From positions 1-61,477 of the forward strand of contig CAZXFE010000001.1 in NCBI GenBank assembly GCA_964639795.1: a stretch of DNA of 61,477 nucleotides. Reading direction: 5' to 3'. Positions 1 to 61,477 of the stretch are shown piece after piece. Origin of the DNA: an uncultured Enterobacteriaceae bacterium (lineage in GTDB: Bacteria; Desulfobacterota; Binatia; Bin18). How positions within the stretch are numbered: the stretch's first letter is position 1; the number at the start of each line of letters is the position of its first letter. A program made the translations under genes and the position numbers. The notes under the pieces are model-generated. The model was not told where the DNA came from. It made no database searches and saw only the letters and a list, made by a program, of their open reading frames with translations.

Positions 1-79
1 CTACAATGCAGGCGGGCCAGAATGCCTCACTCAAAAAACATTCGGTCACACACAGGAGGAGGGCGGTTTTACGAAGCGC

Positions 80-766
80 TTATTGTAGATCGAGGCTAGA
101 AGATTTTTCTAAAGCCACTTTGCCTTTCCGCACGAAATCCTGGCCAACAATGCCGGACGAAACAATGAACTTGAAGGCTTCTTCTACTGTGTAGTCAACT
201 TCAACCACCTCTTCGGGCGGAACCATGACGAGAAATCCCGACGTTGGATTCGGTGTGGTTGGAACAAATACTGAAAGAATCTGTGGGACAGATACGAGAC
301 CCAACGCATCGTCTCGTTCCGCCGCAACCAGGCCCATCACCCACATGCCTTTGCGCGGATACTGAAGCAAGACCACTCGCTGAAAGCTGCTGGACGGACC
401 TTGGAAGGTTTCTACCATTTGTTTGACCGCACTATACACGCTGCTGATCAGTGGCAAGCGCAGAATCATAATGTTGACCGCCTCAAGTACCTGCCGCCCG
501 ATAAAATTCGTTCCAACCAAGCCCAAAAGGAAGATAATGGCCAGTGCCAGGAAGATATTCACGAATGGCGTGATCGGCTCAAGCCACCAAAAACGCTCCA
601 GTCCGAGCGACCCAAACAGCGCTTTCATGACCGGCGCACCAGCGCCGCTCAGCAAGTCAAACAGAAAGGACACCAGCAGATACGTAGCGACCAGCGGGAT
701 AAGAATGAGGAGTCCAGTAAGCAATGTGTTGCGCAAGAAACGCGATTTCGTCCTTTTTCGCTTCAA
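80..766 (-). CDS. DUF502-family integral membrane protein
   Basis: 228-aa ORF. Basic N-terminus, then TM helices (LLTGLLILIPLVATYLLVSFLF, PFVNIFLALAIIFLLGLVG) and a soluble C-terminal part, as in DUF502 proteins. Confidence 0.75.
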   Translation of the reverse strand: MKRKRTKSRFLRNTLLTGLLILIPLVATYLLVSFLFDLLSGAGAPVMKALFGSLGLERFWWLEPITPFVNIFLALAIIFLLGLVGTNFIGRQVLEAVNIMILRLPLISSVYSAVKQMVETFQGPSSSFQRVVLLQYPRKGMWVMGLVAAERDDALGLVSVPQILSVFVPTTPNPTSGFLVMVPPEEVVEVDYTVEEAFKFIVSSGIVGQDFVRKGKVALEKSSSLDLQ

Positions 767-874
767 AACGAAACCTCCCGAGACCTTGGTAATACAGCGA
801 TACTCATCACTGCAGATGGTAAAGCAACAGCCTAGGGTTTAGCAAGAAAAGAACCGAGTCCCGCTAGACCTAAC

Positions 875-1231
875 TTACACCTCAAGGATCTGAAGGCCGG
901 TCTGACACAGACACGCAGCGCTAAATGGCTTGGAGAATATGTGGACATCGGGGTGCTGACGCAGCTCTACCGAGGGATCGAAGAAAGCGGAGATAAGAAT
1001 TATTTTGCCGTGGGGATCGGTCTGTTTGATTTTATCAGCCAGCTCAATGCCTGACATGGATGGTATACGCACATCGGAGTTACACAGGTCATACCGTTGA
1101 CGACAGACCCGCTGATAAGCCTCCTAGCCATCTGTTTTCTGCTCGACTTGAAGCCCTTCTGCTTGGAACATCTCAGCTAGGATTTGGCAAAAGGTCACGT
1201 CATCAACAACAAATAAGATGTCTCGAATCAC
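875..1231 (-). pseudogene. CheY-like single-domain response regulator with one in-frame TAG
   Basis: GGAGG followed by a GTG start. Reads VIRDILFVVDDVTFCQILAEMFQAEGLQVEQKTDG-TAG-EAYQRV..YDLCNSDVRIPSMSGIELADKIKQ..ILISAF..FSKPF. The acidic DD pair, acceptor D, S and K are all present. TAG is at 1124-1126. Confidence 0.75.
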
Positions 1232-1320
1232 GTCTGTGAGCCTCCGGGAAAAGCACTTGCAGCAACGGACGGTTGCGAGAGAAAGGTTTGGCTGCGGAGT
1301 CGGCCCGACGGCGGCGATCT

Positions 1321-1796
1321 TTAATTTATCTTTCGCAGAAGACCGATCAAGCCGGCAACCGACTTGAAGGGACAGATATTATAGCGGCCCGGTGCCAAGT
1401 GGCGAAAAATCCTTACCAAAAGGGCGAAAACATCGTAAGGTTTGCCTGGAAAGGCCAATATCTTAGGCGTATATATTGGAGAGAGGGGCTCATGTCTCAT
1501 GTAAGTTGCGCGGCTGCTATCCTCGATCCTTGCGGCACTATCATTGCGTGCTCTGCGTGTGGGGGAGGGCTCTATACATGGTAACCCCGGCCTCAACAGC
1601 TGAGATTATCTTTGCAGAGGATTCCGTGCTTATCCGTTTGAATCACACTATCCCAGAGCGTAACGTCAGGGGTCCTTTCCTGTGTCCTCGGTGTAACCAG
1701 AATACCTGGGAGGGAAATCGAGTCCATACACTCAGGCATGGTTGGTATGATCCGTATTTTGCGGAGTAATTCAGAGAGACTATCTCGGGGCTCCAC
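1321..1796 (-). pseudogene. second receiver-domain remnant, frameshifted and degenerate
   Basis: Two overlapping minus-strand ORFs in different frames carry receiver-like pieces: IIPTMPECMDSISL resembles D-x-x-MP-x-MDG, and AFPGKPYDVFALLVRIFRHL resembles the KPF helix-5 region. Confidence 0.3.
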
Positions 1797-2606
1797 AACT
1801 GTTCATAAGCTAACCTAAATCAAACAGCATAATTAATTTGAACTACTTATATTCAATTTTATCCCCAGTTTCCCAATACAAACCACGCAGTGTAATTCAC
1901 GGCGAACCAAACCGCCTTTTGCCAAACGGTACCCGCGACTGCTTGAGACCGATGATAGGAATATGCGGCCACACGCCGGAGACAGGGTTTGATCCGCACC
2001 TAGTTATCAGCTTGTCCGCATAAGAATTCTATGGAAGTTTTCAAAAATAACACTATTGGGGATTTATACACGTGCGAAAAGGGAGGCCTTGAATGCCTAT
2101 TAACGAGAGGGGAAAGCCGCGCCTGCTTTCACTCTGGAAAACGAATTTGGCGCGAAAATTTCACTAAAAGACTTCTAGGATTCTCACACTAGGTTTGTCA
2201 GAAAACATAAGCTCAATTTTATGTTGCTCAGCGATCCAACAATGCAAGTAACGGCAAAGTCGGTGTATATGGAGAAAAGACGATGTACGGAAGGAAGACG
2301 GTAGGCGTTATTCGATCAACAGTCTGGATAGGCCCTAGCGGCAAAATAAAAAACACTGGAAACGCGTGAATAAAGCAGCCAAAGTTCATCAGGTGCTGCG
2401 CCAAGGCTGACGCCTGATGCAACCGTAGGCGGAGAACGATAGGATGACAACGAAAGAACACATAAGGCCTCTAGATAAGGCGGATCGGACGTGTGATGTG
2501 AACGTCAACGGAGAGCCGGTTGTCACCGTAGAGTTCGTTGAATCTCCACAGGGGACGATAGTCATGCTACGCTCCAAAACGGAGGGCATGGGAGGCTACC
2601 AGGACA

Positions 2607-5600
2607 ATGCAGACTAGTGTTGATCATAGAACGCTTTTCCACCCTCTGGTCGCAGAGTGGTTTTCCTCCGAGTTCGCGCGTCCAACGGCGGTTCAGGAAC
2701 AGGGTTGGACATCAATCTATGCGGGTAAGGACACGCTGCTTGCCGCGCCCACCGGGTCGGGCAAGACACTTGCCGCGTTTCTTTGTGCGATAGACAAACT
2801 GACCAGAGCGGCGATCGCGAAGCGCCTAGAAGACCACACCTATGTGATCTACGTCTCACCACTGAAGGCCTTAGGGAATGACATAGCCAAGAACTTGGCC
2901 TATCCGCTTTCCGGAATTCGGAAGCTCGCTGAACCGAGTCCCTATACTGTTCCACAGATCCGAAGTGCTGTGCGAACCGGGGACACGCTGACAAAGGACC
3001 GGCAACGACAGTTGAAAACCCCTCCGCATATATTGGTCACGACCCCTGAATCGCTCTATATCCTCCTCACTGCGGAAAAAAGCCGACAAATGCTCAAAGC
3101 GGCCTCGACCGTCATAATCGATGAAATCCATGCCATGGCAAACGATAAGCGCGGCTCACACCTGGCACTCACGCTGGAACGGCTCGACGCGCTGGCAGAA
3201 AACAAACTTCAACGCATCGGATTATCAGCAACTCAGAAACCTATCGAAGAAGTAGCCCGTTTGTTGGTGGGTCATGGGCGCTGCCACAGGGGCAAGCCAA
3301 CCTGTCAGATTATCGATGTCGGCCATAAACGCGAGATTGAGCTGCGTATAGAGACTCCAGAAATCGAGCTTGGGCCCATAGCATCCCATGAACAGCGGGA
3401 CGAAATGTACGAGCGTCTGGTGCGCCATGTCGAAGCACATCGTACAACGATCATATTTGCGAATACGCGCCGTCTTGTAGAACGGGTAGCGCACGCCCTA
3501 AGTGACCGGCTAGGAAAGGAGCGGGTCGTCGCACACCACGGCAGTATGTCACGCACGGCACGGCTAGCCGCAGAAGAAGGGCTCAAAGCCGGCACAATTC
3601 CCGTGGTAGTCGCCACCGCGTCCCTAGAATTGGGTATAGATGTCGGCCATGTAGACCTGGTCTGCCATCTCGGTTCCCCAAGATCTATCGCGACGCTTCT
3701 CCAGCGCGTTGGACGATCGGGACATTTCCTAGGCGCGATACCAAAAGGAATCATATTCCCTTTCACGCGGGACGATCTGATCCAAGCCGCAGCAGCGGTG
3801 CGAGCCGTGAAGCTGGGACAACTCGATACGCTGCATATTCCCGAAAACGCGCGAGATATACTCGCTCAGCAAATGGTGGCTACCGTGGCCTCGGAAGGAG
3901 AGGTCCATACAGAAACGCTCTGGACACTTGTACGGCGTGCGTATCCGTACCGCCGCCTCGAACGAAAAGACTTCGATGACATATTAGCCATGTTGTCAGA
4001 TGGCGTCTCCACAAGGCGAGGCCGGAGGTCGGCGCATCTACACTATGACCGAGTCAACGAGATAGTGCGTCCTAGACGCGGAGCGCGACTAGCGGCCATC
4101 ACGGGCGGCGGAGCTATTCCGGACACTGCTGACTATCGAGTGATTGAGGAGCCGGCTGAAACCTACATCGGTACTGTCAACGAAGACTTCGCGATTGAGA
4201 GCATGGCCGGGGACATCTTTCTTTTGGGGAACAGATCGTGGCGGATCCGCCGAGTCGAAGCAGGAAAGATACGTGTGACAGATGCACAAGGTGCACCACC
4301 GCACATTCCATTCTGGCTCGGGGAGGCTCCGGCGCGAACATTTGAGCTATCCCAAGCGGTCTCAGATCTTCGTAGCGAGATTGCCGAGCGCGTAGAGCAC
4401 CATGACTCGGCTGAAGAGTGGCTTAAAAAAGAGACGGGGATAGACCCGTTGGGTGCCGTTCAGATGATCCAGTATATCGCAGATACGGTGGCCACTCTTG
4501 GCTGCGTACCGACTGTCGATACGATTGTCGCGGAACGGTTTTTCGACGAATCCGGCGGGATGCAACTAGTTATCCACTCACCGCTTGGAGGATATATCAA
4601 TCGTGCATTTGGACTTGCTTTGCGAAAGCGATTTTGTGTGTCGTTTGATTTTGAATTACAAGCGGCGGCCACCGATGACGGGATCGTTATTTCGCTCGGG
4701 GAGCAGCACAGTTTCCCTCTGGATTCGGTATTCTCGATGATTTCTTTACGGACCGTAGAGGCAGATCTTACACAAGCGGCGCTCCAATCTCCCATGTTTA
4801 CCAGTCGGTGGCGCTGGAATATTACGCGCGCCCTAGCACTGCTGCGACACAGCGGCGGAAAACGTGTTCCCATGCCCATTCAGCGCATGCGCGCGGATGA
4901 CCTACTGGCTGCGGTGTTTCCTGCTCAGGTTGCGTGTGGAGATAACCATCTCGCCGGGCCAATCGATTTGCCGGATCATCCGCTCGTGAATGAGACGAAG
5001 GAAAACTGTCTGTATGAAGCCATGGATCTCCATGGTCTCAAAGGGCTCCTTTCGAATATACGCTCAGGGGCGGTGGCCACTGTTACCGTGGAGACCCGTG
5101 CGCCATCCCCGATGTCACATGAAATACTGAACGCCAACCCGTATGCTTTTCTTGATGATGCGCCGTTAGAAGAGCGACGTGCACGCGCAGTATCTTTGCG
5201 CAGAACCGACCCCGACCTCGCTACAGGTATGGGCGCGCTTGACCCCGCCGCGATCGATACGGTGAAAGCGCAAGCATGGCCAGAGGTGAGAACCGCTGAT
5301 GAGCTTCACGACGCACTTTTGACATTATGCGTTCTCCCAATATCCGAACTAGGTGCCTGGAAGGAGTACGTTCCCACTCTGAAAGAGGCTGGCCGCGTGT
5401 TTCACCTAAAATTGCCGGGCTGCCAGGGATTCCTGGTACCAGCTGAGAGAGTAGAACTTGTGAGGAAGGTCTATGCCGGTGCTGAAATAACGACAGGCGA
5501 ACAATTTTTGGACGCAGAGTTTCCAGACGAACCCGTGCTAGAGATCGCTCGTGGTTGGATGGAACATATTGGCCCCGCCAGCGCCAAGGAGCTTGCATTT

Positions 5601-6893
5601 AAGCTTGCCCTCACACCGGCAGCGGTAGAGTCCGTGCTGGCGCGCTTAGAATCGCTTGGGAGCGTGCTGCGGGGAACGTTTACACCCAATGCGACCGATG
5701 TCGAGTGGTGTGAAAGGGGTTTGCTGGCGCGTATTCATCGCTATACCATCAGCAAGCTACGTAAAGAGATCGAGCCGGTGTCTCCAGCGGATCTCATGCG
5801 ATTCTTGTTTAAGTGGCAGCACGTCACTCCAGGAACGCAGCTGCATGGGAAAGATGGAATACGGGAAACTATTTCTCAGTTGCAGGGGATAGAATTGCCA
5901 AGCCCAGCCTGGGAGCAGGTCGTGTTCCCTACGAGAATTGCCGAATACACCCCTGAACACCTCGAACAACTGTGTTTGTCAGGGGAAGTCATGTGGGGCC
6001 GACTGGCAGTGACTCTGGACGATACCCAGGCGAGTACGGCTCGCCATCCCAAGCAGACGCGTTCTGCTCCTCTGGCGTTTTTTCTGCGTGATCATCTAAC
6101 GGACCTTATCGAAGCACCTGCATCCGAGGAAGGCTGGGCCGCGACTCTCTCCCAACATGCCACCGAGGTTCTTAGACACCTACAAACCCACGGAGCCTCG
6201 TTTCTCACCGATATATGCCGCGTCCTAAAACGGCTTCCGGCTGAGGTCGAAGAGGCATTGTGGCAACTTGTTGCGTCAGGAGTCGTGACAGGCGACGGGA
6301 TAGCCGGATTGCGTACACTCCTCTTGCCCGCGGTAAAACGAGCCCCAAAACGCTCACGACGATCCCACCTTCGCGGCATCCATGGCAAATCGGCAGCTCG
6401 ACTTATGCCGGTTGGTCGGTGGTCCTTACTATGCCCATCGGTCGAAGATCCTGAAGTGGGAGAGGACGCCGCTGAGTTCGGCACCCATCAATTGTTGAGG
6501 CGTTACGGCATAGTTTTTCGTGATATGCTCGTTCGAGAGCGCCATGCCCCACGATGGCGTGACGCTCTTCCTGTTCTACGACGTCTTGAGGCACAAGGCC
6601 AGCTGCGAGGCGGCCGCTTTGTGTCCGGCTTCGTGGGTGAACAGTTTGCCCTTCCCGAAGCAATAGATACACTGCGAGCGGTCAGACGTAACCAAGGGGA
6701 AGATAATATCATCCTCATAAATGCATCGGATCCCTTAAATTTCGCCGGTATACTGACGCCGGGCGATCGGGTATCACCCCTCTCCGGTCAGGTTATCGCC
6801 TATCGAGACGGAGTCCCCTTGGAAGTGGGGGATCTTGGCCAGGTAAAAAGCAAGCTGCAGAATCAGCTGCTCCCCATGGTGAGCACGATGTAG
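2607..6893 (+). CDS. lhr: Lhr-type large ATP-dependent SF2 DNA helicase
   Basis: 1428-aa ORF with motif I AAPTGSGKT, motif II DEIH, and the long Lhr-specific C-terminal region. Ends in TAG. Confidence 0.95.
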   Translation: MQTSVDHRTLFHPLVAEWFSSEFARPTAVQEQGWTSIYAGKDTLLAAPTGSGKTLAAFLCAIDKLTRAAIAKRLEDHTYVIYVSPLKALGNDIAKNLAYPLSGIRKLAEPSPYTVPQIRSAVRTGDTLTKDRQRQLKTPPHILVTTPESLYILLTAEKSRQMLKAASTVIIDEIHAMANDKRGSHLALTLERLDALAENKLQRIGLSATQKPIEEVARLLVGHGRCHRGKPTCQIIDVGHKREIELRIETPEIELGPIASHEQRDEMYERLVRHVEAHRTTIIFANTRRLVERVAHALSDRLGKERVVAHHGSMSRTARLAAEEGLKAGTIPVVVATASLELGIDVGHVDLVCHLGSPRSIATLLQRVGRSGHFLGAIPKGIIFPFTRDDLIQAAAAVRAVKLGQLDTLHIPENARDILAQQMVATVASEGEVHTETLWTLVRRAYPYRRLERKDFDDILAMLSDGVSTRRGRRSAHLHYDRVNEIVRPRRGARLAAITGGGAIPDTADYRVIEEPAETYIGTVNEDFAIESMAGDIFLLGNRSWRIRRVEAGKIRVTDAQGAPPHIPFWLGEAPARTFELSQAVSDLRSEIAERVEHHDSAEEWLKKETGIDPLGAVQMIQYIADTVATLGCVPTVDTIVAERFFDESGGMQLVIHSPLGGYINRAFGLALRKRFCVSFDFELQAAATDDGIVISLGEQHSFPLDSVFSMISLRTVEADLTQAALQSPMFTSRWRWNITRALALLRHSGGKRVPMPIQRMRADDLLAAVFPAQVACGDNHLAGPIDLPDHPLVNETKENCLYEAMDLHGLKGLLSNIRSGAVATVTVETRAPSPMSHEILNANPYAFLDDAPLEERRARAVSLRRTDPDLATGMGALDPAAIDTVKAQAWPEVRTADELHDALLTLCVLPISELGAWKEYVPTLKEAGRVFHLKLPGCQGFLVPAERVELVRKVYAGAEITTGEQFLDAEFPDEPVLEIARGWMEHIGPASAKELAFKLALTPAAVESVLARLESLGSVLRGTFTPNATDVEWCERGLLARIHRYTISKLRKEIEPVSPADLMRFLFKWQHVTPGTQLHGKDGIRETISQLQGIELPSPAWEQVVFPTRIAEYTPEHLEQLCLSGEVMWGRLAVTLDDTQASTARHPKQTRSAPLAFFLRDHLTDLIEAPASEEGWAATLSQHATEVLRHLQTHGASFLTDICRVLKRLPAEVEEALWQLVASGVVTGDGIAGLRTLLLPAVKRAPKRSRRSHLRGIHGKSAARLMPVGRWSLLCPSVEDPEVGEDAAEFGTHQLLRRYGIVFRDMLVRERHAPRWRDALPVLRRLEAQGQLRGGRFVSGFVGEQFALPEAIDTLRAVRRNQGEDNIILINASDPLNFAGILTPGDRVSPLSGQVIAYRDGVPLEVGDLGQVKSKLQNQLLPMVSTM

Positions 6894-6920
6894 TTGCCAA
6901 TTCTTCCTTTGGAGGATCTT

Positions 6921-7043
6921 ATGAGCCGTGACAAGGAAATACGAAAAGATCTCGACCGTCATTGGGAAGAGTTTTTGGAGATCATGAAAGAATTTGCGCG
7001 GCAGAACATCCTTATAGACAGATCCAAACACCGAAAACAATAA
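6921..7043 (+). CDS. 40-aa small ORF, member A of a repeated family (MSRDKEIRKDLDRHWEEF...)
   Basis: GGAGGA lies 4 nt upstream of the ATG. The N-terminal 18 aa recur at 13595 (+) and 35648 (-), with divergent codons but a conserved peptide. Confidence 0.35.
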   Translation: MSRDKEIRKDLDRHWEEFLEIMKEFARQNILIDRSKHRKQ

Positions 7044-7695
7044 TCTAGATTGGGTGTATCCGCTTCTTTGTCCTGTTAATAAACTATCTTAAATTAAATA
7101 ATCTCAATAGTTTACGTAGTAATTGGACCCTTCCTTGTCCTCTAGTTTGGCCGTTTCTAGGCTCCTTGGTCCAAGCACGTAAAAGGTCCTCAGTGCCAAG
7201 GGTCGCTTTTTACGACTGTCAACATACGAAGAATCGATATCCATGTGTTTTTGTTTGTTGAATTATAGTCTCCCATTTCCCATCAATACCTTGTAGCGGG
7301 ATTTACATAAAATAGAATATTCTTATACTTTACTGTCAACCTTTAATATTAAAGAGAAAATGTAGCTGACGTATGTGGGATTTATTTTTGTGTAGCGATA
7401 GATCTGTTATATTGTCTATACAATACTCCGGCAGCTAGGGTATTTTTCGCTCAGGTAATTGCGCAGTCTGAAACGTTTTAGGAAAACACGCCGTGCACGG
7501 CGAGATGTCAGGATAACCATCGGCACGTGCGTGTTAGGAGTTGTTGTACGCCTGCCAGTTGTGGGCTCCCCTTTTTCAAGTAACGTGTCCGCAGTCTCTG
7601 CAATGAAAGGGACGCTTTCCCCTGTGCCGCGTGCATACGACACAGACTGGTGTTGGCGGATGATCATAGGCATTATTAGAGTGCCTAGCCCGTCC

Positions 7696-8428
7696 CTACC
7701 CAATCTGCAGGTGCGAGTTTATCCACTGTCCTACAGTCTCTGCCAACTCGTCATATACTTCCTGATCCGTTCGACCTGAACGTTTGAGTAAATGAAAAGA
7801 GTGGTCTCCACCGTCAACAATATGTAATGTAGCTAGCTTCTCCAGGCGGCGACACAGCGGTCTGATAAGGTCGAGTTCGCCAGGAGCATCTCTGATTCCC
7901 TACATGGAAAGCACCGGCACCTTCACTTCGGCGGTGTTCGCCTCGGTCGCTTGAAGGCTTGCGTGCAGAGTGAAGCGGAAAGCCGAAGAAGACGAGACCT
8001 TTGACCCGAGGAATACGGCCTTCTGCGGCGACAAGTGAGGTCATCCGCCCGCCCATGGACTTGCCCCCCGCCAGTATAGGCAGATCACCTACAGTTTTCG
8101 TAGCAATCTCAACTGCAGACCAGATCGTGTCGAGTAGCGTCGCCCGGGAGTCCGGCCTTTTTTTTACCCTTTTCCACATATGGAAACTGATATCGAAATG
8201 TGGCCACCCCTCGTATTGCAAGCAGGTCTGCCATGGTTTGCATAAACGGGTGCCGCATTCCTGCACCCGCACCGTGCCCAAAAACGAGTTATGTGTGGGC
8301 TTCTCCCATTCCGGTCTCTTGTCCTGGCGCTGCCAGACTGACTTCGAAAGAATAGTCCGCGCCTGCTTGTACGCTGTAAATCGTCCGCGTAGCCCTGAGT
8401 GCGTTATAGTCTTACGAATTGCAGACAA
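7696..8428 (-). pseudogene. alpha/beta hydrolase (dienelactone hydrolase / KANL3-Tex30-like) with two frameshifts and one TAG
   Basis: Pieces in two frames: FGHGAGAGMRHPFMQTMADLLAIRGVATFRYQFPY.EKGKK / RPDSRATLLDTIW..LAGGKSMGGRMTS..FFGFPLH / VKVPVLSM-TAG-GIRDAPG..IVDGGDHSFH. The frameshifts are at an A8 run (8158-8165) and a 5-nt run (8280-8284). TAG is at 7900-7902. Confidence 0.7.
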
Positions 8429-8434
8429 GACATA

Positions 8435-8638
8435 TTAGGCCCCGATATACGGTGGCGTACATGCAAAATCAGATTCCCTGATCATGGCTTTCGCAAAGTG
8501 ATAATACCCTTTGTCCTTGACGCCAAGATACGTACCGGTGTGGACGACGAAATTTGAGAGTTTTAACTCCGCGTGTTTGCGCCAGACGGTGAACGCTGGT
8601 GAGGGTGTCGGAAAAGGGGATCGGCGTGCTGCTGGCAT
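8435..8638 (-). CDS. hypothetical 67-aa protein
   Basis: ORF only, immediately upstream of the hydrolase pseudogene on the same strand. No family recognised. Confidence 0.25.
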   Translation of the reverse strand: MPAARRSPFPTPSPAFTVWRKHAELKLSNFVVHTGTYLGVKDKGYYHFAKAMIRESDFACTPPYIGA

Positions 8639-9031
8639 AGTGGCCTATTCCTTGGTAGATTAAATCATACGATACGATACGATGAACGTAGCGGGGATCT
8701 GCAGGCTAAGGAGGAGAGTCCACAGATCCCCGACGGGTCACCGTGACCGTGCGGGGCCAGTGTATAGAAAATTGAGGAACTCTCGTCGCTTACAGTAATG
8801 CCTCATTGGATGCCAGCACGAGCGAGCCACGGGAAGATTAGAGTCGGGAAGCATTGTCACTTATCCGAAGACCCGCTACTTTTCGTGTACGGCGATGCAC
8901 TGAACGCTATTTCATGCTCATCATCTAGCTGCTTGGCCACTGCTCGCCTCAGCCAGCTCCTGGAGAGCCGTATAGACGTCCTGATTACCAAACTGCCACA
9001 TCCAATTGTTAGCTCACGGATCGGGAAATTC

Positions 9032-9415
9032 ATGCGCATCTCAATCGTTATCATTCTCGTACTGCTCTCCTTTGCAATCCAGGCCCACGCCCTAGTGCTG
9101 TGTACAAACACAAAAGCGGCGGGTCCTCTGCTACCGCAGGAGGCATGTAATGACAAGGAAGTCATGATCGATCCGGCTGATATAGGGCTCGATGGGAATT
9201 TAGTCCTGTATGATTCACACGGAGCTCAGGTAGGTACGGTCCAAGGCTTTGGTGGCTGGGGTACAACCGACAATCAAGCTCTTGTAGCCTTCGAGGCGAA
9301 GGGACAGATCTTTTTTGCTGTATTCGCCCGGTCTACCTCTGATCATGCCCTGGGCCTCTGTCTTTCGAAGAACCGGTTCTGTTGGAAATATGATGCGTTA
9401 CCGAACAAACCATGA
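9032..9415 (+). CDS. hypothetical secreted protein (127 aa)
   Basis: Internal ATG of track ORF 8798..9415, followed by a signal-peptide-like MRISIVIILVLLSFAIQAHA. No family recognised. Confidence 0.45.
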   Translation: MRISIVIILVLLSFAIQAHALVLCTNTKAAGPLLPQEACNDKEVMIDPADIGLDGNLVLYDSHGAQVGTVQGFGGWGTTDNQALVAFEAKGQIFFAVFARSTSDHALGLCLSKNRFCWKYDALPNKP

Positions 9416-9533
9416 ATTGTTAAGAAACATCATAGAGTATGAGCCGCCACGAAATCCGTGGAAATGACAGGTGAGCGCTAGGGGCGTCCGTTCTAGATCT
9501 CGACTTGTATGGTGCCAAGACATTGCCCTTGTA

Positions 9534-11450
9534 CTAACTTTGGGCCATGTCTTGTCTTGGTCGTAGGCGATAAGTTTCCCTGTCTCGATCTCCATTTTCT
9601 TTCCTACTCGCAGGTTTATCCTCCTTGTAAAATGCGACGACGCTCTCCGCTACCTTCCGAGTTACACCGGCCACCTTTTGTAGTTCCTCGACGCTGCCTG
9701 TCTTGATCTTCTTGAGGCTGCCGAAGTGTCGCAGCAGAGCGTTACGTGTGACGGGTCCTACGCCGGGAATATTCTCCAATGTGGATTGAAACTGATCCTT
9801 CGAGCGAAGCTGTCGGTGGTAGGTAATAGCAAATCGATGGGCCTCGTCCCGGATGCGCTGTAACAGGAAGAGTGCCGTCGAGTTGCGTGCAAGAACGACA
9901 GGGTTCTTCCGCCCTGGCAAGAAAACCCGTTCGCTGGAATGCTGAACCTCCTCCTCAAAAGCATCACTCTTGGTACGCATCTTAGCCAGCCCGATCATGT
10001 CGACGGTATTAATGTCTAACTCTTTTAGAACGGCCATCGCGACACCTAGCTGGCCTTTCCCGCCATCCACCATGAGAAGATCCGGGAATGCGTTGTCTTC
10101 CACTGCACGCTTATAGCGGCGTGTCAGGACCTCGTACATACTCGCGAAGTCGTCAGCCCCTTCGACTGTCTTGATACGGTACCGACGATAACTACCTTTT
10201 ACGGGCTCTCCTTCGTCAAAGACGACCATGGACGCCACGGACATTTTGCCTTGAATATTAGAAATGTCGAAACACTCAATGCGTTTAGGGGCGTTTGTCA
10301 GTCGCAGTGCCCGTCTAAGGCTTTCTATAGTCTTTTCTCGCTGTTCCCTGGTCTGCCGCTTCTCAGTAAAACTTTGGTTCGCGTTCTCTGTCGCCATCTC
10401 TACCAATCGAACCTTGTCGCCCCGTTTCGGTGCGGAGACCATCACCTTCTTATTCTTACGCTCGGTGAGAATTTCTGAGCGAATCTGCATGTCTTCTAGC
10501 GGGACAGGTAAAAGGATTTCGTCTGGAACGAAACGTGCTCCATAGTAAAACTGCGTCAATATTTCGCCTAGAACCCTCTCATCAGGCAGTTCATTGTCGT
10601 CGAAACTGTATCCAATATTCCCTTGCAGTTTGCCGGCGCGGATAAAGAGCACCTGTCCTTCTACAGTGCCTCCCTCACGATAGATCCCGAAGACATCCTG
10701 ATCGTTCCCCAATGGCGTGGACACATGCTGGCTTAGCGCCGTTTTCTCGATCGAGCGGATCTGGTCACGAAAACGCGCCGCCTCTTCGTACCGTTCGGCC
10801 TGCGAGGCCTCCCACATGCGTGTATTTAAAGTATCAACTAGGGATTTATTTTTACCTTGCAATAACAAGACAGCATTATCAACTTGGCGTCGATACTCTT
10901 CCGGATCAACGGCAAGCGTACACGGTCCCAGACAGCGATTAATTTGGTATTCAATGCATGGACGAGATCGATTCTTAAAAACTGTGTTTGAGCAGGTGCG
11001 AACGGGAAAAACCGTGCGACTGGTGTCCAGCGTTTGTTTTATAGCGACGCTTGAATGAAATGGGCCAAGGTATTTGTTCCCGTCTTTCCGAACCTGACGT
11101 GTGAGCAGCAGGCGAGGCCATTCCTCGGTCGTTGTAACCTTGAGGTGCCAGTAGGATTTGTCGTCTTTGAGCCGTACGTTGTATCGTGGCTTGTGTTTCT
11201 GTATGAGGGTGATCTCAAGGAGCAACGCTTCTTTCTCATTCCTGGTCACTACAACATCGAGGTCCCTTACCTTGTCAACCAGGAAGGGAATTTGTACTCT
11301 GCCATCTCCGCCACGCATATACTGTTGGACACGACTGCGTAGGTTTTGTGCTTTCCCTACATAGGCTACTGACCCAGACTCGTCCTTAAAAAGATATACC
11401 CCGGGCTTAGATGGGAGCGTTTTTACTTTGTCCTCTAGTTGAACAGACAT
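9534..11450 (-). CDS. uvrC: excinuclease ABC subunit C
   Basis: 638 aa. N-terminal GIY-YIG (KPGVYLFKD..VAYVGKAQNLRSRVQQY), a central UvrC/UVR region and a C-terminal helix-hairpin-helix pair (IPGVGPVTRNALLRHFGS). Confidence 0.95.
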   Translation of the reverse strand: MSVQLEDKVKTLPSKPGVYLFKDESGSVAYVGKAQNLRSRVQQYMRGGDGRVQIPFLVDKVRDLDVVVTRNEKEALLLEITLIQKHKPRYNVRLKDDKSYWHLKVTTTEEWPRLLLTRQVRKDGNKYLGPFHSSVAIKQTLDTSRTVFPVRTCSNTVFKNRSRPCIEYQINRCLGPCTLAVDPEEYRRQVDNAVLLLQGKNKSLVDTLNTRMWEASQAERYEEAARFRDQIRSIEKTALSQHVSTPLGNDQDVFGIYREGGTVEGQVLFIRAGKLQGNIGYSFDDNELPDERVLGEILTQFYYGARFVPDEILLPVPLEDMQIRSEILTERKNKKVMVSAPKRGDKVRLVEMATENANQSFTEKRQTREQREKTIESLRRALRLTNAPKRIECFDISNIQGKMSVASMVVFDEGEPVKGSYRRYRIKTVEGADDFASMYEVLTRRYKRAVEDNAFPDLLMVDGGKGQLGVAMAVLKELDINTVDMIGLAKMRTKSDAFEEEVQHSSERVFLPGRKNPVVLARNSTALFLLQRIRDEAHRFAITYHRQLRSKDQFQSTLENIPGVGPVTRNALLRHFGSLKKIKTGSVEELQKVAGVTRKVAESVVAFYKEDKPASRKENGDRDRETYRLRPRQDMAQS

Positions 11451-11669
11451 GGAATCCTCATCAGAGTAGTACGACTAATTTTACGTTGTCTGTTACAGAA
11501 GAGTCTAGTGGCTGCGAGTTGGGATTATGGAGCGCAATCAAGGAAGTGGGGGCAGCCTCGCTCACGTAATATCGCAAAGGGTACAACTCTTAGTCGGCCG
11601 CGTAAGGAGCTTCAATCAACTCAAAAAGAACTCGCGCGGAAACTGAGGGAAGGAGGAGAATGATAACCC

Positions 11670-12157
11670 ATGGGCAAACGATTCTCCCACCCCTTACACT
11701 CCGGAGGAGTCGTGAACTGTACCACAATTGATGTTTCCACTGACGGAGCCTGCAAGCGGAATCCGGGCCCAGCGGGGGCCGGGATTGTTATTCCCCTTCC
11801 TCCGGGGCGAAGGCATCACATCAGTCGATATCTCGACCACTACACGAATAATCAGACAGAGCTAATAGCGGTAAGAATAGCCTTGGAAACTCTCCTTGAC
11901 GATTACCAGGAAAAGCACATTGCTATCTACACGGACAGCCAGCTTGTTATAGGCCGGTTGCATAAAGGCTGGAAAGTGAACACGAACAGAGAATACTAAT
12001 AACCGAGACCAAACGCCTCCTGCCCCGCTTTTTCCTCGTTTCATTTGTGAAGGTCAAGGGCCACAGCGGCAATGTCTTCAATGAGGAAGCGGATAAGTTG
12101 GCTCAAGGGGCCGCTCTGCAGGTAGAGGCAAATACCTGGCCAGATCAAGTTGTGTAA
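11670..12157 (+). pseudogene. rnhA: ribonuclease HI with a 1-nt frameshift
   Basis: Frame 1 reads DGACKRNPGPAGAGIVI..TNNQTELIAVRIALE..IAIYTDSQLVIGRLHKGWKVNTNRE, then a stop. The remainder (LITETKRLL..VSFVKVKGHSGNVFNEEADKLA) continues in the -1 frame from about 11995. Confidence 0.75.
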
Positions 12158-12445
12158 AAAGAGGCGGGGGGGCTACGTGGGGGATAGATCCGGGAAACGA
12201 TCTGATAATCGTATCAAACTTTTTACCAAAAGTCAAATAGACTCGAAAGTATTTGATATTATTAATATTATTATTCAACCTGCAGGTTGCAAGTTTCAGG
12301 TTCGGTGGAACAATAGCCCTTCCCCCAAATCAGTTGGCGCCGCGGGGAAAACATGCGAAAGGGTGGAACACCTTTCCGAAGAGGTGATTCACTGGGTGTC
12401 CGGTCAGTTTGCTCTTAACCTTGAAGAGCTGTTCCTATCGAGTTC

Positions 12446-12664
12446 TTATCCGCGGCCAGTGACTTGACCGCCAAAACAAGAAAATACTCCCCCTGCATCT
12501 TCCGCAATTGTTGCCGATGCTCCGGTCACTTTGCTGAACTTTTCGCCAGACATAAGGGCCAGGTCGATTTGCTCCGCACTGGCGTTGATTCTAACTGTCT
12601 GTTTGATCGCCATGATGGATTGCCTCCTAACCACATCGGAACGCGCGTTTACCGCATGGACCAA
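12446..12664 (-). pseudogene. SRPBCC / AHSA1-like fragment, truncated
   Basis: 72-aa ORF (IKQTVRINASAEQIDLALMSGEKFSKVTGASATIAEDAGGVFSCFGGQVTGR) matching the N-terminal half of the family. The downstream sequence is not readable in any single frame. Confidence 0.4.
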
Positions 12665-12908
12665 TCCCGAAGAACTGAAAAATGGTGGGGACCGAAAGGC
12701 ATACGTTGCCTTTCGGTTGAGGTTGAGTTACGCGTTAGCCGGGGGCAGTACAGGATCGAGTACTATTATGTCTGATAATAGAAATTTGGTTGCGTTTCGA
12801 ATTTCACTTCCCCCTTGCAGCCTTAATCCGCATCCCTCTCAATTCCATTCATTTCGTCGAGTTTGAGATCCTCGACGGAATTCTGGCGAGAAAAGGATCA
12901 TTCCGACA

Positions 12909-13259
12909 CTAGAGAAGCTCTAGAAGCTTTTCCGACGGCCTTGCTAACACGGCGCGCTTTCCCGACAGTACTACCGGTCGTTGCATTAGCTCCGGATGCT
13001 TGCGCAGGATCTTAACCACCGACCCAGGACCCGTGTAGTTTTTTTCATCAAGGCCGAGTTCACGAAACCGCTTGTCTTTCCGGACTAAGTCGGCGGGCGG
13101 ATCAGTCACTGCGTTCAGGATAGCCAAGAGATCTGATACCGACGGCGGGGTCTTGATATATTCTATAACGTCGAACTCGACGCCGCGCTCCTTGAGTAAT
13201 TTGAGCGCTTTGCGCGATTGTCCTCATGTCGATTTATGATAGAGAATGACAGGCTTCAT
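12909..13259 (-). CDS. ArsC-family (glutaredoxin-type) reductase, probable selenoprotein
   Basis: MKPVILYHKST-TGA-GQSRKALKLLKERGVEFDVIEYIKTPPSVSDLLAIL..LVRKDKRFRELGL..HPELMQRPVVL..ARPSEKLLELL aligns along its length with ArsC. The TGA (13224-13226) is codon 12, the position of catalytic Cys12 in E. coli ArsC (YHNPACGTSR). Confidence 0.75.
13185..13208 (-). other. candidate SECIS-like hairpin for the ArsC-family gene
   Basis: GCGCUC-N12-GAGCGC stem starting 16 nt after the UGA. Not a canonical fdhF-type loop. Confidence 0.25.
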
Positions 13260-13594
13260 GAAGCATTTTCTCCTTCCGAGTCGGGCAACGTAACATGTAG
13301 AGGATAGGGCTACCAGAGCGGTGAACTCTGGCGGTAATCCCCAAGGGGAATGTTTTTCTCTTGACATAAGGTACGTTTGAACTCGTCTTCACAGTGTGTC
13401 GTGCACGTATAGATGTCGACTTAGATGTATCAAAAATGGAGTACACCGCCGATGACGCTGGAGTGGATTGGGGCAACGATGTGGCTTCTGAGAGATACGA
13501 GCTATACGTCGACGAAGCCACCCCAACTCAACTCGAATTCACACACCTTGCATTGGCATTGCCCGGGGAGAATTCATCGGAATAGGGAGCATTC

Positions 13595-13651
13595 ATGGGG
13601 CGAGACGCTGAGATCCGCGCGGATCTGGACCTCCAATGGGTAGAAGACTAA
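13595..13651 (+). pseudogene. member B of the small-ORF family, cut by TAA after 18 codons
   Basis: AGGGAG lies 5 nt upstream. Reads MGRDAEIRADLDLQWVED-TAA. The same frame stays open afterwards apart from one TGA, up to about 13885. Confidence 0.35.
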
Positions 13652-14283
13652 CTCGGCGAGCGACTTCGTTGGAAACAGATTTCTCCTTTCGATTACGAGG
13701 CGCCGGTCACATATGCCGACGTGACTTATCGACTCCTTCTCCATTGCTCTGATAACGTGTGATACGGCTACATAATGACACTAACTCTCAAATTGGAGCC
13801 GCGGATGACTCCCGAACTCCTTGCGGGTCATTTTCAGCGGTTTGCCGAGGACAAATTAGCCACCGCAGAAGCAACGCTGGCTAAGCTCTTTTCTGAACTC
13901 GTGACGAAGGCTTTCATCTAGCGAACCGCTTCACGGTTATTATAGACAAGATCGGTACCCCACAGGTGGTCTCCCTTATTCAAGATCAATTAAGCCCGTT
14001 TGATCCCGAAAATATCGAGTGGTTTAAACCGGTCCCACTGCGTAGCGACGTCCCTTACCATGGCGAATGCAGCGGCCCGGGCCGGCTTGGCTCTCGGCAT
14101 ATCAAACAGTATCGCCTACGCTGCAGCATTAACCCCCACCTCTCATGACCCTACTAGGAAGAGTTCCACATACGGCGAGCCCAACCTGGCGGTTGACAGC
14201 CGGCGGCGCTACCCCCAGGAATTAGCGATCTTTGAAGATGCGCACGAACTCCTCGTGTGGCTGGCCGGGCGCTGAGGGGTTCC

Positions 14284-14305
14284 TATATTACTCGCGAGCA
14301 ATATA
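14284..14305. promoter_or_regulatory. 22-bp near-perfect palindrome abutting the Shine-Dalgarno of the lexA leader ORF
   Basis: TATATTACTCGCGAGCAATATA, with 10 of 11 arm positions complementary. Confidence 0.4.
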
Positions 14306-14314
14306 GGAGGTGCG

Positions 14315-14374
14315 ATGGGGGCGATGGGTTTCGCTTGCATAGTATACATTTGTATAGTATACATTTGTATATGA
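14315..14374 (+). CDS. 19-codon upstream ORF overlapping the lexA start (ATGA)
   Basis: AGGAGG, 4 nt, then ATG. Encodes MGAMGFACIVYICIVYICI. Its TGA overlaps the lexA ATG, and lexA has no Shine-Dalgarno of its own. Confidence 0.35.
   Translation: MGAMGFACIVYICIVYICI
14336..14370. promoter_or_regulatory. candidate LexA operators: tandem 15-bp unit AGTATACATTTGTAT x2 forming interleaved palindromes
   Basis: TG(C/T)ATAGTATACA at 14336-14348 and 14351-14363, and ATACATTTGTAT at 14344-14355 and 14359-14370. Overlaps a possible TTGCAT-N17-TATACA promoter and ends at the lexA ATG. Confidence 0.5.
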
Positions 14375-14970
14375 AAGACGCCCTCACAGCTCAACAGGAG
14401 CGTATTTTTGATTTTCTTGCTGATTCTGTAACAAGCCGTGGTGTCGTGCCGACGTTGCGCGAAGTTGCGAGTCATTTCGATGTTAATCACAGTGCTATTC
14501 GAGGGCATCTTCAGGCTCTAGAGAAAAAAGGGTTTGTTCAACGGGGGCGTGGCGCTCGCAATATAGAGATCCTTCGTCCAACCCGTTCTGCCCCCTCCAA
14601 CAGCATCCCTATACTTGGCAAGGTTTCGGCCGGTACCCCTATTCTCGCTGTCGAAAATATAGAGGAATACGTTCAGATCGATCCCTCTATCCTTGGGAGC
14701 GGCGATTTCGGTCTTCGAGTACAGGGCGATAGTATGTCGGGCGCGGGGATTCTGGATGGTGATGTCGTTATTGTTAAACAACAAGAGACTTCTGATTTAG
14801 GCTGTATTGTGGTGGCACTTCTTGGTGATGAAGTGACGGTAAAACGTCTGCAAAAGAATGGGGACCAGGTGTATCTCACGCCTGAAAACACGGCCTATCG
14901 CCCCATATTGTGTGACGAAAATACCAAAGTGATTGGGCAGGTGGTGAGTCTACTCAGAAAACTCAAATAA
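14371..14970 (+). CDS. lexA: LexA repressor
   Basis: 199 aa from the internal ATG. N-terminal winged HTH (VPTLREVASHFDVNHSAIRGHLQALEKKGFV), an Ala-Gly cleavage site (VSAG), and the S24 Ser/Lys dyad (GDSM .. VKRL). Confidence 0.9.
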   Translation: MKDALTAQQERIFDFLADSVTSRGVVPTLREVASHFDVNHSAIRGHLQALEKKGFVQRGRGARNIEILRPTRSAPSNSIPILGKVSAGTPILAVENIEEYVQIDPSILGSGDFGLRVQGDSMSGAGILDGDVVIVKQQETSDLGCIVVALLGDEVTVKRLQKNGDQVYLTPENTAYRPILCDENTKVIGQVVSLLRKLK

Positions 14971-14999
14971 ATGATTTTTTCAAACCTGGCATTGGAGTC

Positions 15000-15617
15000 A
15001 TGGCTCAAACCACCGCTACCTCCTCTCTTATCCCGTTTCGGCCTGCGTCTTCTGTTCCAAGACACGACTGGGGCCTTGAGGCTCTCCATGGCCGTCTTGT
15101 CGAGTTATCAGGGGTCGGAAACACCGCAGCCTTAACCATTACGGCCGGCCTGATTTATGAAGCCCAGGAGAACGACGAACCTGTTGCCTGGGTTACACAC
15201 AGAGACAGCTTATTTTTCCCCCCCGATTTTGACGCGAGGGGGATAGATCTTGCTGCCCTTCCGATCATCCGTGTACCGGCAGTATTTCATAGTCTAAAAG
15301 CCACAGACATCTTACTGCGATCTGGTGCGTTCGGACTTATTGTTGTCGATATAGGCGCAAATATAGACATCCGCTTGGCTATACAGACACGGCTTGCTGG
15401 ACTAGCGCGCCATCATCATTCCGCTGTGGTCCTTATTACCGAAAAGAAGAAAGCCGCAGCTACAGCTGGATCCCTGGTTTCAGTGCGAGTTGAGTCACAT
15501 TCTCACCGTATAGAGTTCGACCGCTATACGTGCACTATAGAGGCGATCAAAGACAAACAAGTAGGACCTGGGTGGTCACATAGCGAGGAACACTGTGGAC
15601 CGCTGGGCCTGTCTTAA
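15000..15617 (+). CDS. imuA: ImuA-like (RecA/SulA-fold) translesion synthesis accessory protein
   Basis: 205 aa located between lexA and imuB. RecA-like core without an obvious Walker A motif. Overlaps imuB by 23 nt. Confidence 0.75.
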   Translation: MAQTTATSSLIPFRPASSVPRHDWGLEALHGRLVELSGVGNTAALTITAGLIYEAQENDEPVAWVTHRDSLFFPPDFDARGIDLAALPIIRVPAVFHSLKATDILLRSGAFGLIVVDIGANIDIRLAIQTRLAGLARHHHSAVVLITEKKKAAATAGSLVSVRVESHSHRIEFDRYTCTIEAIKDKQVGPGWSHSEEHCGPLGLS

Positions 15618-17079
15618 CCTTCGGGAGTTCCCACTCCAACTACTTTTGCAACGCTATCCCAAGTGGACTTCCTCCCCCGTTGCCGTAGTGGAGAACGATA
15701 GTCCCAACGGTAAAGTCACTTACGCTAATGAAATTGCTCGAAAACAAGGGGTCATACCGGGTCTTCGCTATGCATCGGCACTAGCCCTTGAGCCACAATT
15801 GCGGGCTGCCCCGATGCCGAGAGAGGTCATAGAGGCCACGATTCGCCATATCATTACAGCGCTGCAAGAGTTTACCCCTGATGTTGAACCCCATTCCCAA
15901 GAATCAGGGATCTTGTGGCTCAATGCGAGCGGACTGCAAAAGCTTTTTCGGTCAATAGAGGAGTGGGCCCGCCGGATCGGGCGGAGATTAACACGAGCGG
16001 GGTATAAGTCAGTTGTCGTCGCCGGCTATACGCGGTTTGGAACTTACGCGCTTGCCAAGAGCGTTCCGGCTGGAGTGCACGTTCTCTCTGACCCCGTTCA
16101 AGAGGGATCAGCAGCGCAAAAAGTTCTTCTTCGCGATCTCGGTCTTTCGCCACGGCTTCTTGGTAATTTAGAGAAACTTGGACTGGAAAGCTTAAAGGAT
16201 TTTCTAAAAATACCCTCAGCCGGGTTTTTGGAGAGATTCGGTCCGGAGGCACACCATCTTCATCAATTGGCCTCTCGCGCAAAGTGGAATCCCATACGGC
16301 CACAAATGCATATGGAGCCCATCCAGAGTAATGTTATTCTCGATTATCCTGAATCAGACACCAATCGGTTAATATTCATAGTCAAAAACGAACTGGCGCC
16401 TATGCTCTTCTCACTGGCAGCGAGGTGTAGATCCCTTGCGGCGATCACCCTGACATTGAAACTTGATTCGAAAGAAACCAAACAAGAAACCCTTAGACCC
16501 GCCAGCCCTACCCTCAACGAACGCCAGATTGTGGACCTTATACGTCTACGTTTTGAGGCTATGACGCTAGCCAGCGGAGTTATCGAAGTTGGCCTTGTAG
16601 CTGATGACGTAGAGGCCACCAGCGAACAACTGCGACTATTTGACCAGATCGCAACACGCAATCTAATAGACGCGAACGACGCGCTGGCTCGCATCCGTGC
16701 GGCCTATAATGAGAAAACTGTTGTCTCCACCGCCCTTCATGAAGGACACCTACCGGAGGCTCAATTTAAGGTCACCTCTCTTCCTTACCTCAGGCACGCG
16801 CACTGCAGGTATGTCAAAATGACGCCTTTGGTTCGCCGATTCAACGTTCGCCCTGAGCCGTTCATAGACCCACAACGGCTGGGAGACCGTGACACGTTTA
16901 TTCGGGGGATGGAGTTGGGAACTCTGCAACGCATGGTCGGGCCTGACACCATATCCGGTAGCTGGTGGAACCGCGAAGTGCAGCGAGACTACTTCTATAC
17001 CGAAACGAGTCTAGGAACTTTTTGGTTATATTATGATCGCATCCGACGTCGGTGGCGACTACACGGCAAGGTCGAATAA
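15595..17079 (+). CDS. imuB: ImuB, Y-family polymerase-like protein
   Basis: 494 aa, GTG start. Y-family palm/fingers-like N-terminal half. Canonical position upstream of dnaE2. Confidence 0.85.
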   Translation: MDRWACLNLREFPLQLLLQRYPKWTSSPVAVVENDSPNGKVTYANEIARKQGVIPGLRYASALALEPQLRAAPMPREVIEATIRHIITALQEFTPDVEPHSQESGILWLNASGLQKLFRSIEEWARRIGRRLTRAGYKSVVVAGYTRFGTYALAKSVPAGVHVLSDPVQEGSAAQKVLLRDLGLSPRLLGNLEKLGLESLKDFLKIPSAGFLERFGPEAHHLHQLASRAKWNPIRPQMHMEPIQSNVILDYPESDTNRLIFIVKNELAPMLFSLAARCRSLAAITLTLKLDSKETKQETLRPASPTLNERQIVDLIRLRFEAMTLASGVIEVGLVADDVEATSEQLRLFDQIATRNLIDANDALARIRAAYNEKTVVSTALHEGHLPEAQFKVTSLPYLRHAHCRYVKMTPLVRRFNVRPEPFIDPQRLGDRDTFIRGMELGTLQRMVGPDTISGSWWNREVQRDYFYTETSLGTFWLYYDRIRRRWRLHGKVE

Positions 17080-17082
17080 TCA

Positions 17083-20000
17083 ATGTATGTCCCGTTATGG
17101 TGCAAAAGCCATTTCTCGTTCCTGGAGGGAGCCAGCCACCCGGAAGAGCTTGTTGAACAAGCAAAACGCTTGGGTCTCGATACACTAGCCATTACTGATC
17201 GTGATGGACTGTATGGTATCGTACGGGCACACGTAGCAGCGCGCGAACACGGGATGCGTATCATTTGTGGAGCGCAGGTCACCTTGATGGACGAATCCCA
17301 TATCCTTCTTCTCGCCCAAAATCGGGGTGGCTATGGGAACCTCTGTCGCCTATTAACTGCCGGGCGAAGACGTTCACCCAAAGGCGAAAGTCGGGTTTCA
17401 TGGACTGAAGTGTGTAAGCATGCGGAAGGTATGATCGCGCTCTGGGGAGGAAATCAGAGTCTTTTAGCCGCCCGGGCAGAACCAGTATCGGTCTCTCGCA
17501 TGCTTCAAAATGCCTTCGGAGATCGGTTGTATGGAATGATAGCGAGGCATAGATGCGCGTCTGAGCAGCAAAGTGAAAACCGAACTGATAAGCGCATAAA
17601 GCGCTACGGCCTTCCTGCTATTGCTGCCCCAGAAGTTCTGTATCACTCACGCTCTCGAAGACCCCTCCAAGATGTCTTGACCTGTATCAAAGAGAAAGCA
17701 ACCCTTATGACCGCGGGACGCCGCATCAATCAGAACGCTGAATATGAAATGCTTTCGCCAGATGCTTTCTCTAGTCTCTACTCGGACTGTCCTCAACTAA
17801 TTGCCCGTACAGTCGAAATTGCCAACCGCTGCACTTTCACGCTTGATGAGCTGCGGTACCGATACCCCACAGAATCTCTTCCCGACGGAACTTCTGAGGC
17901 TGAATGGTTGCGTCATCTCGTCATGATCGGAGCCTCCAGACGGTATCATAGTATGATTCCTCCAGACGTATCTAAGCAAATTGAGACTGAGTTAGTTCTC
18001 ATCGAAGAACTCGATTACGGCGGATATTTTCTCACGATGTGGGAAATTGTGGAGTATTGTCGGGCTCATGAAATACTTTGTCAGGGCCGTGGGTCCGCTG
18101 CAAATTCAATGGTCTGTTACTGTCTGGGGATTACAGCGATCGACCCTGTACGAATGGGACTCCTCTTCGAACGGTTCATTTCACGAGAACGGGCGGAACC
18201 TCCAGACATTGATCTCGATATCGCTCACGAGCGCCGTGAAGAAGTGATTCAGCACGTCTATCAAAAATACGGAAGAGACCGCGCTGCTATGGTGGCAAAC
18301 TTCGTCCGTTATAGACCTCGATCTGCCGTGCGCGATGTCGGAAAAGTGCTTGGATTGCCGCTGACCACATTGGATCGATTAGCAAAACACCTACCCCATC
18401 ATGGAGAAGTGACCGCCAAATCTTTGGCTGATGCAGGACTCGACCCAGGTCAGCACGTATACACTCTCCTGCTCACGCTTACCAATGAGATTTTGAACTT
18501 TCCAAGACACCTCTCGATCCATCCCGGAGGGTTTCTTTTAGGCCATGATCCCGTATGTGAGCTCGTTCCAATAGAAAACGCCACGATGGAGAATCGGACT
18601 GTTATTCAATGGGACAAGGAAGACATTGAAGCGCTCAATCTCTTTAAGGTCGATCTGCTTGGCCTTGGAGCCCTTACCCAGCTCGACCTGTGTTTTAACC
18701 TCCTTCAAGAACGCTATGGTGTAGAGCTATCACTTGGAACCGTCCCGCCAAACGATTCAGAAACCTATGACATGCTTTGTCGTGGAGATACCGTTGGGGT
18801 GTTTCAAGTCGAAAGTCGCGCCCAAATGGCGATGCTGCCTCGTCTCAAGCCGCGCAGTTTTTATGACATCGTTGTAGAAATCAGCTTGGTGCGGCCTGGC
18901 CCCATAAGCGGGGGCATGGTTCACCCTTACCTGCGACGTCGACGGGGTGAGGAACCAATCGACTATCCGCATCCATGTCTCGTTCCTGTTCTGGAGAAAA
19001 CCCTTGGGGTCCCTTTATTTCAAGAGCAAGTAATGAAGTTAGCAATAGTCGCTGCAGATTACACACCTGGCGAAGCGGATCAGTTGCGACGCGACATGGC
19101 GGCGTGGAGACGAAGAGGTAGAATAGAGCGTCACCGTGACCTCCTAACATCGCGTATGGTTGCTAAAGGGATCGCGCCCGTCTTTGCCGAAAGAGTGTTT
19201 GATCAGATTCGCGGTTTTGGCGAGTACGGGTTTCCGGAAAGCCATGCGGCAAGCTTTGCTTTAATTTGCTATGCGACTTCGTATCTGAAGTGTCATTATC
19301 CTGCAGAATTTGCCTGCACGTTACTCAACGCACAGCCCATGGGATTTTATCTCCCTTCAACGATTGTCCATGACGCGATACGACATAGTGTCACCGTGCT
19401 GCCGATTGACGTAAGCAGAAGTACTTGGCAGTGCCGGATAGAGCTACATAAAGGCAACCCTGCTGTACGTATGGGCTTTCGATATGTAAAAGGCCTCGGA
19501 AAAGCAGAGCGGACTCGAATGGCAAGTTTGGAAGTAACGGGTCTGTCACTTTTCCCCGAAACGCTGCGGGACTTTGTTACTCAAAGCCAACTCCAGGAAG
19601 ATAAGCTCCTTTCCTTGGCCGAATCCGGGGCCTTTGATTGTTTCGGTGTTAACAGACGTCAGGCATTATGGATTGTGCGTGAGGCTGCTAAGGGAGACTC
19701 CCTCCCTATGAAGAGCGTGGAGGAAAATCCGGATTTTCCTGTGCCCAATAGTTCCGAACACATAGCATGGGACTATAGGCGATCTTCTCACAGTACGCGT
19801 GGTCACCCCGTCGAAATAGTGAGAACCCTTCTGAATAAGCGCGGACTGCCAGACGCCAGAACGATACGTACCTATCCAGATAAAACCCCGGTTAAATATG
19901 CAGGACTCGTCATTTGTCGGCAAAGACCAGCTACCGCAAAAGGGGTGGTGTTTATGACTCTCGAGGACGAGACGGGATTTGTGAATATCGTGATATGGGC

Positions 20001-20166
20001 GACGCGTTTCGAACAACAAGCTATAATCGCGAAAACTAGCCCGTTTCTTGGGATAACAGGCTCGATCCAATCACACGAGGGAGTTGTGCATATCGTCGCA
20101 GACCAACTATGGAAGCCTGATTTTCGCCTTTTCAGGGAAACGCCCAGAAGCCACGATTTTCATTGA
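17083..20166 (+). CDS. dnaE2: error-prone DNA polymerase DnaE2 (ImuC)
   Basis: 1027 aa. N-terminal PHP domain (LWCKSHFSFLEGASHPEELV), a pol III alpha core and an OB fold. Lies 3 nt after imuB. Confidence 0.95.
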   Translation: MYVPLWCKSHFSFLEGASHPEELVEQAKRLGLDTLAITDRDGLYGIVRAHVAAREHGMRIICGAQVTLMDESHILLLAQNRGGYGNLCRLLTAGRRRSPKGESRVSWTEVCKHAEGMIALWGGNQSLLAARAEPVSVSRMLQNAFGDRLYGMIARHRCASEQQSENRTDKRIKRYGLPAIAAPEVLYHSRSRRPLQDVLTCIKEKATLMTAGRRINQNAEYEMLSPDAFSSLYSDCPQLIARTVEIANRCTFTLDELRYRYPTESLPDGTSEAEWLRHLVMIGASRRYHSMIPPDVSKQIETELVLIEELDYGGYFLTMWEIVEYCRAHEILCQGRGSAANSMVCYCLGITAIDPVRMGLLFERFISRERAEPPDIDLDIAHERREEVIQHVYQKYGRDRAAMVANFVRYRPRSAVRDVGKVLGLPLTTLDRLAKHLPHHGEVTAKSLADAGLDPGQHVYTLLLTLTNEILNFPRHLSIHPGGFLLGHDPVCELVPIENATMENRTVIQWDKEDIEALNLFKVDLLGLGALTQLDLCFNLLQERYGVELSLGTVPPNDSETYDMLCRGDTVGVFQVESRAQMAMLPRLKPRSFYDIVVEISLVRPGPISGGMVHPYLRRRRGEEPIDYPHPCLVPVLEKTLGVPLFQEQVMKLAIVAADYTPGEADQLRRDMAAWRRRGRIERHRDLLTSRMVAKGIAPVFAERVFDQIRGFGEYGFPESHAASFALICYATSYLKCHYPAEFACTLLNAQPMGFYLPSTIVHDAIRHSVTVLPIDVSRSTWQCRIELHKGNPAVRMGFRYVKGLGKAERTRMASLEVTGLSLFPETLRDFVTQSQLQEDKLLSLAESGAFDCFGVNRRQALWIVREAAKGDSLPMKSVEENPDFPVPNSSEHIAWDYRRSSHSTRGHPVEIVRTLLNKRGLPDARTIRTYPDKTPVKYAGLVICRQRPATAKGVVFMTLEDETGFVNIVIWATRFEQQAIIAKTSPFLGITGSIQSHEGVVHIVADQLWKPDFRLFRETPRSHDFH

Positions 20167-20900
20167 ATGCTTTTATCGGTCCTCTGCTGCCAATCGGATG
20201 ACGTCGAGGAATTCACCTGAGCATATTCAACCAACCACTTGTGGAGCGGCAACATTGCCTTGTAGTGCGTATTACACCACTTCGTGAAAGCGGGCGTGGC
20301 AATCTCTTCCGGCAGGGAAGTCTCCACAGAGACGTAGAGGCTCTTGTGTTTGAGGAGGTGCGCACGAGAATGCTCGTCCGTATAGCCGCGAGGTACCTTC
20401 TTGTAATGCTGACCCCCGAGTTTGTAGCCTTTGCGAGCGAGGCGCGTGGTAATAAGTGCCAGAGCTTTTCCCGCCGCGTCATCGTCAACCGCATCGCGGT
20501 ACCGAGCTAAGCCCATTTTGTCTAACGTGTAGATGCCTGCAGCAAGCAAGACCTGCTCGGGTTGCAAGCGGAAAAAGAATCCGGAGCAGCCCCAATGCTT
20601 CTCAGCGCCATGGTAGAACCAGAGATCGAGATGAGTTTTGTACGGCGTCTTATCGTGGGAGAAGCGGATGTCCCGGTTGATACGGAATAAGCTCTTGTTG
20701 ACGCGGGGGTTTGCAGTGATAGTCGCGTCCAGTTTCTTGAGCTTTGGGCGTATCGCAGTGACGAAGCGCCGAGCGGTTTCCATATAGTACATCTCATAAT
20801 CCACTCGATGGGCTTCGAACCAGGCTTTGGTATTGTACTGGCTGAGGTTCTGCAGAAACGTGAGCGTCTCCTGCGGAAAGCCCGTAAAATCTGTCTCCAT
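20160..20900 (-). CDS. DUF2461 (TIGR02453) family protein
   Basis: 246 aa from METDFTGFPQETLTFLQNLSQYNTKAWFEAHR.., including RINRDIRFSHDKTPYKTHL. Convergent with dnaE2 and overlaps it by 7 nt. Confidence 0.8.
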   Translation of the reverse strand: METDFTGFPQETLTFLQNLSQYNTKAWFEAHRVDYEMYYMETARRFVTAIRPKLKKLDATITANPRVNKSLFRINRDIRFSHDKTPYKTHLDLWFYHGAEKHWGCSGFFFRLQPEQVLLAAGIYTLDKMGLARYRDAVDDDAAGKALALITTRLARKGYKLGGQHYKKVPRGYTDEHSRAHLLKHKSLYVSVETSLPEEIATPAFTKWCNTHYKAMLPLHKWLVEYAQVNSSTSSDWQQRTDKSIQ

Positions 20901-21520
20901 AGTGCGCTCCCAACCGTTCTTCTTTGTGGCCTGGCTCAGAACGTGCCCCGACCGACCTCCATACCGCATTGTTCCTCTCCGGTATCTATGCACCCTGCCC
21001 TGGTGTCAGATTCCTGTCAATGCAAATCGTCACTACTTCGTTCTGTATCTTGCTATACGGCTGGCGAGGTGTTCTGTCTGATCGGTATCAATTTCCCAGA
21101 TGGATGAGGTGTTTTTCAGTTTGGGGTTTGATATGAGATACACATCAGTTAAGGAGTAACGGATGTCTGATACGGCAAGTTTATAGGCATCGAAAAAGCC
21201 CGTATGGCAGCGAGCGCGCTTACGGAGTGGCCCCTAAAAAGGTCACCTTCTGTCGGTGAAGAACCCTCCCCCTCGGAAGAAACAACGCTACTTCTACCCT
21301 ACTTCTTCAGCTGCGCCAGTTTACCCTCGACCTTCGGGATGGTGTTGAAGGTGATTAAGTATCTTTAACGACGCTGGCTCACTGCCATGAAACCCTTCTT
21401 TATGATTCACACCACATCCTCCCAGCCCATATAGCGGATCCTAAAAGGATGGGCCAACCGCTAAGCCAGAGAAAAGGGGCGAAATCTAGTAGGCGAACAA
21501 TCGACAGCTACTAGATGGTG

Positions 21521-22230
21521 TTAGCATTGGCCGTCGGAGTTTGATCGGAGAGGTTGCGCTACTACTAAGTCCACATCTTCCAATTTCTTAAAGCCCCTGG
21601 GTGCGGCGCCTAGAGACGTCTCATAAATGACAAGCTTCCTGGGATAGACAGCATTATTATACTCTACATCACCATGAAACCCGCCTTGCCTACAGATGCC
21701 GTAGGAGAATTGGCCTCCGAATTCACCCTCGGTCAACTCTTTACCTGATGAGTCCTTTCTTTTTTGATTCGGAGGTCTTTGGTATGGATAGAGATCAGGC
21801 AGCAAAGCGGGCGTGCGCCAATATACTGCGCGTCGAACTCTCTTTTAGCCGTAAAGTCCTTGTAAAACGAAACAATCGAATCTTTAACCGCCACTTTGCC
21901 CCAATCCACTTTATCCCACTTTCTCCCACCTATAGGCGTATCGTCCCCATAAAAACAAAGCCAACACTCTAGGGTGAAAAGATTACTAGAGATCCTCATG
22001 CATCCGAGCATTCTGATTCAGCGAATAATAGCCACACACAGAGAAGACGTTTTTTCGTCCTGGACAAAACCGGAAATGCTCAGTCAATGATGGGGGCCGC
22101 CGGGAACCACCAACCCTGTAGTCGAGGTTGATCTTCGCGTTGGGGGAACTACCGACTAGGTCTTCGGAATGAAAGCGGAGATATGCGATATGTTGGGGAT
22201 GAGTATCGCAAAGTTTCTCCCCCTAGGCGT
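21521..22230 (-). pseudogene. decayed gene of unknown family
   Basis: Protein-like stretches in two frames separated by stops and frameshifts (HIAYLRFHSEDLVGSSPNAKINLDYRVGG.., FYGDDTPIGGRKWDKVDWGKVAVKDSIVSFYKDF.., ELTEGEFGGQFSYGICRQGGFHGDVEYNNAVYPRKLVIYE..). Confidence 0.35.
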
Positions 22231-22413
22231 CTGGTGTATACCTAGCAATGAGAGCCAGATGATCCAGAGGAGACACTCGTCACGGTAGACTTTCTCTCGG
22301 TCAAGAACTCAGGAACAGAAGTCTCACTCAAACACGAACGGTTCTCCAGCGTAACAGCGCGACCCAATCATCGCACAGGATGGGATGGATGTCTTGACAA
22401 GGTAGCGTAATAC

Positions 22414-22436
22414 GAAGAAACCGCCTCGTAAGGCGG
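22414..22436 (-). terminator. possible intrinsic terminator downstream of fpg/nei
   Basis: On the minus strand, CCGCC-UUACGA-GGCGG is followed by UUUCUUCGU, about 95 nt after the stop codon. Confidence 0.4.
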
Positions 22437-22527
22437 CATCTTCCCCCGTTTCGAAACGCGAGACTAGGCTCGCATTGCAGGCACAGTATAGTCTGACAGA
22501 CGAAAAACACGAGCATAACCAGATCGA

Positions 22528-23436
22528 TTATTTCACTACGCGCTGGTTCCGGATCTCTAGCTCTTCAAGGTTCTTGGGCCAGTTCTTTTTAAGCAGACGA
22601 GAGAGCGAACGATCAGCGAGAAGTTTGCCATCATTCTGGCATCTCGGGCAATAATTTGCTTCGTTCTGCGCGTAAACAATCCTCTGCACCGATGCCCCAC
22701 ACTCGGGGCACGGTAGCCGGTATCGTCCGTGAACTGCCATATCTTTGCGAAACGCTGTCACCTTTTCCGGGAACCCAGTTCCGGTCTCTTGACGCAACCG
22801 CTGTATCCACATTGTAAGTGTGTTTTGAGTTGCGCGAAACAACGTCCTCTCTTCATTCTCACTCAGCGTCTTCGTTTGCTTTACTGGTGATAGACGAGCG
22901 CAATGAAGTATTTCGTCCGAATAAGCATTGCCAATACCACTGAAAATATGAGGATCTGTCAAGGCTCGTTTGAGCGTATGATTTTCCAGGTGCAGTCGTT
23001 TGCGAAACGCCACAAACGTGGCATCGAGGACCTCAAGACCACCCGGATCTAAATTCGAGAGATCATGTTCCCCTTGAACGACGTGGAGCGAGGCTCTCTT
23101 TCTCGTACTTGCCTCGGTAAATATCAGCGTCCCCGTGGGAAAATCGAACGCTGCAAGGCCATTGCGCTTCGGTACCGAAATCCCTCTTTTCTTCCAATGC
23201 AATCGCCCAGAGATCATCAGATGGATGATAATAAATAGCTTATCCTGTAGTCCCAGAACAATGCGTTTGCCAAGCCGTCTGACCTCACATACGTTTTTTC
23301 CGATCAATTCGGAGGAGGATGGTACGGCCGTTCGAAGCACAAACGGGCTGGCGATGCGCAATTCCTCAAGCGGCTTCCCAACAAGGATATCCTCGAGGCG
23401 CTCTATATAAACGGTAATGTCCGGAATCTCTGGCAT
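22528..23436 (-). CDS. Fpg/Nei-family DNA glycosylase / AP lyase
   Basis: 302 aa. N-terminal MPEIPD (Pro2/Glu3), an H2TH region, and a C-terminal zinc finger CPECG..17..CPRCQ. Confidence 0.9.
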   Translation of the reverse strand: MPEIPDITVYIERLEDILVGKPLEELRIASPFVLRTAVPSSSELIGKNVCEVRRLGKRIVLGLQDKLFIIIHLMISGRLHWKKRGISVPKRNGLAAFDFPTGTLIFTEASTRKRASLHVVQGEHDLSNLDPGGLEVLDATFVAFRKRLHLENHTLKRALTDPHIFSGIGNAYSDEILHCARLSPVKQTKTLSENEERTLFRATQNTLTMWIQRLRQETGTGFPEKVTAFRKDMAVHGRYRLPCPECGASVQRIVYAQNEANYCPRCQNDGKLLADRSLSRLLKKNWPKNLEELEIRNQRVVK

Positions 23437-23752
23437 AAACTAGCCACCAACCAGAAAAAGGATCGGGAAAGGATGAAAGTTTGTCGCATTATTTCTGGAA
23501 CACGTTAGCAACCGAGTTAACTAGGGGCATCCTTACCCGCGCAATATCGCGCTTCGACTGCGTCCGACCCGGCTTGCTAACTCGTTTCCCTATCTACCGT
23601 TGCCTGCGAAGCGAGGCGCCACTGACCCACCGTTCGTCCGCAGTCTTCACAAGACGCTTGAGCACATCCTTCTGTCGGGGTAATCAATTTTACTTGTCTA
23701 GCTACTTCCATAAACTAATTGCTTCAATTTTCCTTTTTTGGTCCAGTAAGCT

Positions 23753-24067
23753 TTAGGATCGCTCAAACTGTGCGAATGCCATCATGTCAAAAGGTGCGTT
23801 CAAGGAACTCGAAAGATTAGTTATAATCTGAATCTGCATTGGGCGTTCCGGTAATTCCGCTGTTTGCCCCAGCTCGGTAAGAGCACGTACCGTCTCACTG
23901 AGCGACGGCTCTAGCCTCTCACCGCAAACACCATGACCGTCCTCTTCAGTTACTGGCATCTCAATCTCAGCGCCCATTGTATCTGCCACTAACCGCTGAA
24001 GTATGTCATTCATCTCCGAATCCATAATTCTCCCTTCCCCTAGTGAGTCAGACAAAACGTATAACAC
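23753..24067 (-). CDS. hypothetical acidic protein (about 90-104 aa)
   Basis: ORF only. The start is more likely the internal MDSEMNDILQ. No family recognised. Confidence 0.3.
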   Translation of the reverse strand: MLYVLSDSLGEGRIMDSEMNDILQRLVADTMGAEIEMPVTEEDGHGVCGERLEPSLSETVRALTELGQTAELPERPMQIQIITNLSSSLNAPFDMMAFAQFERS

Positions 24068-24212
24068 GTTTTTAGCGCTTAGATCTCATGCTTGTAAGCA
24101 TTTGACTAGGGCGGGAGGCGTCCAAATAGACTAGAACAGCGCTAGGAAGAAGTTACAGGTCAAATCAACTATCCATCCTTGATAAGGACAGGTCAGTCGA
24201 CGGCAGAGACGC

Positions 24213-24515
24213 CTAACGACGGGTATCCGCTTGGACTTGGGCGAACTGTACCATCCCGGCGGGATCCACCCAACTCGCATATTTTATTGGGCCACAAGAT
24301 ACCAGGAATTCCTGCGAGTGAGAAAAGAGGCCTAGAACCTTGACCGCTGTCGTCTCGGTACAAGGCAGCGACTGCCTACGCAATTGTTCAGCGATCACTA
24401 TGCGTTCCATCTGTGTTAATCCGAGAAAGGGTATGGGTTGCGTTAGCAGCAGTCCACACAGCAGGAGAAGCACGAGGCTTCCGACCACTATCCACAATCC
24501 CTTACGTCTATGCAT
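24213..24515 (-). CDS. hypothetical membrane-anchored protein (100 aa)
   Basis: Internal Met of track ORF 24213..25154, followed by one TM helix (GLWIVVGSLVLLLLCGLLL). Confidence 0.3.
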   Translation of the reverse strand: MHRRKGLWIVVGSLVLLLLCGLLLTQPIPFLGLTQMERIVIAEQLRRQSLPCTETTAVKVLGLFSHSQEFLVSCGPIKYASWVDPAGMVQFAQVQADTRR

Positions 24516-24599
24516 TATGGCCAAACAACGATGATTGGCCGTTTGGGTCTGTTTTGCAGAAGAGTTCCGTGCGCAGTTACATTCGTTCTTGATTGTGGT

Positions 24600-24761
24600 G
24601 TGCGTAATAACAGATGTAGTTACGTCAACGAGCATACGTGTCTGGAGACTCATTGGCTCTTCTTCATGAAACCAGCCATCGTCCTCTTCGCCATGGATTA
24701 TTTGTTCAAAACGACCCGCCCGGCTGCTTAGTGCTCCACGCCCACGCCAGTGCCTGGGAAT
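24600..24761 (-). pseudogene. N-terminal remnant of a PA0069-type radical SAM protein (SplB-like, COG1533)
   Basis: WRGRGALSSRAGRFEQIIHGEEDDGWFHEEEPMSLQTRMLVDVTTSVIT matches the family signature (K/R)GRGA-x-SN-x-x-x-RFE..DDGW. The CxxxCxxC radical SAM core is missing. Confidence 0.5.
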
Positions 24762-25196
24762 GGCTACTGCGGCATCTTCAGAGTGCATCATGAAAGAAAT
24801 ATACCACAGGAGAAGAAAAAACGAAAGTCGGGCCAAGATAAAAGGGGTCGCATATTTTTCGCCTGGATCGGATTGCGGATCCAAAGGATCATCTTCTGCG
24901 CTTTCCGAGCGAACCATTTCATCATTGACGTTGAAGACAACCTCCTCAAAGCAGATATACACATCAACAACGGGACACCCACAGTCGTCTTGTCGATCAT
25001 CGTTATTCCGACGGTCTATGTCCCAACTAGATGTGCGAGTGTCCCTTCCGCACGCTCGTAATCTTTCTCCCCACGCAAGACCAGTTAACCACCGATAAGA
25101 TACAAGGATCATACCTGTGCAGAGGTTGTTTTTACTCAGGTCCAGGGCTACCATGCGACCGAACTATTCAACTCCTCTTGGCTGTGGGAACTCCCA

Positions 25197-25233
25197 AGAC
25201 AGTAGAGCCGGCCATAAGCCGGCTCTACTGTCT
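25197..25233. repeat. long perfect hairpin / inverted repeat
   Basis: AGACAGTAGAGCCGGC-CATAA-GCCGGCTCTACTGTCT, a 16-bp stem ending 8 nt before the xth ATG. Confidence 0.8.
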
Positions 25234-25241
25234 CTAGACAG

Positions 25242-26024
25242 ATGCGCATAATCACTTGCAATGTAAACGGGATCCGAGCGGCGGCAAAGAAAGGCCTCTT
25301 TTCATGGCTCAGACGCCAGAAAGCTGATGTCGTTTGCCTCCAGGAAGTCCGCGCAAATACGGAAGATATTCCAAAGGAAGGTCTAAATCCTGGGAATTTG
25401 TCTGGAATCTTCTATCCTGCGCAGCGGAAGGGTTACGCTGGCTGCGCTCTATATGTAAAAACCACCCCCGACCGCATCCAGCATGGATTTGGGTGGTCTG
25501 AGGCCGACCAAGAAGGACGATACGTGAGAGCTGACTGGGGCCCCCTGTCGGTTATCAGTGTATACGTCCCGTCAGGATCAAGCTCCGAAGACCGGCAAGC
25601 AGCTAAGTACCGCTTTATGGACCGCTTCTATCCCGTTCTGGCCAAGATCCATAGAAGTGGCAGACATGTTGTCCTATGTGGTGATTGGAATATCGCCCAT
25701 ACCGAGAAGGATCTCAAAAACTGGCGTAGTAATAAGAAGAATTCTGGCTTTCTCCCCGAGGAGCGGGCATGGATGACACGAATATTTGATGAGATGGGTT
25801 TGGTCGATGTATTCCGCTACCTTAACCAAGAAGAGGATCAGTACACGTGGTGGTCCAACCGGGGGCAGGCGTGGCAGAAAAACGTTGGCTGGAGGCTTGA
25901 TTACCAGATTGCCACCCCGTCTCTAGCAAAACGGGCAGTTTCTACGACTATATACAAGAAAAAGCGCTTCTCTGATCACGCCCCTCTGATTATTGATTAC
26001 GACTACGACCTATCTAGTACGTGA
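25242..26024 (+). CDS. xth: exodeoxyribonuclease III (AP endonuclease), paralog 1
   Basis: 260 aa. MRIITCNVNGIR, VVCLQE, GDWNIAH, SDHAPL. Confidence 0.9.
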   Translation: MRIITCNVNGIRAAAKKGLFSWLRRQKADVVCLQEVRANTEDIPKEGLNPGNLSGIFYPAQRKGYAGCALYVKTTPDRIQHGFGWSEADQEGRYVRADWGPLSVISVYVPSGSSSEDRQAAKYRFMDRFYPVLAKIHRSGRHVVLCGDWNIAHTEKDLKNWRSNKKNSGFLPEERAWMTRIFDEMGLVDVFRYLNQEEDQYTWWSNRGQAWQKNVGWRLDYQIATPSLAKRAVSTTIYKKKRFSDHAPLIIDYDYDLSST

Positions 26025-26082
26025 TTCCACGGATCAACAACGACCAACAAATCTGTTGACAACATTTTTGTTAGAGGGAAAT

Positions 26083-26295
26083 TTGGGCAACATTCACGAC
26101 ATCCTTCCAGACGTACGTGACGGACTCAACCGTAAAGAACGTATGGTTCTCTGGGTTTTACACAAGGCTCAAAAAGAGTTCGCCGGCCGTTCCGTTCCAA
26201 CGGCGACACTGTATGGCCACGTTGTGGAACATATAGATATGAGTGTGGACGAACTCCAGGCTATTCTTCGTCGCCTAGGAGTGCAGAAGCGCTAA
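26083..26295 (+). CDS. small ORF with a GyrA/ParC N-terminal-like motif
   Basis: Reads ..[22 protein letters not shown].., compared with the GyrA motif [20 protein letters not shown]. The start codon is uncertain (TTG at 26068 or 26083, or ATG at 26146). Confidence 0.3.
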   Translation: [70 protein letters not shown]

Positions 26296-26472
26296 GGGTA
26301 TAATCAGATAGTGTCCAGGCCTAAGTCGGGAGAACGGATACTCTGAGTTGTTCTAGCTCCTACCAAATCCGCGAACTACCCATCCGCCCAATCGCCCGAA
26401 GATCAAGCCACTGAAAGGAGAGCCGACAGCGACTAGAAGAAAATATCGCGCAAGCCTTAATCGTCTGTCTCT

Positions 26473-26814
26473 TTAACCAGACGCCAGATAATCCTTCACC
26501 ACTGCCTCCATTTCGGCATCCGAAGTGCCGTCTGGAAACGATATCAAGACCTTATCGAATCTCCGGCGCAGGAAATGGGTAATGACAGGATTGTCCGGAT
26601 TATAACAGTCTCCATCTAGGAACGGATCATAGAGGGCGTAGTCAATAAGACCATCATCAAGGGCAATTCTCGTACAGTAGAGATCCGGCGCCGTCGTAAA
26701 AAAATAATAGATCCACAGACCAATGAAAACAAACCACACAGTTGATATACAAAGCCTCAACCTTAACAGCCCCTGTCTCCAGTTCGCGGCTTTGGGCATT
26801 GTATACTCCAGCAC
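26473..26814 (-). CDS. hypothetical membrane protein (113 aa)
   Basis: One N-terminal TM helix (LCISTVWFVFIGLWIYYFF). The frame stays open past its TAA for a further 39 codons. Confidence 0.4.
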   Translation of the reverse strand: MLEYTMPKAANWRQGLLRLRLCISTVWFVFIGLWIYYFFTTAPDLYCTRIALDDGLIDYALYDPFLDGDCYNPDNPVITHFLRRRFDKVLISFPDGTSDAEMEAVVKDYLASG

Positions 26815-27104
26815 GATTCCTCTTTTAACTAGAAATCACCGCAGAGGGTTAAGACCCCCTCGGGCTCACGGTCTAACCAAAATGGCGATCAAGTTCTCTC
26901 AGGTAAAGCTTGGCTTAGAGTAGCAGCGGCCCAAGAACCTAAGATGTTAGTATTGAAACACTTTTGTCTCCTTCTCATAGAAACTTTCCACAGAAGCCAT
27001 CGGTACGATCTTATAAGGTTGACGCTACGCAAGGTCACAAACGGTCTACGAATATCGGATCTGTTTCTGTGTTCCTGACATCCGGCCTGCTTTAGGAGCC
27101 AACT

Positions 27105-29078
27105 TTGTATAACCTGGTTTCAGATTGGCTGCCGCAAGGGGATCAGTCAAAGGCAATTGAGATGCTGTCACGCGGTCTTGTTGATGGGCAGGATCGCCAG
27201 GTGCTTCTGGGTGTCACTGGGTCTGGAAAAACTTTCACCGTGGCCCACGTTATTCAGCGATCAAACCGGCCTGCTCTGGTAATGGCGCCGAACAAGACTC
27301 TGGCCGCGCAGCTCTATAACGAATTCCGCGAGTTGTTTCCTCATAACGCCGTCCGGTATTACGTCAGTTATTACGACTACTACCAACCTGAAGCATATGT
27401 CCCACACACCGACACCTATATCGCTAAGGACTCCGCTGTTAACGAAGAAATAGACAAAATGCGCCACTCAACAACCAAAGCGTTGTTGGACCGTCGCGAC
27501 GTGATTGTTGTAGCAAGCGTCTCTTGTATCTATGGACTCGGATCACCAGAATCGTATTTTGACCTTATTGTCTTTGTCGAGGAAAGCACTGAGATCGACC
27601 GGGACGCCTTCCTCAGACAACTAGTTAGCATTCAATACGAGCGAAAAGACTATGACTTTTACCGAGGCACGTTCCGCGCCAAAGGGGACACTGTAGATAT
27701 ATTCCCCGCCTACGAAGATAAGCATGCTATTCGCATAGAATTTTTTGGCGACACCGTTGAGAGAATCGTCGAGATAGACCCGATACTCGGTAAACCCTTG
27801 CGACGCATGGATAAAGTCGCTTTCTATCCGGCAAGTCACTACGCAACCAAGCCGGATCTACTGAAGCGTGCGATCGCATCCATACGTACCGAACTTGAGG
27901 AACGCTTAGCCAAATTACATATGGACGGTTACATTCTTGAGGCTCAGCGTCTTGAACAACGCACCCTCTACGATATTGCACTATTGGAGGAGATGGGAGT
28001 CTGCCCGGGTATTGAGAATTATTCGCGCCATATAGATGGACGGTCGCCAGGGGAACCACCCTTCACATTGCTCAGCTACTTCCCAGAGGATTATTTGTTA
28101 TTTATTGACGAGAGTCACGTCACCGTTCCGCAGATCGGTGGCATGTACCGCGCAGATGTCTCCCGTAAACAACCGCTTGTCGATCATGGGTTTAGGTTGC
28201 CCTCGGCCATCGATAATAGGCCCCTCAGTTTTACTGAGTTTGAGGCTCGCATGGGGCAAGTAACTTTCGTATCAGCAACTCCCAGCGAGTACGAGTTACG
28301 TGGAAGCAGTTCTGTAGTCGAACAAGTCGTACGCCCCACGGGATTGCTGGACCCGCAGATCCTTGTTAGGCCAGCAAATACCCAAGTTGAAGATCTCTTA
28401 GATGAGATTCACGAGCGCGCAGGCCGCGAAGAGCGCGTCTTAATCACCACTCTCACCAAGCGACTGGCTGAAGACCTGACTGATTATTACCTTCAGATGG
28501 GAATCAGAGTCCGATACCTTCACTCAGACATTGATACACTGGAACGTATCGAAATTATTCGAGACTTACGTTTTGGTAGTTTCGAGGTTCTCGTGGGGAT
28601 TAACCTCCTCCGGGAGGGTCTTGATATACCCGAAGTCGCGCTCGTGGCAATTCTCGACGCTGATAAGGAAGGATTTCTGCGCTCAGTAACGTCGCTGGTT
28701 CAGACCATCGGGCGAGCATCACGAAATATCAATGGCACAGTAATTATGTATGCAGACATCGTGACTTCGTCTATGCGGCGCGCCATGGACGAAACAGAGC
28801 GGCGGCGCGAAATTCAACTACAGTTCAATGTAGATCACGGCATTACTCCGGAAAGCATTCAAAAGGCCGTAAGTGCTCCACTCGTCCGCTCTTACAAGGA
28901 AACATCTGGAGAAAATGCAACATCAAACTCTGGAAACGATATTCTTGGTAGAGGCGAGACTGTGGAGCAACTAAAAAAGGCCATGCACAAAGCTGCGTCA
29001 GCCCTGGATTTTGAGGAGGCAGGACAGATCCGTGACCGGATTGCCTCCATAGGGCAACGTGAACTTGGTATCCGCTAA
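27105..29078 (+). CDS. uvrB: excinuclease ABC subunit B
   Basis: 657 aa, TTG start. [14 protein letters not shown], helicase C-terminal motifs and a C-terminal UVR domain ([13 protein letters not shown]). Confidence 0.95.
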
Positions 29079-29107
29079 ACAAATCCGTTGCCTTAGCCTC
29101 AGCTCTC

Positions 29108-29308
29108 CTACCCTCTTTTGCTGGTGTTGCCTCGTCTGGTGGCTCCGTCACCTATCTTTGTGTTTCGACCCAGAGTCGGCGTAAAAGTACGAGCATAACG
29201 CTTTTTCATGGGAGCACCACAGTTCGTGCATTTGACGTTGTCCTCCGTCAGGAGTGAGCTGGGAGGGGCCACTGTTCTGCATTTGCTGCACCGGAAATAG
29301 TATTCCAA
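29108..29308 (-). CDS. small zinc-ribbon protein (66 aa)
   Basis: CSKC..18..CTNC followed by a basic tail. Convergent with uvrB. Confidence 0.35.
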   Translation of the reverse strand: MEYYFRCSKCRTVAPPSSLLTEDNVKCTNCGAPMKKRYARTFTPTLGRNTKIGDGATRRGNTSKRG

Positions 29309-29425
29309 GTATTCATTCTCTATTTACACCAGCTCTAAGCGCAGTCCTGCTCTGGCGAATACCACATGAGTTCGGCTTAAATCGGTTTGTTCTTTGGTCT
29401 CGCCCTCTGCATCAGTAGCACTCGT

Positions 29426-29557
29426 TTAGGCCTTTTCTGCCATTGAGGCAGTCTCTCCTTTTGCCTCTTCTGCCATTTCGTCGGCTGCCGCACTCATCGG
29501 AGCACTTACGAAGCCCACCGTCAGCACACATGCCAGGACTGTTGTCCAACGCTTCAT
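29426..29557 (-). CDS. small secreted peptide (43 aa)
   Basis: GAGGAA Shine-Dalgarno. Reads MKRWTTVLACVLTVGFVSAPMSAAADEMAEEAKGETASMAEKA. Too short to appear in the ORF track. Confidence 0.35.
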   Translation of the reverse strand: MKRWTTVLACVLTVGFVSAPMSAAADEMAEEAKGETASMAEKA

Positions 29558-29698
29558 CTATTTCATTCCTCTGTAGGACATTTTAAATTTTCTTAGCTTT
29601 CTCAAGTTTGTTTTTCTTTAATCAATCAACAAAGAAAGGACAATACGCTCGCGGGAGATGCCGGATTTGCACCTTAGGCAAGGTTCCATTTCCACCCA

Positions 29699-30294
29699 TT
29701 AACCCGGCGCATCACGTGCGATACGCCGGTATATGTTAATCGCAGCACCACTCGGAACCGGTTCAGTCTTTATTAGTATCAAACCATTCAGTGCGGTGTC
29801 CTGACCAAACAGACGTTTCCCGGCGCCAACGACAACGGGAAAGGTCCATAGTCGGAGTTCATCGACAAGTCCCTGGGCAAGAAAGGTCTGTAGCAGTTGC
29901 AAGCAGCCGTGAACTTGTAACAGGGGGCCATCTTGGCCCTTGAGCAGAAAGACCTTTGCCGCAATGTTCCCGGTGATACACTCAGAGTTTTTCTATTCGA
30001 ATTTGCTTAACGTGGATGTGACAACGAACTTTGTCGTATTGTTCATCTTTTTGGCATCTGGACTGACGTCGCCTGCAGGTCGATGGGCCGGGAACAGCTC
30101 ACAAGTCTTTCGGCCGAACAGTATGTCATAAGGAGCAACCGTCGCTTCTCTTCTCGCCTGTTCCATCACCTCGCCCCAGCACTTGACGGCCCAACCACCC
30201 TGGCTAAATCCACCAGAAAGATCTTCCTCTGGTAATCTAGGAGGCTGCATACGCCGTCATGCGTCAAGAAAGTCAAAATAGCGAGATCTCTCAT
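29699..30294 (-). pseudogene. RibD_C / dihydrofolate reductase-family protein with a frameshift and an in-frame TAG
   Basis: MRDLAILTFLTHDGV / (frameshift near 30252) MQPPRLPEEDLSGGFSQGGW..LFGRKTCELF..KFVVTSTLSKFE-TAG(29993-29995)-KNSECITG..LVDELRLWTFPVVVGAGKRLF. The TAG sits where the family usually has W. Confidence 0.7.
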
Positions 30295-30367
30295 CACTGC
30301 TCCGTAGGTTGACAAGTACCCTGGTGCTGCTGAGCTCCCCGCGACCAACCGATTTTGTCACGCTGAG

Positions 30368-30399
30368 AAGGCCGAGTACTCGCATTGCTCGGCCTTTTT
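30368..30399 (+). terminator. intrinsic-terminator-like hairpin with no obvious upstream plus-strand gene
   Basis: AAGGCCGAG-N11-CTCGGCCTT followed by TTTTT. Confidence 0.4.
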
Positions 30400-30710
30400 G
30401 GCTCAGTTGATCCGCCACATAAAAAGATGCTCACAGGTGTGCAGCATCGCATCGGAATCCTGGGCTCATTGCGAGACATCTCTAGATGCTCTCACCGTGC
30501 CGATCGAACTGGGCTGCTGGTGGGGTACCAAAGCGCAAGGCTCTACTGTTAAAGCTGGGGCTCTGCTATCCGTTTCGTTCCGCAGTCGGCAAGGTCTGTC
30601 TTTTCGTATTCTTGAGCTCGATCCTAATCGCCTCGTAGTGCCCGTGTGCTTCAAAGGTCCTCTCGCCTGGGAGGGAAAACCTTCGCTTTTAATTCTCGGG
30701 CTTTATAACA

Positions 30711-31484
30711 TCAGTTCGTTCGGATCTTACACCACACAGGCGTATGATCCGACGGCTTGTTCTTCCCACGCGGTTCTCGATCGATCTCGCAGGCTTCCAA
30801 TCTGTCAGCGGCTTGCGGGGATAATAGCAAATGATCGATACGCACGCCTTCGTCCTTGCTCCAGCGACCTGCCTGATAGTCCCAGAATGTATACGTACCA
30901 AGATTCTGGTTAAATACGCGGACCGCGTCAGTTAGCCCTAGGTACAACAGTTTGCGAAACCACGCCCGTGTCTCCGGCCGACACAACGCATCGTTTGCAA
31001 ACCCAACTGGATCATACACATCAGCGTCTGTGGGGCAGATGTTGAAATCACCCGCCAAGACGAAAGGCCTTTCGCTTTGGAGGAGCCGTTCCGCATGTAA
31101 ATACAAGCGCTCCATCCAGGCAATCTTGTACCCAAATTTGGGCCCATCGATAGGATTTCCGTTGGGGAGATAGATACAGGCAACGCTTATGTCGTCAACC
31201 CTTGCCTGAAGAAACCGCGCTTCCTCATCGCTCTCATCTCCCGGAAGCTGTATCTCTTCTATCTCTAAAGGGTGCCTGGAGAGAATCGCGACACCGTTGT
31301 ATGACTTTTGGCCAACAAGAGTAACGTTATAGCCAGCCGATTCTATTACGCCCAGCGGAAATGTTTTTCCAGTCGCCTTAATCTCTTGGAGGCATACCAA
31401 ATCGGGGGCGGCGGTTCCGAGCCACTCGATGAGTAATTGTTCACGTGCTCGGACAGAATTCACGTTCCAGGTAGCGATCTTCAT
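30711..31484 (-). CDS. xth: exodeoxyribonuclease III, paralog 2
   Basis: 257 aa from MKIATWNVNSVR, with LVCLQE, GDFNI, SDHTPV. Starts 7 nt after the polA stop. Confidence 0.9.
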   Translation of the reverse strand: MKIATWNVNSVRAREQLLIEWLGTAAPDLVCLQEIKATGKTFPLGVIESAGYNVTLVGQKSYNGVAILSRHPLEIEEIQLPGDESDEEARFLQARVDDISVACIYLPNGNPIDGPKFGYKIAWMERLYLHAERLLQSERPFVLAGDFNICPTDADVYDPVGFANDALCRPETRAWFRKLLYLGLTDAVRVFNQNLGTYTFWDYQAGRWSKDEGVRIDHLLLSPQAADRLEACEIDREPRGKNKPSDHTPVWCKIRTN

Positions 31485-31491
31485 ACACGCT

Positions 31492-34224
31492 TTAGTGGGC
31501 CTCTGCCCATGTCTGCCCCACACCACACTCGACAACAAGGGGCACGCTAAACGGGACTGCCGGCATGTTCACGGTTTCCATAAGCGGCTTTATTACCAAT
31601 ATGAGGTCGTCAACACACTCGTCCTCCACCTCAAAGAGTAATTCGTCATGTACGGTTAGTAGGAAGTATGCCCGCTTTTCCAACCCATGCTTTTGCAGAG
31701 CCACAGGGACCCGTGCAATTGCACGTTTTAAGAGATCAGCTGCCGTCCCTTGGATGGGCGCATTTATCGCGGCACGTTCTGCGAACGCACGGTGCCCAGG
31801 ATTTTTGTCGCCAATGCCAGGAATCAGGCAGCGACGGCCAAACAAGGTACGGACTGCGCCATGTTCTCGGCACTCTTCCTTCGTCGCTTCCATATAGTCT
31901 CGTATCCCGGGATAACGTTCAAAGTAGCCCTTGATAAACGCGGCCGCGTCCCGTCTTGAGATACCGAGTTGCTGCGCTAATCCGAACGCTCCAAGGCCAT
32001 ATATGATTCCGAAGTTAATGGCCTTAGCGCTTCGACGTTGATCGGCCGTGACCTCATCTACACAGACACCAAACGTCTCAGCGGCGGTCATCGCGTGTAT
32101 ATCCCGTCCCTCAGCAAAGGCTTGGCGCAATGTTTTGATGTCTGCAATATGCGATAATATCCTGAGTTCTATCTGCGAATAATCGAGAGAGACGAGCTGG
32201 CTTCCAGGCTTGGCCACAAACGCCTCGCGAATTTTCTGCCCAGCTTCTGACCGTATTGGAATATTCATGAGATTGGGATCAACCGACGCGAGACGCCCAG
32301 TTGACGCCGCGGCTATTGCAAAAATGCTATGAACGCGACCTGTGTCTGGATGGATCTGTCTCGGGAGCACATCTGTATAAGTGCTCTTCAGCCTGCTGAG
32401 CTGGCGCCAACTCAGCAGGCGCGAGGCGATCTCGTATCCTTCTGCGCTTAACTTTTCTAGCATTGTGGCATTAGTAGAATAGGCACCCGACTTCCCTTTG
32501 CGCCCCCCCTTAGCTCCCATCTCCTCAAATAGCACGGTTCCCACCTGCTGAGGCGAGCCAAGTTTAAATTCATGGCCAGCTAGTGTGTAACACTCTTGTT
32601 CATACCGCCCCATATCCACCGCGAGTTCTTCGCTGACCTGCCGCAGACGGTCGCCGTCGACCATCACACCCGTCATCTCCATTGACCCGAGCACCGCTAT
32701 CAATGGACGTTCGACCGTTTCATACACCGTAGTGACGCCCTGCAAAGCCAGCTCCGGCTTAAGCAGCCTGTGCAATCGCATGATGCACTCGACACGCTCG
32801 CCCATATATTTTGCAGCTGTGTCAACCGGCACCTCACCAAACGCAATCGCTGACTTTCCAGTTCCTACTATGCCTTTGTATGGCGTTAATGTTCGGCCCA
32901 ACTTCCGTGCTGCCACATCTTCTAGAGACCCGCTTTGAGTTACTCCTTGCAGCACAAACGAAATCAGCAGCACATCGTCAACGGGCTGAACCTCTAGACC
33001 GTATCTCGCTAGGGCGACAACGGCGGCTTTGACATCATAGCCAATCTTCAGGACAGCTGCATTGCTGAGTAGTGGTGCAAGGACCGCAAACGCGGCCGCG
33101 CCATTTGAACCTTGGAGCGGCACATATCCGATACGACTCGGATCAACACACAGCGCAATCCCTACAAGCTCAACATTCAGATAGCGCTCCGTCGTCGTCT
33201 GAGTATGAATAGCTACCGAACCGGCCCGAATTGCCTCCTCTACCCACTCTTTAAGCACGTCGGCCGATGTAATCACTTCGCACTTACTAAGTAAGACCGG
33301 CTCATCACTCTGCAGAGGGGTTTCTTCAATACCCAACTTTTTCTGAAGCCGCGTCACTACAGATTTAAACTCTTGCTCCCGCAGAAATGTGAGTAACTGT
33401 TCAGGGTCTGGCTCTTCCCGCGCTAAATCTGAGAGAGGCAGGGGGGTCGGGGCGTTGTCTCTGAGGCGAACAAGCTCACGTGAGACTCTGGCCAGGTCAG
33501 CATATTCAAGAAGATTCGCTCGTCTCTTTGGCTGCTTAATCTCACCTGCTCGCGTAAGCAATGTATCCAGGTCACCATATTCGGCAATCAAAATTGCCGC
33601 GGTCTTTATACCGATACCGGGCACCCCCGGGACGTTGTCAGTAGAGTCTCCGGCAAGTGCTTGAATCTCGACGACTTTCTCTGGTGACACCCCGAATTTT
33701 ATATACACCTCCTCCGGTCCGATATGGACCTCCTTCATAGGATCATACATCCCGATTCCTGGTCGTATGAGTTGCATAAGGTCTTTGTCAGATGACACTA
33801 TTGTTGCGGCCATTCCAGCTTCACGTGCCAAACGGGCATATGTCGCGATGAGGTCATCCGCCTCGTATCCCGTAACCCCCAACTGCGCGACATTAAACGC
33901 TGCAACAGCCTCTCTTATAAGAGCAAACTGTGGAATAAGGTCATCAGGAGGCGGAGGCCTGTGGGCTTTGTAAGCCGTATAAATATCGTTGCGAAAGGTG
34001 CGACGTGCCACATCGAAAACCACAGCGATGTGATCGGCATCGGTGTCATCGAGGAGCTTCATAAGCATGTTGACGAAGCCTAATAGCGCGTTCACCGGGG
34101 TACCGTCAGACCGCGTCAAATCCGGCAGTGAGTGGAATGCTCGAAACGTAAATCCCGATCCATCAACTAAAAGGAGATGTCCTTTGGTAGTTGCCGCTTC
34201 GTCCATACTCGGTTTCCCTCGCAA
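31492..34224 (-). CDS. polA: DNA polymerase I
   Basis: 910 aa with 5'-nuclease (LLLVDGSGFTFRAFH), 3'-5' exonuclease-like and family A polymerase domains (DYSQIELR, RRSAKAINFGIIYG, QVHDEL-like TVHDELLFE). Confidence 0.95.
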   Translation of the reverse strand: MRGKPSMDEAATTKGHLLLVDGSGFTFRAFHSLPDLTRSDGTPVNALLGFVNMLMKLLDDTDADHIAVVFDVARRTFRNDIYTAYKAHRPPPPDDLIPQFALIREAVAAFNVAQLGVTGYEADDLIATYARLAREAGMAATIVSSDKDLMQLIRPGIGMYDPMKEVHIGPEEVYIKFGVSPEKVVEIQALAGDSTDNVPGVPGIGIKTAAILIAEYGDLDTLLTRAGEIKQPKRRANLLEYADLARVSRELVRLRDNAPTPLPLSDLAREEPDPEQLLTFLREQEFKSVVTRLQKKLGIEETPLQSDEPVLLSKCEVITSADVLKEWVEEAIRAGSVAIHTQTTTERYLNVELVGIALCVDPSRIGYVPLQGSNGAAAFAVLAPLLSNAAVLKIGYDVKAAVVALARYGLEVQPVDDVLLISFVLQGVTQSGSLEDVAARKLGRTLTPYKGIVGTGKSAIAFGEVPVDTAAKYMGERVECIMRLHRLLKPELALQGVTTVYETVERPLIAVLGSMEMTGVMVDGDRLRQVSEELAVDMGRYEQECYTLAGHEFKLGSPQQVGTVLFEEMGAKGGRKGKSGAYSTNATMLEKLSAEGYEIASRLLSWRQLSRLKSTYTDVLPRQIHPDTGRVHSIFAIAAASTGRLASVDPNLMNIPIRSEAGQKIREAFVAKPGSQLVSLDYSQIELRILSHIADIKTLRQAFAEGRDIHAMTAAETFGVCVDEVTADQRRSAKAINFGIIYGLGAFGLAQQLGISRRDAAAFIKGYFERYPGIRDYMEATKEECREHGAVRTLFGRRCLIPGIGDKNPGHRAFAERAAINAPIQGTAADLLKRAIARVPVALQKHGLEKRAYFLLTVHDELLFEVEDECVDDLILVIKPLMETVNMPAVPFSVPLVVECGVGQTWAEAH

Positions 34225-34241
34225 CCTTCTAGCACGGCCTT

Positions 34242-34718
34242 CTAGTGCAATGCGTAGTCATAGATATAACAAAATACCCATTCGAAAGGATCAACAAACT
34301 CAGGCGCGGCGTCCACTTTATCCAATGCGTACGCAGAGACCAATGTAGCTAAATTCTTAACTGGCTCACTCGAAAATTCTGTTAGTGCCTCAGTATAAAC
34401 ACGGCGCATGAGTTCAAAGCTATGTGAAAGTTCCGCTATGATCTCGACTCGTGGCGCCGGACCCAGACCTACGTCAAATAGTTCTTACGCAACGGTCTCG
34501 ACAAGCGCGTTATCGAGACCGACCTCTTTATTATCTCGGATTAAGATCCGGGCCGCAAACATAGAAAATAGCAGGATGTTGACGCAGCCGGCGCCTCGTC
34601 CTAAGAGAGTAGGGATCCGGAACTCCGCTTCGGTGAGCTCCAGGAGCGTTGCTGGCGTTTCTCTAGCTATGCGTTGCACACAACGGCTGGCAATCATTTC
34701 GTGGGGGTCCATACTCAA
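34242..34718 (-). pseudogene. 159-codon ORF of unknown family with one in-frame TAA, directly upstream of polA
   Basis: A single frame is readable from 34718 to 34242 apart from the TAA at 34482-34484. Ends 18 nt before the polA start. Confidence 0.4.
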
Positions 34719-35471
34719 TCACGGCGTGGATTGATATAATTAGTGATATCACCGGCAACCGTCCGTACGGCATCTTTCGTTACCTCTTCCGCTTCGCCGA
34801 GTCAGTCCCACTGGGCTGGGAGTGACTGCGGACCAGGGAGAATATCCGCAATGTCCGGATCCTCCCTTCCCTCAGTCTTCGGTGTCTCCGCTTTGCGCGC
34901 TTTCACCTCGCGCTTCCGCTCGGCTCTCTTTTTGCTTCTGTTGGCGATCCCGCTCCCGCTGGCGTTTCAAAAAAACTCTTTGCCGCCCGCCTGCCGTTCT
35001 GCCTCCTCCCCTAATTCTTCCGCTCGCAGCGCTCCCTCGACCAGTCTTACCGTTGCAGAAGGCAAGCACCAATAATGGAGGAAGGAACCACTGAAGCATT
35101 CATGTTATCGGTGACCCCACCACGCTTCTGGCGTCAATTATAGCCATCCGGTTCATTATCCCAGCGCAATCAAAATCAGTACCCCGGGGCATGGTCGTCA
35201 TCTTCTGAGAATTATATTTGACGGTTTGCCGTTAGCATAGCTAGAATTACTGGATTCGACTCGGAGTTTTGGCGGGCGATGACGCGCTCGTAAGCTGCGT
35301 CTACAACCAGCGTATGTAATTCGCCGAGTCAGTCGTTTGGCCCTTTACGCAGTTCCATTACAATTGCCGCCGTATTCGGGGATGCCGCCTCTGCCCAGGC
35401 CTTCTCTCCTGCGTTGGGTCGATTGCACCCAAATGCCTGCTTCATCGTAGTGCGCCGCCGCTGGGTTGATG

Positions 35472-35648
35472 TCAATGCTTGGCCGGCGCGGCGAGAATGA
35501 CCCTTGCTTGAACGACAGTCGCTTTTTCCCAAATGCTTTTGCGACAGCGAAGAAGTCGCGGATATCCCGTGGAATCATCCCCACATCCTGCTCCGTCCTC
35601 TCGCCATTGACGTGCTAAATCTTGGCGGATCTCTTCATCCCGCGTCAT
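35472..35648 (-). pseudogene. member C of the small-ORF family (MTRDEEIRQDLARQWRED...), probably frameshifted
   Basis: The N-terminus matches members A and B. A segment KRLSFKQGS in the next frame matches ERLRWKQIS downstream of member B. Confidence 0.3.
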
Positions 35649-35721
35649 AATCGCTGCCCCGCCCACAAGCCCCCGTTGTCGGTCCCGTATTCGTACAGAC
35701 TGTTCTTATCCACAGTCGTGA

Positions 35722-35922
35722 TCAGCGGGTGTAACGCAGGAGCCACACTAAGATGAGTTCCTGATAGGCCTCGCAGTTTTTTCGCTGCCCCAGTTCGACA
35801 ACCCCGTATAAGCCATGGTTCATAATGTACTTTCGAAACATCAGCCCGTAGGGCTCCAGTGCCGGAAACTCGACCAGCAGGGTTGCGGTATCCTCGTCCG
35901 TTAAGGATGCTTCAATGAACAT
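35722..35922 (-). CDS. hypothetical 66-aa ORF
   Basis: MFIEASLTDEDTATLLVEFPALEPYGLMF... Its start sits at the edge of repeat copy 1. Confidence 0.25.
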   Translation of the reverse strand: MFIEASLTDEDTATLLVEFPALEPYGLMFRKYIMNHGLYGVVELGQRKNCEAYQELILVWLLRYTR

Positions 35923-36039
35923 GCCAAATATCCGAAACTCTCTGCAGCGGGTCTTCTTGCGGAGGCGGCTCCTGCCAACAATGATGGGGGGGGTCTGTCG
36001 AGATTACAACGCTTAGATCGCCGTATTGCGGCCCAAGAT
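35912..36039 (+). repeat. direct repeat copy 1 (about 130 bp)
   Basis: TCAATGAACATGCCAAATATCCGAAACTCTCTGCAGCGGGTCTTCTT... aligns with 38723-38852 with a few substitutions and small indels. Confidence 0.85.
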
Positions 36040-36400
36040 CATTCCTCGTCGTTCCTAGGACCCGTTTGTTCGGCACCAGGTTGGCGTAACCCGCCCCTAT
36101 AAAAGAGCGCAAGTCTCCGACTGTTGACACGCTACCTGAAAATGAGCGATGTAGCGCACGAGATATCCGTGCAGGCGGGCGGGGACGGGCCGGCAGGCAC
36201 CCGTCGTACCATAGGTGGTAGCGGAAACTGAAATCCCGAAACCTTCTCCCGGCGGCGAACGAGAGTTTCATACCTCAGATCAAATGATGCGAAATTCGCG
36301 ACGTGATTCGCCCAGTACAACATGAAAGAGCAGAAACGGTTGAAGGATGTTGATCGAGCATTCCATCAAGACGGTCCGATGAGGAGATCGGGCAAAAATG
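35923..36400 (-). mobile_element. degenerate remnant resembling an IS200-like / REP-associated Y1 transposase (COG1943)
   Basis: Multi-frame pieces only. LYWANHVANF resembles LMPNHVHLL, and GAGYANLVPNKRVLGT resembles YIHLNPVRAGL. The resemblance is weak and several frameshifts are needed. Confidence 0.35.
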
Positions 36401-36489
36401 CCGATCATTCGGTTAAGTCAGCGTAAGCATATAACTTTGCTAACCTCCCTATAATTAAACATGTCATTTTGTGCCCGGTGACCCATTAA

Positions 36490-36626
36490 GGCGAAAGTCC
36501 AACCCCCTCAGAAGGGCCGAATTTTCGCCCATATCGCCAGCCGCCTGGCTGCCGAAGGCGAGCGCGCGAAAGGAGCAGATCGGCGGTGCTCAGGACGTCA
36601 AAATAAAATTGTTTTGGACTTTCGCC
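36490..36626. repeat. 13-bp perfect inverted repeat (GGCGAAAGTCCAA / TTGGACTTTCGCC) enclosing 111 nt
   Basis: Arms at 36490-36502 and 36614-36626. The interior contains further small hairpins (CAGCC-GCCT-GGCTG). Confidence 0.7.
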
Positions 36627-36830
36627 AGTACCGCTTAAAAGACTTCCATCACCAATTTGGGATACGGTTCGCGCGCCGGACCGTATCGCTCATTTCACCT
36701 CCCGTAGCCCTTGTCCGTTGACAGCTATTACCCTTTCTCTGCCTTAGCCATTTAGTCTCTATTTCTCGATTGTTTTACAGGACGCCAGGTTTACTTTCGT
36801 CAAATTTTCGCCTAGTGTCATGTCAGAACG

Positions 36831-37367
36831 ATGCAAACATTCCGCCAGTTATCTTCCCATCTCGCCTCAAAGCTGTCCGAGGAAATTCGTCAGCAGTTCG
36901 GAATAATCCCAGAAACAGGTCCACGATCGGAGGACTTCGCTCCTGTATTTCTCTCATTGGACCACGCTGTCACTATTGAAATCCATCCAGTATGGAAAGG
37001 TGAGGACACAGCATCTCATGCAACCAATAGGGCCGTCATCAGGGTCCGCAGCGCGCAGCAACATGCCCGCCATAGATCACTGGCATTTCGCCCGGACGGC
37101 GGTCGGTGGCCGATACAGAGGATTGTGTCTGCCGCGAGATCATTCCAAAACGAAAATAGGCGTTTTGCGTCGCTGGCAACAAAGACTCTGTCGAAACGGG
37201 AGCGTTTAAGAACGAAAGGAACGCAAGAGATCCCGCAGGTTCCTTCCGGCATGTACCTGCTACGCTTAGCGAATGGTAGGTATCGTATCACTATTACTGA
37301 GCTGACTCTCCCCTTAGAACCAACTCGCCGATTAGTGCGTTTTGTCGAGGAGAACACTGAGAGTTAA
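36831..37367 (+). CDS. hypothetical protein (178 aa)
   Basis: ORF only. No family recognised. Confidence 0.4.
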   Translation: MQTFRQLSSHLASKLSEEIRQQFGIIPETGPRSEDFAPVFLSLDHAVTIEIHPVWKGEDTASHATNRAVIRVRSAQQHARHRSLAFRPDGGRWPIQRIVSAARSFQNENRRFASLATKTLSKRERLRTKGTQEIPQVPSGMYLLRLANGRYRITITELTLPLEPTRRLVRFVEENTES

Positions 37368-37379
37368 AAAAGTCGTACC

Positions 37380-37736
37380 ATGAAATGCGAGATATGCGGT
37401 GGAACCATTTCGGGGCATCCTGATCTTATCCATAGTGAGTGGGGACCCGTACCAGTTCACTTCGGCTGTAAAGATCTCTGGGCCCCGTCTATTGAAGCGA
37501 GGCAAGATCTGGTAGAGCTCACCATCGTAGCCCTGGGCAAGCGTTTCGCCGCTCCCTCTGAAGACCTGCGCACGCGCCTGGAGGAGCCAGCTGAATCGGC
37601 AAGTAACCTAGGACACGAAGAAGAAGCGCCGTGGATAGCAAATTACCTGAAGAACTCGCGGGTAGCCGATTCTCATATGCCCGGGGTTGAGCCATTAAAA
37701 GGAATCGAGGAGGTTATTCATCGAGGTTCGCAATGA
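37380..37736 (+). CDS. hypothetical protein (118 aa) with N-terminal CxxC
   Basis: Begins 12 nt after the previous ORF. MKCEICGG..HFGC. Confidence 0.4.
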   Translation: MKCEICGGTISGHPDLIHSEWGPVPVHFGCKDLWAPSIEARQDLVELTIVALGKRFAAPSEDLRTRLEEPAESASNLGHEEEAPWIANYLKNSRVADSHMPGVEPLKGIEEVIHRGSQ

Positions 37737-37776
37737 TCACCAGTAGGGATCGTAGTTTAGTCTTGACTCGTGAAAA

Positions 37777-37938
37777 ATGCTTCCAACGGTTGTCTACCTC
37801 CTTATAATAGTCGTCCTCGCGGCGTATAATCCACAAAAAGACTTCTTGGTTCTTTTCTTAGTTGCCGGCACACTTTGGTTCAGCGCATCCGGTCGTCATC
37901 ATGACGGTCCGATACGCACGTACGTACCTGGGGACTAG
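37777..37938 (+). CDS. small membrane ORF (53 aa)
   Basis: MLPTVVYLLIIVVLAAYNPQKDFLVLFLVAGTLWFSA.., two hydrophobic segments. Too short to appear in the ORF track. Confidence 0.3.
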   Translation: MLPTVVYLLIIVVLAAYNPQKDFLVLFLVAGTLWFSASGRHHDGPIRTYVPGD

Positions 37939-38074
37939 GAAATAGACATTAAGTATCTCAAAGCGGTAGTCGGACAACTTCGAGCGGAGCCGCTATCGAA
38001 ATCCAAATGAGGGATGACTACGATGTGCTGGGTTATCAGGAACTTACCGGCGCTAGGATCCCCAACGGAACCTT

Positions 38075-38722
38075 ATGAAAACACAAAGCGGGCTGGAGAA
38101 GGGACCGGATAACAAGCAACGCTGTTGGTGGTGTCTCGGCAGCGCTGACTACCTCACCTATCATGACAACGATTGGGGATATCCGGTAACAGATGACTTT
38201 AAACTCTTTGAGAAGTTGAGCCTGGAAGGTTTTCAGGCTGGCCTCAGTTGGCTTACCATTTTACGCAAGCGAGAAAATTTCCGGCAGGCGTTTGCGGACT
38301 TCGAATATCCTGTAATTGCGCGATACAGAAAGCAGCGCGTGGAGACACTGCTCAAGAACTCGGGGATTGTTAGACATCGTGGTAAAATAGAAGCAGTATT
38401 TCATAATGCCAAACAGGCATGTGAGCTCACGGACGAATATGGCTCGCTCGCGGCCTACATCTGGCAATTTGAACCCACCAAAAAAGCGCGTCCAAAACGG
38501 ATCGACCTGTCCACAGTGAGCAAATTGACCATGACCCCTGAATCGCACGCCCTATCACGTGACCTTAAAAAACGGGGATGGAAGTTTGTAGGACCAACCA
38601 CAATGTATGCCTTCATGCAAGCGATGGGATTAGTGAATGACCATCTGCATGGTTGTGTGATACGAGGACGGGTTGAACGCTCTAGGCGTGCCTTCTCTCC
38701 CCCGCCATCTCTCCCAACGTAG
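38075..38722 (+). CDS. tag: DNA-3-methyladenine glycosylase I
   Basis: 215 aa. CWWC.., YHDNDWGYPV, LSLEGFQAGLSWLTILRKRENFR, GLVNDHLHGC. Has about 25 extra C-terminal residues relative to E. coli Tag. Confidence 0.9.
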   Translation: MKTQSGLEKGPDNKQRCWWCLGSADYLTYHDNDWGYPVTDDFKLFEKLSLEGFQAGLSWLTILRKRENFRQAFADFEYPVIARYRKQRVETLLKNSGIVRHRGKIEAVFHNAKQACELTDEYGSLAAYIWQFEPTKKARPKRIDLSTVSKLTMTPESHALSRDLKKRGWKFVGPTTMYAFMQAMGLVNDHLHGCVIRGRVERSRRAFSPPPSLPT

Positions 38723-38852
38723 TCATTGAACATGCCGAATGTCCGAAACTCTCTGCAGCGTGTCTTCTTACTGCGGCGGCGCATGCCGGCAATGATGAGA
38801 GGGTTTGTCGAGATTACCACGCTTCAGCCGTGCCCGATTGCAGCCCCAAGAC
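38723..38852 (+). repeat. direct repeat copy 2 (about 130 bp)
   Basis: Starts at the nucleotide after the tag stop codon. Same orientation as copy 1. Confidence 0.85.
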
Positions 38853-39020
38853 GGGCGAGAACTCTACGGCCTCACAGAAGATAGATAGCAGAGGCCCATG
38901 AACACAGTCTCTTCTGACATATGCGGTATCGCTGCTGCGTCTTCTTCTCAAGTAACGCAACATCCTGAAATCCGGTTCAATTATTTCATCTCTGAGCGGG
39001 GCAGGGAAACCAAAAGGTAG

Positions 39021-39386
39021 GCCGTTGTCCGAGCCGCTGTTTTACCCGAACAGTCTGACGGCTCACGACGTCAGAACTATCAGGTTTGTGGGGAAACGGC
39101 CCTTATTCAGTCGGTGCTTGAGGACGCCATTAATTGCTTTCAAAAACATTTTAGCGCACCACAGTTCCGAGATTATCGCATCCCCAAAGAGGCAGATTAG
39201 TGGTTCTTCACCGATGACTATAAATGGCCGGTCTCATTTGTAAATATCTGCTCTGTGCTTAACATTGATCCTGAGTATATTCGGCAAGGGCTCAACAAGC
39301 AGAAAGCCGATATTCGGGTCGAAATCCCGCAACACGCACTGCATCTACTCATTATCGTCCGGCCTCGGTTGCAAGCCGCAGTGTAG
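39021..39386 (+). pseudogene. small conserved-hypothetical gene with an in-frame TAG and no start codon
   Basis: ..ALIQSVLEDAINCFQKHFSAPQFRDYRIPKEAD-TAG(39198-39200)-WFFTDDYKWPVSFVNICSVLNIDPEYIRQGL.. Confidence 0.45.
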
Positions 39387-39482
39387 ACTAGCTGTCCCCC
39401 TCCTGTTTGCACGAAGGGGCGGTCATGTAAGCCTGGCCCTTTTTTATGTCAACCCTGTACGTAAATACTAAACCAGTGCATA

Positions 39483-40028
39483 CTACGCAGCCTGCTGCGC
39501 TTTTTGGGTGAGCAGCATGCCAATGATCTGATCAATAACCTGATCAGCTAATGCCCGAACTTCGTCTTTGGTCTTGGGCTGAATAGGATGCTCGACCAAT
39601 ATGGGTTGGTATTGCGCCATTCCCAGGGCGGCACACTGCGCATTGGCCGCACCGATGAATTCCGTGGTCGTTACGTTTGCCGTAGGGATACCGTTTTCTT
39701 CAAAATAAATGACATCGTGCGAACTGCACGAGATGCAGGCCCCTCAATCGCTGAGGGCTTCGATCACCGCATCGCACTGCTCACGTAGTTCCACCCGGAT
39801 CGGCTCCGGTGCAGGTCGTGTAACCGTAGGTTTCATGCGCCGGAGCACCATCTTGACTCCGTACTGCTCGCGCAGGACTTCCTCTACACGGTCAAGAAAG
39901 AAAGAGCCCTTGGCTTTACTGATGTCAAGCAAGCCAATAGTAGTCCCAGCTAGACTATCCAGCCGGGGTGCAAAATATTTCTGGGAACGTTCGACCTTAT
40001 CGGTAGGATCGAGTAAGAACTCACCCAT
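39483..40028 (-). CDS. UGSC-like selenoprotein (181 codons, TGA at codon 95)
   Basis: Track ORF 39744..40028 ends ..CDAVIEALSD at TGA (39744-39746). The same frame continues GACISCSSHDVIYFEENGIPTANVTTTEF..EHPIQPKTKDEVRALADQVIDQIIGML to TAG at 39483. The motif is U-G-A-C. Confidence 0.75.
39715..39731 (-). other. SECIS-like hairpin downstream of the UGA
   Basis: U16-C-G-U-G-C / AGUUC loop / G-C-A-C-G-A32, counted from the U of UGA. The 6-bp stem places G23-U24 in the apical loop, as in the E. coli fdhF SECIS. Confidence 0.55.
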
Positions 40029-40042
40029 AGTATACCTCCTCT

Positions 40043-41149
40043 TTAAGTCTGAATCTCCTTGGTTGTAATACGGCTACCGGCATCAAAGCCGGCCCAGCCT
40101 TGCACCGCAGCGGAAAATCGACCTGCCGTGCCGCCGGCTACGATAATAACAATGTTTTCTGCTTTAGGAAACTTAGGAAATAAGGTGTCATCGGTTGGGG
40201 GTTCGCGGTCTTTCTTGGGCGTGCGTAGCATGCTTACCCCAACCCCTTCACCGCCGTTCACACCAGGACGCAGTTCCCGCAAGGGGCGGCGAATATTCTC
40301 ATACAGGAATTGTCGTAGGTCGTTCTTGGACCATCTGTCTTGAGCAAACGTTTTGGCATGTTCGGGACAGACCACGAGAACGGTATCGGAAAATAAAGGA
40401 TAATTTTTATGGTTCCACAGTGATCCCATGGACCAGCCCAGCGACAAAGCTAGCTGTTCCGCCGTGCGACTGGCGTGATCGTTAATTTGCATGGGAGAGT
40501 GGCCGCCGAACAGCGTAATCGTACTTTGATCAGGTTGATAGCCATTCTCGACATGGAGCGGCTCCCATGGACTGTCTTCTTCATTTTCACCCACGCAGAA
40601 CGTGTACTGGGCGGGGTGGCCCAGGGTGGCTTTGGTAATCTCGTTCGGCTTGGCCCCCCCAATATTAATAATAATGAGCCGGAGCGCACGACCAATCGTC
40701 GCATTAGCACGAAAACCGTGACCCAAGGCGTTATGGCCACCATTCACGCCAATGGCATTCCGAATCGGCCCATTGATAATGGCCATGGGCGTGGCAGAGA
40801 AGGTAGTTACGTTGATCCCATGAATGCAGAACTGCTCTTCACACATGGCTTCCACACCGGCCAACACGACTGGGAGGTAAGACGGGTGGCAACCGGCCAT
40901 GACCGCGTTAATGGCAATCTTCTCCACTGTCGCTCGACCATAGTTTGGCCCGATTTCTCCAACTATCTCTTGCGGATCACGAGGAGTTGCCGCCAACATA
41001 CGCGTAACGCGATCTTCGGTCGGCGGCACAACGGGCAAACCATCAGTGACACCGCGTTCGTACAGGAGCTCAACCGGGTCGTCTTGGGCTTGTATGCGCT
41101 GGGAGTGCAATTCAGCGATTTCTGGCATAAGAATTCTCCATATAGCCAA
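40043..41149 (-). CDS. conserved uncharacterised protein (368 aa)
   Basis: Lies 14 nt upstream of the selenoprotein gene and 3 nt downstream of the cyclase gene. Contains GVTDGLPVVPPTEDRV, INAVMAGC, RANATIGRALRL. No family name recalled. Confidence 0.7.
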   Translation of the reverse strand: MAIWRILMPEIAELHSQRIQAQDDPVELLYERGVTDGLPVVPPTEDRVTRMLAATPRDPQEIVGEIGPNYGRATVEKIAINAVMAGCHPSYLPVVLAGVEAMCEEQFCIHGINVTTFSATPMAIINGPIRNAIGVNGGHNALGHGFRANATIGRALRLIIINIGGAKPNEITKATLGHPAQYTFCVGENEEDSPWEPLHVENGYQPDQSTITLFGGHSPMQINDHASRTAEQLALSLGWSMGSLWNHKNYPLFSDTVLVVCPEHAKTFAQDRWSKNDLRQFLYENIRRPLRELRPGVNGGEGVGVSMLRTPKKDREPPTDDTLFPKFPKAENIVIIVAGGTAGRFSAAVQGWAGFDAGSRITTKEIQT

Positions 41150-41152
41150 GTG

Positions 41153-42106
41153 CTATTTAATCGCCTGTGGATTAATCGGTGAGCCAACGGCACCGGTTAT
41201 GGGCAACGGCGGGGCAACAAACATGAACTCGTATACTCTGTCATTGGCACAGTCATCAGCCAGCCCTTCAAGATCAAATATCTCGCCGACCAGCATGCCA
41301 GCATGCACAATCAAAATCATATGCAGAGGCTGAAAGATGTCCGGCGTTTCGTTGGGAATGACTTCCGTACCCCAGGTGTCGGTGGCATAGCCGGCAATTT
41401 CTTTTTCACAGATCCAGGTTGCGCAGTCGACGCCCAACCCAGGCGCTGAACCGCCACTGTATTCGCCCCAGCTAGCTTCTGCCCGTACTTGGCCGATTTG
41501 ACCAGTCCGAATCATCACGATATCGCCAGTACCAATGCTGACTTTACCCATGTCAGCTGCACCATCAAGGTCGGCAGGATAAATAGCCTCGCCCGGCTCT
41601 AGCCACTGCTTGCCTTTAAAACGCGGGATATCCAGTAGTACACCCCGTGAGACGATCTTGTCTGTCGCGTTCTCCATGCCGTTTTTCTTCGCGCCCGTAC
41701 TATTCACCTCACTAGCCGGATAGCCGTTGTACATTTGGCCTTGGTACATGATGTGAGCCAGAGCGTCCCACTGGGTTGCACACTGGAGCGGCATGGTCAC
41801 AGCGTCATCGGTATACTGAATAGTTGGCAAATGATCCTGCGCACCGATACTGATGTCGCCTCCGTCTTGGAGCATGAAGTGGATGGGGTTAAAGCGTCCA
41901 AAAGACCCCGTCTGGGGGCCTTTATCGTCAAATGGGATTGCCAGAGAAATCACTTTGCCTTGTTTGACGAGCTTAGAAGCTTCAATAATCTTTTGTGGCG
42001 TAACGTAATTGAGCGTCCCTAGTTGATCGTCGTCGCCCCACCTACCCCAGTTTTTATACTTCTCAGCGAGAGCCTTTACATCATCCATTGAGTAGTGTTT
42101 TGCCAT
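41153..42106 (-). CDS. cyclase-family protein (kynurenine formamidase-like fold)
   Basis: 317 aa. WGRWGDDDQLGTLN, QWDALAHI, GGSAPGLG, as in the putative cyclase family (PF04199-like). Confidence 0.75.
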   Translation of the reverse strand: MAKHYSMDDVKALAEKYKNWGRWGDDDQLGTLNYVTPQKIIEASKLVKQGKVISLAIPFDDKGPQTGSFGRFNPIHFMLQDGGDISIGAQDHLPTIQYTDDAVTMPLQCATQWDALAHIMYQGQMYNGYPASEVNSTGAKKNGMENATDKIVSRGVLLDIPRFKGKQWLEPGEAIYPADLDGAADMGKVSIGTGDIVMIRTGQIGQVRAEASWGEYSGGSAPGLGVDCATWICEKEIAGYATDTWGTEVIPNETPDIFQPLHMILIVHAGMLVGEIFDLEGLADDCANDRVYEFMFVAPPLPITGAVGSPINPQAIK

Positions 42107-42169
42107 GATCGTTCTCCTCCCGACTTTTGTGTTTCATATCTCTCAGTAACCCGTCAACAGGTTGGCGCA

Positions 42170-43168
42170 TTATGTACCAAGACGAAGACCAAGCACGATA
42201 TTTCGGCCTTTCAGGAACTCTGAAATGGGGAGGGGCTTCTTGCCTTCAAGCTGAACCGTGTGAACATTGAGACAGCCCTTTCCGCTCACACCGGTTGCAA
42301 TAGAGAGGTGGACTGCCGCGATACCGATTACCGAACCAGAGGCGGTTGAGACAGGTGGAACGAAAACATTTTCCTTGTCAACACAAGCACCAAGGATTTT
42401 AAGCCGCTTACCCGCGAGGTAGGTATAAGCAGACGGCCAGGGATGGAACGCCCGGATGCGTTGTTCTATGCTCACCGCATCCTGCGTCCAATCGATCTGC
42501 CCATCTTCCTTTTTGAGCATAGGCGCGTAGGTGGCGGTTTCTTCTTTTTGGGGAGACGCAAAAAGCTTCCCTTGCTTAAAGAGCGCCAATGCCTCTACAA
42601 GCGCCTGCGCCCCAAGAATAGCAAGAGTATCGTGCAGACTCCCTCCAGTTTCATTATCTGCTAACTCAACCTGCGTCTGGAGCAGAATATCACCTGCATC
42701 CATTTGCTCACTAATTTTCATGATTGTGACACCGGAATGTGTTTCTCCTCGGGCGATTGCCCACTGAATAGGAGCAGCGCCCCGATACTTGGGGAGGAGG
42801 GAAGCGTGCACGTTGATGCAACCGTATGACGGCAGATCGAGAATCGGACGCGCGAGGATCCTTCCGTACGCAGCGACAACAATGAGGTCTGGTTGCCAGT
42901 CTCGGAGGTGAGCTAGCGTCTCGGCGGTGTGTATCTTTTGCGGCTGAAAAACGGGCACCGAATGTGCAGACGCAAATTTCTTGACGGGAGGGGCATGGAG
43001 GATCATACGACGGCCAGACGGCTTGTCGGGCTGCGCGACGACGCCAACAACCTCATCCTCACTATCCAGGAGAGCCCGGAGCGAGGGCACCGCAAAATCC
43101 GGCGTACCCATGAAAACGAGCCGGAGTGGTCGGGACAACTCTGGAGGCGAAATAAACATTGTCATCAC
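42170..43168 (-). CDS. fmt: methionyl-tRNA formyltransferase
   Basis: LRLVFMGTPDFAVPSL, VVAQPDKPSGR, INVHASLLPKYRGAAPI. The exact start is uncertain. Confidence 0.9.
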   Translation of the reverse strand: MMTMFISPPELSRPLRLVFMGTPDFAVPSLRALLDSEDEVVGVVAQPDKPSGRRMILHAPPVKKFASAHSVPVFQPQKIHTAETLAHLRDWQPDLIVVAAYGRILARPILDLPSYGCINVHASLLPKYRGAAPIQWAIARGETHSGVTIMKISEQMDAGDILLQTQVELADNETGGSLHDTLAILGAQALVEALALFKQGKLFASPQKEETATYAPMLKKEDGQIDWTQDAVSIEQRIRAFHPWPSAYTYLAGKRLKILGACVDKENVFVPPVSTASGSVIGIAAVHLSIATGVSGKGCLNVHTVQLEGKKPLPISEFLKGRNIVLGLRLGT

Positions 43169-43238
43169 AGGAACACTGCAGACTCTGGCAAGTGTCGAGA
43201 GTCCTGCGTCAAAACAGAACGGAACAAAACACGCGCCC

Positions 43239-43778
43239 TCAGATCCCCGGAGATTCTTTACTGCGTTCGAGTGGCCGGCCTTCTCGAATAAGTTTTTTTA
43301 CCCGGCGCGCGTAGAGTTCACGTTTGAGCCGACTAATCCGGTCAATGAACAACTTTCCGGTAAGGTGATCGAGTTCGTGTTGGAGGCACACGGCAAGTAA
43401 TTTCTCAGCCTGGAACGTAATCTCTTCTTGATCCAGCGTCCAGGCCGTGACCTCAACTTTGGCAGCGCGTTTAACTTCAGCGGTATAATCCACCACACTC
43501 AAACAGCCTTCTTCCCATACAATGGAGCCCTCACTCGTGGTGATTCTCGGGTTGATGAGTTTGAGCAGCTCTTTCCCCTTTTCGTCAGGATGCGCATCAA
43601 TGACAATGATGCGGTCTTGTGAACCGACCTGGGTCGCGGCCAACCCGATACCTGGGGCTGCATACATGGTTTGGACCATATCCTCGACCAACTCAGCCAG
43701 GCTGCCGTCCATATTGGCCACTTCTGTTGCCGGCTTCTTGAGACGTGGGTCCGGATAGGTCAAGATCTCTCGAATCAT
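43239..43778 (-). CDS. def: peptide deformylase
   Basis: 179 aa. GIGLAATQVG, EGCLS, HELDHL. Confidence 0.95.
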   Translation of the reverse strand: MIREILTYPDPRLKKPATEVANMDGSLAELVEDMVQTMYAAPGIGLAATQVGSQDRIIVIDAHPDEKGKELLKLINPRITTSEGSIVWEEGCLSVVDYTAEVKRAAKVEVTAWTLDQEEITFQAEKLLAVCLQHELDHLTGKLFIDRISRLKRELYARRVKKLIREGRPLERSKESPGI

Positions 43779-43787
43779 GTTGCCCTT

Positions 43788-46178
43788 CTATACCACGCTG
43801 TACGGATCCACATCAATGATTGTTCGCACCCCTCGGGGGGGGTTGGCCTGATCAAAGGCGTCACGTGCTTTTTTGACCAGGGAGTGCAACATCGGACGAT
43901 TGGGACCCTTGACCAGCAATTGCCAACGCTCACGTCCCTTGATGCGTTCGATGGGAGCGGGAGCAGGACCCAATATCTCCAAGCTTGATGGATCTGTTGA
44001 GACGAATTCAGCAGACTGCAGTATGTCTTCGAGTTGCTGGGCGAACAGGGTTGCACTCGCCTCGACCTGCTGTCCGTCTCGTCCTTCAAAACGCATATTG
44101 ATCATCCGCGTGAAAGGCGGATAGCCAAGACGTTTGCGATAGCGCAATTCCTGAGCGGCGAATCGAGTGAAGTCATGTTGGGAAGCACACCGAATACTGT
44201 AATGCCTCGGCGCGTACGTCTGGATGATGACTCTCCCGATGTCCTCACCCCGTCCCGCTCTTCCAGCCACTTGGGTGAGCAGTTGAAAGGTGCGTTCTGC
44301 AGCGCGAAAATCCGGTCGATTGAGCGTGACGTCAGCGAGGATCACCCCGACGAGGGTGACTCCGGGAACGTCATGTCCCTTAGCGACCATTTGGGTTCCA
44401 ATCAATACATCGAACTCATGCCCACGCCAGGCGCGTAAAATTCGATCAAGCGTCCCCCGGCGCTTTACGGTGTCCCGATCAAGCCGAGCAATCCGGACTT
44501 CTGGTAGAAAATTCTTGAGTGCATCTTCAACCTGCTCTGTTCCTATCCCACTCCCAGCCAGGCTAGGCTCGTGGCAAGCAGGGCACTCATCCATGCTCCG
44601 TCTGGTAAAACCGCAATAGTGGCAGCACAGCGCTCTCCGCTGCAGGTGAAAGGTCAGGGTCACACTGCAATGCGGACATGAGAGAGCCTCACCGCACAGG
44701 CGGCATTGAAGATAATTCGCATATCCACGCCGATTGAGAAATAGGACGCTTTGCTTTCCAGCCTGATGGTTGGCAATGAGCGCGTTTTTTAAGCGTATTG
44801 AAAAGATAGGAGCCGCGTGCCCGGACCTGGCCTCATTTCGGAGGTCGATGATCTCAACTTTTGGTAAGGGGCGCGATGCAACACGCTCAGGAAGAGTCAA
44901 GGCAGTGTATTGCTGTGTTTGACTGTGTGTATAGCTCTCAAGCGATGGAGTCGCAGAACCCAAAATTACAGGACAAGATGAGATTTTACTGCGTAGAACC
45001 GCAATATCTCTTGCATTATAGCGAACTCCATCTTCCTGCTTATAGGCTGTTTCATGCTCTTCATCCACGACAATCAGTCCAAGATCAGTCAGAGGGGCAA
45101 AAACAGCCGAACGCGCACCAACAACAACCGACACCTCTCCACGGGCAATACGTTTCCACTCGATCCAACGTATTTTATCCGTCATTGCGCTATGAAGCAC
45201 AGCAACCCTACTGCCAAAACATTTTTGGACCTGAGTAACGAGTTGTTGCGTGAGTGCAATCTCTGGGACAAGGATAAGCGCGCTTTTCTTTTGCCTTACT
45301 GCTTGCCTTGTCGCCCTCAGATAAACTTCGGTTTTCCCACTGCCGGTAACTCCATACAGAAGAAAAACTCGAAATTCGCTTTTTTTTAGCGAATTTTCTA
45401 TCTCACGGTACGCATTTCGCTGGGCATCAGTCAAAGCGAGAGCCTCCCATTGAGCCCCTTCTGCCTTCTCTTCTGGAATATCCCCACCCTTTTCAACTAG
45501 TCTGCTCTCCGCTTCCCCAGATCCACTGATAGTCCGAGGTCGGGAGTACGACTCCGTGACCCGTATAAGTTTAAGCATCTCAAGATGCTCGAGCTGCTCT
45601 CTCAAAACACGCTGAGGAAAGCGGCGCCGTAGAGTTTTAACAGCCACCCGCTTCTTCTCTTTTATGTAGGAGAGCAAGTCTCTCTCATCGCCACTGAGGC
45701 CGTCAACCAGAGCGTTTTCTTTCTCCTGATCATCATCAGCGCTTCGTTCTCCTCCAGATACAAGTGTCCTCTTCTTCCTGTTTTTCCTCTTTTTAGCCGG
45801 TGTCACGAATACTGCACTCTCATTACGTGCTGTACGAGGCAGTATCGTCTGGAGAGTAGCTCCCGGCGAAGAAAAATAATATTCTGATATCCATTCCCAA
45901 AGATGTCTCATGTATTGAGTGAAAATAGGAACTTCGTCTATAATATCGAGAATGTCCTTTACTTTTTTTTGATCGACATTTCCTGAGTGAGAACTGAGTC
46001 CAACAATTATTCCCGTTATTTTCCGGCTACTTACAGGAACGACAACGCGAACCCCCTCCTGGGCACGCGAAATCAGGAGCGCTGGAACACGATAAACTAA
46101 TTCACTATTCCTGCCGATAGGAAGTGTGAGGGCGACAGAAGCGAAGCAAGGATTCGTGAAACATTCCGTGTTAAACAT
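43788..46178 (-). CDS. priA: primosomal protein N' (replication restart helicase)
   Basis: 796 aa. [15 protein letters not shown], and a Cys-rich zinc-binding insert (CRLCGEALSCPHCS..CHYCG..CPAC). Confidence 0.95.
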   Translation of the reverse strand: MFNTECFTNPCFASVALTLPIGRNSELVYRVPALLISRAQEGVRVVVPVSSRKITGIIVGLSSHSGNVDQKKVKDILDIIDEVPIFTQYMRHLWEWISEYYFSSPGATLQTILPRTARNESAVFVTPAKKRKNRKKRTLVSGGERSADDDQEKENALVDGLSGDERDLLSYIKEKKRVAVKTLRRRFPQRVLREQLEHLEMLKLIRVTESYSRPRTISGSGEAESRLVEKGGDIPEEKAEGAQWEALALTDAQRNAYREIENSLKKSEFRVFLLYGVTGSGKTEVYLRATRQAVRQKKSALILVPEIALTQQLVTQVQKCFGSRVAVLHSAMTDKIRWIEWKRIARGEVSVVVGARSAVFAPLTDLGLIVVDEEHETAYKQEDGVRYNARDIAVLRSKISSCPVILGSATPSLESYTHSQTQQYTALTLPERVASRPLPKVEIIDLRNEARSGHAAPIFSIRLKNALIANHQAGKQSVLFLNRRGYANYLQCRLCGEALSCPHCSVTLTFHLQRRALCCHYCGFTRRSMDECPACHEPSLAGSGIGTEQVEDALKNFLPEVRIARLDRDTVKRRGTLDRILRAWRGHEFDVLIGTQMVAKGHDVPGVTLVGVILADVTLNRPDFRAAERTFQLLTQVAGRAGRGEDIGRVIIQTYAPRHYSIRCASQHDFTRFAAQELRYRKRLGYPPFTRMINMRFEGRDGQQVEASATLFAQQLEDILQSAEFVSTDPSSLEILGPAPAPIERIKGRERWQLLVKGPNRPMLHSLVKKARDAFDQANPPRGVRTIIDVDPYSVV

Positions 46179-46478
46179 TTGACAAACTAGTTTTTATATT
46201 GCATAGTAAGTGCTCGGAATACCTTGTTGTTAGGCCTGCTATGCTACCCATAAGAAAAATCACCAAAAACTTATTGAAGCCTACTTCTACTATTCTCCCA
46301 TTCGGAGGCGAAAAGGAGAAAACGACCCCACCGTCCAAGTTGAACGGTCCCTCATCGAAGCATCGATCCCAACATATGTCCAGCAACCGAGGAAAGATGC
46401 GGCTGAAACAGGGACAAAGCGGAGGAGCTAAAGGGCCGCTGCAATAGAGCAAGAAGTTCGCTTAAGGAAACAGGTTTC

Positions 46479-46961
46479 ATGTTTGATCGCATTCTTGACA
46501 TGACAGTAGGGCGAAGGCGTCTCCTTTATGGGGGATACTGCGCGTATACACAAGAATATGCACAAGAAGCAGAAAATGAGCCAGTTTTCTATACTGCTGC
46601 AGAAAAGCGTGACCCATTCCTATCTGCGTTTTACACTGCTCAAAAACAAGTGGTCGTAAGGGAAGCAAAAACGCCGCTCCAACTCTTTGACCTCAGCCAG
46701 CTCAAGGTTGTTGGAATTATATCGGAAACCTGCCAGCCAAAGGCATTAATTGAGGACAGTAGCGGACTCGACTACATCGTAGAAGCCGGAACGCTCATCG
46801 GTTCCAACGGTGGTGGCATCAAGTTAGTTGAAGCAAGACGGATCGTCGCCGAAGAGTTCGAGACAGACTTTTACGACAAACGAGAGGTTAAGCAGCGAGA
46901 GCTTGACCTCATGATTGTGAACTCAACCCCCAATGGTGGTGGGACGAACGGAAAGAAATAA
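46479..46961 (+). CDS. pilP: PilP-like pilus assembly protein (no signal peptide seen)
   Basis: 160 aa. EKRDPF.., LQLFDLSQLKVVGII..PKALIEDSSGLDYIVEAGTLIG. Immediately upstream of pilQ. Confidence 0.55.
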   Translation: MFDRILDMTVGRRRLLYGGYCAYTQEYAQEAENEPVFYTAAEKRDPFLSAFYTAQKQVVVREAKTPLQLFDLSQLKVVGIISETCQPKALIEDSSGLDYIVEAGTLIGSNGGGIKLVEARRIVAEEFETDFYDKREVKQRELDLMIVNSTPNGGGTNGKK

Positions 46962-46996
46962 ACCACCAATGTCCTGAATAACGTGGGGATGAGGGG

Positions 46997-49153
46997 ATGC
47001 GGAGCTTGTTATACGGACACAAAACAAAGGTAGCAGTCCTTTTATGGATTTGCTTGGCCGCTGGGGCCTGTGCTCGTCAATCAAGTAGGAAAACGGGTGT
47101 ACCTGCGGCAAAACCTCCTCCAGCAACACTGACGCCTACTCCTCCTAAACCGACACATACGGGGCCGCTCCAGCTTCACGAGGTCCGAGTGATTACAGCT
47201 TCTGGCCAACGAAACGTGGTGTTTCGATTTTCACGTCCGCCAGATGACATAAATTACTTTCCCCTACGCGAGCCGAGCCGCATTGTCATTGATATAAAAG
47301 GCCCGATCGAATCGCTGCCTCAGGCTGCAATCTATAAGGCTCACGACCCCCTAATTGGTGCAGTCAGAGTAGGGAGTTATGATGGGAGAATGCGCCTCGT
47401 CGTAGACGTAGCGGCTGAAGAACTACCCCCATTCTCCGTGCAAAGCGGTCATGTCGTCCTGACGGCCACGCTGGGAAAGAAAACGGAGGAAGCCGCTCCA
47501 GAACAGAAAGACGCTCAAGTCCTTTTCATCGCAGAGAACGCCCGCCTTGATCAGCTAGCCCAGGCCCCGCCTGTTGTCGATAAGCTTCCACCCCCTCCCA
47601 GCCACATAGAAGAATCATCCCTCGCTCCGGCTCCGTCTGTATTTGATCCAATACAAGATAGAACCTTTAGCAGTCAGAAACATACTGCCCCCGAGTTCAC
47701 ACCAGCTCAACCGCAGTATATCGGACAGAAGATATCGCTGGAATTTAAGAATGCCGATATTCACGATGTTCTGCGGATTCTTGCCGATGTGAGTGGCCTG
47801 AACCTTGTTTCTACGGACGACGTGAAAGGGAAGATTACCCTCCGTTTAGTCGATGTCCCATGGGATCAAGCACTCGCCGTTGTACTGCAGGCAAATGGGT
47901 TAGAAAGCGTCCAATCCGGCAATGTCGTTACTATCTCAACTACCAAGCGATTAGGAGAGGAGCGCAGCGCTCGACTCAAAGCCAAAGAAGCACAGGGGAA
48001 GCTCGCACCGCTGGAAACCGTCTATGTCAAAATCAATTATGTAAAATCGACCAACCTTGTTACCCTAATTAGCCGTCAGTCCGGATCCGGCAAATCAGGC
48101 GGGGATTCGAAAAAGTCTGGAAAAAGCCGCCGAGGTAGCGGCACCCAGGTTGCCCTCATGTCTCCACGCGGGACAATTGCCGCTGATGATACTTCGAATG
48201 TTGTTATCATTCGCGATGTGCGAGAAAACATTAATGCGATCCAAGAGCTGATTAGCAACATTGATGTCCAAACGCCGCAGGTTCTTATCGAATCGTATAT
48301 CGTCACGGTAAGTGAAAACATTAACCGCTCACTTGGAATCCAATGGGGATACCAACATACCGCAAGTCCACAAACCGGAAATCCGACCGGTCTAAATTTT
48401 CCAGGACTTATCGGGATTGGTGGGGCGGGAAATACTGGTACTGGTGGAATCCCCTTTATTGCTGACTTTCCTGCTACCGCAGGAGCATCCACACTGGATC
48501 TCTTCCTTGGCTCGCTTGATGGCACGAATTCGCTCACGGCACGCTTAAGTGCCCTTGAGTCGGAAGGAAAAGCCCGCGTGATCTCCCGTCCTCGAGTCGT
48601 TACTTTAAATAACGGAGAAGCATTAATTAAGTCCCGCAGAGAAGTGCGAGTGCCTGTCACTTCAGGAAACCTGACTGTTGGAGGCGCCGGTACTTCAGGA
48701 GGCGGCGATGCGTTTGAAGAATTTGATGTCGGTATTACACTGAAGGTGACACCCCAGATCTCTTCCGATCGGTATGTTCTGCTGGAAATCCAGGCAGAAA
48801 GCAGCGCACTGGCAGATTCAAGCGTTACCACAACGGCTTCTTCTTCTACAATTCCAAGCATCCCCGACGTCCTCTCACGAACAACGAATTCAACAGTATT
48901 AATCCGCGCAGGATCGACCTTCGTTTTGGGCGGTATACTGCAAGATTCGTTAGACCGGCGTGAAACTGGTATTCCCTATCTGAGAAACACTCCGGGCATA
49001 GGCTGGCTATTTAAAGGGAAAAACGACAGTCGGACAAAAGATGAACTCTTAATTTTCCTCACACCAACGATTGTTGCTGGTGTGTCGACTACGACTTTAC
49101 CCTCGGCGAACCAACTGTGGGAAAATCGGCCAGGTGCTGGATCCAGACCGTAA
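46997..49153 (+). CDS. pilQ: type IV pilus secretin PilQ
   Basis: 718 aa. Signal/lipobox-like N-terminus, an AMIN-like domain, secretin N domains (ISLEFKNADIHDVLRILADVSGLNLV) and a C-terminal secretin domain. Confidence 0.9.
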   Translation: MRSLLYGHKTKVAVLLWICLAAGACARQSSRKTGVPAAKPPPATLTPTPPKPTHTGPLQLHEVRVITASGQRNVVFRFSRPPDDINYFPLREPSRIVIDIKGPIESLPQAAIYKAHDPLIGAVRVGSYDGRMRLVVDVAAEELPPFSVQSGHVVLTATLGKKTEEAAPEQKDAQVLFIAENARLDQLAQAPPVVDKLPPPPSHIEESSLAPAPSVFDPIQDRTFSSQKHTAPEFTPAQPQYIGQKISLEFKNADIHDVLRILADVSGLNLVSTDDVKGKITLRLVDVPWDQALAVVLQANGLESVQSGNVVTISTTKRLGEERSARLKAKEAQGKLAPLETVYVKINYVKSTNLVTLISRQSGSGKSGGDSKKSGKSRRGSGTQVALMSPRGTIAADDTSNVVIIRDVRENINAIQELISNIDVQTPQVLIESYIVTVSENINRSLGIQWGYQHTASPQTGNPTGLNFPGLIGIGGAGNTGTGGIPFIADFPATAGASTLDLFLGSLDGTNSLTARLSALESEGKARVISRPRVVTLNNGEALIKSRREVRVPVTSGNLTVGGAGTSGGGDAFEEFDVGITLKVTPQISSDRYVLLEIQAESSALADSSVTTTASSSTIPSIPDVLSRTTNSTVLIRAGSTFVLGGILQDSLDRRETGIPYLRNTPGIGWLFKGKNDSRTKDELLIFLTPTIVAGVSTTTLPSANQLWENRPGAGSRP

Positions 49154-49159
49154 GGGGGA

Positions 49160-50099
49160 GAGACTTTAGAGAAGGCGGCCACGATCTTTCTGATGGAGAT
49201 GGTGGTGGAAGAATCGGAAAACCTAGAGGCCTAAGAGCTCAACGGTGGTGGGGTTGAAGATGTGAGGGAGCTCTTAGACCTGTAGGTTTCTCATAGATCA
49301 GGAGGAAGTTGAGAAGAGAGTAAAAAGCGCTAAAAGGTCGAGACACTCGGAGGCTTGGACGCCAATTGCGGCCATGCGGATGTTGTGGGGTGGTGGAAGC
49401 GAGGGACAGATCTCTTTGGTTCCGAGCTTCCGAGCGTCTCTATCAGGGTGGGGTAAAGTGGTGTGGTGGTGGTGGACATGGAGAGACGAATATAGGGGCG
49501 GAGATTTACCCCATCCGCCCCTATACACTCAGACACCAGCGATTGAAAGCCGGGAGGAGAGGGAGGAGGATGCACAGGGGGGCAGGCAGCGGATTGTGAA
49601 AGGTCATCTACATGTTACGTCTTTTTCTGATGATAAAGACGAGAATATTGCCGTTACGCGTCCGAGTCATGCCGACCTCAAATGTGAAGAAGCTGAAGTT
49701 TCCCCGGTGCGGTTGGCTTATGGGGAAGCGGAGAAGAAAATAATTGCCCTTACTGATCAGCGTAAAAAGCAGGGCAACACGTTGGGTGGGGTGGTGGAGG
49801 TGGCGGCAACAGGGTTGCCGCCAGGGCTGGGGAGTTTTGTTCAGTGGGACCGCAGGCTTGATGGGCGGCTCGGCTCGGCGCTCTTAAGCTTGCAGTCGGC
49901 GAAGGAAGTGGTGGTGGGGTGAGGGTTTGACACTGCAAAACTCTCCGGCTCGTAGGTGGATGACGAGATGGTCTCCAACCATAATACAGGCTTCATTCGC
50001 CAAAGCAACAATTCCGGCGGAACTGAGGGAGGAATGAGTGCCGGTGAACCTTTGCGCGTCATTGAACATGTGAGACAATTCTCATGGCCTCCCTTTTGA
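49160..50099 (+). pseudogene. aroC: chorismate synthase remnant (many stops, 3' truncated)
   Basis: GGETLEKAATIFL.. resembles AGESHG-x-A-x-T. Also RPSHADL, GNTLGGVVEVAATGLPPGLGSFVQWDRRLDGRL, VVG-TGA-GFDTAKLSGS-TAG-VDDE, NNSGGTEGGMSAGEPLRV. The last ~100 codons or so are missing, and the frame runs into the aroK start. Confidence 0.75.
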
Positions 50100-50620
50100 T
50101 ACGCAACATCATCCTAACTGGTTTTATGGGAACAGGAAAAAGTGTCGTTGGGAAACGTCTTGCCAAACAACTCAGACGCCGATTCATTGATACAGACACT
50201 CTTATCGAACAAGAAGCGGGCATATCGATCGTCCAGATCTTTGCGGCAGAAGGGGAGCCGGCTTTCAGAAAAAGGGAAAGACAGGCAATCGTACATCTTT
50301 GTCAAGAGGAAAACGTAGTGGTTGCCACGGGTGGTGGAACGGTCTTGGATGCGGGAAATGCGAGGATGCTGGAAGAGAGCGGCCTCGTCATCTGTCTCAC
50401 TGCACGACCAGAGGTTATACTCCAGCGTCTCCACGGCAATACTACATCACGCCCGCTTTTACAGGGGCCAAACCCGCTCGAAAAGATACAGAATCTGATG
50501 GCGGATCGGGCTGATGCATATGCAAAAGCCAACCTCAGCATAGATACTTCGTATTTAGACCCGGATGCTGTTGTAGAGGCAGCGTTGGTAGCACTGTCCG
50601 AAAAGAGCCGCGCGACGTAG
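50084..50620 (+). CDS. aroK: shikimate kinase
   Basis: 178 aa. GFMGTGKSVVGKRLA, FIDTD, VVATGGG. Confidence 0.9.
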   Translation: MASLLIRNIILTGFMGTGKSVVGKRLAKQLRRRFIDTDTLIEQEAGISIVQIFAAEGEPAFRKRERQAIVHLCQEENVVVATGGGTVLDAGNARMLEESGLVICLTARPEVILQRLHGNTTSRPLLQGPNPLEKIQNLMADRADAYAKANLSIDTSYLDPDAVVEAALVALSEKSRAT

Positions 50621-50631
50621 AAAATAACGCA

Positions 50632-51705
50632 ATGGACACTGTCACAGTAAATCTCGGGACCAGGTCATACCCCATCCATATTGGGTCAGGCGTCCTCACC
50701 GCGCTTGGGCAACTTCTGAACCAGCAAAATTTTCCAGCCGGCCGCATCGGAGTCGTGACAGACACACATGTTGGCAAACATTATAGGGAGCACGTTACTC
50801 ATACGCTTGGCGCATCGGGATTCGACCCGGTATTCATTGAAATTCCGGCCGGTGAAGAGCATAAGAACCTGACATGGCTTGCCTTTCTGTATGACAAGCT
50901 CGTCGAGGGACGCCTTGAGCGTACATCACCCCTTCTTGCCCTCGGCGGCGGTGTGATTGGAGACCTCACCGGTTTTGCTGCTGCAACATTCCAGCGCGGT
51001 GTGCCGTTTATTCAAGTCCCGACAACACTTCTAGCCCAAGTTGATGCGAGCGTTGGGGGAAAAACTGCGGTCAATCATCCAGCTGGAAAGAATCTGATCG
51101 GCGCATTTTACCAGCCACGCATGGTCGCAATCGATGTCGAGACGCTGAAAACCTTGCCGCGACGCGAATTTGTGGCAGGAATAGCCGAAGTTATTAAATA
51201 CGGCGTTATTCTCAGTCCGGAACTGTTTCTGTTGTTGGAAGAAGAGCTTTCGGTGCTACTCGACCTGAATCCCTTCCTCTTAACCTGTATTGTCAAAACC
51301 TGTTGTCAGCTCAAAGCACTCGTAGTGGAAGAAGACGAAACCGAAAGGGATTATCGGGCTATACTCAACTTCGGCCATACTTTAGGCCATGCCATTGAGA
51401 GTACAACGGACTACGAATGTTTTTTACATGGGGAAGCCGTTGCTCTGGGGATGGTCTTTGCTGCACGTCTATCTCAGCTTCGCGGTCTGTGTCGTTCTAC
51501 GACCAGCGAGAGGGTCTGCCGCTTGATTAAACAAGCAGGGCTGCCGGTTGATATCCCCACAAATCTTGCAGAAGAACGCCTACGGAAGGGGATCGAGACG
51601 GACAAAAAAGTTGCTGGTGGGAAAGTCAAGTTTGTGTGTATCGAAGACATTGGGAAGACGCGTTTCGAATTTTTAAGCGCAAAAGAGATTGCTGAACACT
51701 TGTAA
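50632..51705 (+). CDS. aroB: 3-dehydroquinate synthase
   Basis: 357 aa. GGGVIGDLTGFAAATFQRGVPFIQVPTTLLAQVDASVGGKTAVN, plus HGEAVALGM. Confidence 0.95.
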   Translation: MDTVTVNLGTRSYPIHIGSGVLTALGQLLNQQNFPAGRIGVVTDTHVGKHYREHVTHTLGASGFDPVFIEIPAGEEHKNLTWLAFLYDKLVEGRLERTSPLLALGGGVIGDLTGFAAATFQRGVPFIQVPTTLLAQVDASVGGKTAVNHPAGKNLIGAFYQPRMVAIDVETLKTLPRREFVAGIAEVIKYGVILSPELFLLLEEELSVLLDLNPFLLTCIVKTCCQLKALVVEEDETERDYRAILNFGHTLGHAIESTTDYECFLHGEAVALGMVFAARLSQLRGLCRSTTSERVCRLIKQAGLPVDIPTNLAEERLRKGIETDKKVAGGKVKFVCIEDIGKTRFEFLSAKEIAEHL

Positions 51706-51805
51706 AGTGTGTGTTGGGAAGGACGGTTGCAATGGTTTCTGGTGCTACTCGCGCTGATACGTGGGGCTTGTGGCAATCGAGGAGATAACGACAAAGAAGT
51801 ATCAT

Positions 51806-51889
51806 TTCGCTAAATCGGTATATTCCAGTGAGATCGTACGTCTCTGTTAAGAGGAAAACATAGTGGTGGCCACGGGCCGTGGAACCGAC
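51806..51889 (+). pseudogene. short duplicated aroK fragment
   Basis: FAKSVYSSEIVRLC-TAA-EENIVVATGRGT compared with aroK FRKRERQAIVHLCQEENVVVATGGGT. About 40 nt are near-identical to 50305-50343. Confidence 0.6.
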
Positions 51890-51992
51890 AGGAGGATCAG
51901 TGTCTTGCTTGTAGCGTAGCTGCGGCGGTTCGGGTGGCGGAGCTTCCAATTCAGGCTCACAGTTTGTTTTTGAGGCGCGCGGATGACTGAGT

Positions 51993-53413
51993 TTGTACGT
52001 TGGAGTGGACATCACCAAACCCACGGTCTTAACCCTCACGGCGACACTGCTCGATTCTCAAGGGTTTCCCTTCCGCGACGCGCAGTTGACCTTCGCTGCC
52101 GATTTCGGCGATATCACGATCATTCAGAAAGATGCGCACCGGAGTATCTGCAATCCAATAACTTGTTCGAATCGCGGAGCTGCTATCACGGACGACAATG
52201 GAGAGGCGCATGTCACAGTTATTGCCGGTCTCACCACCGGCTAGACACGGATCATTGTTGCCGCTCCTCCTGCGTTGAACATTTCTACTGGCGTCACGGT
52301 CACCATTACCGGACAAGGCTTCATCTCGCTCGGAACCCTGAGTGTTGATCCGTCTGCCGTCACTTTTGTGAATCCCGTTCTTGGACCTGACGATCCAGGC
52401 TCTCCATCGACAATAGCCGTGTTACAGGCGCTAGGCGGCACTCCGGCGTTTAGGGGGGATCACGGCAATCAAGATTTAGGCACAATTGCAGCGACTGGCA
52501 TTCCAAATGTAAATGAAACGGCTGAGTACACCTTGACCGGCGCTATCCCTACAGCTACTGCGCCAACGGCGCTGCAAGATACGGTTACGCTGTATGACCC
52601 TGAGGGAAGCCAAGCCTCTGCAACGGTGAACGTCGTCTTTGCCGGTTGTACACTTATGGCCGACCAAACCAACGGTCACGCTTCCGAATGTGCCGGGGAA
52701 AGGCTTTCGGCTTGACGTCAGCGATGGTGTGCCGCCGTTTGCTGTGACGCAGCTATTCCCAGACACTGCAACGGCATCGGCGATTGACGTATTGGCTCAA
52801 GTCATCGTTGCAAACGGCAATGTCATCTCCGGCGAAACATGCGACGCAACAGGTGAACGGTGGTTCATCACCTTTACTTTACCTACCGATTTTCGGACAG
52901 TAATCCCTGGTACAGTCCGCATACGTGACGTCTGCGGTTGTAAGGCAACAATACAACTCACCATACGAACCGTGCGCGAACGGAGTCATTGATAATGGGA
53001 TGGAGTGTGATGGAACGGACTTCCCTGCGGGGCTCAGTAACTGTGGAAATGTAGTAGGAACGCCGTTCTTGGGAGTCCTCTTTTGCACGGATACATGCAC
53101 GATTGATAACAGGAACTGTCAGGTTCCTCCTGCTACTCCAGCAACAGCAGCATCTTCGTCGTGTAAGAAAGGGATTATTGACCCAGGTGAATTGTGTGAC
53201 ATAAACGATTTTGGCAGTCTTACTTGCGCGAGTCATGAAGGAGCGGGGGCGACAGGCTCTTTATTCTGCACTGATAGCTGCGCCATAGATACTAGTTATT
53301 GTGAGGCCGCTCTCGCATCAAAACCAATTTCTCCGTGTGGTAACGGAAGCATTGATCCAAGTGAGCAGTGTGACACTCTCAGCCTTGGTGGGGGACTACA
53401 TGCCCATCATTGA
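51993..53413 (+). pseudogene. large surface protein (Ig-like domains plus cysteine-rich CGNG repeats) broken by a TAG and two frameshifts
   Basis: Four consecutive track ORFs in frames 0, 0, +1 and +2. TAG is at 52245-52247. The C-terminal repeats are PCANGVIDNGMECDG.., SCKKGIIDPGELCD.., PCGNGSIDPSEQCD... A possible signal peptide lies at 51727. Confidence 0.6.
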
Positions 53414-53429
53414 CGCCTTCTGAGGGGCT

Positions 53430-54770
53430 TTGTACTGTGCGCGGGTGGGAGACCATCGAAATGCACGGCCGCGCAAACCTCGGGATGGGAAACCGTACGC
53501 AAAGCGGTCGTATAAACCGTATCAGAAAGAGCCAGAACACGAGAAAAGAGGTGCTCCTGCTGTGTCTGACAGACCCTGGCGGCCTCCGTGTCCACACCAG
53601 CCGCATTGTTACGGCTGCCCGTTTGTCGCTATTCCCTACGATCAGCAGCTTGAAAAAAAGCAAAAGATTGTCCATGAGGCATTTGCCGGCTTCTCCTCTC
53701 TCAGTGGTATCAATACCCCTCTACCGGTCGCCTCTCCCCAGAAGTTCGGCTATCGCTCGCGGGTAAAATTAGCGGTCCGGCGTGTCAAAGGGGAAACCCT
53801 GATAGGCCTGTATGTACCTGAAACGCATAGGGTTTTCGATATTTCGGCTTGCCCTGTGCATCCAAAACAAATTAACGAAATTTTATCCTTCCTCAAACAA
53901 GCCGTCGAACGTCTAGACATTGTCCCGTACGACGAAGAAAGAGATACCGGTCAACTTCGATATATAGACCTGCGCTATAGTTTTTGGCAACGCAAAGCAT
54001 TACTCATGCTAGTCACCCGGCATATGCACTTTCCGCAGGTCCAGGAACTGACCCGGCAGCTTGAGCGGCAGTTTCCATACTTGAGTGGCATTGTTCACAA
54101 TATCAACGAGCAGCCAGGGAACGTGATTTGGGGTAAGCGGTTCCGGCCGCTGCGAGGACGTGACTCTCTTCTGGAACAAGTTGGCCATCTACGCCTTAAT
54201 GTCCCGGTTGACACATTCACCCAGGTGAACCCGCCTATGGCAAAGCGGATCTACGAGACCATTGTGCGCTGGGGCAATCTCACTGGACAAGAGATTGTGC
54301 TTGATGTGTACTGCGGAATTGGGCCCATTGCCCTGTACCTGGCATCACAGGCAAAGCTGGTCGCCGGTATTGAGGAAAATGTGCGCGCCGTGAACGTTGC
54401 TAAAGAAAATGCACGACGTAGTGGTTATCACAATACGCGTTTCTTTGCCGGGGACGCGGCCGAGAAAGTCGCCGACGTGGCACTCAACCTGCCACCAATT
54501 GACATGGTTGTTCTCAACCCACCGCGTAAAGGGTTGAGCCGGGAGGCTTTCTCGGCGGTAGCAAACGTGAATGCACCAAAGCTCGTGTATGTCTCGTGCT
54601 CTCCGCAGACTCTTGCACGAGACCTTAATCGATTCTCCCAAGCCGGGTATGCCGTGGGACGAATACAGCCGTTCGATATGTTTCCGCAGACAGATCAGGT
54701 AGAAACTCTCGCCCTTATTGAGAAACCAGAGAAACGCGGTGAAGCAACCCCATACCCCTCCTTTTCATGA
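53430..54770 (+). CDS. RumA/TrmA-family SAM-dependent RNA (uracil-5-)-methyltransferase
   Basis: 446 aa. Basic N-terminal extension, a Cys cluster (CPHQPHCYGCPF .. CPVH), the SAM-binding motif VLDVYCGIGPIAL, and catalytic VYVSCSP. Confidence 0.85.
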   Translation: MYCARVGDHRNARPRKPRDGKPYAKRSYKPYQKEPEHEKRGAPAVSDRPWRPPCPHQPHCYGCPFVAIPYDQQLEKKQKIVHEAFAGFSSLSGINTPLPVASPQKFGYRSRVKLAVRRVKGETLIGLYVPETHRVFDISACPVHPKQINEILSFLKQAVERLDIVPYDEERDTGQLRYIDLRYSFWQRKALLMLVTRHMHFPQVQELTRQLERQFPYLSGIVHNINEQPGNVIWGKRFRPLRGRDSLLEQVGHLRLNVPVDTFTQVNPPMAKRIYETIVRWGNLTGQEIVLDVYCGIGPIALYLASQAKLVAGIEENVRAVNVAKENARRSGYHNTRFFAGDAAEKVADVALNLPPIDMVVLNPPRKGLSREAFSAVANVNAPKLVYVSCSPQTLARDLNRFSQAGYAVGRIQPFDMFPQTDQVETLALIEKPEKRGEATPYPSFS

Positions 54771-54801
54771 GAAAGCTCAAAATTCATGAGAAAGCTCAAA
54801 A
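54764..54801 (+). repeat. perfect 19-bp tandem duplication (TTCATGAGAAAGCTCAAAA x2)
   Basis: Copy 1 holds the methyltransferase stop codon and copy 2 holds the pgeF start codon. Confidence 0.8.
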
Positions 54802-55517
54802 ACCAGCAGCTATGGCTTCATGCTAAGGGATGGGCGCACTTTCCGCGCCTTATCCACGGCTTCTCTCGGCGTCTTCCAAGAATGCATCATATTGACGATA
54901 GTGCACCCTTTATTCCGACTGTTTCCGGTCTCTTCCCCCATACACTTAAACAAGTGCATGGCAATGATATTGTGCATATCAAGGGAACGGAGGCAGAACT
55001 GACCGAAGTAGAAGCGGACGGCATGATCACCACTGATGCAGGGGTTCTGCTCGGTATTATGACTGCAGATTGTGTCCCTATACTTATGGTCGTACCTCAA
55101 CATAGGATAGCCATTGCCTTACATGCCGGTTGGAGAGGAACCCAAAAAGAGATCTGCTTGAGCGCAGTAGAGCTATGTACGAAAAAGTGGCACCTCAACC
55201 CATCCCAACTTTGGGTTGCCTTGGGCCCGTCGATAGGCGGGTGCTGTTACGATGTCGGATATGACGTCGGGAAGCCCCTTTTCCAACGTTGGGGAGATAA
55301 GGCAAAAGAGGCCTGGCACGTTCGAGGAGACGGAAAAGGATTGCTTGACCTCCGGGCGATAAACAAAGCGCAATTGACCTGGGCCGGTATTCCGGATGAG
55401 CAGATCCAGAGTGTAGGGTCCTGTACTTGTTGCAATCGGGTCGAATTTACTTCGTACCGGAGAGAAGGTTCGCAATCCGGGCGACAGATCAGTGTAATTG
55501 GCTGGAAGCCTTCTTGA
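54786..55517 (+). CDS. pgeF: YfiH/PgeF-family (laccase-domain) protein
   Basis: 243 aa. QVHGNDIV, TADCVPIL, HAGWRGT, CCYDVG. Confidence 0.9.
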   Translation: MRKLKNQQLWLHAKGWAHFPRLIHGFSRRLPRMHHIDDSAPFIPTVSGLFPHTLKQVHGNDIVHIKGTEAELTEVEADGMITTDAGVLLGIMTADCVPILMVVPQHRIAIALHAGWRGTQKEICLSAVELCTKKWHLNPSQLWVALGPSIGGCCYDVGYDVGKPLFQRWGDKAKEAWHVRGDGKGLLDLRAINKAQLTWAGIPDEQIQSVGSCTCCNRVEFTSYRREGSQSGRQISVIGWKPS

Positions 55518-55564
55518 GTCAATCGGGTTCAAAACTCTTTCGGGTTCGATACTTTTGAGCAGTT

Positions 55565-56578
55565 ATGCGTGTTGCAGTCATTGGTGCGGGAGGTTGGGGG
55601 ACAGCTCTCGCTTGCCTCTTAGACAATGCCGGCCATCATGTCTGTATGTGGGTCAGACGCGAGGCCGCGTATCAACAACTGCAACGAACAAATGAAAACC
55701 GCGCCTATCTGCCAGATATTCGTCTCCCAAAAACTCTTCGCTTTACTACGAACCTCGCTGAAGCGGGGGCTGGAGCCAAGCTTATTGTTTTTGCTGTTCC
55801 ATCGCATGCGGTCCGGTCCACGGCGTCACAACTTGCACCGGTTGTTGCTGGCACACCACTATTCGTTAGTACAAGTAAAGGCATTGAGGAAAAATCCCTC
55901 CAAACCATGAGCGGTGTGCTAAGGGACACACTCCCGGAGCAACTCGTAGACAGGATCGCAGTTCTTTCAGGCCCGAGCTTTGCAGTAGAAGTGGCACGCG
56001 GACTCCCCACCGCAGTCACTGCGGCAGCGTTAGACCAAAGGCTCGCAAAGATCGTACAGAAGACGTTCTACGCACCCACATTCCGCGTCTATACCACGAC
56101 TGACCTCATTGGTGTTGAGGTCGGTGGCGCAGTCAAAAATGTGATCGCTCTCGCAGTGGGAGTGAGTGATGGATTAGGCTATGGCTATAATGCGAGAGCC
56201 GCATTAATCACACGTGGAATGGCTGAAGTGGTGCGTTTGGCAATACGAATGGGGGCAAGCCCACAGACATTATCGGGTCTGTCTGGTATGGGTGATCTCA
56301 TCCTCACGTGTACGAGTGATCTCAGCCGTAATCGTACTGTTGGTATACGGTTGGGAAAAGGGGAGAAGATTGAAGAGATCCGGCAGAGTATGTCGACTAT
56401 CGCAGAGGGGATCCGGAATTGTCGGTCAATTCTTGCTTTAGCACACCGTTTGGCCGTAGAAATGCCTATTGTTAATCAAATTTCAGCGCTCTTGTATGCC
56501 GGAAAACAACCCAAGGATGTCGTCGCGGATTTGTTATCCCGTCAAGTGAAACCTGAGTTTCCTCGGGAGGAAAATTGA
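55565..56578 (+). CDS. gpsA: NAD(P)H-dependent glycerol-3-phosphate dehydrogenase
   Basis: 337 aa. VIGAGGWGTALA, GPSFA.EVA, GAVKNVIALA, SRNRTVG. Confidence 0.95.
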   Translation: MRVAVIGAGGWGTALACLLDNAGHHVCMWVRREAAYQQLQRTNENRAYLPDIRLPKTLRFTTNLAEAGAGAKLIVFAVPSHAVRSTASQLAPVVAGTPLFVSTSKGIEEKSLQTMSGVLRDTLPEQLVDRIAVLSGPSFAVEVARGLPTAVTAAALDQRLAKIVQKTFYAPTFRVYTTTDLIGVEVGGAVKNVIALAVGVSDGLGYGYNARAALITRGMAEVVRLAIRMGASPQTLSGLSGMGDLILTCTSDLSRNRTVGIRLGKGEKIEEIRQSMSTIAEGIRNCRSILALAHRLAVEMPIVNQISALLYAGKQPKDVVADLLSRQVKPEFPREEN

Positions 56579-56647
56579 CATCTGGGTAACGGTATGGTGA
56601 GATGTACGTTCATTGAAACACTACACTCTATAAACGGATGAGCATCG

Positions 56648-56809
56648 ATGAAAAGGACTTATCAACCAAGCAATACCAGTCGAAAACGCACGCACGGCTT
56701 TCTGGTTCGCATGAGGGCTGCGGGCGGACGTGCGGTCATCAAACGTCGTCGCGCGAAAGGGCGCAAACGATTAAGCGTTTTGATACCGCCAAAACAAGCA
56801 CGACGCTGA
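56648..56809 (+). CDS. rpmH: 50S ribosomal protein L34 (with a C-terminal extension)
   Basis: [53 protein letters not shown]. Too short to appear in the ORF track. Confidence 0.85.
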
Positions 56810-57156
56810 CCACCGAGTACGGCAGGTACGCTTTTCCAAAAACGGCCCGCCTCCGCGTTCGTCGAGAGTTTCTCGCTATCCAAAAGACGGGGAAGCGACG
56901 GCAGAGCCGTCACTTCGTCGTTATCACGGCCTCTGCACAGCAGCACCAATCACGTCTCGGCATAACGGCCTCTCGTCGATTCGGGAAGGCGGTTACTCGG
57001 AACAGAATGAAGCGGATGCTGCGCGAATTTTTTCGGATGCGGCAGGGGCGCATTACGCCAGCACGTGATATCTTGCTTATCCCGAAATCAGTGGCGAAAG
57101 AGCTATCTTTTGCGCAGATAGTCAAGGAACTAGAGAGGGTTCTTCCCATTGCTTAA
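56806..57156 (+). CDS. rnpA: ribonuclease P protein component (start codon unresolved)
   Basis: C-terminal part of track ORF 56638..57156 ([47 protein letters not shown]). No ATG, GTG or TTG is in frame near the expected start. Confidence 0.75.
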
Positions 57157-57427
57157 CCCACTGACCGAAATCTCTCGTACTCTGTTCGTGTTAGGCTTTC
57201 AAGGCACCGCTCGGTTTATTAAAGCAGTACTGCTCGGTGGACTGCGCGGATACCGTATGATGGTGTCTCCTGTACTTGGTTCGGCTTGTCGCTTCTATCC
57301 GAGTTGCTCTCAGTATGCGCTTGACTCGGTGGGAAAACATGGAGTGCTCAGAGGAATCGCGCTCTCAATTCAACGGCTGGCCAAATGCCACCCATGGCAT
57401 CCAGGCGGAGTAGACTTCGTGCCGTGA
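57149..57427 (+). CDS. yidD: membrane protein insertion efficiency factor YidD
   Basis: YRMMVSPVLGSACRFYPSCSQYALDSVGKHG..RLAKCHPWHPGGVD. Confidence 0.9.
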   Translation: MLNPLTEISRTLFVLGFQGTARFIKAVLLGGLRGYRMMVSPVLGSACRFYPSCSQYALDSVGKHGVLRGIALSIQRLAKCHPWHPGGVDFVP

Positions 57428-57455
57428 TCTACCTAACTATATTTTCAGAATTTCT

Positions 57456-59126
57456 ATGGATAATAAAAGCCTACTTGCTATTGTTCTGTGCATCCTGATT
57501 CTCATTGGATATCAGGCACTTATATCGTATATTTACCCTCGCCCGGACGCTCTTCCACCTGTACAAGGGTTCGCCCAGACCGATTCGGCCCCCCACCCCT
57601 CTGCAGTTCAACAGCCAATCTATCCTTCGCAACCACGGGAAGCAATTGAACAGGCTCCTTTTCAGCAGCAAAACCCCCCGCCAGTTTCGCTCCCAAAAGA
57701 ACGGGAAATTACTGTTGAAACCGAAACCTATAGGGCAGTGTTCACTTCTCTAGGCGGACGGCTGAAGAGTCTGCGCCTCAAGCAGTATCCAGAGAGTCTC
57801 AAACCCGACAGTCCTCTCTTGGAGATAGTCCACGTGGGTCCTTATGGAGAGCTTCCGTTCGCCGTCCGTATTGAAGGAAAAGACAGGACGCTCACTGACG
57901 TTACGATCCCATATGTGATCACAGGCGGGCCTCTCTTTCTCCTCGCCGAGGATCAGGGCAGCCTTATATTCTCAGGAGCAACTGAGGCTGGCGTGCATTT
58001 TACTAAAACCTTCTCTTTCTCCGGAGAAGGGCATGGAGTAGGACTTGAAGTTCAGGTCTCCGATATGCCGTTTAAGGCATCATCTCTCTCCTTGTCTTGG
58101 ATCGAAGAATCTCGTTCTGGAAGTCAATCAGGCTATTATAGTGTGTATGGCCCGGTTGCCCTTATCGGCAGAAAATTTCTGTATGAAAGCGCTTCGGATT
58201 GGGAAGCTGGAGAAATCTATGGACCGGGAAATATCCGCTGGGCTGGATTTACCAATAGTTATTTTTTGGCAGGAATGATGCCCTTAGGGGGCCAGCAGAA
58301 AGAAGCTGGAGACACGCGTCTCTTCTTCAGTGAGGACGACGGAACGTTTGAGGCGCGACTTTCTATTCCATGGAGCGGAGAAAACGTCTCTTATACGTTA
58401 TACCTTGGCCCAAAGGAGACATCTGCCCTCAATGCGGTCGATCCAGCCTTTGACCGTGCTATCGATTTTGGTTGGGCTCATTTCATTGCCCGACCATTAG
58501 TATTGCTGCTCAGAATGTTGTATTCAGCGACGGGCAACTATGGAGTTGCTATTATCTTACTGACCATAATGGTCAAGCTGGTATTCTTTCCGCTGAGCAA
58601 CAAAAGCTTTAAATCCATGTCGGCGATGAAGAAAATTCAACCTCAGATGGAACAATTACGCGAGCAACATAAGGATGATAAACAAAAGCTGAACCAGGAA
58701 ACAATGGATCTATACAAAAGATATAAGGTGAATCCGCTCGGCGGATGTATACCCATGCTGGTCCAGCTTCCCGTTTTCATCGGACTCTATCAGGGCTTGC
58801 TGTATGCGATTGAACTCCGCCAAGCCCCCTTTTTCGGCTGGATTTTGGATCTGTCACAGCCTGATCGACTTGGGGCGCTTGCCATTCCGTTTGTTGAGCC
58901 GCCGGGTATCCCGGTCCTGACATTGCTCATGGGTGGATCGATGCTTGTTCAACAGATGATGACCCCCACAACTGGGGATCCGATGCAGCAAAAAATGATG
59001 CTCCTTATGCCGGTGGTCTTCACAGCCATGTTCATCAGTTTTCCAGCTGGACTCGTACTGTATTGGCTCGTCAATAATGTCCTGAGTGTGGCCCAGCAAC
59101 ATTGGTATACGAAAAGATATACTTAA
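57456..59126 (+). CDS. yidC: membrane protein insertase YidC
   Basis: 556 aa. N-terminal TM helix, a large periplasmic domain and the conserved C-terminal 5-TM core (GVAIILLTIMVKLVFFPL, NPLGGCIPMLVQLPVF). Confidence 0.95.
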   Translation: MDNKSLLAIVLCILILIGYQALISYIYPRPDALPPVQGFAQTDSAPHPSAVQQPIYPSQPREAIEQAPFQQQNPPPVSLPKEREITVETETYRAVFTSLGGRLKSLRLKQYPESLKPDSPLLEIVHVGPYGELPFAVRIEGKDRTLTDVTIPYVITGGPLFLLAEDQGSLIFSGATEAGVHFTKTFSFSGEGHGVGLEVQVSDMPFKASSLSLSWIEESRSGSQSGYYSVYGPVALIGRKFLYESASDWEAGEIYGPGNIRWAGFTNSYFLAGMMPLGGQQKEAGDTRLFFSEDDGTFEARLSIPWSGENVSYTLYLGPKETSALNAVDPAFDRAIDFGWAHFIARPLVLLLRMLYSATGNYGVAIILLTIMVKLVFFPLSNKSFKSMSAMKKIQPQMEQLREQHKDDKQKLNQETMDLYKRYKVNPLGGCIPMLVQLPVFIGLYQGLLYAIELRQAPFFGWILDLSQPDRLGALAIPFVEPPGIPVLTLLMGGSMLVQQMMTPTTGDPMQQKMMLLMPVVFTAMFISFPAGLVLYWLVNNVLSVAQQHWYTKRYT

Positions 59127-59144
59127 TAAAAGGGGAAAGACGTA

Positions 59145-59924
59145 ATGACTGCTGTTGAAACCCAAGGATTAACGATTGAAGAGGCGGTTGCTTCTGCTCT
59201 CGCCCAACTTCATGCAGAACGACATCAGGTTGAGATCGAAATCATCGCCCAGGCGACCAAAGGATTTCTTGGTATTGGTAGGAAAAAGGCACGGGTCCGG
59301 GCAACACTCCGCAGTTCCCTCGCCCCTCAGGAGTTGGAACCTGAATCAACGACCCTAGATCCTTCGGAACAGCCTACTCGACGCCGTTCCATCTCCTCGG
59401 CATCAGATGCTCAACCTGCTCCAGTCTCCAAAGAGACTGGAGAAAAGGCGTGCCAGGCCCTCACAGAAACCCTGCGTCTTATGGGTATGGAAGTGCCGGT
59501 TTCGCTAGATGTCCAAGGGGCAGAAGCTGTTATCAACATAGACGACACCGTAGGTGGCTTGCTCATCGGTCGAAAAGGTCAAACGCTCGATGCGCTCGAA
59601 TATTTGCTCAACCGTGTGGTCGCACGGGGTGATGAAGAAGAGGCGCATCTCGTCCTGGATGCAGAAGGCTACCGAGAACGGCGTCGGCAGAGCCTCGAAA
59701 GTTTAGCCCTTCGCTTGGGAGAGCGGGCAAAACGCCGCAGGAAAACTGTGACCTTAAATCCGCTCAGTCCTCGTGATCGGCGCGTTGTGCATTTAGTTCT
59801 TGAAGACGACCCACTTGTCAACACCAGAAGTGTAGGGCGTGGGTATCTTCGGCGTCTCTCCATTGTTCCGGAGAACGGCGGTACTATCCGCCGCGAGCGG
59901 CCGCGAAGCGCTGCCCGCTCGTAA
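59145..59924 (+). CDS. jag: Jag/KhpB-like RNA-binding protein (Jag_N, KH, R3H)
   Basis: 259 aa. Jag N-terminal domain, a KH-like GGLLIGRKGQTLDALEYL, and an R3H motif (RRVVHLVLEDDPLVNTRSVG). Confidence 0.85.
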   Translation: MTAVETQGLTIEEAVASALAQLHAERHQVEIEIIAQATKGFLGIGRKKARVRATLRSSLAPQELEPESTTLDPSEQPTRRRSISSASDAQPAPVSKETGEKACQALTETLRLMGMEVPVSLDVQGAEAVINIDDTVGGLLIGRKGQTLDALEYLLNRVVARGDEEEAHLVLDAEGYRERRRQSLESLALRLGERAKRRRKTVTLNPLSPRDRRVVHLVLEDDPLVNTRSVGRGYLRRLSIVPENGGTIRRERPRSAARS

Positions 59925-59942
59925 TCTCTATAGCGAGGAGTC

Positions 59943-61361
59943 GTGTACGAACATGACACGATCGCAGCTATTGCCACTCCCCCAGGGCGAGGTGGAATTG
60001 CCATTATCAGAATCAGTGGCGCTCGTTCAGAAACCGTAATAAAAACACTGTTTCTACCCGATACGGCCTGGATAGAGCAGCATTCACACCACTTCTACCT
60101 CGGTAGGATTCTCGATAAGCCATACGGAACGCCAATTGATCAAGGGGCGATCATCCTTATGCGTGCCCCCAAAAGCTACACCTGTGAGAATACGGTGGAG
60201 GTGCACCTCCACGGCGGCAACTTTCTGACCCGTCGTGTATTGGAGTCTATTCTGTGCCAAGGCGTTCGCCTAGCTGAACCAGGAGAGTTTACCAAGCGAG
60301 CCTTTCTCAACGGACGCTTGGACCTAGCGCAGGCCGAGGCAGTTTTGGACCTCATTCAGGCTACAAATGAGACAGCGTTACACCTAGCCTGGGAGCACTT
60401 AGCCGGTCGACTGTCATACGCATGTGATGAAATTCGGGACAAGCTCCTCACACTGACTGCGCACCTCGAAGCCTTAATCGATTTTCCTGAAGAAGACATT
60501 CCTGAAAACAGCCAAGAGGATATGCAGAACGAACTAGCCAAAATTCGGGGTGATTTAGAAGCCTTAAAAGCGACATTCTCACAGGGCAAAATTTACCGAG
60601 ATGGAGTCCGAACTGCTATCGTTGGTAAACCCAATGTGGGAAAGTCAAGTTTGCTCAACATCCTAACAGGAACAGAACGGGCCATTGTTACAAAAGTCCC
60701 TGGCACAACTCGAGACATTCTTGAAGAAACAGTTCTCGTAAACGATATTCCTCTTGTGCTATGGGATACTGCGGGTATTCGACGCACAACGGACGAGGTT
60801 GAACAGATTGGCATTGAGCGCGCGCTGGCCGGGATCGAGCAGGCCGAGCTGATCCTTGCGGTTTTTGACGCTGCCCAACCGTTTGACACAAGTGATGCAA
60901 TGATTTGTGAAAAGCTCAGAGGGGAAAAGTGCATCCTCGTGGTCAACAAGAGCGATCTTCCTCAAGAACTTGATCCAGCTGACGTAATAAGCCGTATCGA
61001 TCAAGAACCTCTTATCCATATTTCTGCCAAATACGGGACCGGCATGAAAGATTTAGGAGAGCGAATCCAGAATGTTATCCTTGGAGACGGGATAGACCTG
61101 TTGGATGAGAAGAAAGGTGCCATGGGCAATAACGACGTTTTTAGTTATCCATTCATTACGAAAATGCGTCATCAAAGTGCGCTTGTGAAGACAACTCAAA
61201 GTCTTGAAAATGCAGAGTTTAGCCTTAAAGACGGCGTTCCTCTCGACCTCGTCGCTGTTGATCTACACACAAGCCTCGATCATATTGGAGAGATAACCGG
61301 ACACGTGAGTAGCGAAGATATCCTTGATCGCGTGTTCCGAGACTTTTGCATTGGCAAGTAG
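59943..61361 (+). CDS. mnmE: tRNA modification GTPase MnmE
   Basis: 472 aa. DTIAAIATPPGRGGIAIIRISG, GKPNVGKSSLLN, DTAGIR, C-terminal FCIGK. Confidence 0.95.
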   Translation: MYEHDTIAAIATPPGRGGIAIIRISGARSETVIKTLFLPDTAWIEQHSHHFYLGRILDKPYGTPIDQGAIILMRAPKSYTCENTVEVHLHGGNFLTRRVLESILCQGVRLAEPGEFTKRAFLNGRLDLAQAEAVLDLIQATNETALHLAWEHLAGRLSYACDEIRDKLLTLTAHLEALIDFPEEDIPENSQEDMQNELAKIRGDLEALKATFSQGKIYRDGVRTAIVGKPNVGKSSLLNILTGTERAIVTKVPGTTRDILEETVLVNDIPLVLWDTAGIRRTTDEVEQIGIERALAGIEQAELILAVFDAAQPFDTSDAMICEKLRGEKCILVVNKSDLPQELDPADVISRIDQEPLIHISAKYGTGMKDLGERIQNVILGDGIDLLDEKKGAMGNNDVFSYPFITKMRHQSALVKTTQSLENAEFSLKDGVPLDLVAVDLHTSLDHIGEITGHVSSEDILDRVFRDFCIGK

Positions 61362-61382
61362 CACGGAAGATAGTAGGGGTAT

Positions 61383-61477
61383 ATGGACTACGACGTTATA
61401 GTTGTCGGGGCGGGACATGCCGGAATAGAGGCCGCTCTTTCTGCTGCACGACTAGGTAGCAAAACCCTAATGCTCAC
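61383..61477 (+). CDS. mnmG: tRNA uridine 5-carboxymethylaminomethyl modification enzyme MnmG (5' end only)
   Basis: [31 protein letters not shown]. Runs off the window end. Confidence 0.9.

Follow-up and report, generated by a model that had tools for sequence, protein, structure and literature searches.

Probable long-running gene decay in a 61-kb contig from open-ocean plankton

Mycobacterium leprae, Sodalis glossinidius, the Sitophilus symbiont SOPE, Shigella and Yersinia pestis are pseudogene-rich bacteria that have recently become restricted in niche, and Trichodesmium erythraeum is a free-living marine organism of low coding density. The window analysed here, one complete contig of 61,477 nt from an as yet uncultured marine relative of Candidatus Binatia, resembles the niche-restricted bacteria in that nonsense mutations, small indels and deletions affect at least a quarter of its loci, in its low coding density (approximately 50-65% in such genomes), and in that lesions are lineage-specific among sister strains while essential genes stay under selection. 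Unlike those bacteria, and unlike classic early symbiont erosion, it contains no transposases or IS elements in 61 kb and shows no AT drift, the GC content being equal in dead and live DNA. It also differs in that its DNA repair genes are kept and even clustered, and in that the organism comes from open-ocean plankton fractions, has no known host and, judging from a close relative's 7.09-Mb contig, has a large genome. The window shares with T. erythraeum a pelagic marine setting, a coding fraction of about 60-65% and non-coding DNA that is conserved across strains; however, the non-coding DNA of T. erythraeum consists largely of repeats, introns and transcribed non-coding elements, whereas the identifiable non-intact DNA of the window is mostly decayed protein genes, with only one 81-nt repeat pair.

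Gene remnants in the window

The intact coding fraction of the window was 64.6%. At least 13 loci are gene remnants, with profiles or full-length homologs aligning across stops, frameshifts or deletions, which bears out the high load of broken yet recognisable genes reported in the initial annotation. They comprise a receiver domain, a hydrolase, rnhA, AHSA1, RibD_C, aroC, a Big_1 surface protein, two conserved hypotheticals, pilMNO and weaker remnants; the decayed load amounts to approximately 25-30% of loci, and dead DNA to about one third of the sequence. The remnants and one ORF-like stretch are as follows.

875-1378, minus strand: response-regulator receiver pseudogene, in-frame TAG at 1124-1126
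2095-2320, plus strand: weak remnant of a Bcp/AhpC-TSA peroxiredoxin gene (bcp), catalytic segment deleted
7696-8294, minus strand: alpha/beta hydrolase (Abhydrolase_11) pseudogene, two frameshifts and TAG at 7900-7902
11670-12157, plus strand: rnhA (RNase HI) pseudogene, +2-nt insertion near 11993
13370-13918, plus strand: ORF-like stretch of unverified status, in-frame TAG 13583, TAA 13649 and TGA 13760
22034-22410, plus strand: AHSA1/SRPBCC pseudogene, frameshift near 22150, TGA 22088, TAG 22243 and TGA 22249
24594-24746, minus strand: weak remnant of the N-terminus of a radical SAM gene (PA0069 family), within orphan ORF 24213-25154
29699-30294, minus strand: RibD_C/dihydrofolate-reductase-family pseudogene, 1-nt insertion near 30252 and TAG at 29993-29995
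34242-34712, minus strand: conserved 155-aa hypothetical gene, TAA at 34485-34487
38898-39386, plus strand: conserved 162-aa hypothetical gene, TAGs at 39018-39020 and 39198-39200
46306-46961, plus strand: type IV pilus deletion scars (pilN C-terminal remnant 46306-46428; pilO'-'pilP fusion ORF 46479-46961)
49614-50060, plus strand: wreck of aroC (chorismate synthase), TGA 49920 and TAG 49953
51724-51972, plus strand: faint remnant of a lipoprotein/216-aa gene, stops at 51811 and 51829
51960-53410, plus strand: Big_1/invasin-like surface protein pseudogene, TAG at 52242-52244 and frameshift near 52655

The stops named in the initial annotation were recovered at most 3 nt away from where it had placed them: TAG at 1124, 7900 and 29993 (minus strand) and at 39198 and 49953 (plus strand), the TAG given as 52245 and the TAA given as 34482. 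Near the TAA placed at about 51849, the stops found were the two of the weak lipoprotein remnant, and the TAA at 26473 could be an ordinary terminator. The second TAG at 39018, the AHSA1 gene, the pilM/N/O deletion and the bcp and PA0069 remnants are additions to that annotation.

The profile PF00072 (Response_reg) matched the receiver pseudogene at positions 1-106 of 111 (E=9e-16), spanning the TAG at 1124. In the hydrolase gene, PF20408 was split across three frames (positions 3-47, 50-122 and 121-193); the first frameshift lies within an A8 run, and the TAG at 7900 falls inside the third segment. PF00075 (RNase_H) matched rnhA at positions 6-89 and 114-139 in different frames; the frameshift proposed for this gene was real, although its size, measured against the intact 150-aa ortholog of sister lineage L127, was 2 nt rather than 1 nt. 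PF08327 matched the AHSA1 pseudogene at positions 2-37 and 35-122 in two frames. In the RibD_C pseudogene, where the proposed frameshift was found as a 1-nt insertion, PF01872 positions 35-191 of 197 spanned the TAG at 29993, the stop position is W in all six closest homologs, and the healed sequence aligned end to end with PDB 8jsv, with substitutions at otherwise invariant residues. Its nearest intact homolog (P0177) is only 75% identical and is probably a sister copy, because its 20,188-bp contig has the same length as that listed for a member of the cluster with at least 90% UvrB identity.

A full-length homolog (P0324) of the 155-aa gene was 78% identical over both halves and carried Q at the stop. 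The 162-aa gene had 27 homologs, the best 15 of which were 149-163 aa long and 66-79% identical at 99-100% query coverage; E occupied position 39018 in 6/6 full-length homologs aligned, and Q occupied position 39198 in 7/7 aligned homologs, including the truncated P0317. As ancestral states at four stop positions, homologs had W, Q, Q and Q. The surface protein matched the intact Big_1 protein of lineage L197 at 53.6% in frame 3 (residues 34-253) and 43.5% in frame 1 (residues 249-351); this comparison supported one of the frameshifts suggested previously, that near 52655, and a further frame change may precede a Cys-rich tail.

The window has lost pilM plus most of pilN and pilO, whereas sister lineage L112 has an intact pilMNOPQ between priA and aroK; a tblastn search with L112 PilN residues 176-216 and PilO residues 1-22 matched the scars. 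The aroC locus had been described as a deep wreck, and indeed only residues 89-112 and 170-304 of the 386 of L197 AroC are kept (63.7% identity) and only positions 156-269 of 327 of PF01264 were detected (E=5e-29); it also matched chorismate synthases in the PDB (E=1e-32).

Fainter traces include the bcp remnant, with PF00578 positions 68-116 of 124 at E=0.0014, under the curated cut-off, and an N-terminal 'APAFTLENEFGAKISLKDF' motif read by eye. The PA0069 remnant matched NF033668 at positions 1-51 of 348 (E=3e-4), far under the cut-off. The stretch at 51724-51972, which is hypervariable with inter-strain indels, matched a 216-aa protein of outgroup L197, encoded after aroB there, in tblastn (30% identity over 83 aa, E=1e-6). 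The ORF-like stretch at 13370-13918 had zero matches in Pfam, NCBIfam and PHROGs. No ancestry could be recognised for the regions at 13.4-13.9, 21.0-22.0, 23.4-24.2 and 34.7-36.8 kb, which may be plain non-coding DNA; nothing recognisable was found in the wreck claimed at 34.7-36.4 kb. Gene fragments were also present in the 7.5 kb past the left end of the window.

By chance, we also found an RNA-like element that is not part of the decay:

49205-49535, plus strand: three-helix leader resembling a structured RNA, located upstream of the remnant of aroC

This leader is conserved in five lineages, including upstream of the intact aroC in L197. Of its 52 pairs, 12 showed compensatory changes, and 95.8% of cells were paired, which was matched by 0/500 shuffles; there was no match in Rfam.

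Strain variation, sister lineages and the cause of the decay

Taken as a whole, the window very probably reflects long-running decay of dispensable genes freed from purifying selection, and the data support the view that these were once-functional genes. Lesion-bearing DNA evolves faster and tolerates indels, and the lesions differ between sister lineages. All 11 unique inter-strain indels fell outside intact coding sequences, and unique substitutions occurred at 7.6/kb outside and 3.1/kb inside intact genes (P=8e-14; 2.4 times), a contrast that is partly ascertained since contigs were fetched by exact query-protein identity, which biases seven query genes toward conservation; the non-query genes and the indel finding are not subject to this bias in the same manner. 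In strain L110, the tail of the receiver pseudogene was 21% diverged and its KPF motif was gone, and codon 22243 was polymorphic, being TGG in strain L091 and TAG in the window. Some conserved genes were <1% diverged between strains while their flanks were approximately 20% diverged; recombination, not neutral drift alone, is therefore needed.

Lineage L112 is as decayed as the window, yet different genes are affected: it has a broken rlmD and a broken pgeF, whereas the 162-aa gene (P0300), like pilMNO, is intact. Some remnants are shared with, or paralleled in, lineages of 76-82% AroB identity. The more distant relatives, L113, L196 and L197, have compact sequences (83-89% coding by gene calls), and in them the surface protein and aroC have orthologs that are still intact. 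The differing lesions of sister lineages and these compact distant relatives indicate that the decay is clade-wide, ongoing and of mixed age. The relaxed selection proposed in the initial annotation is thus upheld, but its recency only in part, with the polymorphic codon 22243 in favour and the remnants shared at 76-82% AroB identity against.

It is possible, though on balance unlikely, that selection was relaxed specifically by recent host restriction, with the organism living as a symbiont in a marine host such as a sponge or protist. The load resembles that of host-restricted bacteria, as does the loss of a pilus, an adhesin, a receiver-domain signalling gene and a step of the aromatic amino-acid pathway, and genes for ankyrin-repeat and TIR/SLATT proteins are found on the related contig L195. 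However, the contigs came from the Tara prokaryote size fraction and other open-ocean metagenomes, and the pN/pS of intact genes, 0.18, points to efficient selection on retained genes. The 7.09-Mb contig, which carries members of the 90% AroB cluster and therefore implies a large genome, likewise argues against this explanation, as do the missing IS expansion, repair-gene loss and AT drift.

A past mutator episode, in which lost or down-regulated repair produced one burst of lesions with a G:C to A:T bias, appears improbable and found no support, although rnhA is broken, 6/8 polarised stops were C-to-T or G-to-A, and the decayed lineages have a GC content of 51% compared with 61-64% in the compact L113 and L196. 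Stop-creating transitions from sense codons (CAA, CAG, CGA, TGG) are all G:C to A:T, so the stop pattern, which had been read as a signal, is forced by the code and carries no information; moreover, two of the polarised stops need a transversion, the TAG at 39018 having replaced GAG and the TGA at 49920 a Leu or Asp codon. The GC content of outgroup L197 is only 53.5%, the equal GC of dead and live DNA fits poorly with such a bias, and lesions of very different ages, differing between sister lineages, are at odds with a single burst. The repair genes lhr, uvrB, uvrC, fpg, two xth, polA, tag, priA and lexA-imuAB-dnaE2 were intact and constrained (11-12 repair genes), and the pN/pS of 0.18 in intact genes likewise speaks against a mutator; the statement that translation, envelope and repair genes are intact holds except for rnhA and pilMNO(P).

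Independent assemblies and in-frame TGA codons

The lesions are real, and in a natural population sampled around the globe they have reached fixation or come close to it. Independent contigs from at least 15 ocean metagenomes tiled positions 1-61477 at 95.7-100% identity without repairing a single lesion, and the same lesions recurred in independent assemblies of Tara, JGI, Logan, MGnify and further ENA samples. The lesions at 1124, 11993, approximately 22150 and 39198 were each found in 2-4 different samples; TAG 1124 was present in four contigs from four samples, the AHSA1 pseudogene was covered by four contigs from four samples, and the rnhA frameshift was retained in JGI strain L087 (98% identity). 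Exact truncated ORF products recurred across NCBI, Logan, ENA, JGI and MGnify: the 60-aa tail of the receiver pseudogene on 7 contigs, the 80-aa hydrolase fragment in NCBI, Logan and ENA, the 109-aa rnhA ORF on 3 contigs (its cluster adds 5 further 109-aa and two 95-aa variants), the 85-aa RibD_C fragment on 5 contigs, the 55-aa tail of the 155-aa gene on 12 contigs from 5 sources, and the 182-aa aroC ORF in NCBI, Logan, ENA and JGI. For the hydrolase, RibD_C, aroC and surface protein loci, a single further assembly, ERZ23486814, covers the DNA directly, and it may have reads in common with the source; extra support comes from the recurring truncated ORFs for the first three, and from L112, in which aroC and the surface protein are equally fragmented.

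These data refute the suggestion of consensus errors; that assembly errors or a chimeric contig conceal genes intact in the organism is hardly credible despite the single direct assembly at those four loci and the frameshift in the A8 homopolymer, since independent contigs bridge every junction, the lesions and truncated products recur in separate assemblies, and errors would not yield the excess of inter-strain substitutions and indels in lesion DNA.

Two genes with in-frame TGA codons stand apart:

12912-13262, minus strand: ArsC/Spx-family gene, TGA at 13224-13226 at the catalytic Cys position
39483-40028, minus strand: UGSC-family gene, TGA at 39744-39746

PF03960 (positions 1-78 of 79) aligned across the first TGA, whose context is YHKST-TGA-GQSRKA and which is followed by a downstream hairpin (z=-1.9). 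PF24696 (positions 2-170 of 172, E=3e-43) spanned the second, which has a small hairpin about 15 nt downstream that was not significant against shuffles. As in UGSC (PF24696) and marine/deltaproteobacterial ArsC-like selenoproteins, both TGAs lie exactly at the U/Cys position of otherwise intact genes, and these codons probably encode selenocysteine and would not be lesions. Such recoding covers only 2 of the approximately 20 in-frame stops; the TAG, TAA and other TGA stops fall on W, Q, E and L residues, in genes with frameshifts as well.

It is equally hard to credit that the genes function through TAG/TAA suppression or reassignment (e.g. pyrrolysine) or programmed frameshifting, even with UGA probably recoded in two genes and in-frame TAG the commonest lesion: intact genes end in each of the three stops (TAA 17, TGA 10, TAG 8), which shows that none of them is reassigned, W, Q and E rather than one residue type are replaced, the same genes have frameshifts, internal deletions and changes at invariant residues, broken regions tolerate inter-strain indels, and the one TAG polymorphic with TGG lies in a gene already frameshifted.

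Gene decay in the lineage

Under long-running decay, dispensable genes (signal transduction, peroxide and other accessory enzymes, RNase HI, one chorismate synthase copy, an adhesin and the type IV pilus) would lose purifying selection and gather nonsense mutations, small indels and internal deletions, while still-needed genes (DNA repair, translation, membrane insertion and aroK/aroB) would stay under effective selection. Dead DNA would be removed only slowly, so that remnants of very different ages coexist side by side and fill about one third of the window. We infer that the same lesion density extends genome-wide, and the ecological cause may be a niche change, host association or a small effective population size. 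Gene decay of this kind is already known; the lineage showing it is new.

Remains of genes in the window

The window has a GC content of 51.4%, and neither a tRNA scan nor an Rfam scan of it gave a match. No similarity to E. coli was found in the window; the closest UvrB relatives in the GTDB representative collection were from a Syntrophobacteraceae MAG (65%) and a Binataceae MAG (63%), and the named AroB homologs were from MAGs assigned to 'Candidatus Binatia', 'Thermodesulfobacteriota' or 'Deltaproteobacteria'. Long intact ORFs accounted for 64.6% of the window, compared with 83-89% in relatives, the latter by gene calls. The 7.5 kb to the left of the window also contained gene fragments (AAA_lid_14, 114 aa; AsnC, 86 aa; SnoaL_4, 61 aa).

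Pfam was searched with six-frame, stop-masked translations of the gaps between intact genes. All of the in-frame stops named in the initial annotation were present, each no more than 3 nt from where it had been placed, and the load of broken genes described there was borne out and extended: alignments with Pfam, PDB and homologs supported approximately 13 loci. The disabling lesions were seen as alignments that cross stops and change frame, and intact orthologs were found in the sister lineages L127 and L112, in the outgroup L197 and in the RibD_C protein P0177. On the grounds of homology, lesions and relaxed constraint, we interpret these loci as former genes that are now pseudogenes.

Former genes recognised in the window
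Receiver-domain gene: TAG at 1124; Response_reg positions 1-106 of 111 continuous over the stop
AhpC-TSA remnant: near 2170-2316, by Pfam
Hydrolase: TAG at 7900; Abhydrolase_11 positions 3-47, 50-122 and 121-193 in three frames, the last piece crossing the stop
rnhA: RNase_H positions 6-89 and 114-139 in two frames, by Pfam
AHSA1 gene: 22034-22410; positions 2-37 and 35-122 in two frames; three stops
RibD_C gene: TAG at 29993; RibD_C positions 35-191 of 197 continuous over the stop
155-aa protein gene: TAA at 34485; the full-length homolog P0324 matches on either side of the stop (78% identity) and has Q there
162-aa protein gene: TAG at 39198; 27 homologs, with Q here in 7 of 7 aligned
aroC (chorismate synthase): the Pfam profile detects positions 156-269 of 327 only
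Surface-protein gene: TAG at 52242 and a frame change near 52655; the ortholog is the intact Big_1 protein of the outgroup
pilM, pilN and pilO: deleted, leaving a pilN tail and a pilO'-'pilP fusion
PA0069 radical-SAM gene: a faint N-terminal remnant

Both frameshifts proposed for the hydrolase, one in an A8 run and the other a second 1-nt loss, were seen at the junctions, and reading of the RibD_C junction identified the frameshift there as a 1-nt insertion after 'THDGV'. Of the two frameshifts that the initial annotation gave the surface protein, the alignment bore out one. For the hydrolase, the PDB search gave no more than a marginal match and no ancestral residue for TAG 7900. Three lesion-bearing genes without a Pfam family were confirmed through homologs instead. 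Newly recognised were the three stops of the AHSA1 gene, the pilMNO deletion, the PA0069 remnant and a second TAG in the 162-aa gene at 39018, where E is found in all six full-length homologs aligned.

The pseudogene count leaves out all stretches and orphan ORFs without a family match, four of the stretches having no detectable homolog. No match in Pfam, NCBIfam or PHROGs was obtained for 13370-13918 (TAA 13649; three stops), 26363-26835 (TAA 26473, possibly an ordinary terminator), 21.5-22.0 kb, 23.4-24.1 kb and 34.7-36.8 kb, or for the orphan ORFs at 8798-9415, 36831-37367 and 37380-37736. An AHSA1-like stretch noticed by eye at 12449-12727 on the minus strand fell below the Pfam threshold and is not claimed. 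An 89-aa ORF fragment without a family match (26026-26292, plus strand) carries the motif 'PDVRDGLNRKERMVLWVL', which resembles the N-terminal motif of GyrA/ParC. The sole repeat pair found was an 81-nt direct repeat with 84% identity (35912-35992 and 38723-38803). Its second copy begins directly after the stop codon of the gene tag and lies upstream of the broken 162-aa gene; the repeat may represent a small element or a 5' region that was duplicated.

Age of the lesions and selection

Comparison with related lineages indicated lesions of mixed age. rnhA is intact (150 aa) in L127, whose UvrC is 94% identical, and the +2-nt insertion is common to the window and a JGI strain. At codon 22243, in a gene already frameshifted, one sample has TGG, whereas the window and three other contigs read TAG. 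L112 (AroB 82% identical) is as decayed as the window, with approximately 66% under substantial gene calls, but other genes are hit, namely rlmD, of which a 91-aa fragment is left, and pgeF, now in two pieces of 58 and 117 aa; it has kept pilMNO and the 162-aa gene whole. Both lineages have only fragments of aroC and of the surface-protein gene. The more distant relatives L113, L196 and L197 (AroB 73-76%) are compact, with 83-89% covered by gene calls, and in L197 both aroC (386 aa) and the Big_1 gene are intact. The aroC remnant of the window is still 63.7% identical to L197 AroC over 135 aa, and was therefore inactivated long after these lineages had separated. Since aroC is also gone in L112, L113 and L196, parallel loss is suggested, perhaps of a redundant copy. 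Lesions of mixed age that differ between lineages thus indicate that decay is ongoing and clade-wide and was not a single recent event.

The gene order of L127 also differs from that of the window: in L127 1-2900, compared with window 11451-20993, rnhA lies beside an inverted DUF2461 gene and an S24-peptidase fragment, without the lexA-imuA-imuB-dnaE2 cassette between rnhA and DUF2461. Close relatives therefore differ by rearrangement or deletion.

Strain contigs were retrieved by exact protein identity with seven query proteins. Their sources were Tara Oceans (PRJEB1787 runs; TARA_SAMEA2620882 and TARA_SAMEA2622048), two JGI metagenomes, three Logan run assemblies (two with window DNA), a SANC23 sample and several other ENA assemblies. 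Independent contigs from at least 15 samples jointly tile 1-61477 at 95.7-100% identity. All 11 unique inter-strain indels fell outside intact coding sequence, and unique substitutions were 2.4 times as dense outside intact genes as within them (7.6 against 3.1 per kb; binomial P=8e-14), a contrast in which exact-identity retrieval biases the seven query genes towards conservation. The difference between broken and intact DNA is nevertheless upheld by the indels and by the many genes that were not queries. Within intact genes, 80 synonymous and 45 non-synonymous differences gave a pN/pS of 0.18.

Individual loci showed further changes. Lesion-corrected RibD_C has substitutions where its six closest homologs do not vary. 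Its nearest intact copy, P0177, shares only 75% identity with it and is probably the copy of a sister lineage. In the strain contig L110, the receiver domain has lost its KPF motif, and its tail (854-1000) is 21% diverged, whereas the adjoining DUF502 gene is 0.3% diverged. Approximately 150 nt after aroB (51722-51877) are about 20% diverged from the strain contigs L082 and L083; 50442-50620, compared with L082, is a further site of mosaic strain divergence, and two strains have a 17-18-nt insertion after aroB. Overall, the mosaic flanks are 8-21% diverged beside genes less than 1% diverged. This is more than neutral drift allows, which points to recombination among diverged lineages and not to simple neutral drift.

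Causes of the decay

The best-supported reading is that selection was relaxed gene by gene in this marine lineage related to Binatia, and that the dead DNA is removed slowly. The initial annotation had proposed recent relaxed selection; the relaxation is supported, its recency only in part. Host restriction, which had been offered as the cause, fits the kinds of genes lost and the ankyrin-repeat proteins encoded on a related contig, and the high pseudogene fraction and low coding density of the window match those of host-restricted symbionts in reductive evolution. However, the organism was sampled in prokaryote-size-fraction ocean metagenomes (the sample names, too, point to ocean metagenomes), and its retained genes are under efficient selection. 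Repair genes have been kept, and no transposase-like ORF or Pfam match, and hence no IS proliferation, was found in the window. There was no AT drift, the GC content being 51.9% both in recognisable pseudogenes and in intact coding sequence, and 50.4% elsewhere; that of the window as a whole is below those of L113 and L196 and similar to that of L197. In the AroB listing, proteins at least 90% identical to that of the window (P0122, P0124) come from contigs 759 kb and 7.09 Mb in length, the larger of which also argues against host restriction, and a compact AroB cluster at 76% identity (P0168, P0171) is on 4.1-Mb contigs; near-complete genomes therefore exist for this clade.

A mutator episode was not supported. 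The stops had been read as G:C to A:T transitions. This held for six of the eight polarised stops, which were C-to-T or G-to-A (TGG to TAG twice, CAG to TAG two or three times, and CAA to TAA), and failed for the other two, at 39018 (GAG to TAG) and 49920 (TGA from a Leu or Asp codon), which only a transversion can produce. By the genetic code, sense-to-stop transitions are G:C to A:T only; a G:C-to-A:T mutator is not indicated, because no other stop-creating transition is available. The spectrum is therefore uninformative, and it stands beside the two transversions and many repair genes that are intact and constrained: lhr, uvrC, lexA, imuA, imuB, dnaE2, fpg, two xth, uvrB, polA, tag and priA. 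The earlier statement that repair genes are intact was correct for these and incorrect for rnhA, the only broken one.

The region 2607-46178 concentrates 12-13 DNA repair, damage-tolerance and replication-restart genes: lhr, uvrC, (rnhA), lexA-imuA-imuB-dnaE2, DUF2461, fpg, xthA, uvrB, second xth, polA, tag and priA. No similar clustering was found around uvrB or uvrC in approximately 160 other genomes and metagenome loci.

Consensus errors or a chimeric contig would also have produced apparent lesions. Among the assembled contigs compared, none repaired any lesion, those of the hydrolase, RibD_C, aroC and surface-protein genes being spanned at the DNA level by one other assembly only, and truncated ORF products recurred across five sources (NCBI, MGnify, JGI, Logan and ENA).

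Truncated ORF products in independent contigs
RibD_C, 85-aa ORF: 5 contigs
rnhA, 109-aa ORF: 3 contigs and 7 close variants (five of 109 aa, two of 95 aa)
Receiver-domain tail, 60 aa: 7 contigs
155-aa gene, 55-aa tail: 12 contigs (NCBI, MGnify, JGI, Logan, ENA)
aroC, 182-aa ORF, and hydrolase, 80-aa ORF: NCBI, Logan, ENA

Independent tiling, the absence of repaired lesions and the recurring truncated ORFs therefore rule out both explanations. Stop-codon reassignment or suppression was rejected, as all three codons end intact genes (TAA 17, TGA 10 and TAG 8 among 35 intact ORFs) and the in-frame stops match no single residue (TAG at W, Q, Q, Q and E; TAA at Q; TGA at L or D and, by eye, W); genes with in-frame stops also carry frameshifts and deletions.

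Selenocysteine candidates, the aroC leader and implications

Two in-frame TGA codons lie in ORFs that are otherwise intact.

39744-39746, minus strand: TGA at the U position of a UGSC-family gene (PF24696 2-170 of 172, E=3e-43)
13224-13226, minus strand: TGA at the catalytic Cys of an ArsC-like gene (ArsC 1-78 of 79 continuous over the TGA)

Both are probably selenocysteine codons and not lesions, and the organism is likely to have selenocysteine machinery, as predicted from these two codons, with the sel genes located outside the window. The hairpin 3' of the ArsC TGA was marginal against shuffles (z=-1.9), and that of the UGSC gene had z=-0.3. Gene callers split both genes.

The initial annotation had counted the aroC region as a deep wreck. 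This holds for what remains of aroC; the segment at 49205-49535 is instead a conserved structure, with copies in four related lineages.

49205-49535, plus strand: leader in the window
L112, 8735-9060: copy in the decayed sister lineage
L113, 262-625: copy in a compact relative
L196, 4745-5075: copy in a compact relative
L197, 2885-3215: copy in the outgroup, upstream of intact aroC

In these five lineages, whose coding DNA is only approximately 70% identical, the segment lies between pilQ (or priA) and aroC/aroK and forms three conserved helices with compensatory changes and GGUGG-rich loops. Of its 52 pairs, 12 have double changes; 95.8% of the cells are paired, compared with 30-51% with slid partners, and none of 500 shuffles reached this level. 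The G·U pairs are compatible with the plus strand only, and no Rfam family matched. The segment thus looks like an undescribed structured leader of an aroC-aroK-aroB operon, one that has persisted beyond the death of aroC. Its overlap with a short, Trp-rich ORF in L113 and L196 suggests the hypothesis that the leader may be an attenuator with a leader peptide; in the window, L112 and L197 this frame has not been kept.

Automated annotation of such MAGs would miscount genes, split ORFs and over-predict metabolism. Here, dead aroC and pilus genes sit beside neighbours that look sound, and the two putative selenoprotein genes would be miscalled as broken. A genome rich in pseudogenes is a classic sign of recent host restriction or of a population bottleneck. 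To our knowledge, nearly every such genome described so far belongs to a pathogen or an animal symbiont, and a search of the literature on marine pseudogene-rich MAGs and Binatota found nothing specific. Genome erosion is a known phenomenon; the lineage is new and ecologically unexpected, the same signature being verified in a worldwide-sampled plankton lineage near Binatia with compact close relatives.

Decayed and compact sisters, together with polymorphic and fixed lesions, form a natural comparison set that can be used to date and order gene loss, to study deletion bias in the ocean and to address the question of a hidden host. A broader proposal, which we consider doubtful, is that this is a cosmopolitan, apparently free-living pelagic lineage with a large genome, in which a stable load of dead genes amounting to approximately one-third of the DNA has been renewed independently in sisters over long times under efficient selection and with complete repair, that is, erosion without host restriction, an IS bloom or a mutator. 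If true, an open-ocean bacterium would have either an unusually weak deletion bias or a population structure that has gone unrecognised.

Follow-up and report, generated by a model that had tools for sequence, protein, structure and literature searches.

A collinear neighbourhood of DNA repair genes in uncultured marine bacteria, probably ancestral in its clade and later compacted by gene loss

We found that genes of many DNA repair functions lie side by side in an uncultured marine bacterium, and that their order, from lhr to tag, is the same in three relatives. The cluster is probably a vertically inherited chromosomal neighbourhood, a repair supercluster resembling an 'uber-operon', that was ancestral in the clade and was later compacted in the DNA analyzed here, a stretch of 61,477 nucleotides that we call the window.

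A preliminary description of the window had proposed a repair supercluster at positions 2607-46178. Every gene that it named was found in its place by matches to NCBIfam profiles, with rnhA frameshifted and a radical-SAM gene decayed. Gaps were scanned with six-frame Pfam searches, and remnants were recognized by tblastn against the relatives' genes. The features, in whole-window coordinates, are:

80-766, - strand: DUF502 gene (Pfam DUF502), left flank, outside the cluster; 95% to L102 (tblastn)
878-1219, - strand: response-regulator homologue, left flank, outside the cluster; 78% identity to L095 RR116 (tblastn)
2107-2407, + strand: redoxin (AhpC/TSA) remnant, frameshifted; three tblastn pieces of the L099 redoxin; marks the lhr end of the conserved block
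2607-6893, + strand: lhr, large ATP-dependent helicase, 1428 aa, intact (NCBIfam PRK13767/PRK09751)
7708-8288, - strand: Abhydrolase_11 pseudogene in three frames; Pfam in three stretches; tblastn pieces against a 233-aa L099 gene
9534-11450, - strand: uvrC, intact (TIGR00194, 605 bits, cut-off 285); dN/dS 0.085
11556-11648, + strand: S24-peptidase remnant, residues 11-41 of 258 aa (tblastn; Pfam Peptidase_S24 on the L099 protein)
11721-12148, + strand: rnhA (RNase H) pseudogene, frameshift near residue 100-112
13328-14320, + strand: decaying remnants of h97, h110 and h159, small unknown genes of relative C (tblastn)
14336-14371, + strand: candidate LexA operator, two tandem 15-nt units, palindrome TATACA-N2-TGTATA, directly before the lexA start codon
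14371-20166, + strand: lexA-imuA-imuB-dnaE2 operon (SOS mutagenesis cassette), intact; dN/dS 0.05-0.19
14257-14970, + strand: lexA ORF, probable start 14371 (TIGR00498)
15000-15617, + strand: imuA (weak RecA match)
15595-17079, + strand: imuB (Y-family matches)
17083-20166, + strand: dnaE2 (NF004225, 1318 bits, cut-off 939)
20160-20993, - strand: DUF2461/TIGR02453 gene, intact (TIGR02453, 151.6 bits); dN/dS 0.20
21998-22428, + strand: AHSA1-family pseudogene, frameshifted (tblastn, two frames; weak Pfam match)
22528-23436, - strand: fpg/nei family DNA glycosylase, intact (TIGR00577, E = 1.6e-38, below the equivalog cut-off); dN/dS 0.30
24213-25154, - strand: decayed PA0069/SplB-like radical-SAM gene (only NF033668, weak, E = 7e-4, residues 137-187, 51 residues)
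25242-26024, + strand: xth1 (exodeoxyribonuclease III), intact (TIGR00633, 261.6 bits); dN/dS 0.12
27105-29078, + strand: uvrB, intact (NF003673, 1026 bits); dN/dS 0.10-0.13
29717-30250, - strand: RibD_C (dihydrofolate-reductase-like) pseudogene (Pfam RibD_C over two frames; tblastn against an intact 192-aa L104 gene)
30711-34224, - strand: polA-xth2 operon, both genes intact; dN/dS 0.14
31492-34224, - strand: polA ORF, probable 31492-34206 (NF004397, 1037 bits)
30711-31538, - strand: xth2 ORF, probable 30711-31484 (TIGR00195, 254 bits); begins 7 nt past polA
34225-36830, no strand: deletion gap; a 1752-aa double-UvrA gene and five small genes gone, h156 and h88 remnants at 34245-34976
36831-37736, + strand: orf178 and orf118, conserved unknown genes, both intact; dN/dS 0.23 and 0.45
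38075-38722, + strand: tag (3-methyladenine DNA glycosylase I), intact (TIGR00624, E = 2e-63); dN/dS 0.23; one end of the conserved block
38898-46178, - strand: backbone block next to the cluster; h162 homologue (+ strand), frameshifted UGSC, orf368, cyclase, fmt, def, priA (NCBIfam for fmt, def and priA; Pfam for Cyclase and UGSC)
43788-46178, - strand: priA (NCBIfam)

Between 2607 and 46178, lhr, uvrC, lexA-imuA-imuB-dnaE2, the DUF2461 gene, fpg/nei, both xth genes, uvrB, polA, tag and priA are all intact. Of the 20 intact genes, 13 are repair genes, and they contribute 81% of the bases in intact coding sequence. The two xth paralogues share just 29% identity. Orthologues of lhr in the relatives have the Lhr winged-helix domains (dN/dS 0.09 against relative B), and those of fpg/nei have Pfam Fapy_DNA_glyco and H2TH. 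The DUF2461 gene converges on dnaE2, with an overlap of 7 nt at the dnaE2 end; it is found in relatives B and C and is missing from A. The polA-xth2 pairing is common to A, B, C and L083. Neither orf178 nor orf118 had a match in family searches or the PDB; both have orthologues in A, C and L083, and B has a 177-aa gene in the same position. The rnhA remnant matched Pfam RNase_H (E = 1.6e-19) in a single frame only. Its frameshift, seen in the window contig only, is apparent from the tblastn comparison with the intact 146-aa gene of L099, which gave two overlapping pieces, each in another frame. The radical-SAM remnant gave no match in the Pfam scan; it is also present in relative B (87% identity).

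The order from lhr to tag is common to independent assemblies of relatives A, B and C, with approximately 90% protein identity. Relative A, on a 229-kb contig, has tag, polA-xth2, uvrB, fpg, dinB, dnaE2-imuB-imuA-lexA and a LigD remnant. A 70-kb NCBI contig of relative B spans lhr to polA. Relative C is the least eroded. Its sequence is on scaffolds of 82 kb and 20 kb, with lhr to fpg on one and the fpg end and the uvrB end on separate scaffolds. Beyond what the window has, it contains Ku, LigD, DinB, RNase H, an S24 peptidase and a 1752-aa double-UvrA-like gene, all intact. With its neighbours intact, relative C has at least 16 repair genes among approximately 61 genes (~62 kb). Because the order is the same in the relatives and relative C has a richer version, the cluster was probably ancestral to this genus-level clade.

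The attachment of priA to the cluster is loose. priA-def-fmt adjoins the block in the window, is approximately 6 kb away in relative B, and on an A-type contig has zero cluster genes in the 10 kb beside it. The backbone block (38898-46178) is collinear with L095 5824-13212 at 90% identity, and L095 has no cluster. The neighbours of the conserved block differ among the window, A, B and C; differing flanks would also suit a moving block.

The clustering is real, significant, and unusual. The binomial tail for the window was 1e-11 to 2e-7, and 9e-8 to 1e-3 when multiplied by 7000 genome positions, at a repair-gene frequency of 3-5% that is an assumption and not a count from genomes of this clade. 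Control loci were taken from a total of 106 other genomes and contigs. Those around uvrB had 0-3 repair families (80 genomes), and those around polA had none (26 contigs, each at least 12 kb). The preliminary description had considered that relatives might show these genes dispersed, the contig being misassembled, or that the clustering might not be significant against permuted gene orders; the three relatives have the genes together, and the clustering was significant in the binomial test at the assumed frequency.

Alternatively, the cluster could be a 'repair island' that was acquired horizontally, entered the clade in one piece, and may still be mobile, relocating as a unit. At the only outgroup locus seen (L087, with DnaE2 70% identical), ordinary metabolic genes lie downstream of dnaE2 and the dnaE2 cassette occurs without the rest, so the cluster may have arisen recently or been acquired. 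The block keeps its internal order from the redoxin/lhr end to tag in four genomes with different neighbours, and window 1212-38897 replaces 6.8 kb of L095 between two otherwise adjacent genes: window 1212-258 is matched by L095 19999-20954 (blastn), and in this A-type relative the DUF502/response-regulator pair is 6.8 kb from UGSC without a repair cluster between. In addition, imuA-imuB-dnaE2 and ku-ligD are frequently transferred. We nevertheless consider such an acquisition unlikely. We found no tRNA gene in the window, no integrase, transposase or conjugation domains, either in the gaps (six-frame Pfam) or among the tabulated genes of the relatives, and no flanking direct repeats, the sole dispersed repeat being a decayed paralogue of a small gene. 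The cluster resembles its flank in GC (0.516 and 0.515), GC3 (0.525 and 0.506), codon use and tetranucleotides (r = 0.92), and so is not anomalous in composition. The block contains polA, uvrB and uvrC, normally single-copy core genes, and deletions plus one block interchange can account for the differences in flanks. Co-transfer of the cluster, which had been raised as a possibility, is not supported.

A second alternative is that co-regulation as one damage-response unit, by LexA or another domain-wide factor, holds the genes together. lexA lies in mid-cluster, and the candidate operator before it, which contains inverted repeats, reads GTATACATTTGTATAC in the relatives and is invariant across four genomes. 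There is also a second palindrome of 28 nt upstream of lexA (14281-14308), and relative C has a second S24-peptidase gene beside, and divergent from, uvrC. We nevertheless regard co-regulation as improbable. The candidate operator had no further copies in the window or in approximately 200 kb of the relatives' cluster loci, no shared palindrome with half-sites of 4-6 nt was found among 13 upstream regions, and the cluster genes are divided among at least nine separate units that use both strands. Judged from these sequence motifs, the co-regulation suggested earlier is not supported: the putative LexA operator stands before the lexA operon only, and the cluster would not be one regulon.

Erosion of the window affected repair genes and their neighbours differently. 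Relative to the gene set of relative C, the window retains 10/16 repair genes and only 4/45 others (Fisher p = 5.6e-5), having lost 41/45 non-repair genes and 6/16 repair genes. The repair genes that are gone or broken are ku, ligD, dinB, the UvrA-like gene, the S24 peptidase and rnhA. Those retained have dN/dS of 0.05-0.30 throughout (dS 0.10-0.47, full-length comparisons). A deletion of approximately 5 kb lies between xth1 and uvrB (L088 1543-6552, compared to 128 bp in the window; blastn). At least ~6 kb was deleted upstream of lexA, where L084 1225-7181 corresponds to the single point 14268 (breakpoint 14268-14270 by blastn against L084 and L093). This deletion removed genes for a glyoxalase, MerR/TPR, Ku, LigD, GST and two unknown products, and is the reason that Ku and LigD are absent; ku-ligD is intact in C and truncated in A. 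L084 13085-22437 is reduced to 1.8 kb in the window (blastn). In the gap at 34225-36830 the Pfam scan was without a match and the double UvrA was absent by tblastn; that gene is intact in L104 and fragmented in L082. Pseudogenes of Abhydrolase_11, ArsC, AHSA1, RibD_C, UGSC and a response regulator are recognizable in gaps (Pfam), and relatives B and C both have the redoxin gene intact. Erosion extends outside the cluster, with pilM, pilN and pilO deleted and aroC truncated.

These losses could suggest that the clustering is a mere by-product, in which dispersed repair genes were joined by deletion of everything between. The comparison with relatives shows large deletions between repair genes directly, losses are far more frequent among non-repair genes than among repair genes, and the interval is just 63% coding (intact genes only). 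Relative C contradicts an erosion-only origin: it already has its repair genes together among intact neighbours, with an enrichment tail of 2e-11 to 4e-8 (at the same assumed 3-5% frequency), and the block was shortened merely about two-fold. We consider this origin very unlikely. The preliminary description was right that most intact genes are repair genes and that their neighbours are mostly decayed, and its choice between a selected island and an erosion residue was partly right on each side: the cluster is ancestral, and later erosion made it denser in repair genes and more compact.

A binning or assembly chimera of unrelated repair loci, conceivable for a metagenome-derived contig, is refuted by independent assemblies and is hardly credible, since the same junctions occur in assemblies from other samples and methods, on one contig each for A (tag to lexA) and B and one scaffold for lhr to fpg of C, and an independent Illumina contig (L001) is 99.95% identical across 26343-39078 (12.7 kb), three gaps included; the recurrence of the lhr-to-tag order therefore means that the contig is not misassembled.

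Gene identities, collinearity, selection, deletions and differential retention are observed directly; from them we infer vertical inheritance, and the reason for the ancestral grouping is likewise a matter of interpretation. An inherited and later compacted neighbourhood would have arisen as follows. The common ancestor of the genus-level clade, which consists of uncultured marine bacteria and has Candidatus Binatia as its nearest named relatives, would have had separately transcribed units of many repair functions side by side. These would have included nucleotide excision repair (uvrB, uvrC, the UvrA-like gene), base excision repair (fpg/nei, two xth, tag), translesion synthesis with SOS control (lexA-imuA-imuB-dnaE2, dinB), end joining (ku, ligD), gap filling and RNA-DNA hybrid removal (polA, rnhA), and helicase functions (lhr). 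In the window's lineage, general gene loss by frameshifts and deletions would have taken approximately 90% of the accessory genes that lay in between, as well as six repair genes, with purifying selection holding those that remain. The block, originally at least 65 kb long, would have shrunk to 36 kb and become nearly pure in repair content.

Several known systems resemble parts of this locus. The LexA-regulated imuA-imuB-dnaE2 mutagenesis cassette is known in Caulobacter, Pseudomonas, Mycobacterium and others. The window has the same order behind lexA, with overlapping or short junctions, a DnaE2 above the family cut-off, and likewise a candidate palindromic operator before lexA. In contrast to the known cassette, this one takes up 5.8 kb within a block of 36 kb (in relative C, of at least 65 kb), alongside at least 12 further repair genes that are without its operator. 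The E. coli SOS regulon and the Deinococcus radiation/desiccation response overlap in content (uvrA/B, polA-type functions, lexA, translesion polymerases). Their genes are co-regulated yet scattered on the chromosome, whereas those of the window are co-located and a shared operator was not detected. Mycobacterium and Bacillus have a ku-ligD end-joining pair, and in relative C, too, the cluster includes genes for Ku (283 aa) and for a LigD with all three domains (813 aa) next to each other; in C, however, the pair sits among excision-repair and translesion genes. The window shares frameshifted remnants, deletions relative to close relatives, and a low coding density with Mycobacterium leprae and recent host-restricted symbionts. 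Repair genes are among the early losses in such classical reductive evolution; in the window they were preferentially kept, and the samples of origin are marine water-column metagenomes with no sign of a host. Uber-operons are conserved higher-order gene neighbourhoods, such as the ribosomal-protein and dcw clusters. To our knowledge, and from a literature search, an uber-operon that covers five DNA repair pathways is not on record. Those known are of ancient origin and widely distributed, whereas the repair cluster has been seen in one genus-level clade only and is missing at the nearest outgroup locus. Like them, it consists of several separately transcribed units of related function that have stayed neighbours across genomes despite local insertions and deletions and changes in the flanks.

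Family searches confirmed, each at its expected position, every gene that the preliminary description had named in the interval 2607-46178 of the window. The window spans a whole contig (61,477 bp, ~51% GC throughout) of a metagenome-assembled genome in NCBI. The confirmed genes are lhr, uvrC, lexA-imuA-imuB-dnaE2, a DUF2461/TIGR02453 gene, fpg/nei, two xth genes, uvrB, polA, tag and priA. The exonuclease III paralogues encoded by the two xth genes share just 29% identity, and the second xth gene begins 7 nt after polA. Intact genes make up 63% of the interval. Repair genes are 13 of the 20 intact genes and contribute 81% of the intact coding bases, and the observation that repair genes cluster here was right. 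The weakest call was the SplB-like radical-SAM remnant, which had a single NCBIfam match (E = 7e-4) and none in Pfam. Ordinary housekeeping genes (pilP, pilQ, aroK, aroB, rlmD, pgeF, gpsA, yidC, jag and mnmE) follow on the right side of the cluster.

Much of the remaining sequence consists of decayed genes. We searched all gaps with Pfam, using stop-free segments of at least 50 aa (shorter remnants may be missed), and with tblastn of the relatives' genes. The gaps contain an abhydrolase pseudogene in three pieces (Abhydrolase_11), a frameshifted rnhA (11721-12148), a RibD_C gene split over two frames, and fragments of ArsC-like and AHSA1 genes. Other remnants are a frameshifted UGSC gene, a redoxin remnant and a truncated chorismate synthase gene. 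rnhA, the abhydrolase, redoxin, RibD_C and AHSA1 genes, aroC and pilMNO are intact in close relatives and present in the window as frameshifted or truncated remnants. The longest genes in the window are the intact ones. The window and an Illumina scaffold of a different data set share 99.95% identity over 26343-39078, including the gaps, indicating that the decay is not a sequencing artefact.

Using exact-sequence look-ups and protein searches, we found three relatives (A, B and C) whose proteins are roughly 90-96% identical. All three come from marine metagenomes, with PRJNA352798 and a mesopelagic fragment from Tara among the sources. Relative A, a 229-kb contig from long reads, contains tag, two genes of no known family (orf118 and orf178), UvrA-like fragments, polA-xth2 and uvrB at 169-186 kb, and fpg, dinB, an EVE-domain gene, dnaE2-imuB-imuA-lexA and a truncated LigD gene at 203-226 kb. 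For relative B, a 70-kb NCBI contig of GCA_964495015.1, collinearity with the window extends from lhr to polA. Relative C, two scaffolds from one sample, is the least eroded. Its 82-kb scaffold begins with lhr, abhydrolase, uvrC, S24 peptidase and RNase H genes and several small genes, continues with Ku, a full LigD (813 aa), GST and two unknown genes, and ends with lexA-imuA-imuB-dnaE2, DUF2461, EVE, dinB and fpg. The 20-kb scaffold carries uvrB, RibD_C, xth2-polA, five small genes, a 1752-aa double UvrA, orf179, orf118, DUF2277 and tag.

The internal order is the same everywhere: as in an uber-operon, separately transcribed units follow one order, and the window, A, B and C are collinear. 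A chimeric contig is therefore excluded, the objection that the cluster is a misassembly falls, and the cluster is ancestral to the clade. Conservation in distant lineages, also expected of an uber-operon, was not found. The one outgroup locus (L087; DnaE2 70% identical) has the lexA-imuA-imuB-dnaE2 cassette followed by ordinary metabolic genes. Identities of PriA homologues are graded (89-90%, 72-75% and 63%), and the named matches, at 54-57%, are from Candidatus Binatia. The PolA homologues point to Nitrospirota (56-58% identity).

The 1752-aa protein of two UvrA-like halves is intact in C (L104, 2723-7981), is represented by remnants in A (L082, 5493-7990), and is absent from B and the window. 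The cluster in the window thus lacks a complete UvrABC set: uvrB and uvrC are intact, and the only UvrA-like gene has been deleted.

A dispersed sequence of ~480 bp precedes polA in B and in the window (35400-36150). B has a 70% identical copy between lexA and uvrC (L093, 9103-9585), and a 103-bp piece lies directly after tag in the window (38723-38824). The ~480-bp sequence looks like a decayed paralogue of h110, one of the small genes of C. We considered the 103-bp repeat (35912-36014 and 38723-38824) as an att-like or MITE element and rejected it, since it is part of a decayed small-gene paralogue and also occurs in B.

We mapped deletions in the window by blastn against the relatives. There are deletions of ~5 kb between xth1 and uvrB, of at least 6 kb ending at 14268 (removing Ku, LigD and neighbouring genes), of ~7.5 kb, judged against A, between dnaE2 and fpg (removing dinB), and of ~5 kb (removing the UvrA-like gene). 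With C as proxy for the ancestor, 10 of 16 repair genes are retained intact in the window vs 4 of 45 other genes (Fisher p = 5.6e-5); uvrB was scored intact by hand because a six-residue length difference had misled the automatic call. All retained repair genes had dN/dS of 0.05-0.30, with dS of 0.10-0.47 (full-length comparisons), indicating that they are under purifying selection. Repair genes were also lost or broken in the window, namely rnhA and those for Ku, LigD, DinB, the S24 peptidase and the UvrA paralogue. Losses in A and B fall on different subsets.

The density of repair genes around uvrB is unusual. Within 10 kb of uvrB, the window has five other repair families. Among the matches listed in a UvrB scan of GTDB genomes, control loci from 80 species had no repair family in 39 cases, one in 37, two in 3 and three in 1, and the single families were mostly uvrA or uvrC. 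These controls serve as background only: the best match among those listed was 65% identical and none was from the clade. The one control with three families, among the matches listed, is a Nitrospiraceae MAG (L013, 5184-9753) with a lexA, Y-family and dnaE-like trio immediately upstream of uvrB. At a Nitrospirales locus (L026), tag abuts uvrB. We found no repair families near polA in 26 contigs (each 12 kb or longer) from a JGI metagenome scan with PolA, again background only (one short contig at 92% identity, one at 61% without flanks, the rest at 51% or less).

If repair genes are assumed to make up 3-5% of all genes, the binomial tail is 2e-11 to 4e-8 for C (16 of 61 genes) and, at the same assumed frequency, 1e-11 to 1e-9 for the window (9 of 13 intact transcription units). 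Both tails are still small after multiplication by 7000 possible positions.

We found a candidate operator in the cluster only at lexA. The relevant features are:

14371-20166, lexA-imuA-imuB-dnaE2 cassette, four co-oriented genes in the expected order
14336-14371, candidate LexA operator, two 15-nt units in tandem (TAGTATACATTTGTA) immediately ahead of the lexA start codon
14281-14308, second palindrome, 28 nt (TCCTATATTACTCG/CGAGCAATATAGGA), ~35 nt upstream
14284-14305, 22-nt palindrome

imuA overlaps imuB by 23 nt, and 3 nt lie between imuB and dnaE2. Gene order in the cassette is identical in A, B, C and the outgroup. DnaE2 belongs to the error-prone subfamily (NF004225, full-length match of 1317.9 bits, cut-off 939). 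For ImuB, Pol IV models gave E = 1e-11 to 1e-12, and its orthologues match Pfam IMS. ImuA has a weak RecA match only (E = 1e-4). The tandem units of the putative operator form the palindrome GTATACATTTGTATAC (pattern TATACA-N2-TGTATA), which to our knowledge is not any described LexA box. Both lexA-promoter palindromes are invariant in four genomes.

The preliminary description had raised the possibility of co-regulation and suggested a search for a shared intergenic motif. We found no further copy of the lexA-promoter palindromes or the 22-nt palindrome in the window beyond chance (up to 3 mismatches), and none of the lexA-promoter palindromes elsewhere in ~200 kb of the relatives' loci. We also searched 13 upstream regions de novo for gapped palindromes; the only sharing was between the divergent radical-SAM remnant and xth1, which have one intergenic region. 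Because the lexA palindromes occur only at lexA and no other palindrome is common to the 13 upstream regions, co-regulation is unsupported, and the operators of an SOS-type regulon over the whole cluster were not found. Rfam gave no match over the whole window, and a promoter and terminator scan of 20-39 kb was uninformative, as it found fewer sites than in shuffled sequences.

The radical-SAM remnant and xth1 are separated by a perfect 16-bp hairpin (GACAGTAGAGCCGGCC/GGCCGGCTCTACTGTC) at 25197-25233. For the 96-nt region, the minimum free energy is -38.9 kcal/mol (z = -4.5). The hairpin may terminate transcription in both directions or bind a protein.

Several observations concern the priA end of the cluster and the genes beyond it. 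pilM, pilN and pilO are stubs of 24-41 residues at 46241-46550, between priA and pilP. pilP and pilQ are still open, and all five pil genes are present in L095, a 312-kb A-type contig. The window organism has therefore probably lost a working type IV pilus machinery. aroC (49374-49922) is cut down to profile positions 156-241, with its neighbours aroK and aroB intact; the chorismate synthase gene of L095 encodes 386 aa. The window organism may need external aromatic amino acids. The UGSC gene (39747-40028 and surroundings) covers the full 172-position Pfam profile, but only across two frames. A 94-aa UGSC gene is also called in relatives (L095, 12079-12363; L096; L102), so the frameshift is common to them and may be either old or a programmed feature. 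Long open frames with repeated Cys-rich units (e.g., CANGVIDNGMECD, CKKGIIDPGELCD and CGNGSIDPSEQCD) at 51706-53429 had no Pfam match; the units resemble the cysteine-rich repeats of myxobacterial surface proteins. Cumulative GC skew has its minimum at ~46-48 kb, where transcription diverges (priA leftwards, pil/aro rightwards), and yidC-jag-mnmE lie 11 kb beyond it. The minimum may only reflect gene strand, or conceivably a replication origin in the vicinity.

Based on these results, the best reading is that independent repair units already formed this neighbourhood in the ancestor, that it was inherited vertically, and that genome erosion later purified and compacted it in this lineage. The preliminary description had offered a selected island and an erosion remnant as its two readings, and each was half right. 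Erosion did compact and purify the cluster here, but C already holds 16 repair genes among 61. The island is ancestral and has the same order in the relatives, but its co-regulation is unsupported.

We consider it improbable that co-location itself is selected, with a functional 'repair chromosome domain' kept whole while its surroundings were rearranged repeatedly. Such a domain would be inherited or transferred as one piece, or its products would be made and assembled together. Genes without a known family are conserved inside the cluster (window 36831-37736; L101 4878-6826 and L099 5186-6317 in C). dN/dS is 0.23 for orf178 and 0.45 for orf118. C has a pair of genes of 315 and 324 aa before lexA and an h97-h110-h159 trio. 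Comparison of orf178, orf118 and the S24 protein with PDB sequences gave no match, and AlphaFold without an alignment gave no usable fold for orf178 (pLDDT 33). If co-location is selected, the cluster would present a new case of higher-order organisation among genes, and orf178, orf118, the trio, the 315- and 324-aa genes, DUF2461, EVE and DUF2277 would be candidates for undescribed repair factors. If it is not, the cluster is still a caution, since erosion can nearly double an existing functional enrichment: about two thirds of the intact genes in the window are repair genes, against roughly a quarter of all genes in C.

The flanks differ among the genomes. In L095, the genes after priA-def-fmt-cyclase-UGSC are those for a kinase, two response regulators and DUF502, none of which belongs to the cluster, and window positions 1212-38897 stand in place of 6.8 kb. 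B has UGSC, a response-regulator remnant, DUF502 and an amidase, then the tag end of the cluster, which puts the block a few kb off, beyond DUF502. A mobile block is an unlikely reading of these differences; deletions and a single interchange of blocks account for them equally well. Other features of a genomic island were not found. Six-frame Pfam scans of all gaps and the relatives' gene tables revealed no integrase, transposase or conjugation domains, there are no tRNA genes in the window, and no terminal repeat pair was found at the block ends. Composition showed no anomaly: cluster and flanking housekeeping genes are alike (GC 0.516 vs 0.515, GC3 0.525 vs 0.506, tetranucleotide r = 0.92).

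The four close relatives, at different stages of gene loss, are a natural experiment. End joining, DinB, the UvrA paralogue and RNase H were dispensable, and the retained repair functions are held by selection.

Literature searches found no described bacterial repair cluster or island of such breadth, and we know of none. The known lexA-imuA-imuB-dnaE2 cassette is contained in the cluster, but the cluster reaches far beyond it. In bacteria, repair genes are the textbook example of functional partners that lie dispersed and are connected through regulation alone. In this clade the reverse holds: with no detectable common operator, at least 18 genes from five repair pathways stand in one stretch.

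Follow-up and report, generated by a model that had tools for sequence, protein, structure and literature searches.

Results

Genes and features of the locus

The stretch of DNA analysed here, which we call the window, is 61,477 nt long. On its minus strand it carries a cyclase-family gene, a gene for a protein of about 360 amino acids (the ~360-aa protein), and a gene of the UGSC selenoprotein family that contains an in-frame TGA. In the direction of transcription the features are:

41153..42106, minus strand: gene of the putative cyclase / kynurenine-formamidase-like family (PF04199), 317 aa; scores 74.3 bits with the Pfam Cyclase model (cutoff 23.1)
40043..41128, minus strand: gene for the ~360-aa protein, 361 aa from the ATG at 41128; an alternative TTG start at 41149 would give 368 aa
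39483..40028, minus strand: predicted UGSC-family selenoprotein gene, 181 codons including one Sec; motif D-U-G-A-C-I-S-C, that is, UxxCxxC
39744..39746, minus strand: in-frame TGA, the predicted Sec codon (codon 95), retained as TGA across homologues
39715..39731, minus strand: predicted SECIS hairpin UCGUGC-AGUUC-GCACGA, nt 16-32 counted from the U of the UGA

The UGSC frame begins with the ATG at 40028 and runs for 94 codons to the TGA (39746..39744), which is followed by 86 further sense codons and a TAG at 39485..39483; a ribosome binding site, AGGAGG, lies 5' of the ATG at 40040..40035. The original prediction had described this frame and the motif in the read-through peptide (..AVIEALSD-U-GACISCSSHDV..), and a direct check of the sequence bears out both. 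It had also placed the three genes 3 and 14 nt apart. The 14 nt in front of the UGSC gene stand; the 3 nt, however, hold only for the TTG start at 41149. Homologues of the ~360-aa protein start about seven residues after this TTG, and a GGAGAA box (41139..41134) lies 5' of the ATG at 41128, so that the true gap between the cyclase gene and the gene for the ~360-aa protein is probably 24 nt.

The in-frame TGA and family membership

The read-through product matches the NCBIfam model NF041046 with 148.3 bits (cutoff 125) and Pfam PF24696 with 158.3 bits (cutoff 25), the latter match spanning residues 5-172 of 181 and extending across the TGA, and the assignment to the UGSC family made in the original prediction is thereby upheld. 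Among 73 homologous loci from many phyla, the codon at the Sec position is TGA in 72 and TGC in one, and the 86 codons 3' of the TGA are conserved as protein. Gene callers split the UGSC gene at the TGA into pieces of 94 aa and 53-85 aa. These pieces match one Pfam model, in order, and the Cys-form homologues are uninterrupted single frames; the homologues do not, therefore, represent two separate genes. Sec and the Cys at +3 are invariant in the alignment of UGSC homologues. In the window protein the motif reads U95-G-A-C98 (followed by C101), with Ala replacing the Ser of U/C-G-S-C, and Ala or Gly at this position is common to the close Binatia relatives (loci L001-L004 and L007-L010).

Elsewhere in the window, dnaE2, def and a methyltransferase gene end at TGA as a normal stop, which indicates that recoding at the UGSC gene is site-specific. 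Neither selA, selB or selD nor a tRNA-Sec gene is found within the 61-kb window, and a literature search for Binatia together with selenocysteine returned no match. With Sec decoding signals and family membership both in place, the window gene is a predicted UGSC-family selenoprotein gene. By itself this adds nothing new; with the present NCBI family models the name would be assigned automatically.

A conserved hairpin follows the TGA

Counted from the U of the UGA, nt 16-21 (UCGUGC) pair with nt 27-32 (GCACGA) and present the loop A22 G23 U24 U25 C26. This is the geometry proposed in the original prediction; it was found as described on the window sequence, and its 5-bp core is conserved throughout the 65 distinct 42-nt sequences from homologous loci that we compared. 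The pairs 17-31, 18-30, 19-29, 20-28 and 21-27 are standard in all 65, with G.U variants at three of them (18-30, 19-29 and 20-28) and double changes at two pairs, in three sequences altogether. The covariation score of the hairpin was reached by none of 500 shuffles, and 92% of the cells pair overall, compared with 3-61% after sliding of the 3' arm; a caveat to these figures is that conserved Cys and His codons overlap with the stem. All 65 sequences have G23 and U24, and the Ser codon in the loop is always AGT (or TGT) and never AGC. Third-codon positions inside the hairpin (18, 21, 24 and 27) have entropies of 0-0.11 bits, compared to 0.94-1.75 bits at the outside positions 6, 9, 12 and 15 and 1.7-1.9 bits at positions 36-42. 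The stem begins at nt 16-17 and keeps a constant length in every sequence, and the hairpin is lost in L081, the sole homologue with a Cys codon (TGC) among the 73 loci.

Folding a 66-nt stretch of the single sequence gave an MFE z-score of +1.05, indistinguishable from chance, and the MFE structure of the window stretch is a competing hairpin, CUGCAU-CUC-GUGCAG. The latter can also form in relatives and is mutually exclusive with the conserved hairpin; we prefer the conserved one because only it has support in all 65 sequences. Inspection by eye of some UGSC genes suggested a longer stem of 9 bp (nt 6-14 paired to 25-33), but the window sequence cannot form it. An Rfam scan of the region returned no model match, only chance snoRNA-level ones. 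Because the TGA and the core pairing are kept, G23 and U24 are invariant, and third positions are frozen inside the hairpin and free in its flanks, we conclude from this comparison of sequences that the hairpin is a real SECIS.

The UGSC gene and the gene for the ~360-aa protein

Starting from the ~360-aa protein, 73 of 86 loci have UGSC as the next gene downstream, on the same strand; represented among these loci are Binatia, Methylomirabilota, Acidobacteriota, Chloroflexota, Alpha-, Beta- and Gammaproteobacteria, Actinomycetota and Myxococcota. Starting from UGSC, a homologue of the ~360-aa protein adjoins in 69 of 80 Cys-form loci. Eight of the 11 exceptions have a flank of less than 170 nt on the expected side and are thus uninformative, which leaves 69 of 72 informative loci. 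This second set comes from a metagenome profile scan in which the Sec column was back-translated as Cys; it consequently holds Cys-form homologues only and provides an independent test of the pairing. The part of the originally proposed linkage that concerns these two genes is thus conserved in both sets.

The two proteins are also found as one polypeptide. About 40 of the best 150 cluster representatives of the ~360-aa family are fusions, either UGSC-360 or 360-UGSC, and many of these are truncated, or start, exactly at the Sec position, as is expected where a gene caller meets a Sec TGA. Some fused UGSC domains (P0176, P0214 and P0244) are without their cysteines, which suggests that the domain may also, or instead, be structural. 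In other members of the family, UGSC is replaced by thioredoxin-fold domains of the AhpC/TSA-Redoxin type, with the motifs CPTC, CATC or CETC or the monothiol forms CPTS/CPTT, or by a ferredoxin:thioredoxin-reductase (FTR) catalytic-chain domain. Stand-alone clades with no redox partner nearby occur as well (Poribacteria and Rokubacteria-type members). At the level of gene order and gene fusion, the ~360-aa protein and UGSC are a near-obligate pair, often fused, in either order.

Fig. S1A of PMC2398784 mentions a "UGSC/Unknown_1 fusion", in which Unknown_1 may or may not be the ~360-aa domain. That mention aside, the literature searched contains no description of the ~360-aa partner of UGSC. 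The pairing and its frequent fusion into a single polypeptide were also missed in the original prediction.

Properties of the ~360-aa protein

The family of the ~360-aa protein comprises at least 8000 homologues and at least 5492 clusters at 50% identity. The protein has no Pfam or NCBIfam family match; Pfam searched at E = 1 with 55 members of the family returned no recurrent family, and a sequence search of PDB chains gave no match for either the ~360-aa protein or UGSC. Its AF2 model has a pLDDT of 91 and a pTM of 0.91, and Foldseek finds no clear PDB neighbour for it. The alpha subunit of class-I fumarate hydratase (the best match, TM ~0.3) and Toblerone-fold hydrolases were weak matches (TM 0.18-0.34) that we do not treat as homology. 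A PrdA/GrdE-like identity was likewise rejected (hhalign probability 0.2% against three PrdA sequences, no hmmsearch match).

The conserved residues are D29, C80, N142, R147, C178, E181, H192 and H257. C80 and C178 are retained irrespective of the partner, and members whose partner has lost its redox Cys show no matching loss of C80 or C178 that would tie them to the redox centre. A metal site would be an equally good reading of the Cys2-His2-Glu constellation. The literature searched contains no characterisation of the function of the three genes, in agreement with the original remark that their role is uncharacterised.

Predicted fold of UGSC

The fold of UGSC was read from a natural Cys-form fusion, P0198, and not from the window protein. 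The AF2 model of P0198 is a single compact object (pLDDT 92.4, pTM 0.92), in which the UGSC domain is a parallel beta-alpha-beta flavodoxin-like sandwich and the CGSC motif lies at the start of a helix after strand 90-96. Foldseek neighbours of this domain are lumazine synthase, flavodoxin-like reductases, the GH3 C-domain and GATase1, and no thioredoxin-fold protein is among its top 50 matches. UGSC is therefore modelled as a flavodoxin-like domain and not as a thioredoxin fold.

Discussion

A probable two-part selenoenzyme

We consider it likely that UGSC and the ~360-aa protein together form a two-part thiol/selenol-dependent oxidoreductase. In the mechanism that we propose, the UGA of the UGSC gene would be decoded as Sec via the short SECIS hairpin in the coding sequence, 12 nt past the UGA, and the selenoprotein would act with the ~360-aa protein encoded just upstream, with which it forms a single chain in many other organisms. 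The ~360-aa protein would be the catalytic or substrate-binding part, with the D29/C80/N142/R147/C178/E181/H192/H257 constellation, and UGSC would be a small flavodoxin-like domain whose Sec-x-x-Cys-x-x-Cys, placed at the strand-to-helix turn, supplies the redox chemistry. The selenolate of UGSC may attack either an oxidised cysteine in the ~360-aa protein or a substrate bound to it. The neighbouring Cys would resolve the Se-S or Se-C intermediate formed in this step, and a cellular reductant would then reduce the selenenylsulfide again. Within this scheme we infer that the two proteins form a physical complex, which way the electrons flow and what part C80 and C178 play.

With the pairing, a "selenoprotein of unknown function" would become a defined two-component system, which offers a handle on the role of an abundant environmental selenoprotein. 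The partner of UGSC comes from a very large family that neither Pfam nor NCBIfam models and that accepts thioredoxin-like or FTR-like modules in the place of UGSC, and UGSC itself resembles a cut-down PrdB/GrdB Sec domain more than a thioredoxin.

Alternative explanations

The resemblance to PrdB is seen at the level of profiles. In hhalign the UGSC profile aligns to PrdB with a weak probability of 39-50% (E = 1.6-3.2e-4 over 82-87 columns), placing Sec on Sec and E-x-x-G-I-P-[ST] in register. Reversed or shuffled controls reach E = 0.039-0.65, and masking the motif leaves the register unchanged, at E = 0.0043. UGSC could thus be a miniature homologue of selenoprotein B in a system like PrdAB or GrdBE, in which the selenolate attacks a carbon of a small-molecule substrate in a reductive cleavage of a C-N or other C-X bond, and the ~360-aa subunit holds and activates the substrate as PrdA/GrdE would, though its fold would differ and it would lack the pyruvoyl group. 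The clean controls of the alignment, the UxxCxxC motif, the order of large subunit before Sec subunit, and neighbours of catabolic type (Zn-ADH, SDR, ALDH, CoA-transferase, amidohydrolases, cyclase) speak for this reading. However, HMMER with PF07355 finds no match among 27 UGSC sequences even at E = 10, the ~360-aa family is not related to PrdA/GrdE by hhalign, and homologues of PrdC, GrdA and GrdC are not seen nearby. Furthermore, the exchange of UGSC for thioredoxin-fold CxxC and FTR-like domains in other members of the family fits disulfide exchange better than carbon chemistry. On balance we think a PrdAB/GrdBE-like function unlikely. We put forward only tentatively, as a possibility, that UGSC and the ~360-aa protein are an undescribed, widespread two-subunit or fused selenoenzyme that reduces a small molecule in soil and aquatic bacteria, its Sec subunit an ancient miniature relative of GrdB/PrdB and its catalytic subunit of a fold without a solved relative. 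If true, this would place Stickland-type selenium chemistry outside the amino-acid fermenters.

The original prediction treated the cyclase gene, the 368-aa gene and the UGSC gene as a trio, and one could assume that they encode a three-enzyme pathway, all members of which are needed for a single process. The genes are co-directional and closely spaced in the window and its closest relatives, each has a ribosome binding site, and no intergenic promoter-like site occurs on the minus strand (a weak one lies within the cyclase gene). However, a cyclase homologue adjoins the pair in only six of 166 loci (L001-L004, L007 and L008), all of them from close Candidatus Binatia relatives and three of them (L001-L003) nearly identical copies of a single region. 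No cyclase homologue adjoins the pair in the remaining 80 loci of the first set (n = 86) or in the 80 Cys-form loci, so that linkage of all three families fails beyond these relatives. The position of the cyclase gene is elsewhere taken by unrelated genes, for an LLM oxidoreductase, a Zn-ADH, an SDR or an amidohydrolase-2, or by nothing. The cyclase gene, whose closest solved structure is an "uncharacterized protein" (PDB 5ibz_A, E = 1.2e-68), is a lineage-specific neighbour in some Binatia and lies outside the conserved module; a three-enzyme operon is improbable.

The UxxC motif would also suit a free-standing general antioxidant or thiol-disulfide oxidoreductase of thioredoxin-like fold, for which the adjacency of the ~360-aa gene is meaningless. 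This explanation is very improbable in view of the near-obligate adjacency observed from both sides, the natural fusions in both orders, and a flavodoxin-like AF2 model with no thioredoxin fold in the Foldseek top 50. Finally, that the TGA is a true stop, yielding a 94-aa product or a pseudogene with an accidental downstream frame and hairpin, agrees with the pieces annotated by gene callers and with a single-sequence hairpin no better than shuffles, but it is effectively refuted already by the comparative data (a TGA kept in all but one locus over many phyla with 86 conserved codons behind it, one curated HMM running across it, synonymous-site freezing and compensatory changes precisely within the hairpin, and continuous Cys-codon homologues) and is scarcely credible.

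Comparison with known systems

The literature counts UGSC among the most abundant selenoprotein families of aquatic environments, mainly in the Sec form and of unknown function. The window protein matches this family, the "UGSC-containing protein" of selenoproteome surveys of the Sargasso Sea, GOS and Olavius, over its full length. It shares with the family the position of Sec, a length of about 180 aa and a SECIS after the UGA, and differs from the family motif U-G-S-C in having U-G-A-C. The selenoproteome literature assumes a thioredoxin-like fold for the family, a published guess that the P0198 model does not bear out.

Like the SECIS of E. coli fdhF, the UGSC hairpin lies in the coding region, about 12 nt past the UGA, with G23 and U24 in its apical loop. 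Bacterial SECIS elements have a fixed distance of about 11-12 nt between UGA and stem, and nt 23-24 are where fdhF has its essential G23 and U24. The UGSC stem differs in being only 5-6 bp long and uninterrupted, with no bulged U (U17 of fdhF), and its loop has 5 nt (AGUKU/AGUUC) as opposed to the GGUC of fdhF. To our knowledge, the bulged U is specific to fdhF and is not demanded by general bacterial SECIS models.

The selenoprotein B subunits of the Stickland reductases (PF07355) are PrdB of D-proline reductase and GrdB/F/H of glycine/sarcosine/betaine reductase. The likeness to them begins with the motif, in which Sec has a Cys at +3, as in the U/C-G-T-C of PrdB, and another at +6, a feature of GrdB/F/H. 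It extends to a beta-strand, U-G-[ST]-C, a helix, and E-x-x-G-I-P-[ST] at +15 to +21, and to the location of the UGSC gene directly after the gene of a larger partner, as in prdA-prdB. UGSC is shorter than PrdB (181 compared to 241 aa) and than GrdB (about 430 aa). Its ~360-aa partner bears no relation to PrdA/GrdE, which are pyruvoyl proproteins (PF09338), and UGSC lacks the PrdC, GrdA and GrdC context of the Stickland reductases. The latter are known from Clostridia-type amino-acid fermenters, whereas UGSC is found in Binatia and other soil and aquatic lineages. The UxxCxxC spacing of UGSC is that of GrdB/F/H (PMC6778437, PMC13188914).

A further comparison is with methionine sulfoxide reductases. 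Although no relation of the ~360-aa domain to a characterised thiol-dependent reductase could be detected, its fusion to a CxxC/CxxS or FTR domain at the place of UGSC resembles the fusions of methionine sulfoxide reductases with thioredoxin. This arrangement is the one classically seen where an enzyme has a private disulfide reductant.

The Three Genes in the Window

All three genes share the minus strand:

42106..41153, minus strand: cyclase-family gene, 317 aa (Pfam Cyclase PF04199, 74.3 bits)
41128 (probable ATG) to 40043 (end), minus strand: gene for the 360-aa partner protein, GGAGAA box before the ATG
40028 (ATG) to 39483, minus strand: UGSC ORF, translated through a TGA

Translation of 40028..39483 gives 94 codons, then TGA (39746..39744), 86 more sense codons and TAG; the peptide at the TGA is AVIEALSD-U-GACISCSSHDV (residues flanking Sec: ..ALSD-U-GACISCSSHDVIYFEENGIPTANVTTTEFIGAANAQ..). 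Translation, and base counting from the U of UGA, agree with the original prediction in its description of the ORF, the TGA, the peptide and the hairpin. The ATG of the UGSC gene is preceded by AGGAGG, and the 14-nt gap reported upstream of this gene is correct. The 3-nt gap reported between the cyclase and middle genes presupposes a TTG start at 41149 and probably does not stand: because homologues of the middle protein begin about 7 residues after this start and a GGAGAA box precedes ATG 41128, a middle gene of 361 codons, separated from the cyclase gene by 24 nt, is more likely.

The cyclase-family protein (41153-42106, minus strand) has a close solved relative in 5ibz_A (PDB, E = 1.2e-68), deposited as 'uncharacterized protein'; the structure of this subfamily is known, and its function is without assignment. 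Directly upstream on the same strand lie priA, def and fmt (42170-46178, minus strand); the gap between fmt and the cyclase gene is 63 nt, and no promoter-like match was found in it. In the related locus L001, a restriction-endonuclease-like gene and others are inserted at this place. On the plus strand of the window, 15595-17079 encodes an ImuB-like Y-family polymerase with an IMS domain, and the next gene, 17083-20166, encodes a DnaE2-type error-prone Pol III alpha; a 205-aa ORF just upstream of the ImuB-like gene (15000-15617) could be imuA. The region 15000-20166 looks like an SOS mutagenesis cassette.

The Selenocysteine Codon and Its SECIS

When Cys is put in for the TGA, the UGSC product of 181 aa scores 148.3 bits (cutoff 125) on NCBIfam NF041046, 'UGSC family (seleno)protein', as the originally proposed family assignment would have it, and 158.3 bits on Pfam PF24696; both alignments cross the TGA. 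The selenoprotein is thus a further member of the already known UGSC family. A 'UGSC-containing protein' has been present in selenoproteome surveys since the mid-2000s, was called 'a selenoprotein of unknown function' in 2007 (PMC1976440), and is still among the uncharacterised families in a 2026 review (PMC13188914). PMC2398784 places UGSC among the most abundant families in the GOS data (255 Sec versus 21 Cys forms), describes its enrichment in non-marine GOS samples, guesses at a thioredoxin-like fold, and notes a 'UGSC/Unknown_1' fusion.

The hairpin has UCGUGC (nt 16-21, numbered from the U of UGA) paired to GCACGA (nt 27-32), with A22-G23-U24-U25-C26 as its loop. For the window sequence alone, the hairpin has a folding z-score of +1.05 and the MFE structure is a competing hairpin; an Rfam scan of the SECIS region gave no match. 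Single-sequence folding being unremarkable, the verdict was decided by comparative evidence. The comparison set comprised 86 loci with a relative of the middle gene, 73 of which had a UGSC gene. Of these 73, 72 have TGA for Sec and one has TGC. The 65 distinct 42-nt sequences from the TGA onward align without gaps; G23 and U24 are invariant, and every one of the 65 forms the five core pairs, 17-31 to 21-27. Substitutions in the core pairs stay pairing-compatible: pair 18-30 changes from G-C to G.U 20 times, G-C is replaced by A-U once, and pair 19-29 varies from U-A to A-U, G.U and U.G. The A-U at 19-29 in locus L079 alters two amino acids at once (Cys to Ser, His to Leu) while the pair is kept.

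Coding constraint is a confounder for conservation of the hairpin, and it is answered by the synonymous sites, which have low entropy inside the hairpin and are variable outside it. Third-codon entropy is 1.68, 1.73, 0.94 and 1.75 bits at positions 6, 9, 12 and 15 before the hairpin, 0.11, 0, 0 and 0 bits at positions 18, 21, 24 and 27 inside it, and 1.7-1.9 bits at positions 36, 39 and 42 after it. Ahead of the hairpin, Cys is encoded by TGC in 42 sequences and by TGT in 23; inside it, all 63 sequences with a Cys at the inner position use TGC, and for the loop Ser only AGT (or TGT) occurs, not once AGC. The sole Cys-codon homologue (locus L081) reads TCC-TGC-AGC-ACC-CAC, and the hairpin is absent. 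In the window, dnaE2, def and one other gene end normally at TGA, and therefore no variant genetic code is in use. With the TGA kept in 72/73 loci, the core pairs in 65/65 sequences and the synonymous sites frozen within the hairpin, we conclude that the UGSC gene, as originally predicted, appears to encode a genuine selenoprotein and to carry a genuine SECIS. No tRNA-Sec or sel genes lie within the 61-kb window.

A terminator-pattern scan also picks the SECIS hairpin (39731..39715): followed by UGUCAUUUAU (39715-39731, minus strand), it is scored as terminator-like. Terminator scans of this simple kind can mistake a SECIS within a coding region for a terminator.

A Conserved Pair of Genes

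By its middle protein (93% identity), the window is closest to Candidatus Binatia MAGs; the nearest complete Binatia chromosomes are OZ244620.1 and CBDEWE010000003.1. UGSC lies directly downstream of the relatives of the middle gene, on the same strand, in 73/86 loci, which span Binatia, Methylomirabilota, Acidobacteriota, Chloroflexota, Proteobacteria, Actinomycetota and Myxococcota. From the UGSC side, a metagenome profile scan limited to Cys forms, with the Sec column back-translated as Cys, gave 80 loci; a 360-aa homologue adjoins in 69, mostly in the order UGSC then 360, and 8 of the other 11 run out of sequence. The conserved unit is the pair of 360-aa protein and UGSC, in a near-obligate partnership. 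The three-gene unit of the original prediction did not survive the co-occurrence check: a cyclase homologue lies upstream in only 6 of the 166 loci of both sets, all close Binatia relatives (L001-L004, L007, L008), and the cyclase gene is probably a metabolic neighbour particular to this lineage.

Other, variable genes neighbouring the pair (166 loci)
Class-III-like Zn-ADH: 31
SDR: 17
Luciferase-like oxidoreductase: 11
ABC ATPase: 11
ALDH: 8
CoA-transferase III: 8
Amidohydrolase-2: 7

The Zn-ADH (ADH_N + ADH_zinc_N) recurs near the pair in the soil-metagenome Cys-form loci L087-L166, and in the one locus inspected (L113:2787-3977) it lies directly upstream of UGSC; its recurrence possibly points to the class of substrate. 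On a Binatia-related contig (L004:6001-8195), two tandem 360-aa paralogues (359 aa and 356 aa; identity to the protein of the window, 70% and 74%) stand between cyclase and UGSC, and a BKACE-family gene follows.

Fusions and Swapped Redox Modules

The 360-aa family has at least 8000 homologues in a word-indexed search and forms 5492 clusters at E <= 1e-3 in an exhaustive search of 50%-identity representatives. Among the best 150 of these 5492 representatives, about 40 are UGSC fusions. Nine carry a complete N-terminal UGSC domain, either as Cys forms or with the cysteines lost. About 27 start with the C-terminal half of UGSC, the product to be expected from gene calling when a TGA interrupts a UGSC(Sec)-360 fusion, and four proteins, 360-UGSC(Sec) fusions, have the N-terminal half of UGSC at their C-terminus and break off precisely at Sec. 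Elsewhere the place of UGSC is taken by AhpC/TSA-Redoxin-type thioredoxin-fold domains with CPTC, CATC or CETC, or with monothiol CPTS/CPTT, and in one member by a ferredoxin:thioredoxin reductase catalytic chain. This pattern would be expected for an enzyme needing a dedicated thiol/selenol redox module.

The Poribacteria and Rokubacteria-type clades have no adjacent partner. The Poribacteria loci (L051, L056, L062, L068, L076, L086) encode a shorter stand-alone protein of about 315 aa with all eight conserved residues of the family, and no UGSC or thioredoxin-like gene is adjacent. In the fused UGSC domains of database proteins P0176, P0214 and P0244, neither the Sec/Cys nor the +3 Cys is retained (e.g., ..AGIAEIGGSLFG..), and for this reason the UGSC domain may also have a non-redox, structural role. 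P0161, P0183, P0208 and P0281 have an N-terminal extension on the 360-aa domain, in three of them with a CxxC thioredoxin-like motif, and a conserved P-G-C-[GA] in the linker before that domain, whose Cys is absent from stand-alone proteins.

The 360-aa Protein

Pfam and NCBIfam gave no match for this protein, nor any at E = 1 across 55 members, and a PDB sequence search found none. Its AlphaFold2 model, a confident one (pLDDT 91, pTM 0.91), has only weak Foldseek neighbours, class-I fumarate hydratase alpha (E = 6e-4, TM 0.29-0.34) and next Toblerone-fold hydrolases (TM ~0.18). Conservation among polar residues, scored over 150 representatives, is highest at D29 (97%), C80 (96%), N142 (100%), R147 (99%), C178 (86%), E181 (100%), H192 (81%) and H257 (82%), and these eight are retained regardless of partner. 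The Cys2-His2-Glu constellation among them may be a metal site.

Proposed Function and Relation to Stickland Selenoproteins

The best supported reading is that the 360-aa protein and UGSC make up a two-part thiol/selenol-dependent oxidoreductase. The 360-aa protein would bind or activate the substrate, or itself be oxidised, the Sec-Cys centre of UGSC would carry out the nucleophilic and reductive step, and a cellular reductant would recycle that centre. The analysis establishes the Sec signals, the family membership, the pairing and the fusions; we infer complex formation, electron flow and a role for C80 and C178.

The natural Cys-form fusion P0198 gave an AlphaFold2 model (pLDDT 92.4, pTM 0.92), whose UGSC part is a parallel beta-alpha-beta structure in which CGSC opens the helix after strand 90-96. 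Foldseek placed this UGSC part beside flavodoxin-like folds (GH3 C-domain, lumazine synthase, NQO2/AzoR, GATase1), with no thioredoxin fold among them.

GrdB/F/H, Sec subunits of Stickland reductases, have UxxCxxC spacing, the same as in the U-G-[SA]-C-x-S-C of UGSC (PMC6778437, PMC13188914). The retrieved sequences of PrdB, another such subunit, align as ..VLT-G-G-[U/C]-G-T-C-H-R-S-..-E-x-x-G-I-[PS]-T.., and PrdB and UGSC have equal spacing from the Sec motif to the G-I-P-[ST] strand. HMMER did not detect similarity between UGSC and PrdB or GrdB. hhalign aligned UGSC with PrdB at E 1.6-3.2e-4 (probability 39-50%, 82-87 columns, Sec on Sec), versus 0.039 for the reversed PrdB control and 0.15-0.65 for ten column-shuffled controls; with the motif masked in UGSC, E was 0.0043 and the register unchanged. 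Remote homology of UGSC and PrdB is plausible.

In the PrdB alignment (A6), W, R or G stands in place of Sec in database entries P0296, P0342, P0351 and P0364; TGA-translation artefacts of the source pipelines, rather than substitutions, may account for this. A PrdA/GrdE-like (pyruvoyl) partner was ruled out: the 360-aa family gave an hhalign probability of 0.2% against three PrdA from prdA-prdB loci.

A PrdB-like chemistry, in which the Sec of UGSC attacks a substrate carbon, is possible but disfavoured because UGSC is interchangeable with ordinary CxxC domains. Our analysis contributes two things, a near-obligate partner from a large unannotated family and a Sec domain of PrdB-like character; together they open the function of an abundant environmental selenoprotein to experiment.
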